Assembly: GCA_051294375.1 (NCBI GenBank)
Contig: CM119263.1
Location: forward strand, 5,206,740-5,270,739
Direction: 5' to 3'
Source of the DNA: Paraspadella gotoi
Lineage: Eukaryota > Animalia > Chaetognatha
DNA length: 64,000 nt
Shown: positions 1 through 64,000 of the stretch, piece after piece
Numbering within the stretch: the stretch's first letter is position 1
How the letters are laid out: each line of letters opens with the position of its first letter
Translations under genes and position numbers: made by a program
Notes under the pieces: generated by a model
Seen by the model: the letters and a program-made list of their open reading frames with translations, nothing else
Databases searched by the model: none
Told to the model about the DNA's origin: nothing

Positions 1-352
1 ACCCTACTACTTTCTCCGCTACAGGAGAAATCGTCTTTCCGCCGGCGCCAACTCGACCGGCGCTGGCTTCGGCGGCTGCAGCGGCGCTCCCGGCGCCCGG
101 CAGAACACCATCCACGGTCGCGGCTTCGGAGGTCTGCCGCGACAGGAGCTGCCGAAGAGCAAGGGTGAGACGTCGGGAGAGCAGCGGCCTCGGCGACGCA
201 GCATCGCGAAAGGAAAAAAATCGCGGAGAGAAAAATCTATGGGATCCGCGATTGAAGAGAAAAGGAGAAGAGTTTTGGCAGAAAGATCGTAAATGCAATG
301 AATGCATTGAAGAGTGTGAAGTCAACAGAGTTCTGAAAGCAAAGGCGGCCAT
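1..352 (-). CDS. 5' part of a mitochondrially targeted protein running off the window edge; possibly PDSS2 (decaprenyl diphosphate synthase subunit 2)
   Basis: Not in the ORF track because it is open at the edge. ATG at 352 gives MAAFAFRTLLTSHSS...RRLTLALRQLLSRQ...KTISPVAEKVVG, an Arg/Ser/Leu-rich presequence. The terminal AEKVVG resembles PDSS2 AEKIVGYP. A TTTTCAG acceptor lies 10 nt upstream of the ATG. Confidence 0.55.
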   Translation of the reverse strand, partial: MAAFAFRTLLTSHSSMHSLHLRSFCQNSSPFLFNRGSHRFFSPRFFSFRDAASPRPLLSRRLTLALRQLLSRQTSEAATVDGVLPGAGSAAAAAEASAGRVGAGGKTISPVAEKVVG

Positions 353-477
353 TTTCTCATCTCTGAAAATGTAAAATCGACTTAAAAATAGGACGGCGAA
401 TTGCGTGTACAAAAAAGGATGAAATAAAATTGGAACAAGGTATAACAAATATCCAAAACAATTTTTTAAAATATGGT

Positions 478-1590
478 TCACAAGGTTTCTTTGTCATTGG
501 AAAGTCTTTTGCTACGTCGACGATCGGAAATTTCTATTTTCGTCTCCCGTTTCTTGGATTTTCGCATCAGCCCTTTGGTTTTTACGTCCTTCTCTACTTT
601 CATAGTTTTTATTTCGTCGAGGTCAGTTTCAATTTTCTCCATTTTTACATTTCCTATATCGTCTTTTTCGCTTTTGATCTTTTTAACTTTATCCTTTTCC
701 ACTTTAAATTTCTTCTCATCTCCCTCCCCTTTTGCCATCTTTCTCCTCGTCTTCGCCCCCTCTCCTCCGTCCCCTTTGGGCGCCAAAGGCCCCGCATTTC
801 CCAGGAACCAAATGGTTCTCCCTTTTCGATCTTTCATCGATCTCATTCCGTCTCGTCCGTAGCATCGAAGCCAACGACCGAATCCCGAATCCCATTTCTC
901 CTTTGACTCTGAAAAGTATCCTCCTCCTTCGTCGATTCCGATCTCGATCACTTCCTCGGCCAATCCACGAATCAGGTCGAAAACGTCGCCGACGGCCGAC
1001 GCCGCTCCCAACGCCGTCCTGGCGCGCTCGAACGGCGCCGTTCCGAGCTGAAATAGCGCCTCGGCTCTGAGGTAATTGCCGACGCCGTTAAAGAATCTCT
1101 GATCGAGCAAGAGTTCGCAAATGGGCGAGTCAAAGGCCTTTTCTTCCAGTCGTTCGAGAACGCGATCCCGCGCCGCCGCCGTCTCCGTCACGACGCAGGG
1201 TCCCCGCGCCGGATCCCAATCGGCGCCGGGAAACCAGCGACCGAATCGACGGGGGTCGACGAAGCTCAGCGTCTGGAGTCCGTCCTTGGAAAAGAACCGA
1301 AGGTGAGAGTGTTTGGGCAGCGTGTCGGCGGAAGTAAGTTCGAACTTTCCAGACATTCCGAAATGAAAGAGAATGGAGAGGGTGTGGTCGGCATTGTCAA
1401 CGTCCGTCAACGTCATCTTCATCTCTTTTCCTCTCGACTCTGCGTCGATGCGATAATCAACGCAATTCCAAGTTACATCCGGGTTTTTGACGCTGACGTC
1501 GGATTTAACGACAGCTCCACCGAAGGAGACGCGGCGCCCGATCGATCGGACAAGTAATGCCGCCAAGCGGAGCTCAGGACCCTCCGGCAT
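478..1590 (-). CDS. NEIL1: Endonuclease VIII-like DNA glycosylase 1, intronless
   Basis: N-terminal MPEGPEL catalytic motif, FGMSG, H2TH region LLDQRFFNGVGNYLRAE, zincless finger (GRTIWF), Lys-rich tail. Confidence 0.95.
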   Translation of the reverse strand: MPEGPELRLAALLVRSIGRRVSFGGAVVKSDVSVKNPDVTWNCVDYRIDAESRGKEMKMTLTDVDNADHTLSILFHFGMSGKFELTSADTLPKHSHLRFFSKDGLQTLSFVDPRRFGRWFPGADWDPARGPCVVTETAAARDRVLERLEEKAFDSPICELLLDQRFFNGVGNYLRAEALFQLGTAPFERARTALGAASAVGDVFDLIRGLAEEVIEIGIDEGGGYFSESKEKWDSGFGRWLRCYGRDGMRSMKDRKGRTIWFLGNAGPLAPKGDGGEGAKTRRKMAKGEGDEKKFKVEKDKVKKIKSEKDDIGNVKMEKIETDLDEIKTMKVEKDVKTKGLMRKSKKRETKIEISDRRRSKRLSNDKETL

Positions 1591-1712
1591 CCTTTTGCAG
1601 TTTGCGCTGAGTCTTAATAAAATATTATTTTAACTTAATATTCTGTTTATAATCTAAAACATTTATTATTACCCAATACAACTAGCTGGAAATAAAAATA
1701 GACGTTCATACC

Positions 1713-2130
1713 GGATTTAGTCAACGGCCATGTTAGCATATGGATTTTAAATTCGAGTTAAATGAAAAGATCAAATACTAAATCGTTATTTATAGCGACT
1801 TTAGATTTTGCTGACGTTTTTTATTCTTCAACTCCCACTAGTCAAGATTGCTCACTTTTATAGTTAAACTAACTAATAAATGTAAAAGAATTTAAAATAT
1901 TCCGCTCAAATTTTTTCACGAGTTTAAAATTAAGGTATCAATTTTTGGGGAAAAAAAGTTGCAAAAAAAGCTCCTGCAAGGCAAGCACCCCAGTTTTTAT
2001 GATGTAAAGTATTCTTAATTTGTCATATAGGAACATAAACGTAAGGAAATTTTCCAATCATAGTCAGTCAGTTAATAGTAATAACCATTTTCATTTTACT
2101 CCCATTTGAAATCCGTCTACATGTCTAGCT
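1713..2130. mobile_element. Degenerate MITE-like repeat, related to the copy at ~32063-32575
   Basis: Shares blocks with 32063-32575, e.g. CTCCCATTTGAAATCCGT, GCAAGCACCCCAGTT (inverted) and GATCAAATACT (inverted). Imperfect inverted ends GGATTTTAAAT..GAGT / ACTCCCATTTGAAATCC. Confidence 0.5.
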
Positions 2131-2757
2131 ACTACTCAAAACTAAAATTTTTTTTATATCAATTTTGCAAAATTTGGTAGTGAATCAACGATTTTTTATT
2201 ACTACGCATGAATACTTGCGGAATGCATCGAAAATTTGAAAAAGAATACAGTATTTTGAATGATCAGTAATATCTAAGATCTAATCACAGATGAACAAGG
2301 AACAGAAGGAAAAAAAAAACCTAGACCCACAACAAGGGATAAAATCAGTGACTAGAATTGGAGCGTTAAAAAAGCTTGACACAATCCTTATAAAGTTGAT
2401 AGAGAGCAGTCACAAAATCAGTGAATATCATGAGAATCTTCGGTCTTAAAAAAAAACATTAAATGCCAATATTGCAAGAATTTTTCGAACCAACTTGTTG
2501 CCGAATTTTTCAAATTTTGATGTAAAATCTGAAGGTGACAAGTCGTGCCTTTAAAAATTAGTAATAAAATAATCACATAAATAAATATTACACATTTCCA
2601 TAATAAAAACGGCTGAAATGTTTTAAAATTAAAGATCATTAATCAAATTAATTTAAAACTTAATAAAACGGAATAACAATCATTCTGACTTGGAAACTAT
2701 AAAGATTAGTTTGAGGCAACTATCGTCTCATTTTTGACAAAGGGTCTGATAACATGG

Positions 2758-5481
2758 TCACATGATTCCCGCGATGTCCCAGATTTTGATGATTCGATCT
2801 CTGCCGACGGAAACAAGTTTGCGTCGCGCCTCTTCAAGAAACAAGTGGGAGATGGAATGCTTGGCGTCGTGGAAAGAGGCGCGGGGTTGGAGATCGGGCG
2901 GCGTCAGCTCGGAGAAGCAGTCCTTACAGATCCGAACTCTGGGGTTTGATTTGATTAGGGGGGAGAGAAAAAAGAAAGATTTAAAATTGGGATGATCATT
3001 CTCGAATTCTAAATCTGAGGCCAAGATTGAAAAGGATGATTAAAATCTTCTGGAGGGACAGGAAAAAGGCACAGAATGAAAATCGTACAAGAATTGAAGA
3101 TATTTTATTTTGTGACATCATCTTTTATTGTGCAAAAACGGAAAAAACCGTTTCCAAAGCTTTAAGCAAACTCGATGAAAATAAAAAACCTGAGCTCGTA
3201 GCCCATGACAGGAAGCGGAGATCGATCGCTAGAGCAGCTGTCACATACGGCTCTACCGCATTTCCTGCAATGGTGCTGCCGCTTTCCCACTGTCTTATCC
3301 TCAAACATTTTTTTGACGGCCCAAAAGAATGGAGAGTTACAGCGCTGGCAAACGTCGCTTTCTGCCCACTGAGGTGTCTGGAAAAAGAGGTTAGATCGTG
3401 ACATTATGAAAAGAAGGCGATTTTTCTTCATACAAAGGAGGAGATAGAATACCTCTTGTCGTTTGGCCGCAATGTCCCAAAATCCCAAAACGCTGTCGTC
3501 CCCTGCGGAAATGATCGTTCTCGACGACGGGGAATATGCGAGCGCCAAAACTCTCCCACTGATGAAACAAAACGTTAATAATAACAAATAATTAAAACTA
3601 TAGCAGAATAAATTAACAATGACTCGCTTGTGGCCCTGCAGTTCGTAAGCGGTGCCCTTCTGACCCCCGATGTCCCACACAACGATGAGAGAGTCAACGC
3701 CGGCGCTGAAGAGCAACTTCCGCTCTGCATCCCACGAGAGGCGCTGGATGGCGTGGGCGTGACCACGGAGGGTTGTGACCACTTCCGGCTGGGAAGAGGG
3801 CGGAAAGAGAAAGTTTTTTTTTATTCACATAATTAGTTCATCCTTGTTCAATGTTCATCCTTGTATCTTTTTTTTATCATTGGCTTCCCTAAGGAACCAC
3901 GTAAGAATTGACGAGATGGTAGGACTTGAGAAACAGAATTAATTTGCTTTGGGTCGCCCAAGAAAAATACAAAAGATTGTGGCAACATGATTTAAAGCTG
4001 TCTCACTGCTGTCCGTCCAAAGCCTCGTCTCAATGGCTGAGTAGGCTAAATTATCTCGTTTCAACCGTGCGTCCCGGGTTCAATCCCTGGGTATCCCGGT
4101 TCTGTTTAAACATGCCAGTGATAGGAGGCGGTCACTGAGGGTCCGCAGGCTCTACGCAGGGTTGGCGAGATACCCCGCGCTCCGGGTATAACAGGAAATT
4201 CTCTCGTTGCCATAAGATATTATTTGTGGTCCCTCAATTTAGACACAGCAGCAGAACATGGCGAGATATCATTCCCACCTATATTTTAAACCACATAAAA
4301 GCGTTCGGTTATGAACTGTGGCGAATTCTATTGCCTTCCGTATAGCTTGGTGAAACTCAGCTCATCCCATTGGCTTGGACAGCTAAGTACTCGTTCACCA
4401 ATCGTGAGTTCCGGGTTCAATCCCCTCACGGTTACGCTGGTTAAAGTGTGATGGTGTCGGCATAAACATGGGGTGGTCACTGCAGGACCAAAACCCTGAG
4501 CGCCAGCTGTCGGGAGATGCCTCACACCCCGGGCATCACACATGTCTCCCCTTTGCCATAAAACGTTAGTTTCATCTTAAGCCGCAACCAAAGAATGTGA
4601 GAATGCCGACCTGATTCTGAACGATCTTGAGGACGGTGACGTGTCCGTTGAAGTCACCGAGAAAGGCGTACTTGGAAATCTCGTCAAAGGCGAGGGCGGT
4701 GATCCAGGCGGGCGATGGGTTGGAAAAAGAGCCCAAGGTTTGCCCCGTTTCGGAGCAGTGCCACTTGAATAACTTGTCGCGAGAACTGAAAGGAATCGAT
4801 TATTTCAATTACAATCAATCAATCAATGGTTCAACACAAATCACAAATTACTCACACGGACAAAACAATTTCGGCCGCGACTGAGACGGCGACGTCATTG
4901 ACTCTTTCCCTGTGGGCGAGGATGTCGCGAACCAAACTCATCGAATTGAAATCCGGCGCCAATTGGAACACAGAGACTGTCCCGTTCTGCTGGCCCACGA
5001 TCAGGCGTCGAGTGCCAGGCTCGAAGGTCAAACAGGTGGCGGCGGATGGGAGAAAGTGGCAGATGGAAGGCCAATGCTGACCAGAATCTCGCTTTTGCCA
5101 AACGCGGATCGACCTTTTTTTTCCAGATTTTGGGTAAAGAAGAGAAAACACGGATTCTTTACTTTTAGCATAAAAAGATAAAATAAATTTATCTTTTTCA
5201 AAATGTAACAAAATGAAAAAAATTATCCCTGCGATGAAGCAGAGTGAGTTTCTTTCAAACTTTCTTTCTTCCCCTTCCTTCCCCCATTCCTCCTTCATTT
5301 TCTCCTCTTCCGCTTCCCCCCACCTGTCCTCGCAGACAGAGATGACGCCGTCGTCGCGAAAGAGGACGGCGCCGTTTATCTCGTCCGGCGATCCCTCGAT
5401 CCGGCTGATGAGCACCGGCTTTCGCCCGCCGGAAAAGGCTCCCGAGAGCCCGGGATTTTTCTTAATCTCGGTCGTCGCCAT
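2758..5481 (-). CDS. WDFY2: WD repeat and FYVE domain protein (WDFY1/2 family), multi-exon
   Basis: Exons encode KPVLISRIEG, SIRVWQKRDSGQHWPSICH, WD repeats, FYVE motif WAESDVCQRC...RQHHCRKCGRAVC...VRICKDC and a final DRIIKIWD. GT-AG introns are traceable. Confidence 0.92.
3978..4214 (+). mobile_element. Solo LTR, family A (structured, tRNA-like A/B boxes), in a WDFY2 intron
   Basis: TGTGGC...GTTGCCATA termini with 4-bp TSD AGAT. A-box-like TGGCTGAGTAGG (4034) and B-box GGTTCAATCCC (4077). Homologous to 17177-17433. Confidence 0.8.
4317..4560 (+). mobile_element. Solo LTR, family B
   Basis: TGTGGCGAAT...TTGCCATA, flanks GAAC/AAAC, B-box GGGTTCAATCCC, 3' GAGATGCC..GGGCATCACA hairpin. Homologous to the copies at 11931 and 12162. 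Confidence 0.75.
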
Positions 5482-6384
5482 TTTTTATTGCAGAAGGAAA
5501 AAGGAGGGAGGTGGAAGGGGAAAAAGGCTGGCGAAGAGAGAGAGAAGGGGCCGCGTCGAATGTTACAGGATTCGCATCATGAACAATGAACAATTTGGTT
5601 TTGATCGTTACAAGTCATCGAAAATCAAGTGTGCATCTGAAAGTTAGCAATATGTTTGAAAAAAAGAATCATTTGATGGCCATATTATTTGCGTATAACA
5701 ATTAAATTATTTTTCATTGTTGTCGACAACGAGAGATCGGATTTTTAAGCACCATTTATACATTTACAACTTTCGGGTAACAAGAAATGAGAAAAAAAAC
5801 TGCAAAACTGCCGGTTGGCCTAGAAGGCTTGAAGATCCGCCGACCCTCGGACACCCTGTTGCCTTTGCCTATAGTTCCGATTCGGATAGAAGATTTGATT
5901 TCCGATGGAAAATATAAACGTAGGTATTTCTCCCCGCTTTTTTAGAGTCTTTGCAAATAAAATTTCAATCGTCTGTAATTAAAATCGATTGTTATAACTT
6001 ATACTGGGCTTACCATTCTTCGTATGATAGATAACACACCTTAACAAGACCAACATATGACTATGGTTCATTTGGCGCTAAGCAGAAAGCTTGGAGCGAG
6101 TATCATGATTTATGTTTTATTAGTGAAAAATAATGACGCATTTGATTGCAAATTAAAGGAAAAAAATGATTTAAACGAAAAAAAACAAACAAAACAAATG
6201 GCCATCTTGAAAACAAGGCGCCACTCCTGCTCGCTCCAAGCCGACCGCCAGAAAAAGTCCTGAGATGCGTAAAATGAATCACTGGATATAATAAAAAATT
6301 TCAACCTAAAACATTCACAGAGTCTGTGACATAAAATTAACTTCAACCGCACACTGAACCAAAAAACCGTTCGCTCCCCGATTG

Positions 6385-8019
6385 TTAAAAGTTCCGATGC
6401 AACATCTTCTTGGTCAAAGCAGCTAGGGCGCGGCGATGGTTTGAGTCTTTGAATCGCTCCAAATTTTTCATGGCCTCGTCGGAAAACTTGGCCGCCAAAA
6501 ACCGAGTCTGTTGGATTCCGTCGCTCGTCCGGACGCATTCGAGGGCGGAGGCGACGTCGCCGGGTTGAGAGAAACGCCGCACGATGAGCGGTTCCAGGTC
6601 GGGATGCCGGTCCAGGGCGAAGAGGACCGGCGCCGTGGCCAGTCCAAGGCGAAGGTCCGCGGTGGCCGGCTTCCCCAGCGTCGCGTCGGTTGAGACGAAG
6701 TCGAGGAGATCATCGATGAGTTGGAAGGCGATGCCGATGTTGCGACCAAACTGGAAGGGGAGGGAAGATGTGAATACTTAATCTACAAGGTGAAACCTTT
6801 CACTTTTCACTCACAAACTCTGATCAAATAATAATAATAATAAATGTAAAGTGTTTTGTAAACCATTTTCATTTACGTCCATTCTGATAGAAGGGTTGGT
6901 TTGTTTGAAATTGGTACAACCAATAAAACAAATAAGTTAATATGCCCCTGACAAGCTATGGTGGGTTAAAAGGCTCCATCCCATCACTTATTAACGAAGT
7001 GCACATTTAACGTTAGGTTAACGCTCACGCGTACAAAAGCCTACCCAAACAACGCAACAAGACTAAATAATGAACGAGTTCAATTTGACGTTAGGGAAAC
7101 CAAAGGAAACGAAAATAACTTTTTTTATTTTCTATATCCGTCGCCAAAACGCAAATCGTTATCACGCGTCGCTCGAACTAGTCCCGACCTGGAAACCCGC
7201 CTCGATCCTATCCTCGTCGCAATCGGAAAGAACGGCGACGGCCTTGCACGTGTTGGCCAGCAAAGACGCCGTCTTCTTGTAGGTCTTCTCCAAGTAGTGA
7301 TTAAAGCGGAGCGTCTCGTCCGTCTTGGTGCCCAGCTGCATGAACTCGCCGCCGACAAGGTCCTCGACGATCTGTGAGATGAGACGAACGACGAGAGTGT
7401 TACCTGTTCTGGAGAGGCAGCCAGAGGCGACGGAGAGGACGTAGTCGCCCGTGACGATGGCTTTGGTTTCTCCCCAGAGGTGATTGATGGTCGGGCTCCC
7501 GCGACGCAGATTGGCTCCGTCGATGACGTCGTCGTGGATGAGCGACGCCGTGTGGATCATCTCGGCGATGCGACACACGGCCAATTGTTTGTCGCCGATG
7601 AGCCGGACGACGTCGTCGTCTGTCAACGTCGGATCCGCTGTCTTATTACTGGCGACAGCGAGGAGGTAGACGATCTGCGGCCGAACGTACTTCCCCTTTC
7701 CGTCAAAGAGGTAATGAGAAAGTCTCTTCAAGTCGGCGATGTCGGTGTTTAGCTCTTCTTTGATGTCGTCACAGAGAGAAGCCAAGAAATCGCGACAGAG
7801 TTCCGACGGATTCTCCAGCGGCACCGGATCCTCGTCGACCAAGCGGGGCGCGCCCTCTTGGCAGGTACGGTTCGCCGGAGCGTCGCTCACGGCGTGAACG
7901 CGCCGCCGGAAAGTGGACCGAGCGGGAAAACCTGTCCGTTGGGCGGCCAAAAGGCTCGCACGATATATCGGGAGGGTAGAGGCGCATCTCTGGCAAGTTA
8001 ATTTTAATATTGGAAGCAT
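6385..8019 (-). CDS. PDSS1: Decaprenyl diphosphate synthase subunit 1, 2 exons (8019-7189, 6750-6385)
   Basis: GKGKYVRP, EMIHTASLIHDDVID (FARM), KTYKKTASL, GIAFQLIDDLLD (SARM), ADLRLGLATAPVLFA; N-terminal presequence. Confidence 0.93.
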
Positions 8020-8308
8020 TACTCAGAAGACTAATCTGTTGTTCCTATTACATGACCATATCGGATTGACTTCAAGCCTCTGAAGAATTTAGAAAATCAT
8101 AATTGTATTCGAGATTTGGATCAATAAAATTGTAAACAATTTCGTAGAAAATAAAACCCCGCAATGGGTAGAAGTGAGAAATATAAATTCTCTTGATGTT
8201 GGTGGTTCCCATTCAACCTCCCCCCCCCAAAAAAAAAAGTTTCCGCAAAATCATTGAAAAAAAAGTTTCCATCGTCGAATGTTGCACTTGAAAGACTAAG
8301 GCCTTGAG

Positions 8309-8776
8309 TCAGCCACACTTGGTGATCCCGATGACTCCGCAGGCGAGGCGTTCCCCGGAGTTGCCCGTGATCTTGCTCTTTTCTCCGCAGCCGAGGCCGA
8401 GGTCGTCTTCGTCGGCGTGGACGACGACGGTGCGACCGACAATGCTCCTCGGACCGCAGAGTGAGATCTCTTTGTCGGAGAAGTTGATCCTGGCGATGCC
8501 GTTGCAATCCGCCTCCACGTTTCCCAGATCGCCGACGTGGCGATCGCAGGCGTCCGGCCCGCCGTGGCACTTGTTCTCCGGGTTGAAGTGGGCGCCGGCG
8601 GTGGTGCACCCGTTGGTGTTGTCACCGAACTCGTGGATATGGAAGCCGTGAAGACCTTGTGTCAGGCCGGCGATCTCCCCGGTGATTTGGACCGGGCAGT
8701 TGGGCGTCTCCTGGGACATTCGGACGACGCCCCTGACGCAGTCGCCGGCCAAAACGCAGACGGCTTTTAGAACCAT
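8309..8776 (-). CDS. SOD1: Cu/Zn superoxide dismutase, Cys-rich paralog, intronless
   Basis: [51 protein letters not shown]; all Cu/Zn ligands and the catalytic Arg are present. Confidence 0.95.
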
Positions 8777-8976
8777 GTCGACGGTTTGGACTTAAAACTG
8801 ACGGCGATTGGTTGATAATTTTGTTTTTATTGATTAAAAAAGATGCCCTTGAAAAATCATAATCAGTAAAGTCAATTTTTAAAGGTCATAAGAAAGCCCG
8901 AAAACTTAATTTACCGATAAATTTGTAAACAAAAAAAAACCAACATATTCTTGATTCAGTTTTTTTCTCCGAAGCT

Positions 8977-9438
8977 TCACTTGCAGACTCCGATGACGCC
9001 GCACGCGATTCTGGCGCCAGCGTTTCCGGTGGTGAGACTAAGCTCGTGATCTCCTTTGCCTAGATCATCCGCGTTGGCGTGAACGACGACCGTGCGACCG
9101 ATGATGCTTTCGGGTCCAGAGAGAGTGATGCCTCCGTCTTTCTTAATGACGAATGCCACACCCTCATCGCCGGCGACGACGTTCCCGAGATCCCCGGCGT
9201 GGCGCTCCTCGTCTTCCGGCGCCCCGTGCTGCTTGTCGCGCGGATTAAAGTGGGCGCCGGCAGAGGTGCAGCCGTTGGTGTTGTCGCCGAATTCGTGGAC
9301 GTGAAATCCGTGACGACCCTTGACGAGTCCCTTGATCTCTCCGTCTAGTTTGACCTCCGACTCGGGCGCCTCTTGAATGAAGTGAATGGCACCCTGCACC
9401 TCCTCGCCAACCAAAACGCATACGGCTTTCAACGGCAT
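8977..9438 (-). CDS. SOD1: Cu/Zn superoxide dismutase, canonical paralog, intronless
   Basis: MPLKAVCVL start, [37 protein letters not shown]. Confidence 0.95.
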
Positions 9439-10024
9439 CTCGTAATACAATTCCACTTAAAAAATTGGACTGGTGTCTAAAAAAACAATTAAGGGGTAAA
9501 ATTTTACATTCACTATCGATAATTTTTTTCTGATTCTTATTTGCACAAAAAAAAGGTTTTTTGAATATTACAGCAATCACCCTTAAGCCTAACCGCCTCA
9601 AAAACCAACTACCCCTAATCACCCCTAACCACCACTAAGCTTAAATACCCCTCACCATAACCAAACCTTACTTTTTTCCTAGTATTAAACCACGGTAATG
9701 TGTAAATAGAAAAATAACCGACTGGCTTGGTTCCAGTCAGCGAAAGTAAAATAGTGCCAGTTAAGGTATACCGTATAAAGTTATAGAAGAGTAAAGAGTA
9801 TAAAAAACCACTTTAATACGAATCAAGAATTTTTTTCAACAAGAACAATATTTGCGAGAAACTTGACGAAAAGAAAAAAAGTTTTTTCTTGTTGAATATA
9901 ACGGAAATATATTTAACAACAAAGCCTATAGAGCATCACAGCGATTTCGTTTTCTTAAGACGTATTTGTTTATTTTTCGAAGATTATGTAGAAACGTACA
10001 AAGAAAATCCTAAAAAAATGATTT

Positions 10025-11048
10025 TCATTTGTTCGTGAATGTGATGAGATGAGCTTGGAGATCGAACCTCGTCAGCCCAGCATCCTTCCACTTATCCAGT
10101 CCGTCTCTCGTCTCCAACAGAGAAAGATCTAACTCGGGACCAAAGAGTTTAACGAGTTTGGCGTGAGTGAAGGCGTGGGGCGTCCGGTTCCATTCGTGTT
10201 CGTCGTAATCGTAAGACTCGAGGAGATAACGACAAGACGGAGACATGATCGACCGCATGAGAGCTACGTATCTGAGGCCGAGAGCGAAGATGGCGTTGAA
10301 TGCATAGTTTTTTCCGGATATTTATTAATTAAAACTGAATATTGAATCGTCTCACCGAACTCTGTCTTCCTTGTTGACGGCGACGAGCGAACCTCTGTCC
10401 CAAATCCCGTCTATCAACTCGTTTTCGAATTCATTTTGAAAACTGAACAGGTCACCCTGGTAGCATTTGAACCTATCATTTTCTCCAGAATAAAGCTTTA
10501 GATCGCCGCATTGCTTGATTTCGGTGATTGGAATGTTAGCTTCGGCAAATAGTTCGCGAACGGTCGGCTCGTGAAATTCGAGTCCCACGACTCGATGACC
10601 TGATCAATTGATTAACAATTAGCTGGTTTCATCATTAACTCCCTATTTTCATTTTAAAAAAAGGTCTCCCCGGCTTCCATACTTATAAATTAATCTTTCC
10701 CAGCATAAAACTACCTCTAATAATTAAAATGTAAATCATAATATGGGATAAAAAGCTCCAGGAAATGCTCTATTACCGAGGCCACTTTTAAATATTGTTT
10801 TGGCTATCGAACGGCGTTAATTTTTTAGTCATTAAACCTTGGTCGAGGATCCACTTCATGTCTTTAGTCTTTCCGCAAAGAGGAACGAAAACCTTGATGT
10901 CTTTTCGCCCATTTACGAAGAGGTCAAAATGAGTCATTAAAGTCGTGTTCACTTCTTGACGATGCCAGCCTGTCTCTCCCGTGTCCCATTGGTGACCCCA
11001 ATCGTCCAATGATTTGTCGACTAGTTTGACGCTAGATTCCGAATCCAT
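10025..11048 (-). CDS. TPMT: Thiopurine S-methyltransferase, multi-exon
   Basis: W..QW..GETGWH, KVFVPLCGKTKDMKW, IWDRGSLVAVN..DR, YLLESYDY...PHAF motifs spread over 3 exons. Confidence 0.9.
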
Positions 11049-11603
11049 TGCGAGAAATCTAAAAATACCCATAAATTATGCAAGAAAATAACGAGATTTG
11101 TCGATGAGAAAGAAACTCCGGAGGATCCTAGAGCCGGACATCAGATGTGAATTTAGCTGTTGAGTACCAAGTAACCATATTCTGGAATGAGGAGAAGGCC
11201 ACGAACTCGAACATTCTTTTTAATTCATCCTCACACATCTGGACGAATCTTCGTCTTCGATCCTTATGCCTGGCTTCATCTTGCAATAAATCAAAAGGGA
11301 GATCTATTGTGAGAGATTCTTATTTCATCTTTAATACACATTTTTAAAAGATTTTAAATACAAATTGAATTTAAATTAACACATTAACGACATAATTCAC
11401 GAACACTCACGACCTACAAAGTTCGGTGGGAACCAAAAAAAAATAGAAAAGCTAAATCACGAGAACTTCTAAAAAGAAAAAGTTCCGAGTAAAAGACGTC
11501 ATGGAATTAGATATGAATATTCTTTTTTCCTCGAATAAAATTCCCAGTTTAATATCATTAATTGATTAAAGCTTCAAAGGCCGACATTTTTTTTCTCTTC
11601 CGT

Positions 11604-13113
11604 TTAATTCTGCTTCTGGAAATAGGAAAGACTTTCCTGGGTGCTGGGTTTCATCGTGGCGGCGCCGGGCTTCCAACCCGCGGGGCACACCTCCCCGTTT
11701 TCGTCGGTGAATTGGAATGCCTGGGGATTTTGAGAAGAAGAGGGCGAATGAATAATCTCTGCCTGAAAAATCAGGACAATCCATTTTCGATCACCTGAAC
11801 TAAACGAAGTGTTTCGTCGACGGATCTCCCGACCGGGAGATCGTTGATGGTGATTTGCCGAAGATTCTGCGACCAAAATAAAACATTTCAATCACAGTTT
11901 ATCCTTCAATCCTGTTATAAATCACAGCTCTGTGGCGAATCAGAAATTCGCCTCCCATATAGGCTCAGCTCGTTAACCAAACGTGAGTTATCGGTTCAAT
12001 CACTTCACAGTTATGCTGGTTAAGTGTGATGGTGTCGGCATAAACACCCCAGAGATATGGGGGAGTCACTGCAGGTCCAAAGCCCAGAGCGCCAGCTGGT
12101 CACACCCTGGGTATCACACATGTCTCTCTCTCATTGTTTATTCCATAAGTAAATCACACTTGGTGGCGAATCCTAAAGTCGCCTCCATATAGCTTGGTAA
12201 AACTCTTGTAAAACGCTTGTCTCATTGGCTAGGACAGCTAAGTACTCATTCAATAACTATGAGTTCCGGGTTCAATCCCCGCACGGTCACGCTGCTTCAG
12301 TGTGATGGGGTCGGCATAAACAGGTGTCGGGAGATGCCTCACGCCCCGGGCATCACAAGTGTCTCCCCGTTGCCATAACTTCATTCTTCATACCCTCCAC
12401 TATAGATGGTCTAAAAAAAAATCACCTGCTTGTCATCGATGATAAAAAGTCCGCGAAAAGCGATTCCCTCGTCCTCCTTCATTACACCGTAACTATGTAG
12501 AGGAAAATGAAATGAATGAATTAAAACAAATGAAGGAAACAGAATGAAAGAGTTAATTTGCGGCAAAAATGAAACGGACCGCTTTGCAATGTCCCCCGTT
12601 TTGTCGGCCAAGAGAGGAATCTTCATGTTGCCGAGTCCCCCTTGCTTGCGTGGCGTGTTGACCCAAGCCAAATGGGAAAAGTGAGAATCTGGAATGAGGT
12701 CAGATTCAGGTCATTCACCAATTTAAATGTTAATCATTTTATTTACTCACCCGTCGAAGCCGCGACGACCTCACAGTTAATTTCTCGAAATTCTTGAACC
12801 CTGAATGTTTTGCAAATTATTTTAAGTTCGAAATTACATTTAATTTTAATGACATGATTTATACCTATCGGAGAATGCGATAATTTCAGTCGGGCAAACG
12901 AAGGTGAAATCAAGAGGATAAAAGAAGAACACCAAATATTTTCCATTATAATCCTGAAAACGAGAAAAGAGTTTGAACCAGACACAATATTTTGTAAAGT
13001 ACATTGAATTATAAAGTAGAGAATACCTTGAGAGAGATTTTCTTAAAATCACCGTCGACGACGGCGGTGCCGCTGAACTCCGGAGCGTGTTTGCCGATGG
13101 CCAGATGATTCAT
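11604..13113 (-). CDS. PRDX1: Typical 2-Cys peroxiredoxin (PRDX1/2-like), multi-exon
   Basis: [15 protein letters not shown] (peroxidatic Cys), [33 protein letters not shown] (resolving Cys), C-terminal YF motif. Confidence 0.93.
11931..12147 (+). mobile_element. Degenerate solo LTR, family B, in a PRDX intron
   Basis: TGTGGCGAATCAGAAATTCGCC 5' hairpin and homology to 4317-4560; the 3' end is decayed. Confidence 0.65.
12162..12377 (+). mobile_element. Solo LTR, family B, in a PRDX intron
   Basis: GGTGGCGAAT...GTTGCCATA with 4-bp TSD ACTT; B-box GGGTTCAATCCC. Confidence 0.78.
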
Positions 13114-13573
13114 TTTCTTTGGATTTGATTGTAAAAATGATTAATTCTAAAAAATATCACAAAAAACATTGATATAATAAATTCTTTCTTTATATATATA
13201 AAAATATTAGGAAAAACAGTTTTTAAGGTCAACAACGATTTATTATTTATTTATTCAGCTGAAGAAGACTCTTAATAAAGAGTTGAAACTTGTCCGACTT
13301 ATATCCAATAATAAATCGTTGTTGACCTTAAAAACTGTTTTTCCTAATTTACAAACACAACGAAAAGAAAGAATCATAACAATATAAAAATATTTAAAAT
13401 GCCCACCGCGAATACATTTTTTAACAATTAAAAGGCAACAAATAACGATTACAGGACGATTGTAGTTAAAACGAATATTCGCCACTTTTAAGCGCTAATC
13501 ATCAAATCCATCAAAATAATTGACCAAGCAAAATTTTTTCCGAAAAAACCCATATCAAATTTATCGAATAATA

Positions 13574-14046
13574 CTATCTATGAAAAAAGTATATCACATT
13601 TTTAGTCAAGGATATCTACTCAAAAGGGTTATTTGATTTAAAAAAAAATTAAAATGTTTCCAAATTTACAGTGAATTTTTTTTCAGTAGCTTCCTTTCAA
13701 AAAGATTGTTACTTCAAATAAAAAATAGGGAAAAAAATCATATTTAGTTTTTTACCATTTTTGATATTTAGATATCTGTTTTTATTTTAAATAAAATTAA
13801 TTATTTTAAAAATTTTTATTTTATTTTGATAATGCTAAAAGCATTACACCTCTTTTTGGTTCAAAAAAATACTATTATAGCTTTCAGAAAAGAGGGAAAG
13901 ACGCGCGACATCAATATCGAGACTGAAAAGAATTGCGTTAAAGATGTGGCAAAACATTTCACTGTTATTTTACTAATATTTTATATATTTTTTATTGAAT
14001 AAATACACTTTTCAACAATTATGTGATATACTTTTTTCCTAGATAG
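13574..14046. mobile_element. TA-flanked MITE with ~26-bp TIRs (CTATCTAKGAAAAAAGTATATCACAT)
   Basis: Inverted termini with TA on both sides; a second copy in opposite orientation spans 53711-54880. Confidence 0.75.
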
Positions 14047-14107
14047 TACGAATAAAGTTTTGCCTAAACAAGCATCGTGATTCGCGTTCCGTATTTTTTC
14101 CCGAAAA

Positions 14108-17100
14108 TCAAAAGAGTCGATCGAGATATTTTCTCGCGCTGTTGACGCCATCCTTCCAACTGGTGGCGATGGCGTTGTTCTCTTGATACGCCGCGGCGGC
14201 GCCGAGACACGCGCCGAGTCCGCCGGCCCGGTGACAATTCTCTCCGCCGCAATTGGCGTTCATGAGGACGGCGGAAGAGAAATCCTCAGGGAAACCTGGA
14301 TATCGGGTGAGAAAAAAAGATTTAATTCTTGTTCCCAATCGGCTTTTGAAATTCTTCAGCCGATCTCGCGTCGTTCTTCTCTACCGGCAGCGATGAGAAG
14401 CATCGACGTCAGGGACCCGGGGACGGCGCAGGGCAATCCCAGGTCGTCCACTCCTTTTTGAAAGATCTTGATCGTGGCTTCGGATCGAGCATCGGTTCCT
14501 CGTACATTCTTCAACACGCCCTCCGCGTAGTCGGCCTTCCCCAGCAGCGTCAGAGCCTCCATCGCCAGCCGCTGCAGAGATTCGCCGTGAAGAGTTTTGT
14601 AGAGAAGTCGAGAGAAGACGGCGACGCTTTCGTCGTTTTGCGCCAGAGGGTGAGTGAGATGGCACCTGTCGATGAAGAGCATCTACCTGCTGCATCTGCG
14701 ATTTTATCCGAACTGATAAAAAGATTCCTACCAGTCAAGGGCCGAAGCGACGCAATATGCCTCGTCTCTGTGCGCGTTGTGCAAAACCCATGGAATCGCC
14801 ATCATGAGGCAACTGATGCCAGTGAGAGGATAATCCGCTTCACCGGACATTTTGCGTTGGGATCGTGTCTCCGCGAAAAACAGGAGTTCCTTCGCTGATA
14901 ATGGAAGGAGAATTTAGGGTCGCAAATAGATAATGCATATTGTATAATTAATTATAAGGAATGCAATATCATTCAGTACGAGATAATATTAGGATTGAAG
15001 CCCTCGTTCAATAAGCTTTTACTTAGTCTTAGAACAAAAATCTTTTTCCTCCTCAATGGGAAGGATTAATCGAGAAATTGGATCGATTAAAAATCCCATT
15101 GAACTGAATAATGGACATTTCAAGTCCCGCGAACCTGAAGTAGGTTTTCCCTCCAAGATCCAATCTTGAAAGAAGCCTCGAATGAAGGATTCGGCGAAAG
15201 AGTCGTTGTGGCTTCCGGGCGTCGTGAGGAAAGTCACGAGCGACTCCAACGCCTTCCCACGTAGGAGGCGCTGGTCTTCGCAGTCGCCGTTCGGGTCCGA
15301 GTCGCGAAGAGACTAAAATATTTAATAAGATTTAGTTCTTTTAACAATAAAAATATTCTTCTCATTATGAACTCAAAACTTTAAAATGAAGAGACACTCA
15401 AACACTCTGAGACAGTGATAATTGTTATGTGTTAATGTCATAACCGTTCAATATAAGCAGTCCCTGAGCTTCGCATCAGTCTGTAACACCGTGTTATATG
15501 CGGGTCAAGCCCCCCGTCCCTCTTAACTGCTAGGCGACCACCGAGCTAAAACCACGGACCTTTGGGTTGGGAGGCGAATGACTTCCCTCAGGCTCGAATG
15601 GCCGCTGATGAACGGTTAGTGGATTTTAGTCCACCATAAAAACATAATTAACTGACGAGGAATAATAACATTTTACATTTTACATTTTACATCAAGTAAT
15701 GAAATGAAAATCCATGATTGCCTAATAAAAAAAACAATATGCAAATGAGATTGCTTAAACCGTCTTGTCTTCGTAATCCCCTATTTTTTTTCTTCCTTTT
15801 CTCCTCAATCTCTTCCTCCTCCCAAGAGAATCAAGCGAAAATAAGATTCCCACAATCCTTACCGACACCGCGACTTACCTCCATCATCACCAGGCAGCAG
15901 AGAGAAGTGAGCGTGGAATCTCCGGCTCTCATCCCCACATGATAATGCGTCGTCCTGGATCCCGACGTCCAGATGGGGAGTTTGTCGTGGAGAATGACGG
16001 AGCCGACGACGGACTTGGGTTTGGAGGGGTCGTCGATCTTGGAGACGCCCATGAAGGAACTCGGGTGGAATTCGCAGGGGGCGAGATAGTCTGGGAAAAC
16101 AAGAGGGGCGGAGAGGGGGGGGGAATTGAAGTTCCACGCAACCCGAGGAGTCCGTTTACGTTTACAAATACGTTAATACTAACTACATAATATGTCTTTA
16201 GATTGTTTCAAACCCTGCATTCAAACCTGGACATGAACTTTTGCCAAATGCTGGAATGAAAATAACTTACAGAAGGCATCATATTATAAAATGTGGTACT
16301 CCTTTTTTGTGACCAGAATCTGTTCCTACCAAACTACCTGATCGAATTTCATGAAATTTTACATTTAGAGTCTTAATGACGATATAAAGGGAACTATCGA
16401 GGCGAATTTAAATATTCAACCCCTGACAAGAGATACAGGGCCCTGGGGGTGGACCCTTGGGGGGCCAAAAAAAAATCAGGTGCATTTACGTTTTAAATAT
16501 ATAAAAAAACATTTAAAACTAAAATTGAAAAATTTTCAATAATTAAGAATAGTTTGAAGATGCATGGTTCAAGTCAGTTTTGGAATAATTTTGGAAAATT
16601 GGAAGTAAAATGATGAACTGCTGATGTTCATGAAGCTGAAAATTAAGGTAAACTTTTGGCGGTATATTCACACCGCCTCACGTCCACCATCCGTCAGCCA
16701 AATCCATTGGCTCAGAGGGGGAACACACCATCCCAGGCGTAGTGTTCCATCCACAGTCCTAACGACTTCCCTCTGCGTTGGCAAAGCGAGACCGTCCTAG
16801 GGTAACCGCGCCAGTGACTGGAGGCGTCACTGAGGGTCGGAAGCCCCCAAAGCCAACAGTGAGATGCCCCATCCCAATGGGCATCACAGGCAACCCGGCT
16901 GTTGCCATAAACTAATATTTCTGTGATAATTAATATGTTTTTGTGGACAAGTAAACGTCTATGCAACATTTTAAAACAAAAATAATTTAAAAATTTAAAA
17001 AAATTTTTGACCATTTATTGCCCCTGAGGGGCCCCATATCTCGGCTCAGGGGTCAAATATTGAAATTCGCCTCGATAGTTCTATTTATATTCACATAGGG

Positions 17101-18089
17101 ATCGTTCATACTAAATTTCAGTAAATTTGGTCCAGTAGTTTCCTCGGAGCGTGTTCTGGTCACAAAAAAGAGATACTATGGCAACGGGAGGATAGCCTGT
17201 GATACCCGGGGCGCGGGGTATCTCACCAACTGGCGTAGGGGCTGCGGACCCTCAGTGACCGCCTCCTGTCACTGGCATGTTTATACCGGCACCGTCACAT
17301 TTAAGCCAGAACCGGGATACCCAGGGATTGAACCCGGGACGCACGGATGGAATGAGATGATTTAGCCTGCTCAGCCATTGAGACAAGGCTGAGGACGGAC
17401 AGCAGTGAGGCAGCTTTAAGTCTTGCTGCCACAATACCACATTTTATAATATGAAGCCTTCTGTATTTCGTTCGTGATTAATCAATAAAACTTTATTTAT
17501 GATGCCTTCGCCGTCCTTACCTTTTGATAAGAACTATATTAGAACACCAATTTCCGCTGAACTTACCCAAGCAGATGCACGCTAAATTGAGGCGAGCTCT
17601 CTATAATAAATTCTGCTCATCACTATTTGGAGGTGTAGCAGTGCCTCGCCGCTGTCTTTTCTCAGCCTCGTCTCAATGGGGCTAAATCGTCTTATCTTAA
17701 CCGTGCGTCCCTGAATATCACAGTTCTGGCGTAAAAGTGACAGTCATTGAGGTTCCGCATCCCTCATTCCAGTTGGTGAGATACCACTGCGACATAGCGG
17801 TTCTTTTTACCAGAAAATAGTTTTAGTAGTTTCAGTACGTAAGACATATCCACAAGAGTTAAATAAATGACCAAAATTTGTATTCCACCTCGATGTAACT
17901 TTAATCTAAATACTACCCAGAGCACGCCTCCATCCCCCATTTACCCGTAATCCATCCGTCGTATCTCTTCTTAATCTCCTCCACTTCGTAGAACCAATGA
18001 ACGGGCATCGAGACTGCATCGGCGATGACCATTCCCCAGACGGCGTCGCGGACGGCGCCACTCAACGCCGCGGATCGCGCCGAACTCAT
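14108..18089 (-). CDS. ADP-ribosylglycohydrolase family protein (crystallin J1/SelJ-related type), multi-exon
   Basis: VWGMVIADAVSMPVHWFY, HYHVGMRAGDSTLT, TTPGSHNDSFAES, LTHP, NANCGGENCHRAGGLGACLGA motifs joined by GT-AG introns. Confidence 0.8.
16655..16909 (+). mobile_element. Solo LTR, family C, nested in a MITE
   Basis: Near-identical to the LTRs of 58732-59470. TSD AACT; the empty site (TAAACTAATATTT) is visible in the MITE copy near 54442. Confidence 0.85.
17177..17433 (-). mobile_element. Solo LTR, family A, nested in the MITE right TIR
   Basis: Reverse-oriented TGTGGC...GTTGCCATA with TSD ATAC; homologous to 3978-4214. Confidence 0.83.
17634..17796 (+). mobile_element. Degenerate, internally deleted family A LTR
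   Basis: Shares CAGCCTCGTCTCAATGG, CCGTGCGTCCC and GTTGGTGAGATACC with family A; flanks GAGG/GCGG. Confidence 0.6.
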
Positions 18090-19481
18090 TATTTTAATTC
18101 CGAGGTCCGATCGAGGGATTCGAATGCAGTTTTCGGCCAAATATCAATTCGTGAGAATCGATCATATCTTCCGAGTTTTTTTTTTCCGAGTGGACGAACC
18201 GGAGCGGCCGGTTCGTGAGTCGGTAATAAAATGTGGAAGGGAATCGATCGAGGAATCTGACATTTCATGAGAGAGGAGAAGAAATCTTGGCTCCTTTGAC
18301 AAAAAGAACAATTTTAGATATTAAGTAAGCGTATCAACACAGATTACAGTAGCAAATTGGCAATATAGATATTACGAGGCACTTCAATAATACCATTTTC
18401 GAGCCAGGATAATAAGGAAACTAAATCGATAATCTGATAAAATTGATTCATTCAGAAGGAATCAAATAAGTGCCTAATGTTTTGTAATTATAATTAAAAT
18501 TATAACCAATATACGAATAAAAGAACAAATAACAGTAACAGTAAGGCGTATAATACCATGAGAAATAGTATTTTATTATATTAAAAAAGATAAGGCGTCA
18601 ATGGTTTTTTTTCCTAAGAAAATTATTATTTGAGTTCGCTCTTTGAAACGAAACAAAAGTTAATTAAGGAATTTTGTGGCAATTTAATTTAAAGGGCGAC
18701 GAACGAAAACAATTCTTTCTCAAACCATAAATTCTAGCTAATTTTTGTGTTTCTTAATTATATTATATTAAGCACATGGAATCGCTATCTATTTTTAATC
18801 ACTCACCAAGACAAAGTTTTCTGAACTAAATAGAATTGGGAAAAAAATGACGATTGAGAATGAGAAAAGCGTTTAATGATGGTGAGATGGATTTCGAGCA
18901 AAAATGGTCATTTAATTTTAAGATACTTTATCATTCTTTTAACTATAAAGGATTTATGAATAAAAATATCAGAATGAAATAACATTCAACAAGTTGTAAT
19001 CGCCTAATCTACTGTTAAACTTAACAAAAACTCTGTAATCTAAATATTTACATCAGGATCGTGAATCTAATAATCCCCCACATATTGTCACAAAATAAAT
19101 GCGTCCACACTGCGGACTGAAAGTCTACATTTCATAGTAAAAAATAAAAAGTTTATGAGCCTCCTTGAGGCCATTATAAATAAAAAGAATAAAAAGGGAA
19201 AAAAATTTATGTTAATAAAATATTTTTCATAATGAATGCAAAAAACATTTTTGCAACAGCAACAATACTTTAGGATCTAAAATAAATTAAAACCGTTGTA
19301 CAATTAAAACTATGTAAAATTAAAATATATTATTATTTTAAGGATCTAAGTTCGATAGACAGAATATAAGGAAATGATCTTTTCCTTTTCCTTCCACCCA
19401 AATAAAGTTAACCCAGGTTACATTAAGAATATAGAGTCCGCTGTCTCTCCACATCCGCTTCCGGTCCACTTCTCATCTGGT

Positions 19482-22400
19482 TTACGTCCGCTTCACGTGT
19501 TTCTGCGAACTCATGGGCGGCGTCAGGAAGGAATCAGTTTTACGAGAGGGTTTGGGAGAAACCGCAGGCGCCAACGATTCTGCCAAAATTGTCATCAATT
19601 TAGTTTTTACAATCCGGTTAAGAAAATTAAATAAAAAGAAAAAAAAATTGAGATACATTTAAAGTTTAAAGCCAGAAATGGTACCATTTTCTTGAGTCTT
19701 TATCGAACGTTGAGTAAGAGCTTTCAATTTGAGCGTTTGTAGCTCAAGTTGCTTAGACTGGGCTGCGTCTAGAAGACTGAGATCCACGGAATGCATCTTA
19801 ATTCGGAATAAGTGAAGGAATGAATGCATGAATAAAATTACAATATCGTCGCAAACGCTTAGCGATTGCGACGATAAAAAAGTTTAGGCTAATTGATGAT
19901 AAAAAAAATTATAGTTTTTACTTGAATGTTATGCTGGTCGTCCTCGGGAATTTCGGGGATGTGACGTCCCGCGTAACCCCCGCGATCCCTCAACGCCATC
20001 GCAAAGGGATTCATCCATTCAACGCAGTCCAAAATGTCCTCGCGTCTCAGACCGGAGACGGAGAGGGCCAAAGGTTCGCTGCCAATCACCAAAGCGCGGG
20101 TTTAAGGGAGGGGGGGCGGTGCCTAAACTCCTCACAAATTAGGATTACTCACCTGGCCATGTGATAGATTGCGGAAGTTGCGACGACGTTGTGAGAAAAC
20201 CTGAGGCAGCCGATATCCATAATACAGAGATCCAAAAGTTGAGCAATCTTAACATTAAAACCAAAGAATTAGTAAAAGATGCCATATACTAAAAGATAAA
20301 TGATTTTAATGTAGAAAGATCAACGGAACCTGAGAAAACGCATGACCAGAATATTGCGGGAAGACGAATTTATCTTTGGAATCTTCAATATTCTCCACGT
20401 TAGTTAATTGCATGTAAACGTTTAACCATCCATTGACAGTTATTGGACTGAGGTCCCAGCTTAAAGCCTAAGAACCAAAAGGGTATTTCTGTAGGAGTGG
20501 GACTCAGGTTATATGTTACTTGCATCTTCAGTGATAGTGCTCTCGCTGCCTTTCTAATTTACCTGAGATTTATTACAATAGCTCAACAACTAAATACAAA
20601 TAGAAATATAATTTAGCTTATAATTATTGTTTATTTAATAAAACTTTTCAACACTTAATACATTGAGCAAGGACTTCAGAGATCTTGGACTCTAACATGA
20701 GAGTACTTCCCTTGATCCAAGCTGACCATTGATTTCACATTGGAATAATATGAGTTATGAAAAGATCAGCCTGGATAGAAATAAACTCTCAATCATTAAT
20801 GACATAATTATTCTATCAAATTATCACAAAATTATCTATGAATCAATTAAACTACTAAACAATATAGAAAAAAATATGCCTAATAATAATACTGTACTAA
20901 AATCAATTTGACTTAAAATGATTTACTACTATATGCAAATCAGATTGATGAAATCTCAATCTCATTTAGTATTATTCTAAGAATCTATCTCTTATATTTC
21001 CGTAAATTTGTTAAACTAATTACACTAAACAATAGAGCGTAGTGAAAGTTACATACGAAAATGTATTATAAAATTTTTTTTATACATAAATGTTCATTAG
21101 TATAATGTTGTTCGTTCCTCACTTTTAGAATTTCAATTAAAGTTAAATTTAGAATTTTTCCTACGCTTTACTAAACAATAATTACCTTCAGCATCAAAAG
21201 CTCTTGCTGCAATATTTCTTCCTCCGTACAGGCACCATCGGTAACATAAGCAAATTCAATCAATTTGGGCGGATAAATTTCTTCAATTTTAGAAGCGACA
21301 AAAAGAGCGGTAATTCCGATTAATTGCAACAGTTGTTTTGGGATATTATCCTGAAATAAATGTAATAAAATTAAATGTGATTTTCAAACGCAAAATTTTT
21401 TTTAACAAAACGAGTATTTTAATAATTAACAATCAAATTGAAACAGTTTAGAGCTTGCCTTTTGCGTTAGGTATCGATCGACGAAATCAACAGCCATGTA
21501 AAAAGTTTCCCGGTGAAGTTTGTAAACCTCGCAGACCTCGGTGAGCCAATCGAGCAAAATCGATCTCATTCGCGCCTGAAGACTAAAAAATAAAGTTCTC
21601 CCTTCAACAAATTGAATTGGTGATAGTTCTAGAGATGGACTTTTGATTTAATGGAAAATGGCATCTCATCTCATTTGTCGAGTTGACGTTGATTCAATGT
21701 GAATGCGGTACTTCTGTCATTTCTTGGTCTTAGTTAGTAAATACACACATATCCTTAGTATAGCAATTGATTGGTTAGAGAGTTTTCGAAAATTTAGCAT
21801 TATTAAGCACCTCTTTATTACAACAAAACGATAAACCCCCCTGACCAACCTTGGATGCTTTTTAAGAACTTCCGAGTCCCTCGCGTACATCCTCTCCTTC
21901 TGCAACATGACGAGCCAAACTTCCTCGGGATCCGCCCAAGCAAGAACCGGGAGCGGAGACTTACAAAGTCGATTCACGGGGAAAAGAAACTTCTTTCTTT
22001 TCTCCTCGATTTGAAAGGGAAGGGGTGCGTAAGACCGGGGACCTTGGATCTCCCTCAAAGGCGAATGCTGTTGGAAATATTAAAAAACGTGCTTAATAAA
22101 CCGAAGAACTCCAGCTCAAATTCACCCGGAGGCCTGTCATGCGATTGTATTTACCTTGGCAGGAATAAACTCTTTATTGGCGGAAGCACCTTCGATCTGA
22201 TCGACTGGGGTGGTTTGACTAAGTCTGACACAGGATGTGGCGAGGAGTGCGGATGCGCTGGAATCATCCGAGGAAGTCTCTAAAGATTTATCGCCCTTTC
22301 GTTGCCTTGACGACGAAAGGCGCGGTTGAGACGCGTCTTGCGCGTCGCTAAATTGAAAGCACGATTCGGCCGAGCTTCTTCGTGAATCGAGGGAATGCGT

Positions 22401-23779
22401 AGAATCGGTGGAGAGGCGTCCGCGGCTTTAAGAGAAGAGTCAGGACCTCTTTCGTATTAGGAATAAAATTGGAGACTTAAAATTGTTCTAAATCGACTTC
22501 CACTCACCTGATAAATGCAAGATTTTCCATGTCTTGAACCGAAATGACAGGGTCGAACTCTTTACCGGACCCATTGCCTTCAGGCGGGCGGTTCTCGTCA
22601 GAAACTTGGGAACAGTCTTCTGGAAGGCTATCGACTGTCAAAGAAGCGGAAATGTTTGGGCAGCGAGGTTCGAGGACAGCGACCGGTCTGACCTCTTTAC
22701 TCTCACTTCGAGGAGGTGAAGCACTAGATGTTGGATTTTTTGAGCCCGAAGGTGTTGAAGGCTTCGAAGCCAAAGATTTTGGAGGCTTAGATTCCAATGT
22801 AGGATTCGAGTTCAAAACTGTGGAGTTTATGTTTTCGAATTTTGACTTGGATTTCCTCCGCGACGAGGTTGTTATTGTTGTCGCAGTTTGAGGTCGAGTA
22901 GCCTTCGGTAGGAAAGCCGATGTTGCGGGCGCAACAAATTCGTTAGAAGTTGGTTTTTCCATTTCAGAAGAATGCCTAATACCATGTTAATGAGTTTAAT
23001 TAAGCACCATTGTGGTGGTATATTCACACCGCCTCACATCTACGATCGTTCAGCCAATACCATTGGCTCAAAGGGGGAACACACCATCCCAGGCGTTGTG
23101 TTCCATCCACAGTCCTAATGACTTCCCTCTGTGTTGGCAAAGCGAGACCGTCCTAGGGAAACCGCGCCAGTGACTGGATGCGTCACTGAGGGTCAGAAGC
23201 CCCCAAAGCCAACAGTGAGATGCCCCATCACAATGGGCATCACAATGGGCATCACAGGCAACCCGGCTGTTGCCATACCATGCTATTTTATAAAAATGGT
23301 ACAAGTGTGAAATCTTATTTCAACCACTATTGTCATAGAAAATAATCTTACTCGGTCCGTTCGGTAGCGATCGGAATCCAACCAGTCTTCTTCGTCGTTG
23401 TTGTTGTGATTGATGTCTCCTTCGGCCGTCGCTTGGAGTCTTCGGATCGAACCTCGTCCACGGACAGCGACGCCTTCCGTTTCCGGCGTCGAGACGAAGA
23501 GTCCGCGTTTTGTTTCGAGTTCGAGAATCCGCCGATCTGTTGCGCGGACGCGGTAGGCGCGGCTCCTGCTGCAGCGCAAGTAACGTCGCCTGCCACTGCG
23601 CCTTCATCGCTTCCCGCCAGTCGAATTGATTCGTTTTTTTGGTCGGAGATAGTAAGTTGCTCAGTGTGACGCAGCAGCATTTGTGGAATCGACAATTGGC
23701 GTCCTCGTCTTTGGTCATTGGAGTCGTTTACGGCGGCGGCGTTGCGCCGAGTCGCCGTCCTAGTCACTCGACGGGACAT
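19482..23779 (-). CDS. CCNE: G1/S cyclin E, multi-exon
   Basis: [86 protein letters not shown], and C-terminal Fbw7 degron FLTPPMS. One intron (21351-21458) has a GC donor. Confidence 0.92.
19838..19880. repeat. 43-bp dispersed palindromic repeat, identical copy at 40893-40935
   Basis: TTACAATATCGTCGCAAACGCTTAGCGATTGCGACGATAAAAA occurs at both sites; partial third copy near 41168-41190. Confidence 0.8.
23011..23277 (+). mobile_element. Solo LTR, family C, in cyclin E intron 1
   Basis: TGTGG...GTTGCCATA with TSD CCAT; carries a 12-bp internal duplication (ATCACAATGGGC). Confidence 0.85.
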
Positions 23780-24581
23780 TTCGAATTTTTTACGGCAACT
23801 AGGGTGAATTGATTCCACCGAGACGGGACCGACCCGTGTCAGGAATTGTGGATGGGATTAATACAAGGGGGACAATCGCCTTAAAAAAGGCGATGTTCTC
23901 CCCTCTTAAGTGGAGCTAATTATTGCAGTTTCATTAGTTTTCCTGGGAGAAGTGGGGAACAATAACGTATGTGATTCAAAAACTAAGGACAACAACCAAT
24001 TTTAGTTTAAGCAACAGTTTTTTAACATTTAACACGTATCCCTTTCATATTAATTCTTCTTTCTCAATATTTTCACCAAGCCGTAAATGCAGTGACTGGT
24101 TGCTCAATTACCTTTAAATTTATACATGTAATTCCTGTCTTACAAATAGCTTGTACAGAGTAAATTTAACCTAATTTACCAGGGATATAAGTCATGGTGT
24201 TCTCTTAAAAAATGTAAAGCTTGTTCTAATTTTATCCCGCCTTCTATGCAGACATCCCCGATAATGATGTACAGAAAAAATAGCAGATTTCTAAAATTTT
24301 AATAAAAAAATATAGTAAGCAATGCTTCATGTCAATATTCATTCGCTCTTACATTCACTTTCATTTTTTCATTTTTCCACAGATTCTTGAATCAGATATG
24401 GTTACCAATGGATCAATAATTTATAGAAAACTGGATTTAAATAAGAATTGATAACCAGAATGCCCATACCAACACCGTGATAACAATTGACTTTAATAAT
24501 ATACGTTTTAAGCACTGCGGGAGCAAATGGCATATAATTCTTAAGATATATTTTGGCCATTTTGGAACAATAATTAGTTTT

Positions 24582-27139
24582 TCAAACCCCTAAGGGATGT
24601 CCCTGCACGACTCCTTGCGCTTGGACCAAGTTATTAGCGATTTCCGAGAGAGCCTGATTGTTGGCCCGGTTGTTGGCGCTGTCCAACTTGGATAGGTTGT
24701 TTAAGATCCTCTCGTAGGCCAAGTCGCACCATAGATTGGCCATGAGCAGCTCGTGCTTGGCCGAGTCGAGTCCCTGCTCCAACGAGTACGTCGTCCGCGA
24801 GAGGACGCAGACGCTGACGTAGACGTCGATGGCGGCATCGGCGAGGCGGTTGAGCGGCATCTGGTGGTCGATCACCTTCATCCCGTATTTGCGGAGGAGA
24901 AATTCGCATCCGACGCCGAAGTTCTCGATGGCCTTGGATGTTTTCTTGGCGGCGGCGGCGAGGCTTGGGTGGGCGTAGTCCTGAACGGGAGGACCTTGAC
25001 TCACGCCGAAGAGACGAAGGGCGCGTTTGGTGCTCTCTTCGGCCACGACGCCAGGATTGGCCAACGGGTTCTGGATTTTTTTGAGGAGTGCCTTCAGATG
25101 AGGTCCGGCGAACTGGAGGCCCGTGAGCGCGACGAAGAGCCGAAGTATATCGTTGGTGCCTTCGAAGATACGGAAGATGCGAAGGTCGCGGAGGCGCTTC
25201 TCGAGGCCGGCCTCTTGCATGAAGCCCATTCCGCCCATGACCTGAATCGCCTCGTCAGTTACTTTCCACGCGTTTTCGGAGGAAAATATTTTGCTGATGG
25301 CGGCTTCTATCTGATAATCCTCCGCGCCAGCGTCCATGTTGCCTGGAGACGGAAAGTCACGTGACTAAAAGTCACATAAAAGTCGCACGGCCGAACAATG
25401 GGTCAATCACTCAATGTTACCAGCGACGGTGTAAGCGACTGACTCAGTGGCGAAGTGAAGAATCGACATGTGAGCGAGTTTCTCTTGAATCGTCCCGAAA
25501 TGATGGATGTGCTTTCCGAATTGCGTCCGTTGAGAAGCGAAATCCGCCGCCTACCCTTTGCAAATCGAAATACTAATTGACGGAAAGAAATGTAGAGAAA
25601 GTAATACAATTTCTGTCTTTGAGGAGTATAGAGTGATTTTTTCATAACATTCTACATTAACTTGGCGCCGATTAAACGATTTTATTTTTAAACGATTTTG
25701 CCAAAAAAAATTTCTAAAACTATCAATTTCATAAGATGCAATTAAAATGAGAACCAGGAAATTATGCAAAATTAACCTGCGCAATGACGTTCCTCATTGT
25801 GCCCGACAACGCAGCTCCCATCCCGAACCGTCCGTTGTTGAGTATGTGCATGGCGACCTTGAATCCTTTGCCCGGCGCGTCGAGCACGTTTTCCACCGGG
25901 ATGGGCACGTTGTCGAAGTAGATCTCCGACGTGTTGGAGCATTTGATGCCCATCTTCTTGTTGGGACTGCCGGTTGTGACGCCCCCGAAGGCACGCTCCA
26001 CCACGAGGGCCGTGACCTTGTCCTCGGTGGTGCCCGTCTTCTCGTCTTTGACGGGCGTCTTGCAGAAGACGGTGAAGACGTCGGCGATGCCCGCGTTGGA
26101 GATCCAGATTTTGCTCCCGTTGAGGATGTAGTGAGTGCCGGCCTCGTTGATCTCCGCGCGCGAGCGAATCGAGGCCGCGTCGGAGCCGCTCGTCGGTTCC
26201 GTCAAAGCAAAGGCTGCTATTTTGCGACCTGTTGGACGATAACCAATTTTTTTTTTAACTTTAGAAGGCGGCATATATGCTTTTTCGACCGCGCCAGTAG
26301 GGAATGCTATCATTTCTGTCACTAATCACCAATTAGGTACTCACAATGGCTTTATTTGTAATTGTGATTTTCCCACGATATAGTTCTTTAATCATACTTA
26401 TTAATGAATTTTTGTTCTTCTACTTTATTGGCTAATAATAAATATGCTAATTACTTATTCTCATTTTACGAATAAATTAGCATAAGTAATTAATATAATG
26501 TATTTACTAATCTTTTAAATATTTCTTACCCGCCGCAAGATCCGGCAAATATTTCTTCTTCTGATCCTCAGTCCCGAACAACAGAATCCCTTTGTACCCG
26601 ATTGACTGATGAGCTCCGATTACGATGGAGAGTCCGAGATCATTTCCGCCCACGATCTCCCCGAGCCGGGCCGTCACCAACGTGCCCAGCCCCAGCCCTT
26701 CGTACTCTGGAGGGACCTGAAGGCCGAAGGCGCCCTGTTTGGCCAGATCCTCCATAACCTCCGGAGGCACCGTCTCCAGTCGGTCGTTGAGCAAAGGGTC
26801 GTTCACTTCCGCCACCCATTTGTGCAGCGGATCGGTCAACGCCGCCAACTCCGCCTTTTGGTCAGAGGTAAGGCGGGCCGGGTAAGGGAAGACTTGGTCG
26901 CTCTTGAATTCGCCCTTGAAAAGGTTAAAGGCGAAACTAGCCGACTGCTTGGGCGACTTGTCGGCCCGGTCGGGCTTTTTCGCCGACGGGCTCGAGGCCG
27001 CGTCGGTCTGTTGGTGGCGAAATGGCTGGGCGCCGAAAGGAGACGAGGCGACGGCGCCGAGGACGCAAACTCCGGGCGCCGAAGGGTTGGTGGCCGAGGA
27101 GGCCGCGGCGCGGAAGAGGAAGTTAAGTCTCGCGCTCAT
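24582..27139 (-). CDS. ACADVL: Very-long-chain acyl-CoA dehydrogenase, mitochondrial, 4 exons
   Basis: [70 protein letters not shown]-terminal extension ending HPLGV. Confidence 0.92.
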
Positions 27140-28684
27140 CCTCACCAACTCCGAAGGCGAGCTTCTTCACAAAGGAGGGAGAAAAAAAATCCCGCGGATC
27201 GGCTTTTTCGGCCGAGGAACGGGGATAAAGGAGAAGGGCCTTTCCCGCGACCGAGAGAAGAATCGCCTTTTGGCCGCCAAATCGTTGAGTTAAGCGCGAA
27301 AAAAGGTCACGAGATTTTGTCTTTTGTTTTCTGAAACGAAGATCAATAAACAGAAAAGGAAAAGACGACGGGAGGCGAATCCAAGCGGAGAAAAAAGGAA
27401 CTAGAAACAAAAGATTTGACGAAATCCAAATCGCAACGAGAAAATAAATGGAGGGAAATGAGAGGAGGAAAACCCGCGGTAATAATTTATGCGGCGGGTC
27501 TTTTATTTTAGGATAGAGTTTAGAGTCTAGACATTAACTAAAAAAGATATCAGATATTTTGCCAGCCTCTTGACTTTCGTAAATTTATGTAAATAATGGT
27601 GAAAAGTGGGTAAATTTTATTTAAAACTTCTTTAACTAATTTTAAAATTGTAGCGGTAAGTGAATAGGCGTATTTTGATTAAATCATTTAAAAATAACTC
27701 ATTAATAGTAATTAATCTATGTAACAATTACCGGGATTTCGCAATTTTAGTTTGAAATTTTAATTACATATATGATAAAAATTGTATTCAAGTTTTAAAC
27801 CGTTAACAATCAATCAAATTTCGAAAACCCGCCTTTCAAGAAGCCCCCGAGACCCGCGTCTTTTCTCACCACAAACAAAACAGCAGTTACCCACTTCTCT
27901 TTAACTTTCACAATTATAATTACTTGAGCAATTGTGCGAACCTGATTCTCCACCTTCAATTGTAAAGTTATGACCAAAAAAGTCGTTATTATATTACAAA
28001 TTTTGTCAAATTGTTAGATGCGAAAATATTTAAAGTACGCGGAAAGGATCTTTGAATTTCAAACCAAAACTATTTATATCACCGTTGTATGAAAAGGCAC
28101 GTACAAACGTAAAGTTAAAGTGAATAATTAGTTATTTTGACTACTACATTTCTTGAAAAAGCAAATTAACTGATATTAACGAACGAATGTGAAACCGAAT
28201 AATGCCGATTATAAACTTTTATAACAAACTTACATAACTCACATGCCGATATTCTTCTATCTAATTTTTGATTATTCAAATGTGATATGTATCACAAGAA
28301 AAACAGTAACCAAACCATTCATAACAAAAAGAAATAATACGACCAAAATTCCCTTAACCTATCTATCTTCTATATCTACAATGTGACGAACTTTAGTTTA
28401 TCACAACTGGACAGCTTGAAAATTAGCGACGGAAAAAAAGAAAAAAATGGATTGGAATTTGGATGAAACAATCCAAAGTAAAAATGAGTAGGAAAAAAAA
28501 TGTCAAAAACAAAAATGCTATGTTAACAAAAAAGATAGAATGTGCCCCCCCCAAAAAAAAAGCCCAAAAGTTTCAAAAGATTGGACCTGGGCAAGAAAAC
28601 ATGGGCGAGTTTTTGACGCATCTCTCTAACTCGCCTTGCCAAACTCTCTCCCCTTTATCTCTTTCTAGTCTCGTTTCCTCTCTC

Positions 28685-28715
<31 letters not shown>

Positions 28716-28728
28716 GATTTTTTTCCTC

Positions 28729-31700
28729 TCATATTTTGGCGGCCTCTCTCTCTAGCATTTCTTCGAGGGAGATTTTTCTTCTCTTAAACTCGACGAGTCT
28801 GTGTTGATGCATCTCGCCCTTCGCGTGGGCATCGATGAGGCCGGAATTCCTGAGGACGATTTCGCAGACGCGACACTTGACCCGATTTTTGTTGACGGGC
28901 GAGTGAAAGTAGATGAATCCCTCGTGTTCGCCGGGGACGGGGAGGCAGCGACACTCCACCACCTTGTGCCCGTTGCGGCCGCAGTGAAAACAGGTCACGT
29001 TGGGAACAGCCGCCGCTGTCAGGCTTTTAAAAGAGAAAAAATGATTAACTCGACCTCTTTCAGTTCTTCTCCTATTATGGCAATGCAAGTCCTCACCCCG
29101 AGACCCCGTTGGAACAGACGGGACGCGGTTGAGAAGCCAGAGGATTTTTTCCTTTGTTCGATCTTTTGGCGGTGATGACGACTTGAATTGGTTCGGCGGA
29201 GATCGGCGGATCTTCGGCCGAATTCGGCGCCGGCTCCAGCTGTTCGTCCTGCTTAGCGCCGACCTCTTCCGCGGCGTTCTCTCCATTTTCGACGGGAGAT
29301 TCCAAATTCTCCGCGTTATGGGTCTCCACCGTCTCCATCGCCTTCTCAGCCTCTTCTTCGACGTCGTCCTCGACGTCGGCGTCGTTGCAGTCTTCACCCG
29401 ACTTCCAACTCGCTCGTCGACTCTGACCGCGCGCCTTCCCCATCCACGCCGGCCTCTCGATGGTCTTGGGGTTCTTTCGATCGCGAATGGGCGAGTGGGC
29501 GTGGCTGGGGGCGTTTTCGGTGGCGTGGCCTGACGCCTTTTCTCCACCATTTCGCTCTTCCATCAGAATGATGTTTCGAGATCTGCGAAGCGGGTCGTCG
29601 TTATTGTCGTTGTTTTCGTCGTTGTTATCGTTGTTATCGTCGTCGTGATCGTTGGCAAAATGGTTCTGGCCGTTGGAGAGATTATTTCTGTGCCCAAAGA
29701 GCTTGGCCTTGAGAACCAACCTCCTGGAAATATTTCTCACGCCCTGCGCCCTCCTCTCCTTGTTGACCTCTCTACGTCTAATCTTGAATCGCAGATCCTG
29801 GAATCGTTCGTCCTTCCATCGATACTGCTTTCGTTTTTCTCCCTGTGGGTGCAGAAAGTGGCAAAGCGTGCCGTAAGGGCATTTGTTGTACTTTTCCCAA
29901 TGATTGCAGACTTTTTGCTTGTAGAAGGACATGAGACTCGTCTCCAGCGGTTTGGCGAATCGTTCCGCGGAGCCGTGCTCTTGCAGCTTCGGGTGGAGAC
30001 CTTTCTCCAGGACGCAAGAGTCGCCCGAGGAGGACTTGGCGATCCTGGCGGGCGACTGCGAGGCGGTCGTCTTCCTGGCGTCGGTGTTGGAAAGGGAGTC
30101 GGTTCCGTCGTCGCGGATCTGTCCTTCCTCCATCTCTGAATGATCAGAGTCTCCAAGTGTGGTTCCGGTGCCAGAGTCGCGCGGGAAGGGCGGCTCTACT
30201 TCCTCCATGTCGTCCGAATAATCGGATCTCATGCGACTTTTCCCGATCGACGACAAATGAAGATCAGCGATAGATTTTTTGGTGAACAGACCTTTGGCTC
30301 CAGCGTAGACGATCTTCCCGTTGGCGCCGACGGTTTTGATCTCCTGCGACAAGACGCGCTTGTCCGAAGCGGCAGTAGCAGTGTCGGGCGCGTCGGCGCT
30401 CTTCGAAGCCTCCGTCACCAAATCGGGAGGTAATTCTCTGGGCCCGAATTCCATTTCTTCGTCGTCCTCGTCCGAGGATCGAGGTTCCGTCTTGATCGGC
30501 GGACTCTGCCCCATCTCCATCTCGCCGCGTTTTTCTTCTTCAGCCAATTTCTCCATCAAAAGATCATTTAGTCGCCCGTCGCTTCCGCTCTGACGATCGC
30601 CTTCCGATCGCAGTCTTTTTTTGCGCGAGCCGAAATCAACGACGACGCCGTCTTCGAGACGCCGCTTTTCGGCGCCGGACGAGCGCGTTGCGCGATCCTC
30701 GCTCGACGCCTCACGCCGCTTATTTCGCTCTTTCCACTGATTAAACTTTTCGCGGTGCCCGATGGGTGGCCCGTGGCTGGGCGATCTCTCGCGAGAGCCT
30801 CGCTTCTCGAGGCGCTCGTAGGAAGAGTCGCGGCGCCCGACGGTGCGCGAGTCTCGGGCGCCGGATCGATCGCGCGTCGAGTCACCGCGTCGCGAAGAGC
30901 GATTCTCCTTGTCTCCGCAAAGACCTTTTCCCTCTTCGTCTTGAATCATGAGGCGCTCGGCGTGCTTGCGGCCCATCACGTGGGCCTCGTACTGGCTGGA
31001 ACTGTTCAGTCGCATTTTGCAAACGTTGCAAAATGGTTTGACGACAGAACCGCCGTTGACATTGAAGGAAGCTGTGGTCGCGCCTTCCAACGGATTGCGA
31101 ACCGGTTTTTGCGATTGCTCTCCATAAATCTTGCCGAGGTAAGTCTTGGCGGTGGCGGTACCGGCGACGTTGGAAGCGTCCTCAAGCGAGGAAGATGGCG
31201 GCGCCGGAAAGGGGAGGATATTCGGGGTTTTTGGAAAAGCGGCGCCGGCAACGAAGGAGTTGATCTTGGCGCCGTTGTCGATCGATGAAGACTCGGCCGG
31301 CGCGGCGCCGACTTGTTGAAGACTTTGCATATTTTTCGTGCTCATGAGATAATAATTGGCGACGGCGGTGGCGAGAGAGGAGGCGATGGTGGCGATGTCG
31401 GCGCTGCTTAGGACCGGCGCCGCGAGAGAAGGCGCCGCTGGGTGAGTCGGCGTCTCGGATGCTTCGGGCTTATCTTCGAGTCGCTCTGGATCCCCGCTGT
31501 GATCGAAGCGTCGGTCGGAGAGGCGGCGTCGGTCATCGGGAGAACGCCGGTCAGTCTGGCGACGGCTGCCAAGAAGTTGGCGCTCGGTGGAGGCGCGCGA
31601 ACGACGCCGCATTGTACGGCGTCGTCCATCGTCCAACGAACTTCGCGCCGGAAAATTCGAATTTAAAGACGTCAACTTATAATGAAAAATAGAATCGCGT

Positions 31701-33076
31701 TTTCGATGATAGTAAACTTACCTTCTTTTATCCTCGTCGTTTCTCTGCCTCACCGAAGACCGCACGCGCTCTCGCGGGCGGAAGTCCTGGGCCCCGGGAG
31801 ATACGCGATCCCACGACCGCGCCTCCTGCCGCGCGCCGAGACGATCCTTAACGCGCGTGCGATCGCTGCACCGGTCCGAGCTGCGGGCGCGCGGCTGCGG
31901 ACGCCGATCGGGAGACAAACTTCTTCTTGTCTCGTGTCTTGCGGGTGAAGGGCGTCCGCGGCCTGGGAGCGAAATTAGGTAAGCTCTCCTCTCTCTCTCT
32001 CCATTTCTAACATCTAATATCTGTAACTGGTACTCAATTTTTTATATTTTGTCTTGCAAGTTGTTGACTAAACGGATTTTAAATGGGAGTGAAATGAAAG
32101 TTTTAACTGACTCACTATGTTCCTGTATAACAAATTGACAATACTTTACATCATATCAACTGGGGTGCTTGCATTGCAGAAGCTTTTTTTTTCAACCTTT
32201 TATCTCTCCTATTTGATATCTTAATTTTAAACTTGTGAAAAAACTTGAGCCGAATGATTTAATTTCTTTTACATATATTTTGATTGCTCAGAACTCCTAT
32301 GTTTATATTTTTCATCATTTCATTTTTTTCATAAAAAATATTTTGTAAAAGTAAGGTCCTCTTGAAAGGTAAGAATTGTTCTTTTTTAAAATTCGACCAC
32401 GGCATTGATAAGCATATAACTAAGAAAGTGAGCAAGCTGGACTATTGGGAGAAGAAGAATAAAAAACGACAGGAATTTTTTTAGCAGGGTGTAAAATCAG
32501 AAGTCGCTATAACTAACGATTTGGCTACAGTATTTGATCTTTTCATTCCACTCCCATTTGAAATCCGTGTATGTCGTTAAATAATCTTAGAATAATTAAA
32601 ATTTTGAAGGATATCGCCTTACGCTAATTTAAAACAAAATCTTTATATAAGTAAGCAAGCAATGTTTCACTAATTAACTTAATAAGCATGGCAATTTTTA
32701 AGGCTGCGTTTTCTTTCCTTCTTCCCCTCCCCAAAATTACAGTACTCCCCCTACCGCGAGCCATTCCATCCCTCGACGAGGAATCGCTCCGCCCGACTCT
32801 CGGGCTTCGAGCCAGAGACTCGTTACTGATTCGCCGCAGCCTTTCTTTGAGGGAAACAGCAGCTGCAGCTGCAGCGGCAGCTGCGGCGTTCGACCCGAAA
32901 CGGGAGGACGACGACAACGACGACGATCCGCGGGCGAAACGAGAAGAGGCTTTTTGGCGCGAGTCAAGGCGGACGACGCGCTCTTCCGCTGGCGGCGACG
33001 AGGAACGCCGATTGAGGCTGCCCCTCAGCTCGGGACGATCGAAGATACTCTTGACGATCTGCTTTGGATGAGGCAT
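28729..33076 (-). CDS. Large low-complexity RS-rich protein with matrin/U1-type C2H2, CCCH, CCHC and a second C2H2 zinc finger; probably RNA-binding
   Basis: CNVCKMRLNSSSQYEAHVMGRKH, CNHWEKYNKCPYGTLCHFLH, CFHCGRNGHKVVEC, CRVCEIVLRNSGLIDAHAKGEMH. Exons approx. 33076-32755, ~31965-31722, 31677-29096, ~29025-28729; linkage of the 5' exons is inferred. Confidence 0.7.
32063..32575. mobile_element. Degenerate MITE-like repeat in an intron, related to 1713-2130
   Basis: Inverted ends ACGGATTTTAAATGGGAGT / ACTCCCATTTGAAATCCGT and shared internal blocks. Confidence 0.55.
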
Positions 33077-33626
33077 GATCGTGACAAGGCCGAATGGAGT
33101 CGAGTAAAGAGGAAACGAGATTTGAGGGATTTTTTTTCTCAGCTGACTAGCTATTTTTTCATTATTTTGTTTTCAATTTAATTTTTGACTGGAGAGATTT
33201 GATATCCGAATTTAAACTGGGAAAACTTTGAAAGTAAGGAACGATAAAAAAAGTACTGGCACGTAGAAATAGCTTGTAAGATTTTGACTAGTTTCAACAC
33301 AGAACTATATAACTAGACAATTTTTTTACCAACTAATTTTACTGATGATTTAATTCTAAACAAATAGAAACATTATTATTCTTAGTTTATCCTATTTTAA
33401 TTAATAAAATCACGACGTAAAGCTTTATGAGAAAGTGAAATCAAAATACTTGTTCTAAACGAAACAAAACTCCGAAAAAAAATTACCGAAGCCAATATTG
33501 TTAAAATACATAATAAATACGAAAAATACGTGAAGAAAGATAATCAAGGTTCGATCTTTTATAATTCATCTATCCCGCCGAAAAGTTTAGAAGACGCTCA
33601 ATGTTCACAAACATCTTCAAGTTCCT

Positions 33627-36600
33627 TCACAGATCTTCGTTGAGCGCCTTGATGAAGTCTTCCAATTTTTCTTGAATGTATCTGACGGACTTGAGTTCCT
33701 CGGCGAGGGTGACTCTCTTCCCCGTCAAGAGTTCCTTCTTTTTGAAATGATCGCCTCCGATTTCCTCCAGCACCTCCTTGATCTCCTTTTCCAGCCTCCT
33801 CGCCTCCACATTCATAATCTGTTGCCGCAATGCGTTGGCCGTCAGCGACAGCATCCGCGAAATCCTCCAGAACAACACTACGTCGTCGCACTGGATGAGG
33901 TTGTCGGCGTCGGAATCTTTGGCGCCACCGCCACCTGCTCGCGACTCTCGTTGCTGTTGATTGTAAATGAAAAAGGCGCGACGAGACTCGTTGGCGTTCT
34001 TGAGGGCGGATTCCAAGAAATGCTTCCGGAAGACGTGATGCCAGGTTTGGATGATGGCGTCGGCGCTGATCTCGAGGCCGCGCGTCTCCAAGTTTTTCCG
34101 AACGGCCGTCAATTCGTCTGGGGAGAGGACGGGGTTGCGTTGACTCCGCTTGACGCCGTTTGCTGCCGTCGGATCCTCGGTGACCTGCAAGAGTTTCTCC
34201 AACTCCTCCTTGGCGGCAGATCGGTGCTTCTGCTCCGGAGTCTTGCGAGCCCAGTAAGCCCACTGCTCGATCGTCGTCGGCCCCGTCAGTTCCCGCAGTT
34301 GATCGTTGATAACGTCGAGTCGTTCGTTCAAAGACTTTTCCATGAAGGCGATGCCCTGATCCCAAGAAGTCTTGTCCGGGACGGAGCGGTCCTCCAAGGC
34401 GTTCATTTGAATCACCCTCAGCGAGTCCCACGCCTTAGGCTCCCACAGATGCTTATTAGCCGAGTCCTGTGTTACGGCGCCTTTGATTCCGTCAAAGATT
34501 TCATCGTGGCCGCTCTTCCCTTTGTCTCGATCCAGCAAATTGGCGAACTCCTCTCGAAGTACATCCCATCCCGTCTCGATGCTCTGTTGGGGAAGTCGTT
34601 CGTCCGCCCACTGCTTGAGTTTGATGTCGACGGTGGTGTTAAATGTGCCAGAGTCGAAGGCCTGCGCCGCTGGCAGGTAAACCTTTTCGAAAGTATAAGT
34701 GGCGACGCGGTCCCAGAGTTTGTCGTAGAGAGCGTCCTCCCACTGTTTGGGAGTCACTTGACCCAGATTGATGACTTCGTCCAGGATTTCTCCCCTGGCC
34801 TTTTCGAACAACTCGGTCCGGTCCAACTCCCTCAATCGGGGGAAGGTGTTCTTCCACTCCGTCTCCAAGTTGAACCTGGTGGCCTTGAAGGCGTCGGCCT
34901 GCTGCTCCACGCTCTCCTTGACCATCTTCCAAAAGCATTCGGAGACTGCGAAGGAAAGGTTCTGCGTGGTCATCTGGTGCGGCTTCAAGACACCATCGTG
35001 GAAGAGGCGGGACTGGCGGAAGAACTGCTCTTCGTAGGCTTTGATCTCGGCGATGCTCTCCTCGGCCTTTCCCTTTCCAGTGACGACAGCGTAGTAGCCG
35101 AGGGCCTTCATGGGGAAGAGCTTACCGTCGAGGATGGCTTTGATGCGGTCGGGGTTGTGGAGGTTGGATTCCGCGAGATCAGTTTTGGTCAGAACGAAGA
35201 TGGTTCGCTTTCCCCGCGGATCCATTTGCGCGACGAGATCGGTGACGTTGCTCCTTTCGGCGTCGATGGAACCGTCTTGGATGCAGAGGATGATGGCGTT
35301 GGGATTTTCCATGTACAATCGAACCAAACTGGAGATTTTCTCCCGCGTGTCCAACGCCATTCCGGAGGTCACCGTTGAAATGATGCCTAAACAAAATAAT
35401 GAACACTTAATTCTTTCCAACGTTTAATTCTTCCATCAAAACATTTTACGGACGTAAAATTAAAGACCGACCGACCTGGCAAATCGACGAGCACCATCCT
35501 TTGCAGACCGGGCCCTCTGACGGCCATGGAGATGACGTTGTTGGAGATGGTCTTTCCGCCAGAGACGCTCGCCCGCATGCGCATCTCGATCTCGCGACGA
35601 AGCGAAGCCAATTCGTTCTCTTTGGTTAAGTCGAACTCTCGGGTCGAATCCTGATGAATAAATAAATAAAACTTTTAAAATTTAGTGAGCAATTTATAAA
35701 AATTTAAACGATTGACCTTCAATTGGGCGACATGATAGGGTCCTTCGCTGAGCGTGACCATGACCGGCGCTCTCGTCATCATCTCTCCCATTCCGCGGGG
35801 GAAGATGCGCGCCTGAGCGATCATTTCGAGGACGCTGGTTTTGCCGGCTGATTGATCGCCGACGACGACCACTCGGGGCAAGTTGTCCTGGAAGGCGAGT
35901 AGAGACAATGACGATCAGACAAAAAACTTTACAACAATAAAATAGTAATATAATTAACGTACCACCTCTCCCACAATACTGGACTTTTCATCCAAAAAAA
36001 AAAACCAATAAAGACTGAATACCAGCAAAATGAATAGAAAAAATATATATGTTGTGGACGAACAACTACAACACGCAACCTCGGTCAAACCGTTGACCTT
36101 ACTCACAACCTTATTTTCGATTTTTTACTCTCCTCTTTACGGTCAAACTTTTGACCTTGTAAATACCATTGTTATAGACTTAGCATCCGAGTTTCTGACT
36201 GTTATCTTGTTGAAGAATAAATTCATTCTTACTCTGAAACTTGTTACGTCCACAAAGTCAGTTTTATACATTACATTTCGAAGCACATATCCAAACAAAA
36301 ATAAAACAAGGAAAAAGAGCGAAAGAGAGAATTAAGGGAAAATAAAAAATAAAAAAAATAAAAAAAGAAGAAATAAATAAAGAATTTATGGTTCCAAGTG
36401 GAACCGGGATTCTTCATGGTTCTTCCCCACCAACAAGTGAGCATCTGCTCTGCAAACGCGACATCTCCGAGAGAAAAACGAAAGAGGAAACCTCCTCTTC
36501 CCCCGCCTTCTCTCCCCCTCCGTACGCTACCTCAGTAGCCGACACGAGACAGAATCACTCGTAACCAAGCAAACCAAGAGGGGGGAATCCCGCGAAGACT

Positions 36601-39600
36601 TCCGGTGACGTGCACGCCCACTTGACGGACGTCGTAGAAGGGGGGATGAGAAGCCGCAAAAAGAACCAGTCCATGGACGAAAACCGGGTCTGGAGAAACT
36701 GACGCGGACGAAGCAACGGCCGAAAGAGCTGTCGGGCGATCAGTTGGCGTCCTTGACGTCCCTGGAGTCCCGCCCCTACGCTTGGGAGGCGGCGAAAACT
36801 TGCGAGCCAGTAGGGACGGCGAGCGGGATTACGCGGACTGCCACGCCATGCTTGCGGCTAACAGAACTGGCGCAATAGTGAGGCGCCCCGGAGCGGAGAA
36901 GCGAAGAATGGAACGCTTGAGTGACGTCTGTGGAGCGGTCTCCGAAAAAGAACGACGTGGAGGGCGGAGAACTGGACAGAATTGTCTTGAGATCCGAAGG
37001 GGCAGCGTCGACAACTAAGCGCCGAGACTCGAGAGGGCCAAAAAATCGCCGCCAAACCCGACGAGGGCGTCTCTAAGGGGCTTGGCAAGATCGTCAAGGT
37101 GGCCTGCGTCCACTGCACCGGGCCCCGAGCGAAGGGCCTCAACCATGAGGCGGAGAGCGTCAGCGACAGAAAGGACAGCATGAGCGGACGCTCCGGCGTC
37201 CCTCATGATGCGCTCAAAAGCCTTGAAAGCGCGCGTCGTCTTGGAGTCCTTCCGAACGGCGTCGAACTGAGCGGCATGGCAACTCTCTTGAGCAGAGGAC
37301 GAAATCCGCCGGCGAAGAGACATCCGACCAGCGCGGAAACGCGTATAGGCGGAAAGAACGTCCCACGACGGTAAAGAACGTCGTCCTGGCCAACTCTGCG
37401 CAAAACCCTCCACTGCTGTAGGACCCACTCCGAAGGCTGTACAGAAGCACGACGAGACAAGAAGTTGTCCAACCCCGCAGCAGAAGGAAGAGCGCGTCGT
37501 CGGACTTGCGCAGATGGGGCTCGACGAGGAAGGCGTGACGCAGTCACCCGCTCGGAGCGTGAAGGCCGATCCGCGCCGAAGAGGCCGCCAAAGAAGCGAA
37601 GACTCCAAGTCGCTGCCGTACAACGAAGACCGACGAAGAACGGCGAAATGGCGAACAGAGGCGTCCAAGAACCATGAAGAAAACGTACATGGAAAAAGAG
37701 AAATCATTGAAAAATGACAGTCTCAAAAAAAGAACCCCAAAAAACACCCACCAAACAAGACAAGCGAGCCTGAGCCGCCCTCCACCACCGGTGGTGCCGG
37801 GTGGACGGTGGGTGGTTGTTGTGGGAAGAACCATGAAAGAATCCCGTTTCCACTTGGAACCATAAATTCTATCATGTAGTTCTTCCCCACACAACAAGTG
37901 AGCTGTAACAAGACCAGGCGAAGGCCCGACAAAAACAAACAAACAAAGTCGAGTTAGGTGGGGCACAGGAGGAAAACCCTCTGTACGCCGAAATGTACGC
38001 CAAAAAAAGGCGAAAAAAAAAAACGAAAAGAAAGAAGAACTCACCGCCGAAGACTCTCCAATTTGGAACGAGACGAGCGGCGAAACTCCCTAAATTCGCG
38101 ACGAACGCTAGAAAGAGCGTTGCTAATTTGGAGAACTGCCTCCATCTGAAGGGGCATGACTTCGGCCTGACCAGAAAAGCCCGGAATGGCTTGATGGTGG
38201 AGGCGGTGGAGGCGGCGGCGAAGGCGGCGGCGGAAGAGACATAGGGTAGTCGAGTTGAAAACACGCGCCTCAGTCCAAAAAAACGGAGAGCACTGGACAA
38301 ACAAGGGGCCGAAACAAGGTTCTTCCCCCTGCAGCCGTACTAAGCGCCGTGGGCAAACGAGAGGGCCGAGTCGCGCGCTCTTCCCTCCGCAGCCGCGCAG
38401 GGTGCGTCGAGGGCAAGCGAAAGGCCGAGTCAAGGCTCTTCCCTCCGAAGCCACGCAAAGAAGACGAAAAAAGATGGCGGCCGTGAAGAGAAACTTCAAA
38501 GCCACGTGTCGAAGAATATCTGTATTCTGAACTCCAAAAAAAAAAAAAAAAAAAAAGGAACGAAAAAATATGCAAAATTATTCAAAAAATAATCAAAAAT
38601 ATTTTCGTAAAAAGCCGGGAGACTGTGAGCGCAAAAGCGCGAACAGAAGAAGTGATTCTGTCTCGTGTCGGCGTACTGAGGTAGCGTACGGGAGGGGGAA
38701 GAGAAGGCGGGAAGAGGAGGTTTCTCTTTCGTTTTTCTCTCGGGAGATGTCGCGTTTGCAGAGCAGATGCTCACTTGTTGGTGGGGAAGAACTACATGAT
38801 AGAATAAGAAGGGAAACGAGAGAATATGTAAGAGAGGTTAGAGGGGAAATGAGAATAAAACAAGATAGGTTCATCCAATGCGTTGCGCCGCAGTAACTTT
38901 ATTAATCACATATGATAAGACATGAATACAAAACTTTCTTAACCCGAGTGTTTATGACATGCACAGCATCAAAATTAGGTCTTTTATTCCTTATAGTTTA
39001 AGATTTCCTGAAGGAGGAGCTAGCAGTCCTTTAGATTTGAGATCTTTTTCTGTCTTCACAAATGAGCTGTAGACTATAGACTATAAACTATAGACTATAT
39101 TATAGACTATTATAGACTAAACTACAAGCGAATTATATAAATTAGGGGACAGACCAACGGACAGACATACCAACCGACAGACCGAAAAGTTAGTAAAAAT
39201 GAAATGAATGAATAAAATGAAATGAATTGAATGAAATGATTTGATTCAAATGAAATGAATGAAATTAATCGAATGAATGATATAAATTTAAATTTATAAT
39301 AAAATAATAATTAATTAATTATTTAATTTAAAAATTAAATAGTTAATTAATATTAAAATCGTTTTCCACTTTGTCTCGCCTATCAATTACAAAACAACAA
39401 TCTTGATCACAAAATTAATTAATAAATTACAAAACAATTAATAAATTACTTAATGATTAATTAATGCAGCTTGAATTTACATTTAATATAAAAAAGAATA
39501 ATAAAATAGTGAAATTTCAACTAATTTCCACTTGGACGATTCCATCGAAACTTGATTTCTTTCTTAATCACACACTTTCCTGATGAGCGGGGATTATAAA

Positions 39601-40390
39601 ACAACATACTAAAACCCCGACGATGGCTAGTTAATATTATTACAATCTGTGTGAAAGTAAATTATGATTAAACAGAACAATGAAGTAATAATGAACGGTA
39701 ATGTTTGTAAACAAATAGTGATTGTTTAAAATTTAATACACTTTTACAAAAGGAAAGCGAGCAAAAAATTTCAACGAGAGTTTATGTCCAACATTCCGAC
39801 CCACATAAAAAAATCTTAAAAGCATAAGGATCGTCGCAATTGCATAATAAAAATATCTGGATTAACGACAAATTTTGATACTAAAAAAAATCAATTTTGA
39901 AAAAAAAATAATAATTTATAAACAGAAAGAAAAAGAAGAAAAGAATAAATAAAGAATAGAAAGGAAAGAAAGAATAGAAAAAAAAGAATAGAAAGGAAGG
40001 AAAGAAAGAATAGAAAGGAAAGAAAGGAAAGAAAGGAAAGAAAGGAAAGAAAGAAAAGGAAAGAAAGGAAAGAAAGATAGAAAGGAAAGAAAGAATAGAA
40101 AGGAAAAAAAGAAAATTAATTTATAAACAGAAAGAAAAATTCTATTTTGCGATTGTCAATTTACAGTTAGTTTCTGAAAAAAAAAACCACCTTTTTCATT
40201 GTCAAAAGAATAAATATAAAACAGTAAAATAACTTATTTTCGAGTTTAATTTTTACCAAGTGCTGACGAAGTGAAGTAAAGACTAAAGTGAAATAAAAGC
40301 CCGATGTTACTATAGCAAAATGATAACATGCACGAATGCGATGCCTAATTTTACGAGTTCAATCCCAATTCAATTTTTTTTTAAATAAAA

Positions 40391-40437
<47 letters not shown>

Positions 40438-42580
40438 AAAGAAATCAAATGGCAGCAGCAGAAGCAGCAGGAGAAAAGAGAGAAAAAGAGAGAGACCCTG
40501 CAGAGCCAGCTGCAGACTCAAAAGGCAGCAGTAAAAGCAGCAAGAGAAAATAAAGAAAAAGAATAAGCCCCTGCAGAGCCAGCTGCAGACTCGTTTTTTT
40601 TCCCTATGATTATGAATCAGTGAATAGGGAAAAGAGAGAGGGAGAGAGACATGTAATTAAAAGAAAAAAGAGAGAGAGAGAGAGAGAAATATGAAAATAA
40701 AAGAGAGAAAATTTGTTTGTTTTGATAAAACGTAAACAAAACATATTTGATAACTGTCCAGACTCAATTTTAAGCACATCGATGATGAGAAGATGTATAT
40801 AAATTTTCAGCTTCATAAACCCAAATTTAATCATAAAAAAGGCGATCTATAATTTGGAACGCCGACGACGACGCCACTTATGCGCAAAAGTGTTACAATA
40901 TCGTCGCAAACGCTTAGCGATTGCGACGATAAAAATTCAAGTCAATCGCCCCATTAGTAATTGGCGTTCAAAGCTGACAGACAGACATTTTTTTTCATAA
41001 TTTATCATAATTTGATATTTTGAGATGATGTCAGTGACTTACCGACAAGATTTTGGGGTAGGACAGACAAAGTGGATTATAGAGCCGGAATCGGCTGTAA
41101 GCAAATGTTCAACTTCATACAATTGCACACTTTTATAATAAGACGACGTCCCAAAATCATCCCAAGTGCAAGCAATTACGACGATAAAAACCAAGAATTT
41201 AAATAAAGTTGCAATTTAAAACGGTCAAAATGGTATAAATAAATAGCTTCTTACCATGGTATTGTATCCGGCATCGTAGATGGTCAGCTCGTCCAGGACT
41301 TCTGAATACATATCGATGAGACTTTTCTTCATCTTGCTGGCTGCGGCGTTTTTCTGCTCCTTGAGGATGATCTGTCGCCGCAATTCTCGATTTTCATTCT
41401 CCAGTCTTTCGATTTCTTTTTGAAATTTGGCGGAGATGTCGAGGATCTCCGATTGGAGGCTGGCCACTTTGGCGTTGGCGTCCATGAGCCTCTCGGCGAG
41501 ATCCACCCGACGAGCCTCTTGCATCTCCGACTCAGCCTCCAAGGAGACAGCCTTCTCCCTTTCCATCTCCAACCTGGCGTTGGCTCTCTGAAGATCCAGT
41601 TCCAATTTGACCAGGTTGGTCTTGTCGTCCTCCACGTGCTTCATGATCTCCACCATCTTTTTGTGTTCCCTCTGGACGATTTCTTCCTCGAAAGCCTTCT
41701 CGACGCTCTCCTTCCAGTTCCTCTCAATCTCATCCGCGACTCGAACTCTTTCGTCCTTTAGCTCCTCTTCCATTTTAGCCTTCAACTGAAGCAGAATTTC
41801 TTGCTCCAGTTGAAGGCGAAGCAGAGGCTCCAATTTCTCCTCTACCTCGTTCGCTATCGCTGGCTCCATCTCCCGTCGTAACGACTCCTTCAGTCGGGGC
41901 TCCAGCTCCGCCCGCACAGCCGATTCCAACTCTTTTCTCCCTCTTTCGTCGGCAGAGGCGCTTCCGGTGGCGGCAGCGGCGTTGTTATTGGCGTTTCCTC
42001 CGACGTCGAGATTTTTGAGGAAGGGCAGCGGCGCGAGAGGCAAAGTCACGGAATCAGAATCGCCCGCGGCGCCTCCGCCGAACAGTGATCTCGCTGTGGC
42101 TTTTCCCCAATCGACGCTTCTTTTAATCCAACCAGGATTTTTTTCTCTATTGGCTTTATACTCTTCCACACTCAGTTTCAACCGATTGATCTTCTCCTGC
42201 AATTTGCCCAAGTTGGCGTCTTTGTCCAGCCAGCCCAAGTCGGGCAGATTTTCCTTAAACTTGTCAATGTTTTTGTTAACGGTGTAACCGCCGTAGCCGA
42301 CGCCGGCGCCGACGGCGTAGCGCAGCTTCAAGACGCGGCCGAGAGCGCGCGCCGCTTGCGTCCATATTCGACGCTCGGTCGGCGTCGAGGGATGACGGTA
42401 GGGATCGCGTAGAAAACGCGCGGGAGGCGGGGCACGAAGCAAGGCCGGCGCGAGGGCGCTGTAGCGAGAACGGAGGCGAGGGGCCCCGCGGTGAAATAAA
42501 AAGGCGGGTAGGGAATTAGGACGCCGCGTCCAAGCGGCCATCGTCTGGTGAAGGACCTGGGGGTTGAGAATCGGCCGCAT
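33627..42580 (-). CDS. OPA1: Mitochondrial dynamin-like GTPase OPA1, 4 exons (42580-41254, 35889-35717, 35651-35476, 35386-33627)
   Basis: [100 protein letters not shown]. Confidence 0.95.
36381..38804. mobile_element. Non-autonomous DIRS1-like (tyrosine-recombinase retrotransposon) element in OPA1 intron 1
   Basis: ~140-bp ITRs (36419-36560 / 38650-38792). An internal complementary region (~37816-37903) equals the reverse complement of the joined termini. AGAA at both ends and at the ICR junction. No RT or YR motifs seen. Confidence 0.8.
39925..40112 (+). repeat. Purine-rich microsatellite (GAAAG/GAAA)n
   Basis: Visible AAAGG/AAAG/AATAG repeats. Confidence 0.85.
40398..40432 (+). repeat. 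(AG)n microsatellite
   Basis: Perfect AG run. Confidence 0.9.
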
Positions 42581-43183
42581 CGTGAAACCTTTGCTTATAA
42601 AGTCGAGTTTGAATACCTCAACATGATTTACAACTATTAATCTAAGTTAAATAATAAAAGAAACCTGGATACAGGAAAAAGTATTGATAATATTGATTAG
42701 ATCTGACAATCTCAGGATTAAGTTTTAATTAGCTGCTCCAAAAATCTTCATATTTAGAATAAGATCGCAGCAAAACTGTAAATTGTTCACTCCTTTAAAA
42801 TGAGATAAGTCAGCAATTTATTTTCCTGAGAATCGTTGGTATTATTAAAACAATGAGTTCAAACATTGCTTTTCCAAGATTGGTCTTTTTTCTTATTGTT
42901 TTAACTTTTAGACAACCATATCGAGAGAGATGGAAACGGAGCTCAAGCCACAAGAGAGTTAACCGCTGAAATAGAAAAAAAAGATGAATTACTAAAAACA
43001 ACATTTAAGGAAAATTTCGATATGATCGGGAGAGAAAGGTGTGATATGTCTTGAAATAGTAATAAATAAAAACGAGGTGCAACATGAATGGGTTGAAGTA
43101 AAATGGGTAAAGATTTTTTTAAAAATGCTTACGATATGTAAGGAGTGTAAGAGGAATCACTGTAAAATGAGTAGAGCATTTAT

Positions 43184-44497
43184 CTAATTTTTGTATCTAA
43201 TGTTGTACTTTCTCATCAGAACTCCAAAATTCTTTTGCATCTTCCAACGAATCAAACTTTTAAGATTCTTATACTTGGAGGTGGCCTTGTCTCCCGGCAA
43301 CACCCCTTCGCCGTGCAGCTTCTGAAGGTAAGGCAAACAGGCCCAGAAGCTCTCGAACACCGTGGCGAAGAACTGTCCCGTCTGAGGATCTTGAAGGTGG
43401 AAGGGACAGAAGGTCGCCGCCGTTTTGGATAGTTCATAGATGAGAGAGTGAAGAAGTTTGCTACCGGGCGAGTCCTTGTCCAAAATGATGCTGGGGGAGG
43501 TGATGGTGTTGATGTATTTTAACTTTTCGCTTTTCTCCAAAAAGTCCTCTACGTCCCACTCGATGGCAGCGCCGGGATCGAGTTGGCGTCCCACGCCAGC
43601 GTCGAACGCCGCCGCCAAATCCGGCGCCGCGCATTCGTAGTTTTCGTTGCCGTCGACGTCGGTGGCATCGAAAAAAGAGCGCCCGTCCAGAAGGAAACCG
43701 GCGTCCAGCGTCGCCGATTCGACAGCGTCTTCGCGGAGGGTGATCACTTCCACGTCCTCTTTGAGACACACCTGGAAAATGAGGAAGAGATAAGAGAATG
43801 TCACAGAATAATGATAATTCCCTATTAAGTATATCAACCACACAAAATTTCGTCCCAAACTTCTTTTCCAAACTCGCGATTACCTGCAGCTCGGGTTCGC
43901 ATCCTTTAAACTTTTTGGCCTCCGAAACATCGCGAGTTTCCAGCGATTTTCGCTTTTGTCTTTTCTTAGGGAGAAGCTGCGAGTTGGCGTCGGCGAGGAT
44001 CGGTCGCGCGGAAGCCTAAAAACAAGAAACCTTGAAGACAAATTTTCAATGCATGTTTATTGATTACTATCGTTTATTCATATTTATATTTTCCGTAATT
44101 CGCCAGTGTTGCGACGCATTAACTTTCTTTTAAAAATATTGAAAGATTCGAAAATAAAATGTAAAAGGTTAGTCAACAAGCAAACCGACCGACCAAAAAG
44201 TGATTCATAGATTTTCTCGCGACGCAACTACGAAAATAATTCTTCTACCAAAGGGACGGAAGCTTTATCGAAGTCGAGATGGACGTCCGACTCCGTGGTC
44301 CGTAAATGTCCGCTCAAGTAAGCGTCCGTGAGACGACGACTTCCGGTGAATTTTCGCTGGACTTGATTTTCGACGAGGACGAAGATGGACAAGTCGGTGA
44401 TGGCGGCCAATTTTGTGGCGAAGTCGAGGATGATGGAGACCATCGAATTCTCCATGAACTGGAGTTGAGTCACCAGATTCTGCAGGTTGTGATTCAT
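43184..44497 (-). CDS. Orphan family paralog 1 (MADS-like N-terminal fold plus conserved C-terminal helical domain), about 3 exons
   Basis: N-terminus aligns by eye with the 51273 and 52362 proteins (NL..LVTQ...FA.KL...TDL..F.L.EN...R...GSRRL..Y); the last exon aligns with their C-terminal SL.Y..K......P motif. Confidence 0.7.
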
Positions 44498-44584
44498 TTT
44501 GTCGTCTAAAAAAAATTGATTAAAACGGACTCGACGAAAAGATTTTTTTTTTTTTTTTTTTTGGGGGGGGGGTTTCGAACATTA

Positions 44585-45226
44585 CAGAAGGCTTCATATT
44601 ATAAAATGTGGTACCCCTTTTTTGTGACCAGAATCTGTTCCCACCAAACTACCCAATCAAATTTAATGAAATTTTACATTTAGAGTGCTAATGACTATAT
44701 AAATGGAACTATCGAGGCGAATTTTGATATTCAACCCCTGACAAGAGATACAGGGCCCTGGGGGTGGACGCCTGGGGGATCAAAAAATGCGAAAATTTTT
44801 TTTTATTTTTCAATTTTTTTTAGTAGCATCAGGTGCATTGACGTTTTAAACATAAGAAAAAACATTTTAGAACTAAAATTGAATAATTTGCAATAATTAA
44901 GCATGGTTTAAGATGCATGGTTCATCATTTTACTTCCAATTTTCCCAAATTATTCCAAATCTGACTTTAACTGCTGATGTTCATGAAGCTAAAAATTAAG
45001 GTAAATGAATATTTTTGAGGTAATAAATACGTTTTTGTGGAAGAGTAAACGTCTGTGCAACTGTTCAGCTTAGGGGTGGAATGTAAAAATTCGCCTCGAT
45101 AGTTCCATTTGTATCACTACTGGTACTCCGCATGCAAAATTTCATTAAATTCTATTCAGTAGTTTTCTCGGAACGTGTTCTGGTCACAAAAAAGGGGTAC
45201 CACATTTTACAATATGAAGCCTTCTG
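44585..45226. mobile_element. TA-flanked MITE (CAGAAGGC TIR family), intact copy
   Basis: Near-perfect ~50-bp TIRs and TA TSD. Confidence 0.85.
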
Positions 45227-45329
45227 TATATAACAATAAAACGATATTCGTCACAATTTTAAAACGAATAAAGATTAAAAATAATAACAAATAACAGAGA
45301 TACGATTAACTCATATTATGTCAGCAGTT

Positions 45330-46316
45330 TTATGCCTTGACGAGTGTATTAAAAGTAAGAAAGGAAGCGCATCCGGCGACGGGGCATCGCGTGCGTAATC
45401 TTCCCTTTTTGCAATCGGCTCGGATCAAAGAGAAAATGGCCTCAGCTTCGTAGATGTGACCGCAGGAAGGATTCTTCTTGGCGAAATTAAAAGGCTTCTT
45501 GGTGATTGGGCACACATTGACGATCCTATGGGAGAGAACGCAAAGGCTCGAGTCGAGGCTTCCCTCGTCGACGGGGACTTCCTTCAACCCGGTCTCGACT
45601 TCAGACGGAGAGAGGATGATGACGGAATCATCGTTGCTCTGAGTCTCTGAGGCTTTGTCACCGCGGAAGATAAAAATCTCCTGGATGTCGCTGTCGTCGT
45701 CGTCGTCGTCGGCGGCCAAGTCTCCCGCCTTTTTCGGCGTCGAGAAATTCGACACTAGGGGAAGCAGAGGAGAGAGGAGAAAGGGTTTAGGGAAGTCGGC
45801 CGCTCTAAACGGGGTCGAAGTGGTCGGGGGAATGGGGTGGGGAGTGTCGGCTCTCTCCGGGACATTCGGCGAATGCGGAGGAGAATAAACGGGCTGCGCT
45901 GAGCCGCCAGTCCATCTGTTCTGCGCTTGAAGGATCCTCGCCCTCTCGAGCGTGAGGGCGTGAGCTTCCGGTATTTCGAAGCGATTTTGACGCGGAGCTC
46001 TTCTTCGCAGATTCGTGGCGGCGCAAAATGGATATTTTTCGGCGCGAAATTGATCACTTGGGACGTCGAGAAAGCGCCCTGTGGTTTCGCGCATCCGCTG
46101 CGCGGCGGTAGGAATTCTATCTTCGACGGGATCGTGGCGGCCGACAGTGAAGAAGCGTGGCGTTTCGCCGCGGTTCGATGGACGCCACGAAGTGGCGAGA
46201 GATAAAACGGCGACTGAGTTCGCGGCAAAGGTTTGGGCATTGGCGGCGGCATCATCAAGGGCGAAGGATCGAAGAAGACCGCGGGGCGAGGAAGGGATCG
46301 TCAAGCGCGAAGACAT
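45330..46316 (-). CDS. Nse2/MMS21-type SP-RING protein with disordered N-terminus (putative SUMO E3 ligase), intronless
   Basis: C-terminal CPITKKPF...NPSCGHIYEAEAI...CPVAGC; SIM-like DDDSDIQEIFIF and DDSVIILS. Confidence 0.75.
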   Translation of the reverse strand: MSSRLTIPSSPRGLLRSFALDDAAANAQTFAANSVAVLSLATSWRPSNRGETPRFFTVGRHDPVEDRIPTAAQRMRETTGRFLDVPSDQFRAEKYPFCAATNLRRRAPRQNRFEIPEAHALTLERARILQAQNRWTGGSAQPVYSPPHSPNVPERADTPHPIPPTTSTPFRAADFPKPFLLSPLLPLVSNFSTPKKAGDLAADDDDDDSDIQEIFIFRGDKASETQSNDDSVIILSPSEVETGLKEVPVDEGSLDSSLCVLSHRIVNVCPITKKPFNFAKKNPSCGHIYEAEAIFSLIRADCKKGRLRTRCPVAGCASFLTFNTLVKA

Positions 46317-46838
46317 AGTCTTGGTAAAATAATTTTTAAATTGGCCCTGTAAAAATAATGTGTAAAAAAAGTTCTTTAAAAGGGTGTCAACGACAATAAT
46401 GTGCGAATGTAAAACTATTTTAACCACGGTAAGTACGTCAGCTTTCACCATGTAAAATTTCACCACCCCCAAGAAAAGGCACGATTAAAAAAAATTAGAT
46501 AGTCTTACAATAGTCAATAAAAACATTATGTAAATGAGATTCCAAATAGGACAAATACAATAAAAAACCGTCCACCGTCCAAAACAAGATTACTATCGAA
46601 ATAGAAAAAACGCGTATAAACGTGTGTAAAACTAAATTGTAAAAATAAGTACTTAGGTCAGATACACAAACATGCCGTATTCTCACTATGTCAGAGTGAA
46701 AATAAAGTACTCTTAGGTAAATATTACCGTCATAAGATTCAAAACCAATACGAATTCCCCTCCGAAAAACAATTTTTTCCCCCGTTTTCTCTGTTTTTTG
46801 TTTTTATTTTCTTGTTTTTGTTTTCCGTTTTGTTGTTT

Positions 46839-49034
46839 TTATTTTTTTCTGTCCCTAAAATCCCGTCCGTTGAGGACGTCGAAAATATCGTCGAGAGAGA
46901 TTTTGAGACAGTCGAGATAAGCGTGGACGTCGCTGCGTCCCTCGAAGGAGGTGACGTTGCACCCGATCATGTCGTCAATGAGCATGTAACCGATGCCAAA
47001 GCCTTCGGGGACGACGGGAGCGAACCCGCCGATGTCAGCGCCGATGGCGCCGAGAGTCGATGTGGAGAGGACGTTGTGGTGGATGGAGGAGAAGGCGTCG
47101 TCGACGAACAAATCGGGAAGACGATCCGAAGACTCCTCCGCGATCTTTTTCAGTGCAAAGAGATGCCGATCGAATCCCTGACCCATGGCCGCTTCTTTGG
47201 TGAGTCGCGAGTGCTTGGTCGAGCTAGCTTTGATCAGATCGAGGAAATCTCCGACGTCGAGATCGAGCGAAGGGCGGACGAAAGCTTCCGAGCAAGTCTT
47301 AGTCTCCACGGTCCCCGGGCGTAGCGTCTCAGTCCGCCCGTGTCTGAAGGCGGAGGTGGAGCAAGACTCGTAAGTGGCTGTTGTCTTTCCTGTCAATCGA
47401 TAGTAGGCCATTTGAAAGGCCAATTGAAAGAGTCCATCTGGGCTTAGCTTGTGGCCTTTGAGCGAGGCTCGTCCAGCGCCCTCGTGGATAAGGATCCCAG
47501 TCTTCAGCGTCTTCACAGTCTCCAAGTGTTCCCGTAATACGTCGCACAATTCCGCGCGAAGCCACTCATCGGAAAAGAATTCGATTCGCTTGACCGGCAC
47601 TGCGGGGATCCCTGCGGCGTCGCTGGGCACCATTGCCGGCCGTGAATTAGAATCGCCGAAAAGCTCGTTGAAGAAGCGAAGAACGGCGACGCCATCTCCC
47701 CAGGCGTGCTCGAAATTGACGCCGGCTTTGCCGTTGGCGCAGACGATGAGAGATACGCTCTTGTCAAACCATCGATTGACGCCGTCTACTCCGTGGAGGA
47801 AGATGTCGCTGAGGGCGAGGCGCTCGTTGGGCCGCAACTTGCCCTCTTCGAACGGAGTGGCTTCGTCGAGGGAGAGACAAAAGAGCGCCGAGTCGATTTC
47901 ATCCAGAGCGGCTCCGTTTCCAGCGGCGACGAGCGCCTCTCTCGCCCGCGCCCAACGGTCCCGCTCAGAGGTGGTGAAGGCGGCGACGGGGAAGTCGGTC
48001 GGAGGGCGGGGATCGTTCTTGATAGATTTAAGGGCGGCAAAGATCGTAAGAGGATCGTGGATCGATCCGTCGTGATTAAGAATCGGAAGAGAATAAAAAT
48101 GACCTTTTCTTAAAACGATCACGTGACCTCCTTCACCCTTGACGATCTCGTCCTTTCCGATCTTCGGAACGCGAGTCGAGTTGAAGAGATTCCCGTATTG
48201 ACTCATGTCCAGCGGGAAGATTTTGTGGAGGTAGGCGGCGTAAAAGGCGAGCGACTCCGGGCAGAGGCTCAATCGGTGACGAATCTTGGAATTGTCCGTC
48301 CTTCGCGGATTTAAGTGATACATTTCCGGGTCGAGTGTCCCGCGCGTCATCGAGTTGTAGAGACGCGCAGCGCTGACGAGGAAATTGGTGGATCGAACGA
48401 GTTGTTCGTTGCAGGCGACGCCGCCGAGTTGATCCACGAATCCGACGAAGGGGTTGAAGTTTAGCGGAAGAGGTCGGCGATCCTTCAAGTATTCCTCGAA
48501 CCACCAACCACTGATGTACGACGTCTCCTTGTTCCGTTTGTCTCGCGTGATGAGTTTGCGATTGAGCTCAACGCCTTCGCCGGACAAGAACGCCGCTGTC
48601 GCCGTCTTGGTCCGCTCATAGGCGGCGTCGGCGAGCAGAGGGCGTTGCGCCGCCAAGTATCGCTGGCAGGTGTCTTCAAGTCGCGGAATCGGGAGACGCG
48701 GGAGACTCCGCTGGAAATGGAGAGTCGGCAATTCGCTCCTGGGCAAAAAGTTAAAGTCGTCGAGGCGAGAGAGAGCGGCGAGTTTGGCCGCGTCGCGAGT
48801 CACGGGGGAGATTAAGTGTGATGGCGCTGAGGAGTAGGATCGAATTGGCGTGGCAGGAAAGGCGTCTCTCAATGATGACACGAAGCGAGAGAGAGCGGCG
48901 AGTTTGGCCGCGTCGCGCGCCGCATTGGAGATCCAGTGAGATGGCGAGGAGGTTAATGAACGATTGGTAGAAATGCAAATAGCTTCAGACAAAAAGACGT
49001 CCGCCAACAGTTTAGAGTTGAAGGCAAGCTTCAT
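46839..49034 (-). CDS. CPT2: Carnitine palmitoyltransferase 2, intronless
   Basis: PTLHFQRSLPRLPIPRLEDT, TSYISGWW, PLDMSQY, NRWFDKS, NFEHAWGDGVAVLR, TYESCSTSAFRHGRTET, EAAMGQGFDRHLFAL, GGFAPVVPEGFGIGY. Confidence 0.95.
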   Translation of the reverse strand: MKLAFNSKLLADVFLSEAICISTNRSLTSSPSHWISNAARDAAKLAALSRFVSSLRDAFPATPIRSYSSAPSHLISPVTRDAAKLAALSRLDDFNFLPRSELPTLHFQRSLPRLPIPRLEDTCQRYLAAQRPLLADAAYERTKTATAAFLSGEGVELNRKLITRDKRNKETSYISGWWFEEYLKDRRPLPLNFNPFVGFVDQLGGVACNEQLVRSTNFLVSAARLYNSMTRGTLDPEMYHLNPRRTDNSKIRHRLSLCPESLAFYAAYLHKIFPLDMSQYGNLFNSTRVPKIGKDEIVKGEGGHVIVLRKGHFYSLPILNHDGSIHDPLTIFAALKSIKNDPRPPTDFPVAAFTTSERDRWARAREALVAAGNGAALDEIDSALFCLSLDEATPFEEGKLRPNERLALSDIFLHGVDGVNRWFDKSVSLIVCANGKAGVNFEHAWGDGVAVLRFFNELFGDSNSRPAMVPSDAAGIPAVPVKRIEFFSDEWLRAELCDVLREHLETVKTLKTGILIHEGAGRASLKGHKLSPDGLFQLAFQMAYYRLTGKTTATYESCSTSAFRHGRTETLRPGTVETKTCSEAFVRPSLDLDVGDFLDLIKASSTKHSRLTKEAAMGQGFDRHLFALKKIAEESSDRLPDLFVDDAFSSIHHNVLSTSTLGAIGADIGGFAPVVPEGFGIGYMLIDDMIGCNVTSFEGRSDVHAYLDCLKISLDDIFDVLNGRDFRDRKK

Positions 49035-49273
49035 TTTTGTTTTACTAGTAAAGATTAAAGACTAATAAAGATTAAGCTTTCAAATAATTTCAAATAATTT
49101 GCTCCCGATTATTTTTTTTTAATGATTTTTAAGCATTCATTAACTACTTTATTGAGACATCAACAAAACGTTACAGTATTTGAATTTTGTTTAAATCTTA
49201 AAATATTTCAGAGAGAAAAATACAAGCATCATTAAAATAACCAGAAAATAAAAAAAATAGAATAAAAGGTTAT

Positions 49274-50188
49274 TCAAGTGTCGAATGTAAATCTCATAAT
49301 CTTCTCGTCCCACACGGGATTCCTCGTATCGATCGGTTCCTTCATCGATTTCTCCTTCAAAAAAGCTTCGCCGCTTTTTTTCACCAAGAGGACAGTCTGC
49401 GTTCTCGTGCCGAAGACGGGCGTACGGACGAAGATGGCGGCGAGTCTCCGAAGGACGGCCTCGCCCTCTTCCGGTCCGAGATTACCGTAGTTTTTCAAAT
49501 TGACGCCCTCGCGAATCATGGGGTCGTCGTACTCGCGATCGGAACTCAAGACTGAAAACATTTCCGCGACTAAATCCTCTTCGTCTTCGAAATCATGATC
49601 TCGGAGACGAGACTCGAAGGCTGCAGAGCAGTCGGCCACTTTGAGAAGAGGCTTTTCGAAGGCAGAATTGGAAAAGGCCAGGATTTGACTCGTGCCAGAG
49701 ACGGTAAAGGATTTGGCCTTGTTGCTCCAGTAATTCAAGTTCCAGCTCAAGCCGGAGGTCGGACCCGCCTTCTCAGGGGCTTCGAGAGTGATGAGCTGGA
49801 ACCCGGGGTACCGTTCGGCGTCGGCCTCAAGCCCGGCTTTAATCACGTGATCGGTGGCGTAGAGATCTGACTTTAAATAATCCGACACGAGATGACCCCG
49901 ACCGAGAGTACCTACCGGGTTCTGTTCGGGAATGTTGACGAGGACTCCGACCTTTCTCCTTCGCCGCGATACTCCTAGCCAAGTCCCACCTTCTTTGCCC
50001 GGAGTGGCGTCCGTGCCGCCGAGGCAGTCCGACGCATCGGAGTCCCAGTGGTGGACGGGCAGAGCTGGTCGGTCGTACCGCTCGTCCCGATTACTGGCCA
50101 TAATCAAGGAATAAACGTTGAGATCGAAACCGCGACCTGACAAGTTTTTTTTAAGCGAAGGATTCATCCACAAGACTAGGAAACACAT
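49274..50188 (-). CDS. TANGO2: TANGO2 (NRDE family), intronless
   Basis: N-terminal MC, ASNRDERYDRP, GGTWLG, GRGHLV.DYL, LSN/FSN, FGTRTQTVLLV. Confidence 0.92.
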   Translation of the reverse strand: MCFLVLWMNPSLKKNLSGRGFDLNVYSLIMASNRDERYDRPALPVHHWDSDASDCLGGTDATPGKEGGTWLGVSRRRRKVGVLVNIPEQNPVGTLGRGHLVSDYLKSDLYATDHVIKAGLEADAERYPGFQLITLEAPEKAGPTSGLSWNLNYWSNKAKSFTVSGTSQILAFSNSAFEKPLLKVADCSAAFESRLRDHDFEDEEDLVAEMFSVLSSDREYDDPMIREGVNLKNYGNLGPEEGEAVLRRLAAIFVRTPVFGTRTQTVLLVKKSGEAFLKEKSMKEPIDTRNPVWDEKIMRFTFDT

Positions 50189-50370
50189 TTTTTATATTCT
50201 TTCACTCTTTTTCCTTCACTTTCCTTCGCCGATCGAAAGGGACCTGCCTTTTCACAGAACGCAAAGCGAGTAAAATAATAAATAAGTTGATGGCAAAAAA
50301 CGCAATCGATGCTACATCTAAGGCGAACGAATTGGGAGGGACTCGGGCTCTCTCTCGCTCTCCCTTTCAC

Positions 50371-51273
50371 TCAGTGTCCCGTGTGTTTCCTCCTTTGTAT
50401 TTGCACGCGTTGAAATCCCGCGCGCGCGTTCATCCTCATGATCGCCATCGGAGTCTTGGTGCGAATCTTGACGTCCTTTAGCAGTTGGGACTTGAGACAA
50501 GGAAACAAGTCGATGAAGTGATCCAAGCTTTTGAAGAAAAAGAGTTTGGCCTCTGGCCCGTCGAGCGGATAAGGCGAAGCGTAAGCGACCTCTTTACCAA
50601 AGTCGTAGAGGAGAGAATTGAAGAGACGATACTCGACAGTGCCTTTCTCGAAAAGCGGGAGGGGATTCTGCACGTTCTTAAGATACTCCATCTTGACGCT
50701 GGGGAGATTCAGAGCGTCTACGTCGGAGACAAAGGGGTGGTCGTCTTCGGACAATGAGCCCAAAGCGAAGGCGTGACAGTTGAGTTTGTTTTGACTCCAG
50801 CGTCGCGGAGTTCGATCCGAATCTTCTTCCCTGACGTTGACGACGCAGCGGGGCGATTCTCCGCGTCGCCGCTTCGACTCGACGTCTACTCCGCCATTCA
50901 GCTTCCGTTTTAGTCTCGGTTTGACGTCAACCGCGTCGTTTTTCTCCACCGCCAACGACGAGAGGTCAAAGTTGACTTCCGGTTGGAAAATCTCTTGTTC
51001 GACGGGAGCGAGGTCGGTGACGTTGTAGCGCGTCTCCGTCTCTAGATCGACAACGACGTCGTTGCCAAGCGGACCCAGGCCTCCGCGCGCGTAGTCTTCC
51101 AGCAGATGGCGAGAACCACAGAGCTGACGGCCGTCGCGATTCTCCAACACCAGCAAGAGATGGAGGTCGGTGAGGGCCGTGAGTTTGGAGGCGAACTCCA
51201 TCACGATGGAGGAGATGTTGGTCTCCAAGTTGTTCATCTGCGTCACGAGATCCAAAATATTTTGAGTCGACAT
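50371..51273 (-). CDS. Orphan family paralog 2, intronless
   Basis: Long ORF with coding-like composition; clear homology to the 51391-52362 protein at both ends. Confidence 0.8.
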   Translation of the reverse strand: MSTQNILDLVTQMNNLETNISSIVMEFASKLTALTDLHLLLVLENRDGRQLCGSRHLLEDYARGGLGPLGNDVVVDLETETRYNVTDLAPVEQEIFQPEVNFDLSSLAVEKNDAVDVKPRLKRKLNGGVDVESKRRRGESPRCVVNVREEDSDRTPRRWSQNKLNCHAFALGSLSEDDHPFVSDVDALNLPSVKMEYLKNVQNPLPLFEKGTVEYRLFNSLLYDFGKEVAYASPYPLDGPEAKLFFFKSLDHFIDLFPCLKSQLLKDVKIRTKTPMAIMRMNARAGFQRVQIQRRKHTGH

Positions 51274-51390
51274 TATTTGTTTCGTCTTAAATCTCGAATT
51301 CTGCGTAGAAAAAACAAGAAAAATATTCAAAATAAACACAAACTGATTCAAAATTAAAAAAAAAAAGTATGCGATGGGCTTTTTTAAATT

Positions 51391-52362
51391 TCATAAATTG
51401 TACTTTTTCTTCTTGTCAAAGACGGAATTGAATCCGGCCCTGGCGTTGTTCTTCAAATGGGCCTCGGCCGTCTTTTTGGCGATTCTAATCTTGGAGATGA
51501 GTTCTGGTTTCAGCGAAGGAAAGAGAGAAAGAAAATTCTTAAAATTGTGATGAAAGAAGATTTTGGCTTTGACTCCATCGTCAACGTGAGGGCAGACGTA
51601 GGCCAACTCTTTACCAAAGTCGTAAAGGATCGAGTTCATGAGTTTAAACTCGACAGATTCGCGTTGGAAGATGATGTTTGGGTCGCCCACCGTCTGCAGT
51701 ACCTCGATCTTTTTGAAGGGCAGGTTGAGGTTGCGCACGTTGAGCGAAAAGGCGTCGACGACTTCGGGCGAGACGGGCGGCCCGAAGTCCATATCGGTTC
51801 CGACGCCACCAGAGTAAACGGCCATCTGCCCGGAGCCGGGGTCGAGTTCCTCGTCGGGCGCGGGGAAGACGCTCTCCACGAAGCAAACGTCGTCTTCGTC
51901 GTCTTGGCTGCGAAAGTCTTCGTCAAGAGAAGCGCGAGTTCGTTTGGCGGCGACGGCCGCTTCCTGCCGCTTCGATTTACGCTTCAGCGCAGAGGGCGGC
52001 GGCTTTAGATCCTCGGCAGCCGCCTCAGCCGCAGCTTCCTCCTCCTCGTCGCCAAATTCGCAAGAGAGATCGAGCGGCGCGTAGGTGGCCGTCTCATCGA
52101 CGCCGGAAAAGTCGAGACCTTCGCTCGGCTTCAAGTGGACGAGCTGATCCGAGTCGGCGCCGCGGAGATTCCCGTGGGCGTAGTCTTCGACGAGACGTCG
52201 GGATCCGCATAGTTTCCGTCCTTCTTTGTTCTCGAGGATAATGAGGAGTTTGGAATCGATGAGGGTAGAGAGGCGGGTAGCGAATTCAAACACCACATTG
52301 CTGATGGTCGATTCGAAGTCGTTGAGGTGCGTCATCAGTTGAAGGAGATTGTGAGAAGACAT
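51391..52362 (-). CDS. Orphan family paralog 3, intronless
   Basis: Tandem paralog of 50371-51273; acidic linker with NLS-like KRKSKR. Confidence 0.8.
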   Translation of the reverse strand: MSSHNLLQLMTHLNDFESTISNVVFEFATRLSTLIDSKLLIILENKEGRKLCGSRRLVEDYAHGNLRGADSDQLVHLKPSEGLDFSGVDETATYAPLDLSCEFGDEEEEAAAEAAAEDLKPPPSALKRKSKRQEAAVAAKRTRASLDEDFRSQDDEDDVCFVESVFPAPDEELDPGSGQMAVYSGGVGTDMDFGPPVSPEVVDAFSLNVRNLNLPFKKIEVLQTVGDPNIIFQRESVEFKLMNSILYDFGKELAYVCPHVDDGVKAKIFFHHNFKNFLSLFPSLKPELISKIRIAKKTAEAHLKNNARAGFNSVFDKKKKYNL

Positions 52363-52477
52363 CCTCGACAAGATAGTGATGTAAAATACAAAATATTTCA
52401 GATCATATAAGTTAAAACGCTTTTACGCGATGCCTTCACGATTCCTTCCCCCTGGAAATATTTAAAAGAAACTGTTT

Positions 52478-53640
<1,163 letters not shown>

Positions 53641-53710
53641 AACTTTTTAGTTTCTGAAGGTCATCACCTTATGTTTTCAGACTGTAAAATTTGAAAAAAA
53701 AAATAGTTAA

Positions 53711-54880
53711 CTATCTAGGAAAAAAGAATATCACATAATTGTTGAAAAGTGCATTTATTCAATAAAAAATATACAAAATATGGGCAAAACATTTTCAATA
53801 TTTGGTATGCCCTTCCTCGGCATCGATTATTGTCTACATTCGTCAGGGCATGCTCTCGTACAGCGAATTGAGGTATGACGGTAAAATGTTTTTCCACACT
53901 ATTAATGCAATTTTTTTCAGCCCCGCTACCGATGTTATGCGTCTTTCCCTCTTTTCTGAGAGCTACAATGTCATCTTTAATCTTTATGAACCAAAGAGAG
54001 GTGCGGTGTCTTTGGCATTCCCAAATAAAAAAAACAAAAAATGAGGTACCCCTTTTTTGTGACCAGAATCTGTTCCCACCAAACCTACCGGATCGAATTT
54101 CATAAAATTTTACATTTAATGTTCAAATGACGATAAAAATGGAATTATCGAGGCGAATTTTAATATTCAACCCCTGTCAGGGGCCCTGACAAGAGATACA
54201 GGGCCCTGGGGCTGGACCCCTGTGGGGCCAAAAAGGCTATTTTTAAAAAAAATTTTATAATTTTTTAATAGAATCAGGTTTATCGATGTCTTAAACATAT
54301 AAAAATGTTTTTTTTAAATTATTAATTTTTTTTCTAATTAATCGGTGTTTGAAGATGCATGGTTTATCGTTTTTCTCTCTATTTTCCCGAATTATTCTAA
54401 ATCTGACATGAATCGCTGATGTTCATGAAGCTGAAACTTGAATAAACTAATATTTTTGTGGAAATAAATACGTTTTTGTGGAAGAGTAAAAGCTGGGATA
54501 ACTGATTCCAAAAAAAAAAAAAAAAAAATCAAAAAAAAATTTTCGAACATTTTTTGCCTTTATGGGTGACCCCTACCGGGCCCCATATCTTGGCTCAGGG
54601 GAAATATTGAAATTCGCCTCGATATTTTATTTTGTATTCACATAAGGATCGTTCATACCAAATTTAATTAAAACCTATTAAATAGTTTTCTCGGAACGTG
54701 TTCTGGTCACAAAAAAAAGGTACCTCATTTTATAATATGAAGCCTTCTGTATAATTTTTTTCGCCATTTTTCACTTGAGGAAGAGATCTTTTTTTGCCTC
54801 TAACTTCTAAACGATTTGACCTATAAAAAATCAAGTAGATATTCTTCACTAAAAATGTGATATACTTTTTTCCTAGATAG
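53711..54880. mobile_element. CTATCTAG-family MITE with a nested CAGAAGGC-family MITE (~54037-54749, left end truncated)
   Basis: Outer ends match 13574-14046 in reverse; the inner segment matches 44585-45226. Confidence 0.75.
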
Positions 54881-55192
54881 TATATAATATCACTGAAGGA
54901 CATCAATTTTAAAAAATTACATAGTATCTTAAAACCTAATAAAAAATCTGTACTAGTTTAATTAGGCATCCACAAGTCGCCAGGAAAGTGATGATCTAAC
55001 GACTGGACAGACAGTCAAAACCCGGAATGTTTAATCAAACGCGTTGGATTCTTTCTATTAAGAATTCTTAAAAGCACCAATAAAACTTAAAAGGCTCTAG
55101 ATCCAAATGTAATTTCCCACACGAAATTGGAGTTAATAAGTTAAAACTCGTGGCTCGTCCAAGACCCACACACAAATCGACGAGATCTCCTA

Positions 55193-58100
55193 TCACGTGC
55201 AGGAGCAGTCGACCAAGTTGACGGAGGAGAGGAGGTCATGTTCCAAACTCCCCAAAGGATGGAGGCGAATCTTCATCTCTTCGAAATCCTTCTGAATGTC
55301 CTCCACTTTGGTCGGATGACAGACGACGGCGGTTCGAGTCTGCGCGGGATCGAAGAGCGGACTCAGGAGTCGCTTGCCGACCGCGAGGACGTCCTCCACC
55401 GTCACTTCCGAAATTAGGCTCAAGAGTCGTTTGCTGCGGGAAGAAAATATACAGGAATAAAATTTTTTTTCCTATTAATTATACTATTGTACTATTCTAA
55501 TATTTTAGAATGTAATCATGATCATTTAGTTATTCCTTAAATAACCCCGATGGACGTGAAAGTTTTCTAAGCAACATCGCCATACTTGTAAGTATGCGGA
55601 ACTCCTCTAAAATATGTGAGAATTGATTCTTCTGCTGCGTCGGACACAGTCTTTTCTTCTTCGATGACTTCGAAGACGAGAGATGATTTCGCCGCCTCGA
55701 ATTCCGTCTCGTCCACCTCTTCATCGCCTGAAGGAAAATATTATTAAATAGATAAAAAGTTGTTTAATTTATCAAATAAGCACAATTAATATCCCTAACC
55801 AGAAAGAAGGGATTCGGTGATGAGTTTAGCTTCTTTATAAGCGTTGGCCAGATGAGTGGACTTGTGCAGGTTGAAGTAAAGCAAACCCTGTTCCACGTTT
55901 ACCGAGATGGAATAATGATAGGCGAGACCCTGGCCACGGATTTGCCGCCACATGGGGCCTTCCAACTGAACCAGAGATTTGGGGAAAAGTCTTCGATTTT
56001 TGTATTTTTTCCTCTCGCAGATGTTGGACATTTACTTCTAACAAATTAGATTTTAGCTCTTTCTTTCTATGCATTTAGACAAACCTGAGTAAGGTACTGA
56101 ATGATAACCATAAGAGGCGCCAGGTCCGGGTGATCGTGCGTCACTAACGAGGCAGTCGAAGTCGCCGAGTAGGAGGATTCAACGGAACCAACTCCCATGA
56201 TGGCGTTGTTGATGCGGGCCGGTTCGTTTTGAGCCTGAGAATAATCATTAAATAAATAAATGAATCAATTAATTATTAATTAATTAATCAAATCGGTGCC
56301 GCGAACGACTCGCCTCTGCATTGAACGGCTTCAATCGCTTGGAAGTGGGTACGACCGTCGCGCGTTCGAATCCGACGCTCGACGTTGGCCAGTCTTTGGC
56401 GAAGTGTTTTGTGAGAGGAAGATCCTCGGTGGGAAGGACTTTTGCCAGGCGTTGGACGTCACCTGATAAACATCAAGGAAAAAGAGATAAGAACCAAAAA
56501 TCCATGCGAGCGAAATAATGACACAATCAAGCAGGCAAAAAAATCTAACCGGCAAAATGCACAATGACGTCATTACTAAAGACGTCGGCCAAACGTTTAA
56601 GATCGTTCAAGACGCTTCCGCTTTTTTCCGATTCGATCTTTTCCAAAACTTCTTTAAGGAAGACGTGTTGACGCATGAAGGAGGTAAACCAGTGGTTGCT
56701 TTTTTGTGTGAAGGTCAAATTTCTCGTGATAGCGCGAAGAACTGCGGTGCCTGGAATCGTCAGAATTAGTTTACGTTTATATAACTATATACAGCTTTTT
56801 TTCGATCATATCATTTACGTCAGTTATCTATTTTCATGGCTGTTCTGGCTGTGATGTTTGAGCTGTTTAACTTACAGTCTTACAACCTTCAAAACCTATT
56901 TAAATTCCACAATCCAAATAAACCTTTGCGTTTGGCCGTTGGAACTTCGTTGATCAATTTAGTAGCGACGGTTTTAACTCTTTCTTCGTTGAAATGAAGA
57001 TGAAATAAAAGATCCTTTAGCCAATTAACGCCGACGACGAATTTGGCCTCTTCCACCTTCAAGGAGACGATCGCCAGATCCGGGAACTCCCCAGGGGCGA
57101 AGTCGTATCCGCTGAAGCCCAACGATCCACCGTAGTGTACCTGGGAGTGAATGGAAAATTGATTCTCACGGTCGTTGCAAAATAATCTTTGGATAAATTA
57201 AATCTCCTAAACTCATTTACATATTTGCAGTATTGAAACTTCAACCGCCCCATTTTTGTTAATTCACCTCTCATATAGTAACTAAAAAAGTTTCAGGATC
57301 CTCAATCCTCACTCCTCACCGTGTCCCTCGACAAATCCGCGATGACCGTCGTGTGAGGAATCACAGTTTTTTCCTCCGTCGCGACTCAAATTAGTTTCGA
57401 AGACAAGGTTGAGAAAAAGAGGAAGGTAGAATTTCAGACGAGGCTCAATGTCTGTAGGGTATAACATTTTTAAAATTCAATATATATATATATATATATA
57501 CTGGCATACTAAATATTATTCAACTCAAACCTTTCGTGTCGACGATGGCGGAAAAACTGACGAACTTAGATTTGATGGAATCGAGTTGGAAGGCGAATGG
57601 AATTTCCTCGAGGCGAAACTCGACCAGAGTGTCGAGAGCGTCGGTCGCGGCATCGCCGTGTCGAGGCCCGAAGTTGCGGCGCTGCTGCAGAGAATGAAAT
57701 TGGATAGAGTCGACGGAAGGGATGGGGACTGACTCCAGCATCTCCGTCGGAGGCTCCTCTTCGTTTTGCTCCACCGCTTCTTCCAACTCTTCCTTCTTGA
57801 GCGCCAGGCCGTCTTCGCCTGGAAATCATGGGAAGAATCTATCAATGCTCCATCAAAAAAACAGCAATATGCAAACGAGATTAGATGAATCAAAACTCAA
57901 AAGAAAAGACGACCTAAATCCCAAAAAACGACAAGGACCGACCGACCTAGTTTCTTTCTCTGCCTCTCCACGCGCGCCTTCTCCTCGGCCCCCATCTTCT
58001 CCATTAATTTCTTGCTGGGTTTCCCCAAAATCGTGACGGAACTTCGTGACAGCAAAAAGTCTCTAAGGAGCTTTTGCCAAAAGGAAGCGGGTTCGGTTTC

Positions 58101-61043
58101 CATCTGTCGCATCATGGCGACGTCGTTCAAGCGTCGCTCCAACTCGGAACTATCGTTTCCGTAGAGGAAGAATCCGATGATGATGCCTCAAGAAAGAAAC
58201 AAAAGTTGAAGTTTAATTATTCATTATTTAGTATGAAATAAAAATGCGACGACACCTGCGACGTGTTCGTGGGGATCGTCCTCGAAGGCGTTGAGGACGC
58301 GGGTAATCTTGCGATGAACTTGATTCCTCATTCGAAGGAGATCGAATTCGGGTTTGTTTGCGTCGGCGACGTCGCTCAAGATCTTCGTCAGTTTCGGTCG
58401 AATTTCTTCCTCCTTTTCCGTCGGGACGTTGCTGGAGGCCGAAGGAAAAGGGTTTTGGGTTTTCACGCCTACTTTTCAACTAAATGACATTTTGATTAAA
58501 ACGTCTAGTTTTCTATATTGCATTTTGATTGACATACAGGGGATTCAGATTCAGATTGCCAGGACCTACATCCTTAGATGGCATTTTGATTACCCCGCCT
58601 ACTTTCTAAATGGCATTTAAAATATCCAAAGCCATAGCCTTTAAATTTTAAATTAAATAAATAGCGTTATCAAAATGGCGTCCGGAAAAGTAGGCAAAAA
58701 TATCAATGAAATTTTTTATATATGGATATATTGTGGCGGTATATTCACACCGCCTCACGTCCACCATCCTTCAGCCAAAATCCATTGGCTCAGAGGGGAA
58801 CACACCATCCCAAGCGTAGTGTTCCATCCACAGTCCTAACGACTTCCCTCTGTGTTGGCAAAGCGAGACCGTCCTAGGGTAACCGCGCCAGTGACTGGAG
58901 GCGTCACTGAGGGTCGGAAGCCCCCAAAGCCAACAGTGAGATGCCCCATCCCAATGGGCATCACAGGCAACCCGGCTGTTGCCATAAGTGGTGAGCCCTA
59001 CTCTCGAACACGCAACCTTCTCAGGGTACGCTACGACAAACGCCTATGCCCTGCGACTTTGGGTACGCTACGACAAACGCCTATGCCCCTGGGTACGCTA
59101 CGACAAATGCCTATGCCCCACAACTCGCGCTCTCTCTCTCTCTCCCACTATGGTAACAGTCTTGTCAGACACCTCTCAGGCTTGAAGAACCTGAGTGATG
59201 TCTTGGCCGGGGATCCTGTGGCGGTATATTCACACCGCCTCACGTCCACCATCCTTCAGCCAAAATCCATTGGCTCAGAGGGGGAACACACCATCCCAAG
59301 CGTAGTGTTCCATCCACAGTCCTAACGACTTCCCTCTGTGTTGGCAAAGCGAGACCGTCCTAGGGTAACCGCGCCAGTGACTGGAGGCGTCACTGAGGGT
59401 CGGAAGCCCCAAAGCCAACAGTGAGATGCCCCATCCAATGGGCATCACAGGCAACCCGGCTGTTGCCATAAGATAGCTTTAAATAACAGTATACTTAGCT
59501 ATATATCTAAGTATAGCTAAGTATTTAAGGACCCATTAGCTCCCTAACAATAGCATTTATTTCACTCTTCCGTTCACCTAAAATGAAGATAAACGACGCC
59601 TTCGCTGCTTTCGATGATGGAATAAGAAACGTGATTCGCCAGGGGAGGATGTTTCTCCACGAATTCCTGACCAAAACATTTATTCGCTTCAATTATAATT
59701 TTTTTAAAAAAATAAATAAAATTATATGATACCCTTTGCAATGGCGAGACGGCGGTGTCGGTCAAATACTCCAACAGAATATCAATGGCCGTCATTTCGT
59801 AGAGTTGAGTAGATTTAGGTCCTCTCCACGCCACGGTCACCTTCCAAGGCAAAAAGGGAAAGTTTATGTCCAACAAGTGGAATATGCAACAATAAATCAT
59901 AGACTCTCCTACTTGGACCTTTCCCATTTCCCCCTTCCCTACCATCCCGTGGTCCTCGTCGTCGGCGCCATAGTTGACGACCTTCTCGACGGGATCGATG
60001 AGCGGCGGAACCGGCGAGGTCCAGGGCCGCTCGAAAGGCGGCAACTTCCCCTTCGCCACCACTTTGTCTTCGAAGGGCGCGATAGCGGCGAAGACATCGG
60101 CCGGAGAGACTCGGCCGACAATGATGATGCAGAGGTTGTCGGGTCTGCGAGAGAGAAGATAAAGAAAGAGAGATAAGAAACAAGCCGATTGAACGTTTCG
60201 TAAATTCCAACACCAAAAACACGCAGCAACTGAAAGAAAAAACGAACGCGATAAATACCTGTAATAAGTTTTGTGATAATCCTTCACTTTCTGATGCGAC
60301 GTGCTCTCCCTGAGGTTTTTCAGGATCCCTCCCGTCTCGCTTTTGTAGCCGCAGCGGCCCGGGTACATCTCCCGCAGCATCTCGAGGTGAGTTCGTGACT
60401 CACCCGTGTTTTCGCGCGCTTGCATCTCGCAGTACACCACGCCGGCATCTTCGCCCTCTCCGTTGATGTGGTGCACCTAGAGGAGGATGATTGATTGAAT
60501 AATTAATTAATTATTTATTTCATCTTGACAAAAATCATTTGCACCTCCGTAACATAGGAGGAAGGAATGAGAGTCGGATAAAGAACGTGATCCAAATAAA
60601 TGGGAAGCAAATTCAAAAATCCTTCGCTTCCCGCGGTCGTCATCGTGTAGGAGGTGTTGTCGGTATCCGTCCAAGCGTTGGTTCCAGATGCCAGGCATCT
60701 GTTGGCCAGGAGATCCAGGACGCCTAAGAAATGAAATCAAAAGTGAGTGAAGACTTCTCTACGCATTTCCGAGAAAAGGCTTTTCATTTCCGAGAAAAGG
60801 GATCCATGAAAAGCGACCTTTGTAGGGATAATCCTCGCTGCCCATGAAGACCAAATGCTCGAGCGTGTGAGGGAGACCGTCATCATCGTGCGCCTCGGTC
60901 GAGAGACACAAATAACCGTTGACGATTGGACCGGGGACTTCGGCGACGACGACGCTAATTCGAGTCTTTGAAGATTTGTATTTTGAGACTTTGATGTGAT
61001 CGTCCAGAAGGAACTCGAAGTCTTGAACGAAATTCGACGGCAT
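55193..61043 (-). CDS. M16 (insulinase-like) zinc metallopeptidase of the C. elegans C05D11.1 type, many exons
   Basis: TEAHDDDGLPHTLEHLVFMGSEDYPYKG (HxxEH), GTNAWT, HHINGEGEDAGVVYCEMQ, YKSETGG, EGPMWRQIRGQGLAY. One apparent 1-nt frameshift at 57367-57372. Confidence 0.88.
58732..59470 (+). mobile_element. Complete TRIM-like miniature LTR retrotransposon (family C)
   Basis: Two near-identical ~255-bp direct LTRs (58732-58986, 59217-59470), PBS-like TGGTGAGCCC 2 nt after the 5' LTR, short G-rich tract before the 3' LTR, 230-bp non-coding interior, flanks ATAT/AGAT. Confidence 0.85.
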
Positions 61044-62191
61044 CGTCTGTCTCCGTCTCACACTCGTAGCATAGAAAGTTTTTTAAGAGACTACTCAGAC
61101 TAGCGAGGAGAAACAAAATCTAACCAATGAGGAAAAAGTTAATAATCACGGAGACGGAAAAAAGATTTCATTGGATATTTACAAATTAGGAGAAGGAATA
61201 TTATTACAATGTTCCCTCGAATGATATTAAAATGTGAACGTAAAACTCTATCCTTATAATATTGCGTTAAAAGAATCCAATGAAGATTTGACCAAACACC
61301 TGAAAAGCATACGAAAGGTGAATGACTGGTAGACAGTAAAGGTGATCGGTTCTAAGAGTAAAATAGGCTTATTAAAGTGCAATGTCTCACGTAATTTTAT
61401 AGCGATTACATATTGATTATTTGAAACACAAACGCTTTAAAAAGATTAAATGGAAATCAGCCTTTTTCCCGGCTACGGAGAAAAATCTTCGAAAATACAT
61501 AATTGTGAGTTAAGTGACCTTTAGTAAATTTTAATAGTTTACGCTAAATATTATTAAAAAGCACGATACGTGTTTTTTTAAATTGGTTTTCGGTTAGGAG
61601 ACCATGGTAAGAGAGCAAGGGTTTTGAAAGAATAAAAGACGATAATAAACTGGATATTTAACTAGGTATGCCAATTTGACAGATCACAATTTTTACCAAA
61701 AAATATTTTCAAAAAATGTAAAAAGGTAATGAATTTTTTTGTTTTAGTAGTAATCTTCACCATGTAAAACATAAATAATTCCGACTTGAAATAAATATTA
61801 TTAATAATATTTCACGATGAGTTTTAAAAGTACATCTAAACATATGATCTAACTGGCCTTCGCGTAAACCGATGTTAAATATAAGCTATAAATATTTGAC
61901 TCTTTACATTAGCCTAAAAAACTGGTTGACAGCGTTTGCAAAGTTAACGCAGAAAAAAAAACAATCCAGTTTTTTGAAAAAAAAGTTTTGAAGAAAATGA
62001 CACTGCACCCAATATCACAGCCTGCATTATCCACTGAAATGGGACAGAAAATGTTCGTTGTTTATATTTAATGTCCAAATAGTTTCTCACTCCTAGCCCT
62101 AAATGGTTCTAAAAATTCTAGATCTAAAAATTCGCAGTCAATGATACCCAACACTTAAAACATTCAACAGGAGAAATGAAAAGCGTGAGAA

Positions 62192-62826
62192 CTACAACTG
62201 AACTGTGCCATAATAATCGTCCTCGTCCTTGGCCTCTTGCAAGTACCAACTCTGCATCTTTGACGGCATCTTGGTAAGGATGAGGCTGCCGTCTGGATTC
62301 TTGAGTTCATCGTTGGCCGGCATGTGGCCCGTGTCCCCGAGTTCCCTGACGAAGACGAGGCCGTCGGGGCGGATGGAGAGCCACGTGATGCTTCCGTTGT
62401 GGAGACTCATACGCAGCCAGGCCTCGGGTGGCAGTTGCAGGGCGCGGCAGACGAAGTAGCGGATCACGTTGGCGTGGGTCACAACAACTTCGTACGAGTC
62501 GCTCTTCTGAATGGGGACGAAATGAAGGCGGTTAAAACGTCGGTTAAGAAAGAGAAACATTGAAACAAAATTTTCTCTTACCTGATTTAAATCGGCCCGA
62601 TGAAGGTATTTCCTGTAGGCGGCTTCAATTCTAGCGCCGTCCTCGTAAAACGACGACGACGACGACGACGACGAGTTGGCGCCGATGCTGAACTTTTGAT
62701 TAGAGACGAAGGACTCGGGAGCGCACTCGAGCAGCAGGTCGTCCTCGAGGGTCTCCATGTCGGGTAGATGTCCGCGGAGAATCGAGACGGACTGCTTGCA
62801 CCGCAAGGCACTAGAGTGGATGATCC
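62192..62826 (-). CDS. PGAM5: PGAM5 mitochondrial Ser/Thr phosphatase, last two exons; 5' exons not located in the window
   Basis: YEDGARIEAAYRKYLHRA, DSYEVVVTHANVIRYFVCRALQLPPEAWLRMSLHNGSIT, LGDTGHMP. Confidence 0.88.
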
Positions 62827-63399
62827 TAAGAAAAAGATTAATTTTGAAAGTCATCAAATTGGCTAGATAGGATAAATATTATATCATTTTTAGCAAAAAT
62901 GAATTTGAGATTCAACAACGATTTATTTATGAACGGACATGTTTCTGTTGGACTCAAATTCTTGAAGAATCACTGAAACTGTCAACGTCTCTCCTATTTG
63001 TGGCTTGTTTAATAAAGAATTGGTTTATACTCTAATTAATTTTAATTGATGATCATTACGTATTAATTTTATACAGATCACGTGATATTATTATAAAAGC
63101 CAGAGTCGGGGTTTTTATAAGAGTCATTTTTTAATAATTTTATAATAAGCCCGCTCTTGATCGCTTGATTAGTGCTAAATATAAGGTGATGCTCATGGCT
63201 GCTCGAATATGTGTTGCAGGTTATGAATCATTATATCAGAACTGTCTATGAACAACTGACAAACTTCAAGCCGATCTATGCCGTATCAAGGTAAGCCATC
63301 CTACAAAAATTACCGCTCATCATTTCGACTTTGTTTTCAAGTTTTCATCAGCGTTTTGAGAATAATATGAAATTTTTGTGCAAAAGAAGAGTGTGAGAG

Positions 63400-64000
63400 T
63401 GAGAAAGAAAAGGTGAAAGTTTTCAAACATAGTGGTGAGATAGGATAGTGGTCAGAGGTGAGGGCAGGCGTAAGGTAAGGACAGATTGAGTTAGTTTTTG
63501 AAAGTAAGTGAAAATGGTCAGAGAGAGAGAGAGAGAGAACATAAATGATAAATTTGTTCAATGTATAAGTGCTGGAGGCCTTAACCCACCAAAGCCTGTC
63601 CAAAGTCAGGGGCTTATTTATTAAATGATTGGATAATTTTTATACGGGTTGTACCAATTTCATAAAATTCAGCTCCTTGTATTTTGATGCTGGTCGGAGT
63701 ACAATATAGTATTCCCCGATCTAATACTTAAGGGAGAAGTCTTTTCATACAATTGAAACATTCTTTGAAATATTATACCACTTCATTGATAGGGAATCCA
63801 GGAACTCTGGGAGTGAATAAACGAGACTGTGAAAGAGTCTTGATTGAAAGCTTGCAGGGACCTGCTATGTCATTATCTTGTAAGAGTGATGGAGGCCTGA
63901 AACCAAAGCTTGTCCAAAGTCAAAGATAGCTTATTTATTAAATTAATGGATAATTTTTATATTGGTTGTACCAATTTCATAAGTTAAATATTAAAGTTGA
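63400..64000. repeat. Degenerate repeat region: ~95-bp direct repeat (63573-63665 / 63891-63982) and a possible LINE endonuclease remnant
   Basis: GGAGGCC...TGTCCAAAGTCA...GTTGTACCAATTTCATAA occurs twice; minus-strand translation TSDHYPI resembles the APE C-terminal SDH motif. Confidence 0.4.

What the first reader, a model, noticed from the sequence alone, without database searches (positions are those of the whole stretch)
1..62826. 22 consecutive genes on one strand: candidate very long animal operon / polycistronic array
Seen: every reconstructed gene is on the minus strand (2^-21, about 5e-7, if orientations were independent; somewhat weaker after discounting tandem paralogs). Stop-to-start gaps are tiny: NEIL1 to next ORF 125 bp, SOD1 to SOD1 200, SOD1 to PDSS1 289, ATG5 to paralog 3 115, paralog 3 to paralog 2 117, paralog 2 to TANGO2 182, TANGO2 to CPT2 239. 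These leave little room for a 3'UTR plus a promoter. Known: SL trans-spliced operons occur in nematodes, tunicates and flatworms, usually with 2-8 genes and enriched for housekeeping and mitochondrial genes. Inference: this is one or a few polycistronic units, and a run of 22 or more co-oriented genes would be unusually long.
Basis: partly seen in the sequence, partly recalled or inferred. Interest (0 to 1): 0.85.

Follow-up and report, generated by a model that had tools for sequence, protein, structure and literature searches.

The report
22-gene one-way arrow-worm operon chain
Twenty-two mostly housekeeping genes (one only probable) lie head to tail on one DNA strand in what is likely an arrow-worm genome; spliced RNA assemblies run through eight of the gaps and one gene's RNA starts with an arrow-worm-type spliced leader, so the stretch is likely a chain of a few long operons, a known mechanism, in a one-way run longer than the nine-gene operons published for this group.

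Summary
All 22 genes are on the minus strand (18 with Pfam support, three RNA-covered paralogs, one only probable), and no plus-strand ORF reached a Pfam cut-off (0 of 380). The seven quoted gaps are exact but are the shortest: the median of all 21 is 586 bp (maximum 1,589). In one spliced RNA run, the WDFY contig starts with 27 non-genomic bases joined exactly at an AG acceptor. They share the last 9-10 bases with published chaetognath spliced leaders. Two contigs run without a mismatch through 8 of the 14 gaps tested (two five-gene blocks). So this is likely a chaetognath cluster of SL-resolved operons, a known mechanism (published maximum nine genes). One 22-gene transcript is not shown: contigs are not molecules, no leader was seen on a gene inside a bridged block, and 7 gaps were untested. 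A 2008 Spadella BAC table lists 14 of 14 named host genes on one strand over 120 kb, so long one-way runs may be phylum-wide; my searches found no paper describing this. The scan noted 9- and 14-gene co-oriented clusters elsewhere in this genome. Verdict: new member of a known kind, with a testable bolder reading.

The parts
1..352 (-). 5' part of a probable gene (117 open codons, runs off the window; looks by eye like a mitochondrial presequence, COX15-like label is recalled and untested)
   Evidence: ORF; acceptor-like AG 10 nt before the ATG; no Pfam hit
478..1590 (-). NEIL1 glycosylase, single coding exon
   Evidence: Pfam Neil1-DNA_bind, Fapy_DNA_glyco; ORF
2758..5481 (-). WD40 + FYVE protein (WDFY1/2-like, recalled label)
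   Evidence: Pfam; spliced contig
5636..5638 (-). Trans-splice site: 27 non-genomic nt ending CTTGTTTAAA joined to position 5636, directly after a genomic TTTCAG acceptor, 155 nt upstream of the WDFY ATG
   Evidence: loose end in one contig; junction; absent from the window at up to 3 mismatches; 3' match to published chaetognath SLs
5945..11870 (-). RNA-bridged block: peroxiredoxin 3' part, TPMT, SOD1a, SOD1b, PDSS1 in one 5,539-nt spliced contig, 0 mismatches
   Evidence: tables 5 and 8
6385..8019 (-). Polyprenyl synthetase (PDSS1-like)
   Evidence: Pfam; intron joined in RNA
8309..8776 (-). Cu/Zn SOD b, single coding exon
   Evidence: Pfam Sod_Cu
8977..9438 (-). Cu/Zn SOD a, single coding exon
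   Evidence: Pfam; homologs
10025..11048 (-). Thiopurine S-methyltransferase
   Evidence: Pfam; RNA joints
11604..13113 (-). Peroxiredoxin, 7 coding exons
   Evidence: Pfam; model
14108..18089 (-). ADP-ribosylglycohydrolase-like gene (start predicted)
   Evidence: weak Pfam hits; model
19482..23779 (-). Cyclin (E-like, recalled label; start predicted)
   Evidence: Pfam Cyclin_N on two exons
24582..27139 (-). ACAD9/ACADVL-type acyl-CoA dehydrogenase
   Evidence: Pfam; model
28729..33076 (-). RS-rich zinc-finger protein (C2H2, CCCH, knuckle); first exon at 32755-33076 is predicted and could be a separate gene
   Evidence: Pfam; model
33627..42580 (-). OPA1 dynamin-like GTPase, with a 5.4-kb repeat-filled intron
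   Evidence: Pfam OPA1_C, Dynamin_N
43184..44497 (-). Orphan paralog 1, three coding exons; RNA contig starts at the AG 10 nt before the ATG
45330..46316 (-). SP-RING (zf-Nse) protein, single coding exon; RNA contig starts at 46346, the first base after a TTTTTACAG acceptor
   Evidence: Pfam
46839..49034 (-). CPT2, single coding exon
   Evidence: Pfam; homologs
48888..52813 (-). RNA-bridged block: ATG5 last exon, paralog 3, paralog 2, TANGO2 and the first 147 nt of CPT2 coding sequence in one 4,448-nt contig, 0 mismatches
   Evidence: table 8
49274..50188 (-). TANGO2, single coding exon
   Evidence: Pfam
50371..51273 (-). Orphan paralog 2, single coding exon
51391..52362 (-). Orphan paralog 3, single coding exon
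52478..53640 (-). ATG5, four coding exons
   Evidence: Pfam; model
55193..61043 (-). M16-family peptidase-like gene, many exons
   Evidence: weak Pfam; 13 RNA joints shown
62192..62825 (-). 3' part of a histidine-phosphatase gene (PGAM5-like, recalled label); its RNA contig carries about 4.0 kb from beyond the window
   Evidence: Pfam His_Phos_1

Best explanation
The window is a one-strand run of 22 genes in what is likely a chaetognath (arrow worm), and it is likely transcribed as a few long polycistronic units of roughly 5-10 genes that spliced-leader trans-splicing cuts into single mRNAs. Shown: co-orientation, short spacers, spliced RNA running through 8 spacers, and a chaetognath-type leader joined at an AG acceptor on one gene. 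Inferred: RNA polymerase II starts at a few upstream promoters and reads on past each gene's 3' end; each upstream message is polyadenylated and each downstream message gets its capped 5' end from an SL RNA at the unpaired acceptor before its ATG. Also inferred: because downstream genes need no promoter, genes that land in the same orientation stay expressed while inversions lose expression, so one-way runs grow. The likeliest internal promoters are the widest spacers (cyclin to ADPRH-like 1,392 bp; zinc finger to ACADVL 1,589 bp; PGAM5-like to M16 1,148 bp, although RNA covers nearly all of this last one).
For: (1) Leader: the WDFY contig begins with 27 nt not in the window, joined right after a genomic TTTCAG, sharing 10 3' bases with SL3 and 9 with SL2 and SL4 of PMC2481426 Table 3. 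(2) Read-through: a 5,539-nt contig covers PRDX-TPMT-SOD1a-SOD1b-PDSS1 and a 4,448-nt contig covers ATG5-paralog 3-paralog 2-TANGO2-CPT2 5', both with 0 mismatches, while introns are joined across; 8 of 14 tested spacers lie in a single contig. The PGAM5-like contig runs to 52 nt before the M16 ATG. (3) Three listed contig 5' ends fall 0, 0 and 2 nt from an acceptor AG (WDFY, SP-RING gene, paralog 1); 2.1% of spacer positions lie that close to such an AG. (4) Acceptor score in the 100 nt before 21 ATGs: mean 5.64 against 3.13 in shuffles, 1 of 1,000 shuffles as high; higher than the antisense strand, Wilcoxon p 0.013. (5) A 1-kb repeat-subtracted rule, like the one used for Macrostomum (PMC8629364, passages), gives blocks of 1, 10, 2 and 9 genes. 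(6) Chaetognath operons are published, enriched in metabolic housekeeping genes, with no operon-specific leader (PMC12460157, section 10).
Against: A de Bruijn contig across genes is not one molecule; abutting 3' UTRs plus a little read-through give the same picture. All RNA evidence is from one run of one study, kept as contigs without strand, start or level. The only leader seen is on WDFY, outside both bridged blocks; none was seen on a gene inside them (one search showed 6 of 222 loose ends, and the six shown lay in or next to repeats). The leader is not identical to any form in the 2008 table, and I could not see the P. gotoi leader sequences. Protein searches do not place the phylum: CPT2 is about 50% identical to vertebrate proteins and SOD about 70% to arthropod and mollusc proteins. 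The acceptor enrichment is modest and a 5' UTR intron would also give it. 14 of 21 stop-to-start gaps exceed 500 bp, which leaves room for promoters.
Confidence: 0.57

Rival explanations
1. The whole run (22 or more genes, over 63 kb) is one polycistronic transcription unit from a single promoter beyond the window, like a small kinetoplastid directional gene cluster.
For: No strand switch in 63 kb and no spacer above 1.6 kb; under the 3,500-nt start/stop rule used for Pristionchus (PMC4138322, passages) all 22 form one candidate operon. The PGAM5-like contig brings about 4.0 kb from upstream of the window, more than the missing part of that gene should need (inference). In the Spadella BAC table 14 of 14 named host genes are on one strand over 120 kb.
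Against: The published animal maxima that I read are 7-9 genes (PMC12460157; PMC8629364; PMC7986045). The longest single contig shown covers five genes. Several spacers of 1.1-1.6 kb could hold promoters, and transposons of 0.6-0.7 kb sit in two spacers. 7 of 21 spacers were not tested on RNA.
Confidence: 0.2
2. Mostly small operons (2-5 genes) and singly transcribed, SL-capped genes, each with its own short promoter, that share orientation through tandem duplication, chance and compaction; the bridging contigs reflect leaky termination.
For: Median gap 586 bp. With a 250-bp stop-to-start rule the largest unit is five genes and 13 genes stand alone. In P. gotoi about half of all genes are trans-spliced but only 18% are in operons. 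If the window held five independent units, co-orientation would have a chance of 1 in 16 (arithmetic).
Against: The 250-bp rule, applied stop-to-start, splits spacers of 555 and 586 bp that RNA covers end to end. With 16 independent units co-orientation would have a chance of about 3e-5 (arithmetic). Only the SOD pair and the three paralogs are tandem duplicates. The Spadella BAC shows the same one-way layout.
Confidence: 0.2
3. No trans-splicing: a compact genome with a promoter per gene, the 27-nt piece being a distant cis-spliced exon or an assembly chimera.
For: The leader is seen in one contig only; its source locus was not found (no genome held; no exact match in metagenome contigs; no Rfam hit in the window).
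Against: It ends in the same 9-10 bases as published chaetognath leaders exactly at an AG acceptor; a cis exon would have to lie over 58 kb upstream, beyond 19 other genes. Spacers of 115-117 bp leave almost no room for a 3' UTR plus a promoter.
Confidence: 0.03

Closest known systems
Chaetognath SL-resolved operons: Paraspadella gotoi (PMC12460157; abstract, passages, section 10 and three PDF supplements searched) and Spadella cephaloptera RPS14-PCNA (PMC2481426; passages, section 12, supplement 2)
   Same: Leader with the same 3' end; head-to-tail housekeeping and metabolic genes; short spacers; likely the same phylum.
   Different: Published operons were called with a 250-bp rule and reach nine genes; here 22 genes run on one strand over 63 kb, with RNA covering spacers of 555-586 bp stop-to-start. 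The 27-nt leader piece is not identical to any form in the 2008 table.
Operons of C. elegans (2-8 genes), Macrostomum lignano (up to nine; both from PMC8629364 passages), Ciona (up to seven; PMC7986045 passages) and Oikopleura (PMC11067885 passages)
   Same: Polycistronic transcription resolved by SL trans-splicing; functionally loose mix of housekeeping genes; repeats can widen spacers (Macrostomum).
   Different: Other phyla and other leaders; shorter units; nematodes use an operon-specific SL2, which chaetognaths lack.
Kinetoplastid directional gene clusters (search listing and abstracts only; cluster sizes recalled)
   Same: Long one-strand runs of unrelated genes matured by SL addition.
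   Different: Those clusters hold tens to hundreds of almost intron-free genes and cover nearly the whole genome (recalled); here genes keep cis introns, only about half of P. gotoi genes are trans-spliced, and a single promoter is not shown.

Membership tests
SL-resolved animal operon (chaetognath type) | Adjacent genes in the same orientation | tested here: met
   21 of 21 joints shown are minus-strand GT-AG
SL-resolved animal operon (chaetognath type) | Short intercistronic distance (under 250 bp between transcripts in PMC12460157) | tested here: inconclusive
   6 of 21 stop-to-start gaps are at most 250 bp; UTR ends are not mapped, and RNA fully covers 8 spacers up to 586 bp
SL-resolved animal operon (chaetognath type) | Organism uses a non-genomic spliced leader joined at an AG acceptor | tested here: met
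   one contig, WDFY, position 5636
SL-resolved animal operon (chaetognath type) | Leader on downstream genes of the operon | tested here: inconclusive
   none seen inside the bridged blocks; acceptor-like sites are enriched before ATGs; 216 of 222 loose ends were not shown
SL-resolved animal operon (chaetognath type) | Polycistronic precursor across spacers | tested here: inconclusive
   8 of 14 tested spacers lie in single spliced contigs, but contigs are not single molecules
SL-resolved animal operon (chaetognath type) | One promoter, none before downstream genes | not testable with these tools
   needs CAGE, ATAC or H3K4me3 data
Kinetoplastid-like directional gene cluster | Tens of genes transcribed from one initiation region | not testable with these tools
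   22 co-oriented genes seen; initiation sites unknown
Kinetoplastid-like directional gene cluster | Genome-wide organisation into long one-strand blocks | not testable with these tools
   no genome held; hints only from the Spadella BAC table and two unchecked scan notes
Chaetognatha (phylum assignment) | Leader 3' end like chaetognath SL forms | tested here: met
   10 nt shared with SL3, 9 with SL2 and SL4, 5 with SL1
Chaetognatha (phylum assignment) | Protein phylogeny groups with chaetognaths | tested here: inconclusive
   no named chaetognath protein among the 120 listed hits of either search

The most novel reading that the evidence does not exclude
Arrow worms transcribe their housekeeping genes in trypanosome-like directional clusters: this run of 22 or more intron-containing genes over more than 63 kb is a single promoter-driven polycistronic unit, more than twice the longest animal operon I found in print, and such clusters are the rule in the phylum, hidden so far by a 250-bp operon-calling threshold.
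Probability: 0.2. Interest if true: 0.8.

Novelty: new member of a known kind. Interest (0 to 1): 0.47.

Why it matters
Operons in arrow worms are known, so the mechanism is not new. What may be new is scale. If housekeeping genes sit in one-way runs of 20 or more genes under one or a few promoters, distance-threshold calls underestimate operon size in this phylum, and an animal comes closer to kinetoplastid-style expression, where output is set after transcription. The locus is a ready test case for how polymerase II reads through many poly(A) sites without an operon-specific leader, and for whether promoterless, intron-free gene copies join operons (8 of the 22 genes have a single coding exon). 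The strand run-length question can be settled from an existing annotation file.

Tried and rejected
No whole genome was held, so no genome-wide strand run-lengths and no search for the SL RNA gene. Parts without shown cover, not used as evidence either way: 5637-5944 between the PDSS1 contig end and the WDFY leader site; about 35 nt between the CPT2 and SP-RING contigs, and the M16-ATG5, SP-RING-paralog 1 and paralog 1-OPA1 spacers, where repeats intervene or rows were cut (8 pieces shown, 2,193 hidden). Seven spacers were never laid (OPA1 to PRDX, five; WDFY-NEIL1; NEIL1-last ORF). By length arithmetic the ATG5 and PRDX contigs hold 10 and 16 nt upstream of their acceptor; these letters were not shown and may be leader or genomic, so they are not counted. 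The break between the PGAM5-like and M16 contigs falls near an AG, but its geometry does not clearly fit a leader branch; rejected as leader evidence. A plus-strand gene threaded through the cluster was sought and not found; exons under 30 codons or of unknown families would be missed. The leader was not in metagenome contigs. Rfam gave 0 hits. A relative's locus for synteny was not found: one search gave two short CPT2 contigs (41-45%), and the closest protein P0002 (58%) has no readable DNA. My splice-aware script put false exons into repeats in six genes, so I used only its starts and stops, plus RNA-confirmed or hand-checked exons. AATAAA is not a consistent marker of spacers (absent from 9 of 21). 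The paralog family gave no hit in Pfam, the protein database, PDB sequences or the Atlas. The P. gotoi gene and operon table (xlsx) was too large to read and the PDFs hold no leader sequence; that table could already list this cluster or longer runs.
Full report
1. Observation. The window (44.6% GC) is gene-dense animal DNA; about 46% is minus-strand coding sequence by my exon mask. Pfam on 149 minus-strand ORFs and on single exons supports 18 genes. Three further genes form an orphan family (35% identity between two; all three in RNA contigs). Names finer than the Pfam family (WDFY, PDSS1, cyclin E, PGAM5, COX15) are my recalled labels; CPT2 and SOD1 were confirmed by homolog searches. On the plus strand 380 ORFs gave two hits, both under the curated cut-off. 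All 21 splice joints shown are GT-AG on the minus strand. Gaps next to genes with predicted starts (cyclin, zinc finger, ADPRH-like, OPA1) depend on those predictions.

2. RNA evidence. One public run, X1, holds 94% of the sampled words and proved to be spliced RNA. In 4600-11890 two contigs were laid. One, 5,539 nt, runs from peroxiredoxin through TPMT, both SODs and PDSS1 to position 5945, with four introns joined across and all four spacers present without a mismatch. The other, WDFY, begins with 27 bases that are not in the window and that join position 5636, the first base after a genomic TTTCAG. In 42401-62400 a 4,448-nt contig runs from the last ATG5 exon through paralogs 3 and 2 and TANGO2 into CPT2, stopping at an 83-nt tandem duplication in CPT2. 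The SP-RING gene's contig starts at the first base after TTTTTACAG and paralog 1's at the AG before its ATG. The PGAM5-like contig reaches to 52 nt before the M16 ATG and carries about 4.0 kb from beyond the window, which suggests the run continues (inference). These are contigs from one run of one study and do not prove single molecules.

3. The leader and the organism. An earlier scan note (e1-10588039) suggested an arrow worm, so I read the chaetognath papers. The published leaders are 36 nt and end in TTAAA (PMC2481426, section 12). The 27-nt piece shares its last 10 bases with form SL3 and 9 with SL2 and SL4; a 10-base match exactly at the junction has a chance near 1e-6 per form (arithmetic). 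It is identical to none of them, which fits the species-level variation that paper reports. Protein searches give an animal without close named relatives and do not place the phylum, so the assignment rests on the leader and on unchecked notes.

4. Acceptors before start codons. With a matrix trained on the 21 RNA-confirmed introns, the best AG in the 100 nt before 21 ATGs scores 5.64 on average against 3.13 for shuffles (1 of 1,000 as high) and exceeds the antisense strand (p 0.013) and the 100 nt after stops (p 0.011). This is modest support for unpaired trans-splice sites; true cis acceptors average 9.8 on the matrix they trained.

5. How many units? It depends on the rule. Stop-to-start at most 250 bp: largest unit five genes. 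At most 1 kb: 1, 1, 9, 2, 7, 2. At most 1 kb after subtracting the repeats found within the window: 1, 10, 2, 9. At most 3.5 kb: all 22. The RNA shows that 250 bp stop-to-start is too strict, since spacers of 555 and 586 bp are fully covered. I therefore favour a few units of about 5-10 genes (0.57) over one unit (0.2), many small units (0.2) or no trans-splicing (0.03). Promoter positions cannot be tested with these tools.

6. Comparison with print. P. gotoi: about half of genes trans-spliced, 18% in operons, operons called as genes under 250 bp apart, longest nine genes, no operon-specific leader (PMC12460157; passages, section 10). Macrostomum up to nine and C. elegans two to eight (PMC8629364, passages); Ciona up to seven (PMC7986045, passages); the passages seen of PMC7668243, PMC2776167, PMC11067885, PMC4138322 and PMC7346339 gave no larger figure. 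The 2008 Spadella BAC table has 24 rows: 14 named host genes, all plus, from base 99 to 119,826; four minus rows, all labelled transposon; five further plus rows (a tyrosine recombinase and transposon-labelled or unlabelled rows); one row without orientation; predictions without a SwissProt match are not listed. Its text already remarks on closely clustered, same-orientation genes. Eight searches found no paper that measures strand run-lengths or describes directional clusters in chaetognaths; the library lacks most subscription papers, and the P. gotoi gene table could not be read.

7. Verdict. The feature is real and works like a chaetognath SL-resolved operon cluster; membership is met for orientation and for SL use in the organism, and open for leaders on downstream genes, for the precursor and for promoters. 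It is a new member of a known kind. The open and testable point is size: the one-way run is more than twice the longest published operon, and a second chaetognath shows the same layout. Interest 0.47; 0.8 if one promoter drives the whole run (probability 0.2).

Noticed in passing
window 43184-44497, 50371-51273, 51391-52362 (-): Three-member orphan protein family with a shared N-terminal 70 aa and a shared C-terminal domain; no hit in Pfam, the protein database, PDB sequences or the Atlas. By eye the N-terminus resembles a MADS/SRF dimerisation segment (recalled; lead from e1-10588121), untested by structure.
   Followed up: partly
window 478-1590, 8309-9438, 45330-52362: Eight of the 22 genes have a single coding exon (NEIL1, both SODs, SP-RING gene, CPT2, TANGO2, paralogs 2 and 3), five of them consecutive; their counterparts in other animals usually have introns (recalled). 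Could be promoterless retrocopies that joined the operon.
   Followed up: no
window 36419-38792: 2.4-kb GC-rich element in the OPA1 intron, bounded by 119-nt inverted arms, with an internal stretch near 37830-37900 that resembles the arms; DIRS-like layout by eye, no Pfam hit in its ORFs.
   Followed up: partly
window 16654-16888, 23010-23244, 58731-58965, 59217-59451: 235-nt repeat in four copies, all in introns; the last two lie 486 bp apart like the LTRs of a miniature retroelement, and RNA depth there is very high. Possibly the family noted in e1-10599781; Rfam found nothing.
   Followed up: no
window 44583-45228, 54038-54760, 16259-17176: MITE-like elements with about 157-nt inverted arms; two sit in intergenic spacers, and removing the first leaves a 185-bp spacer.
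   Followed up: partly
window 5482-5636 (-): The WDFY leader joins directly onto an ATG that opens a 3-codon upstream ORF, and a stronger-scoring acceptor 46 nt before the main ATG is not used in this contig.
   Followed up: no
window 8309-13113: Antioxidant genes cluster (two Cu/Zn SODs and a peroxiredoxin in one RNA-bridged block); SOD1b is unusually cysteine-rich. Several other genes in the run are mitochondrial (CPT2, ACADVL, OPA1, PDSS1, PGAM5-like; recalled).
   Followed up: no
window 41255-42580 (-): OPA1 has a long acidic coiled-coil N-terminal extension before the GTPase domain.
   Followed up: no
window 61666-61764 (+): 33-aa plus-strand ORF with a sub-threshold match to the P4-ATPase N-terminus (E 1.2e-4); no other P4-ATPase domain found, likely chance in AT-rich DNA.
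   Followed up: partly
P0002 cluster: The closest CPT2 relatives (58%) lie on unnamed contigs of 2.9-9.3 kb, long for a single CPT2 mRNA; their DNA could not be read.
   Followed up: no
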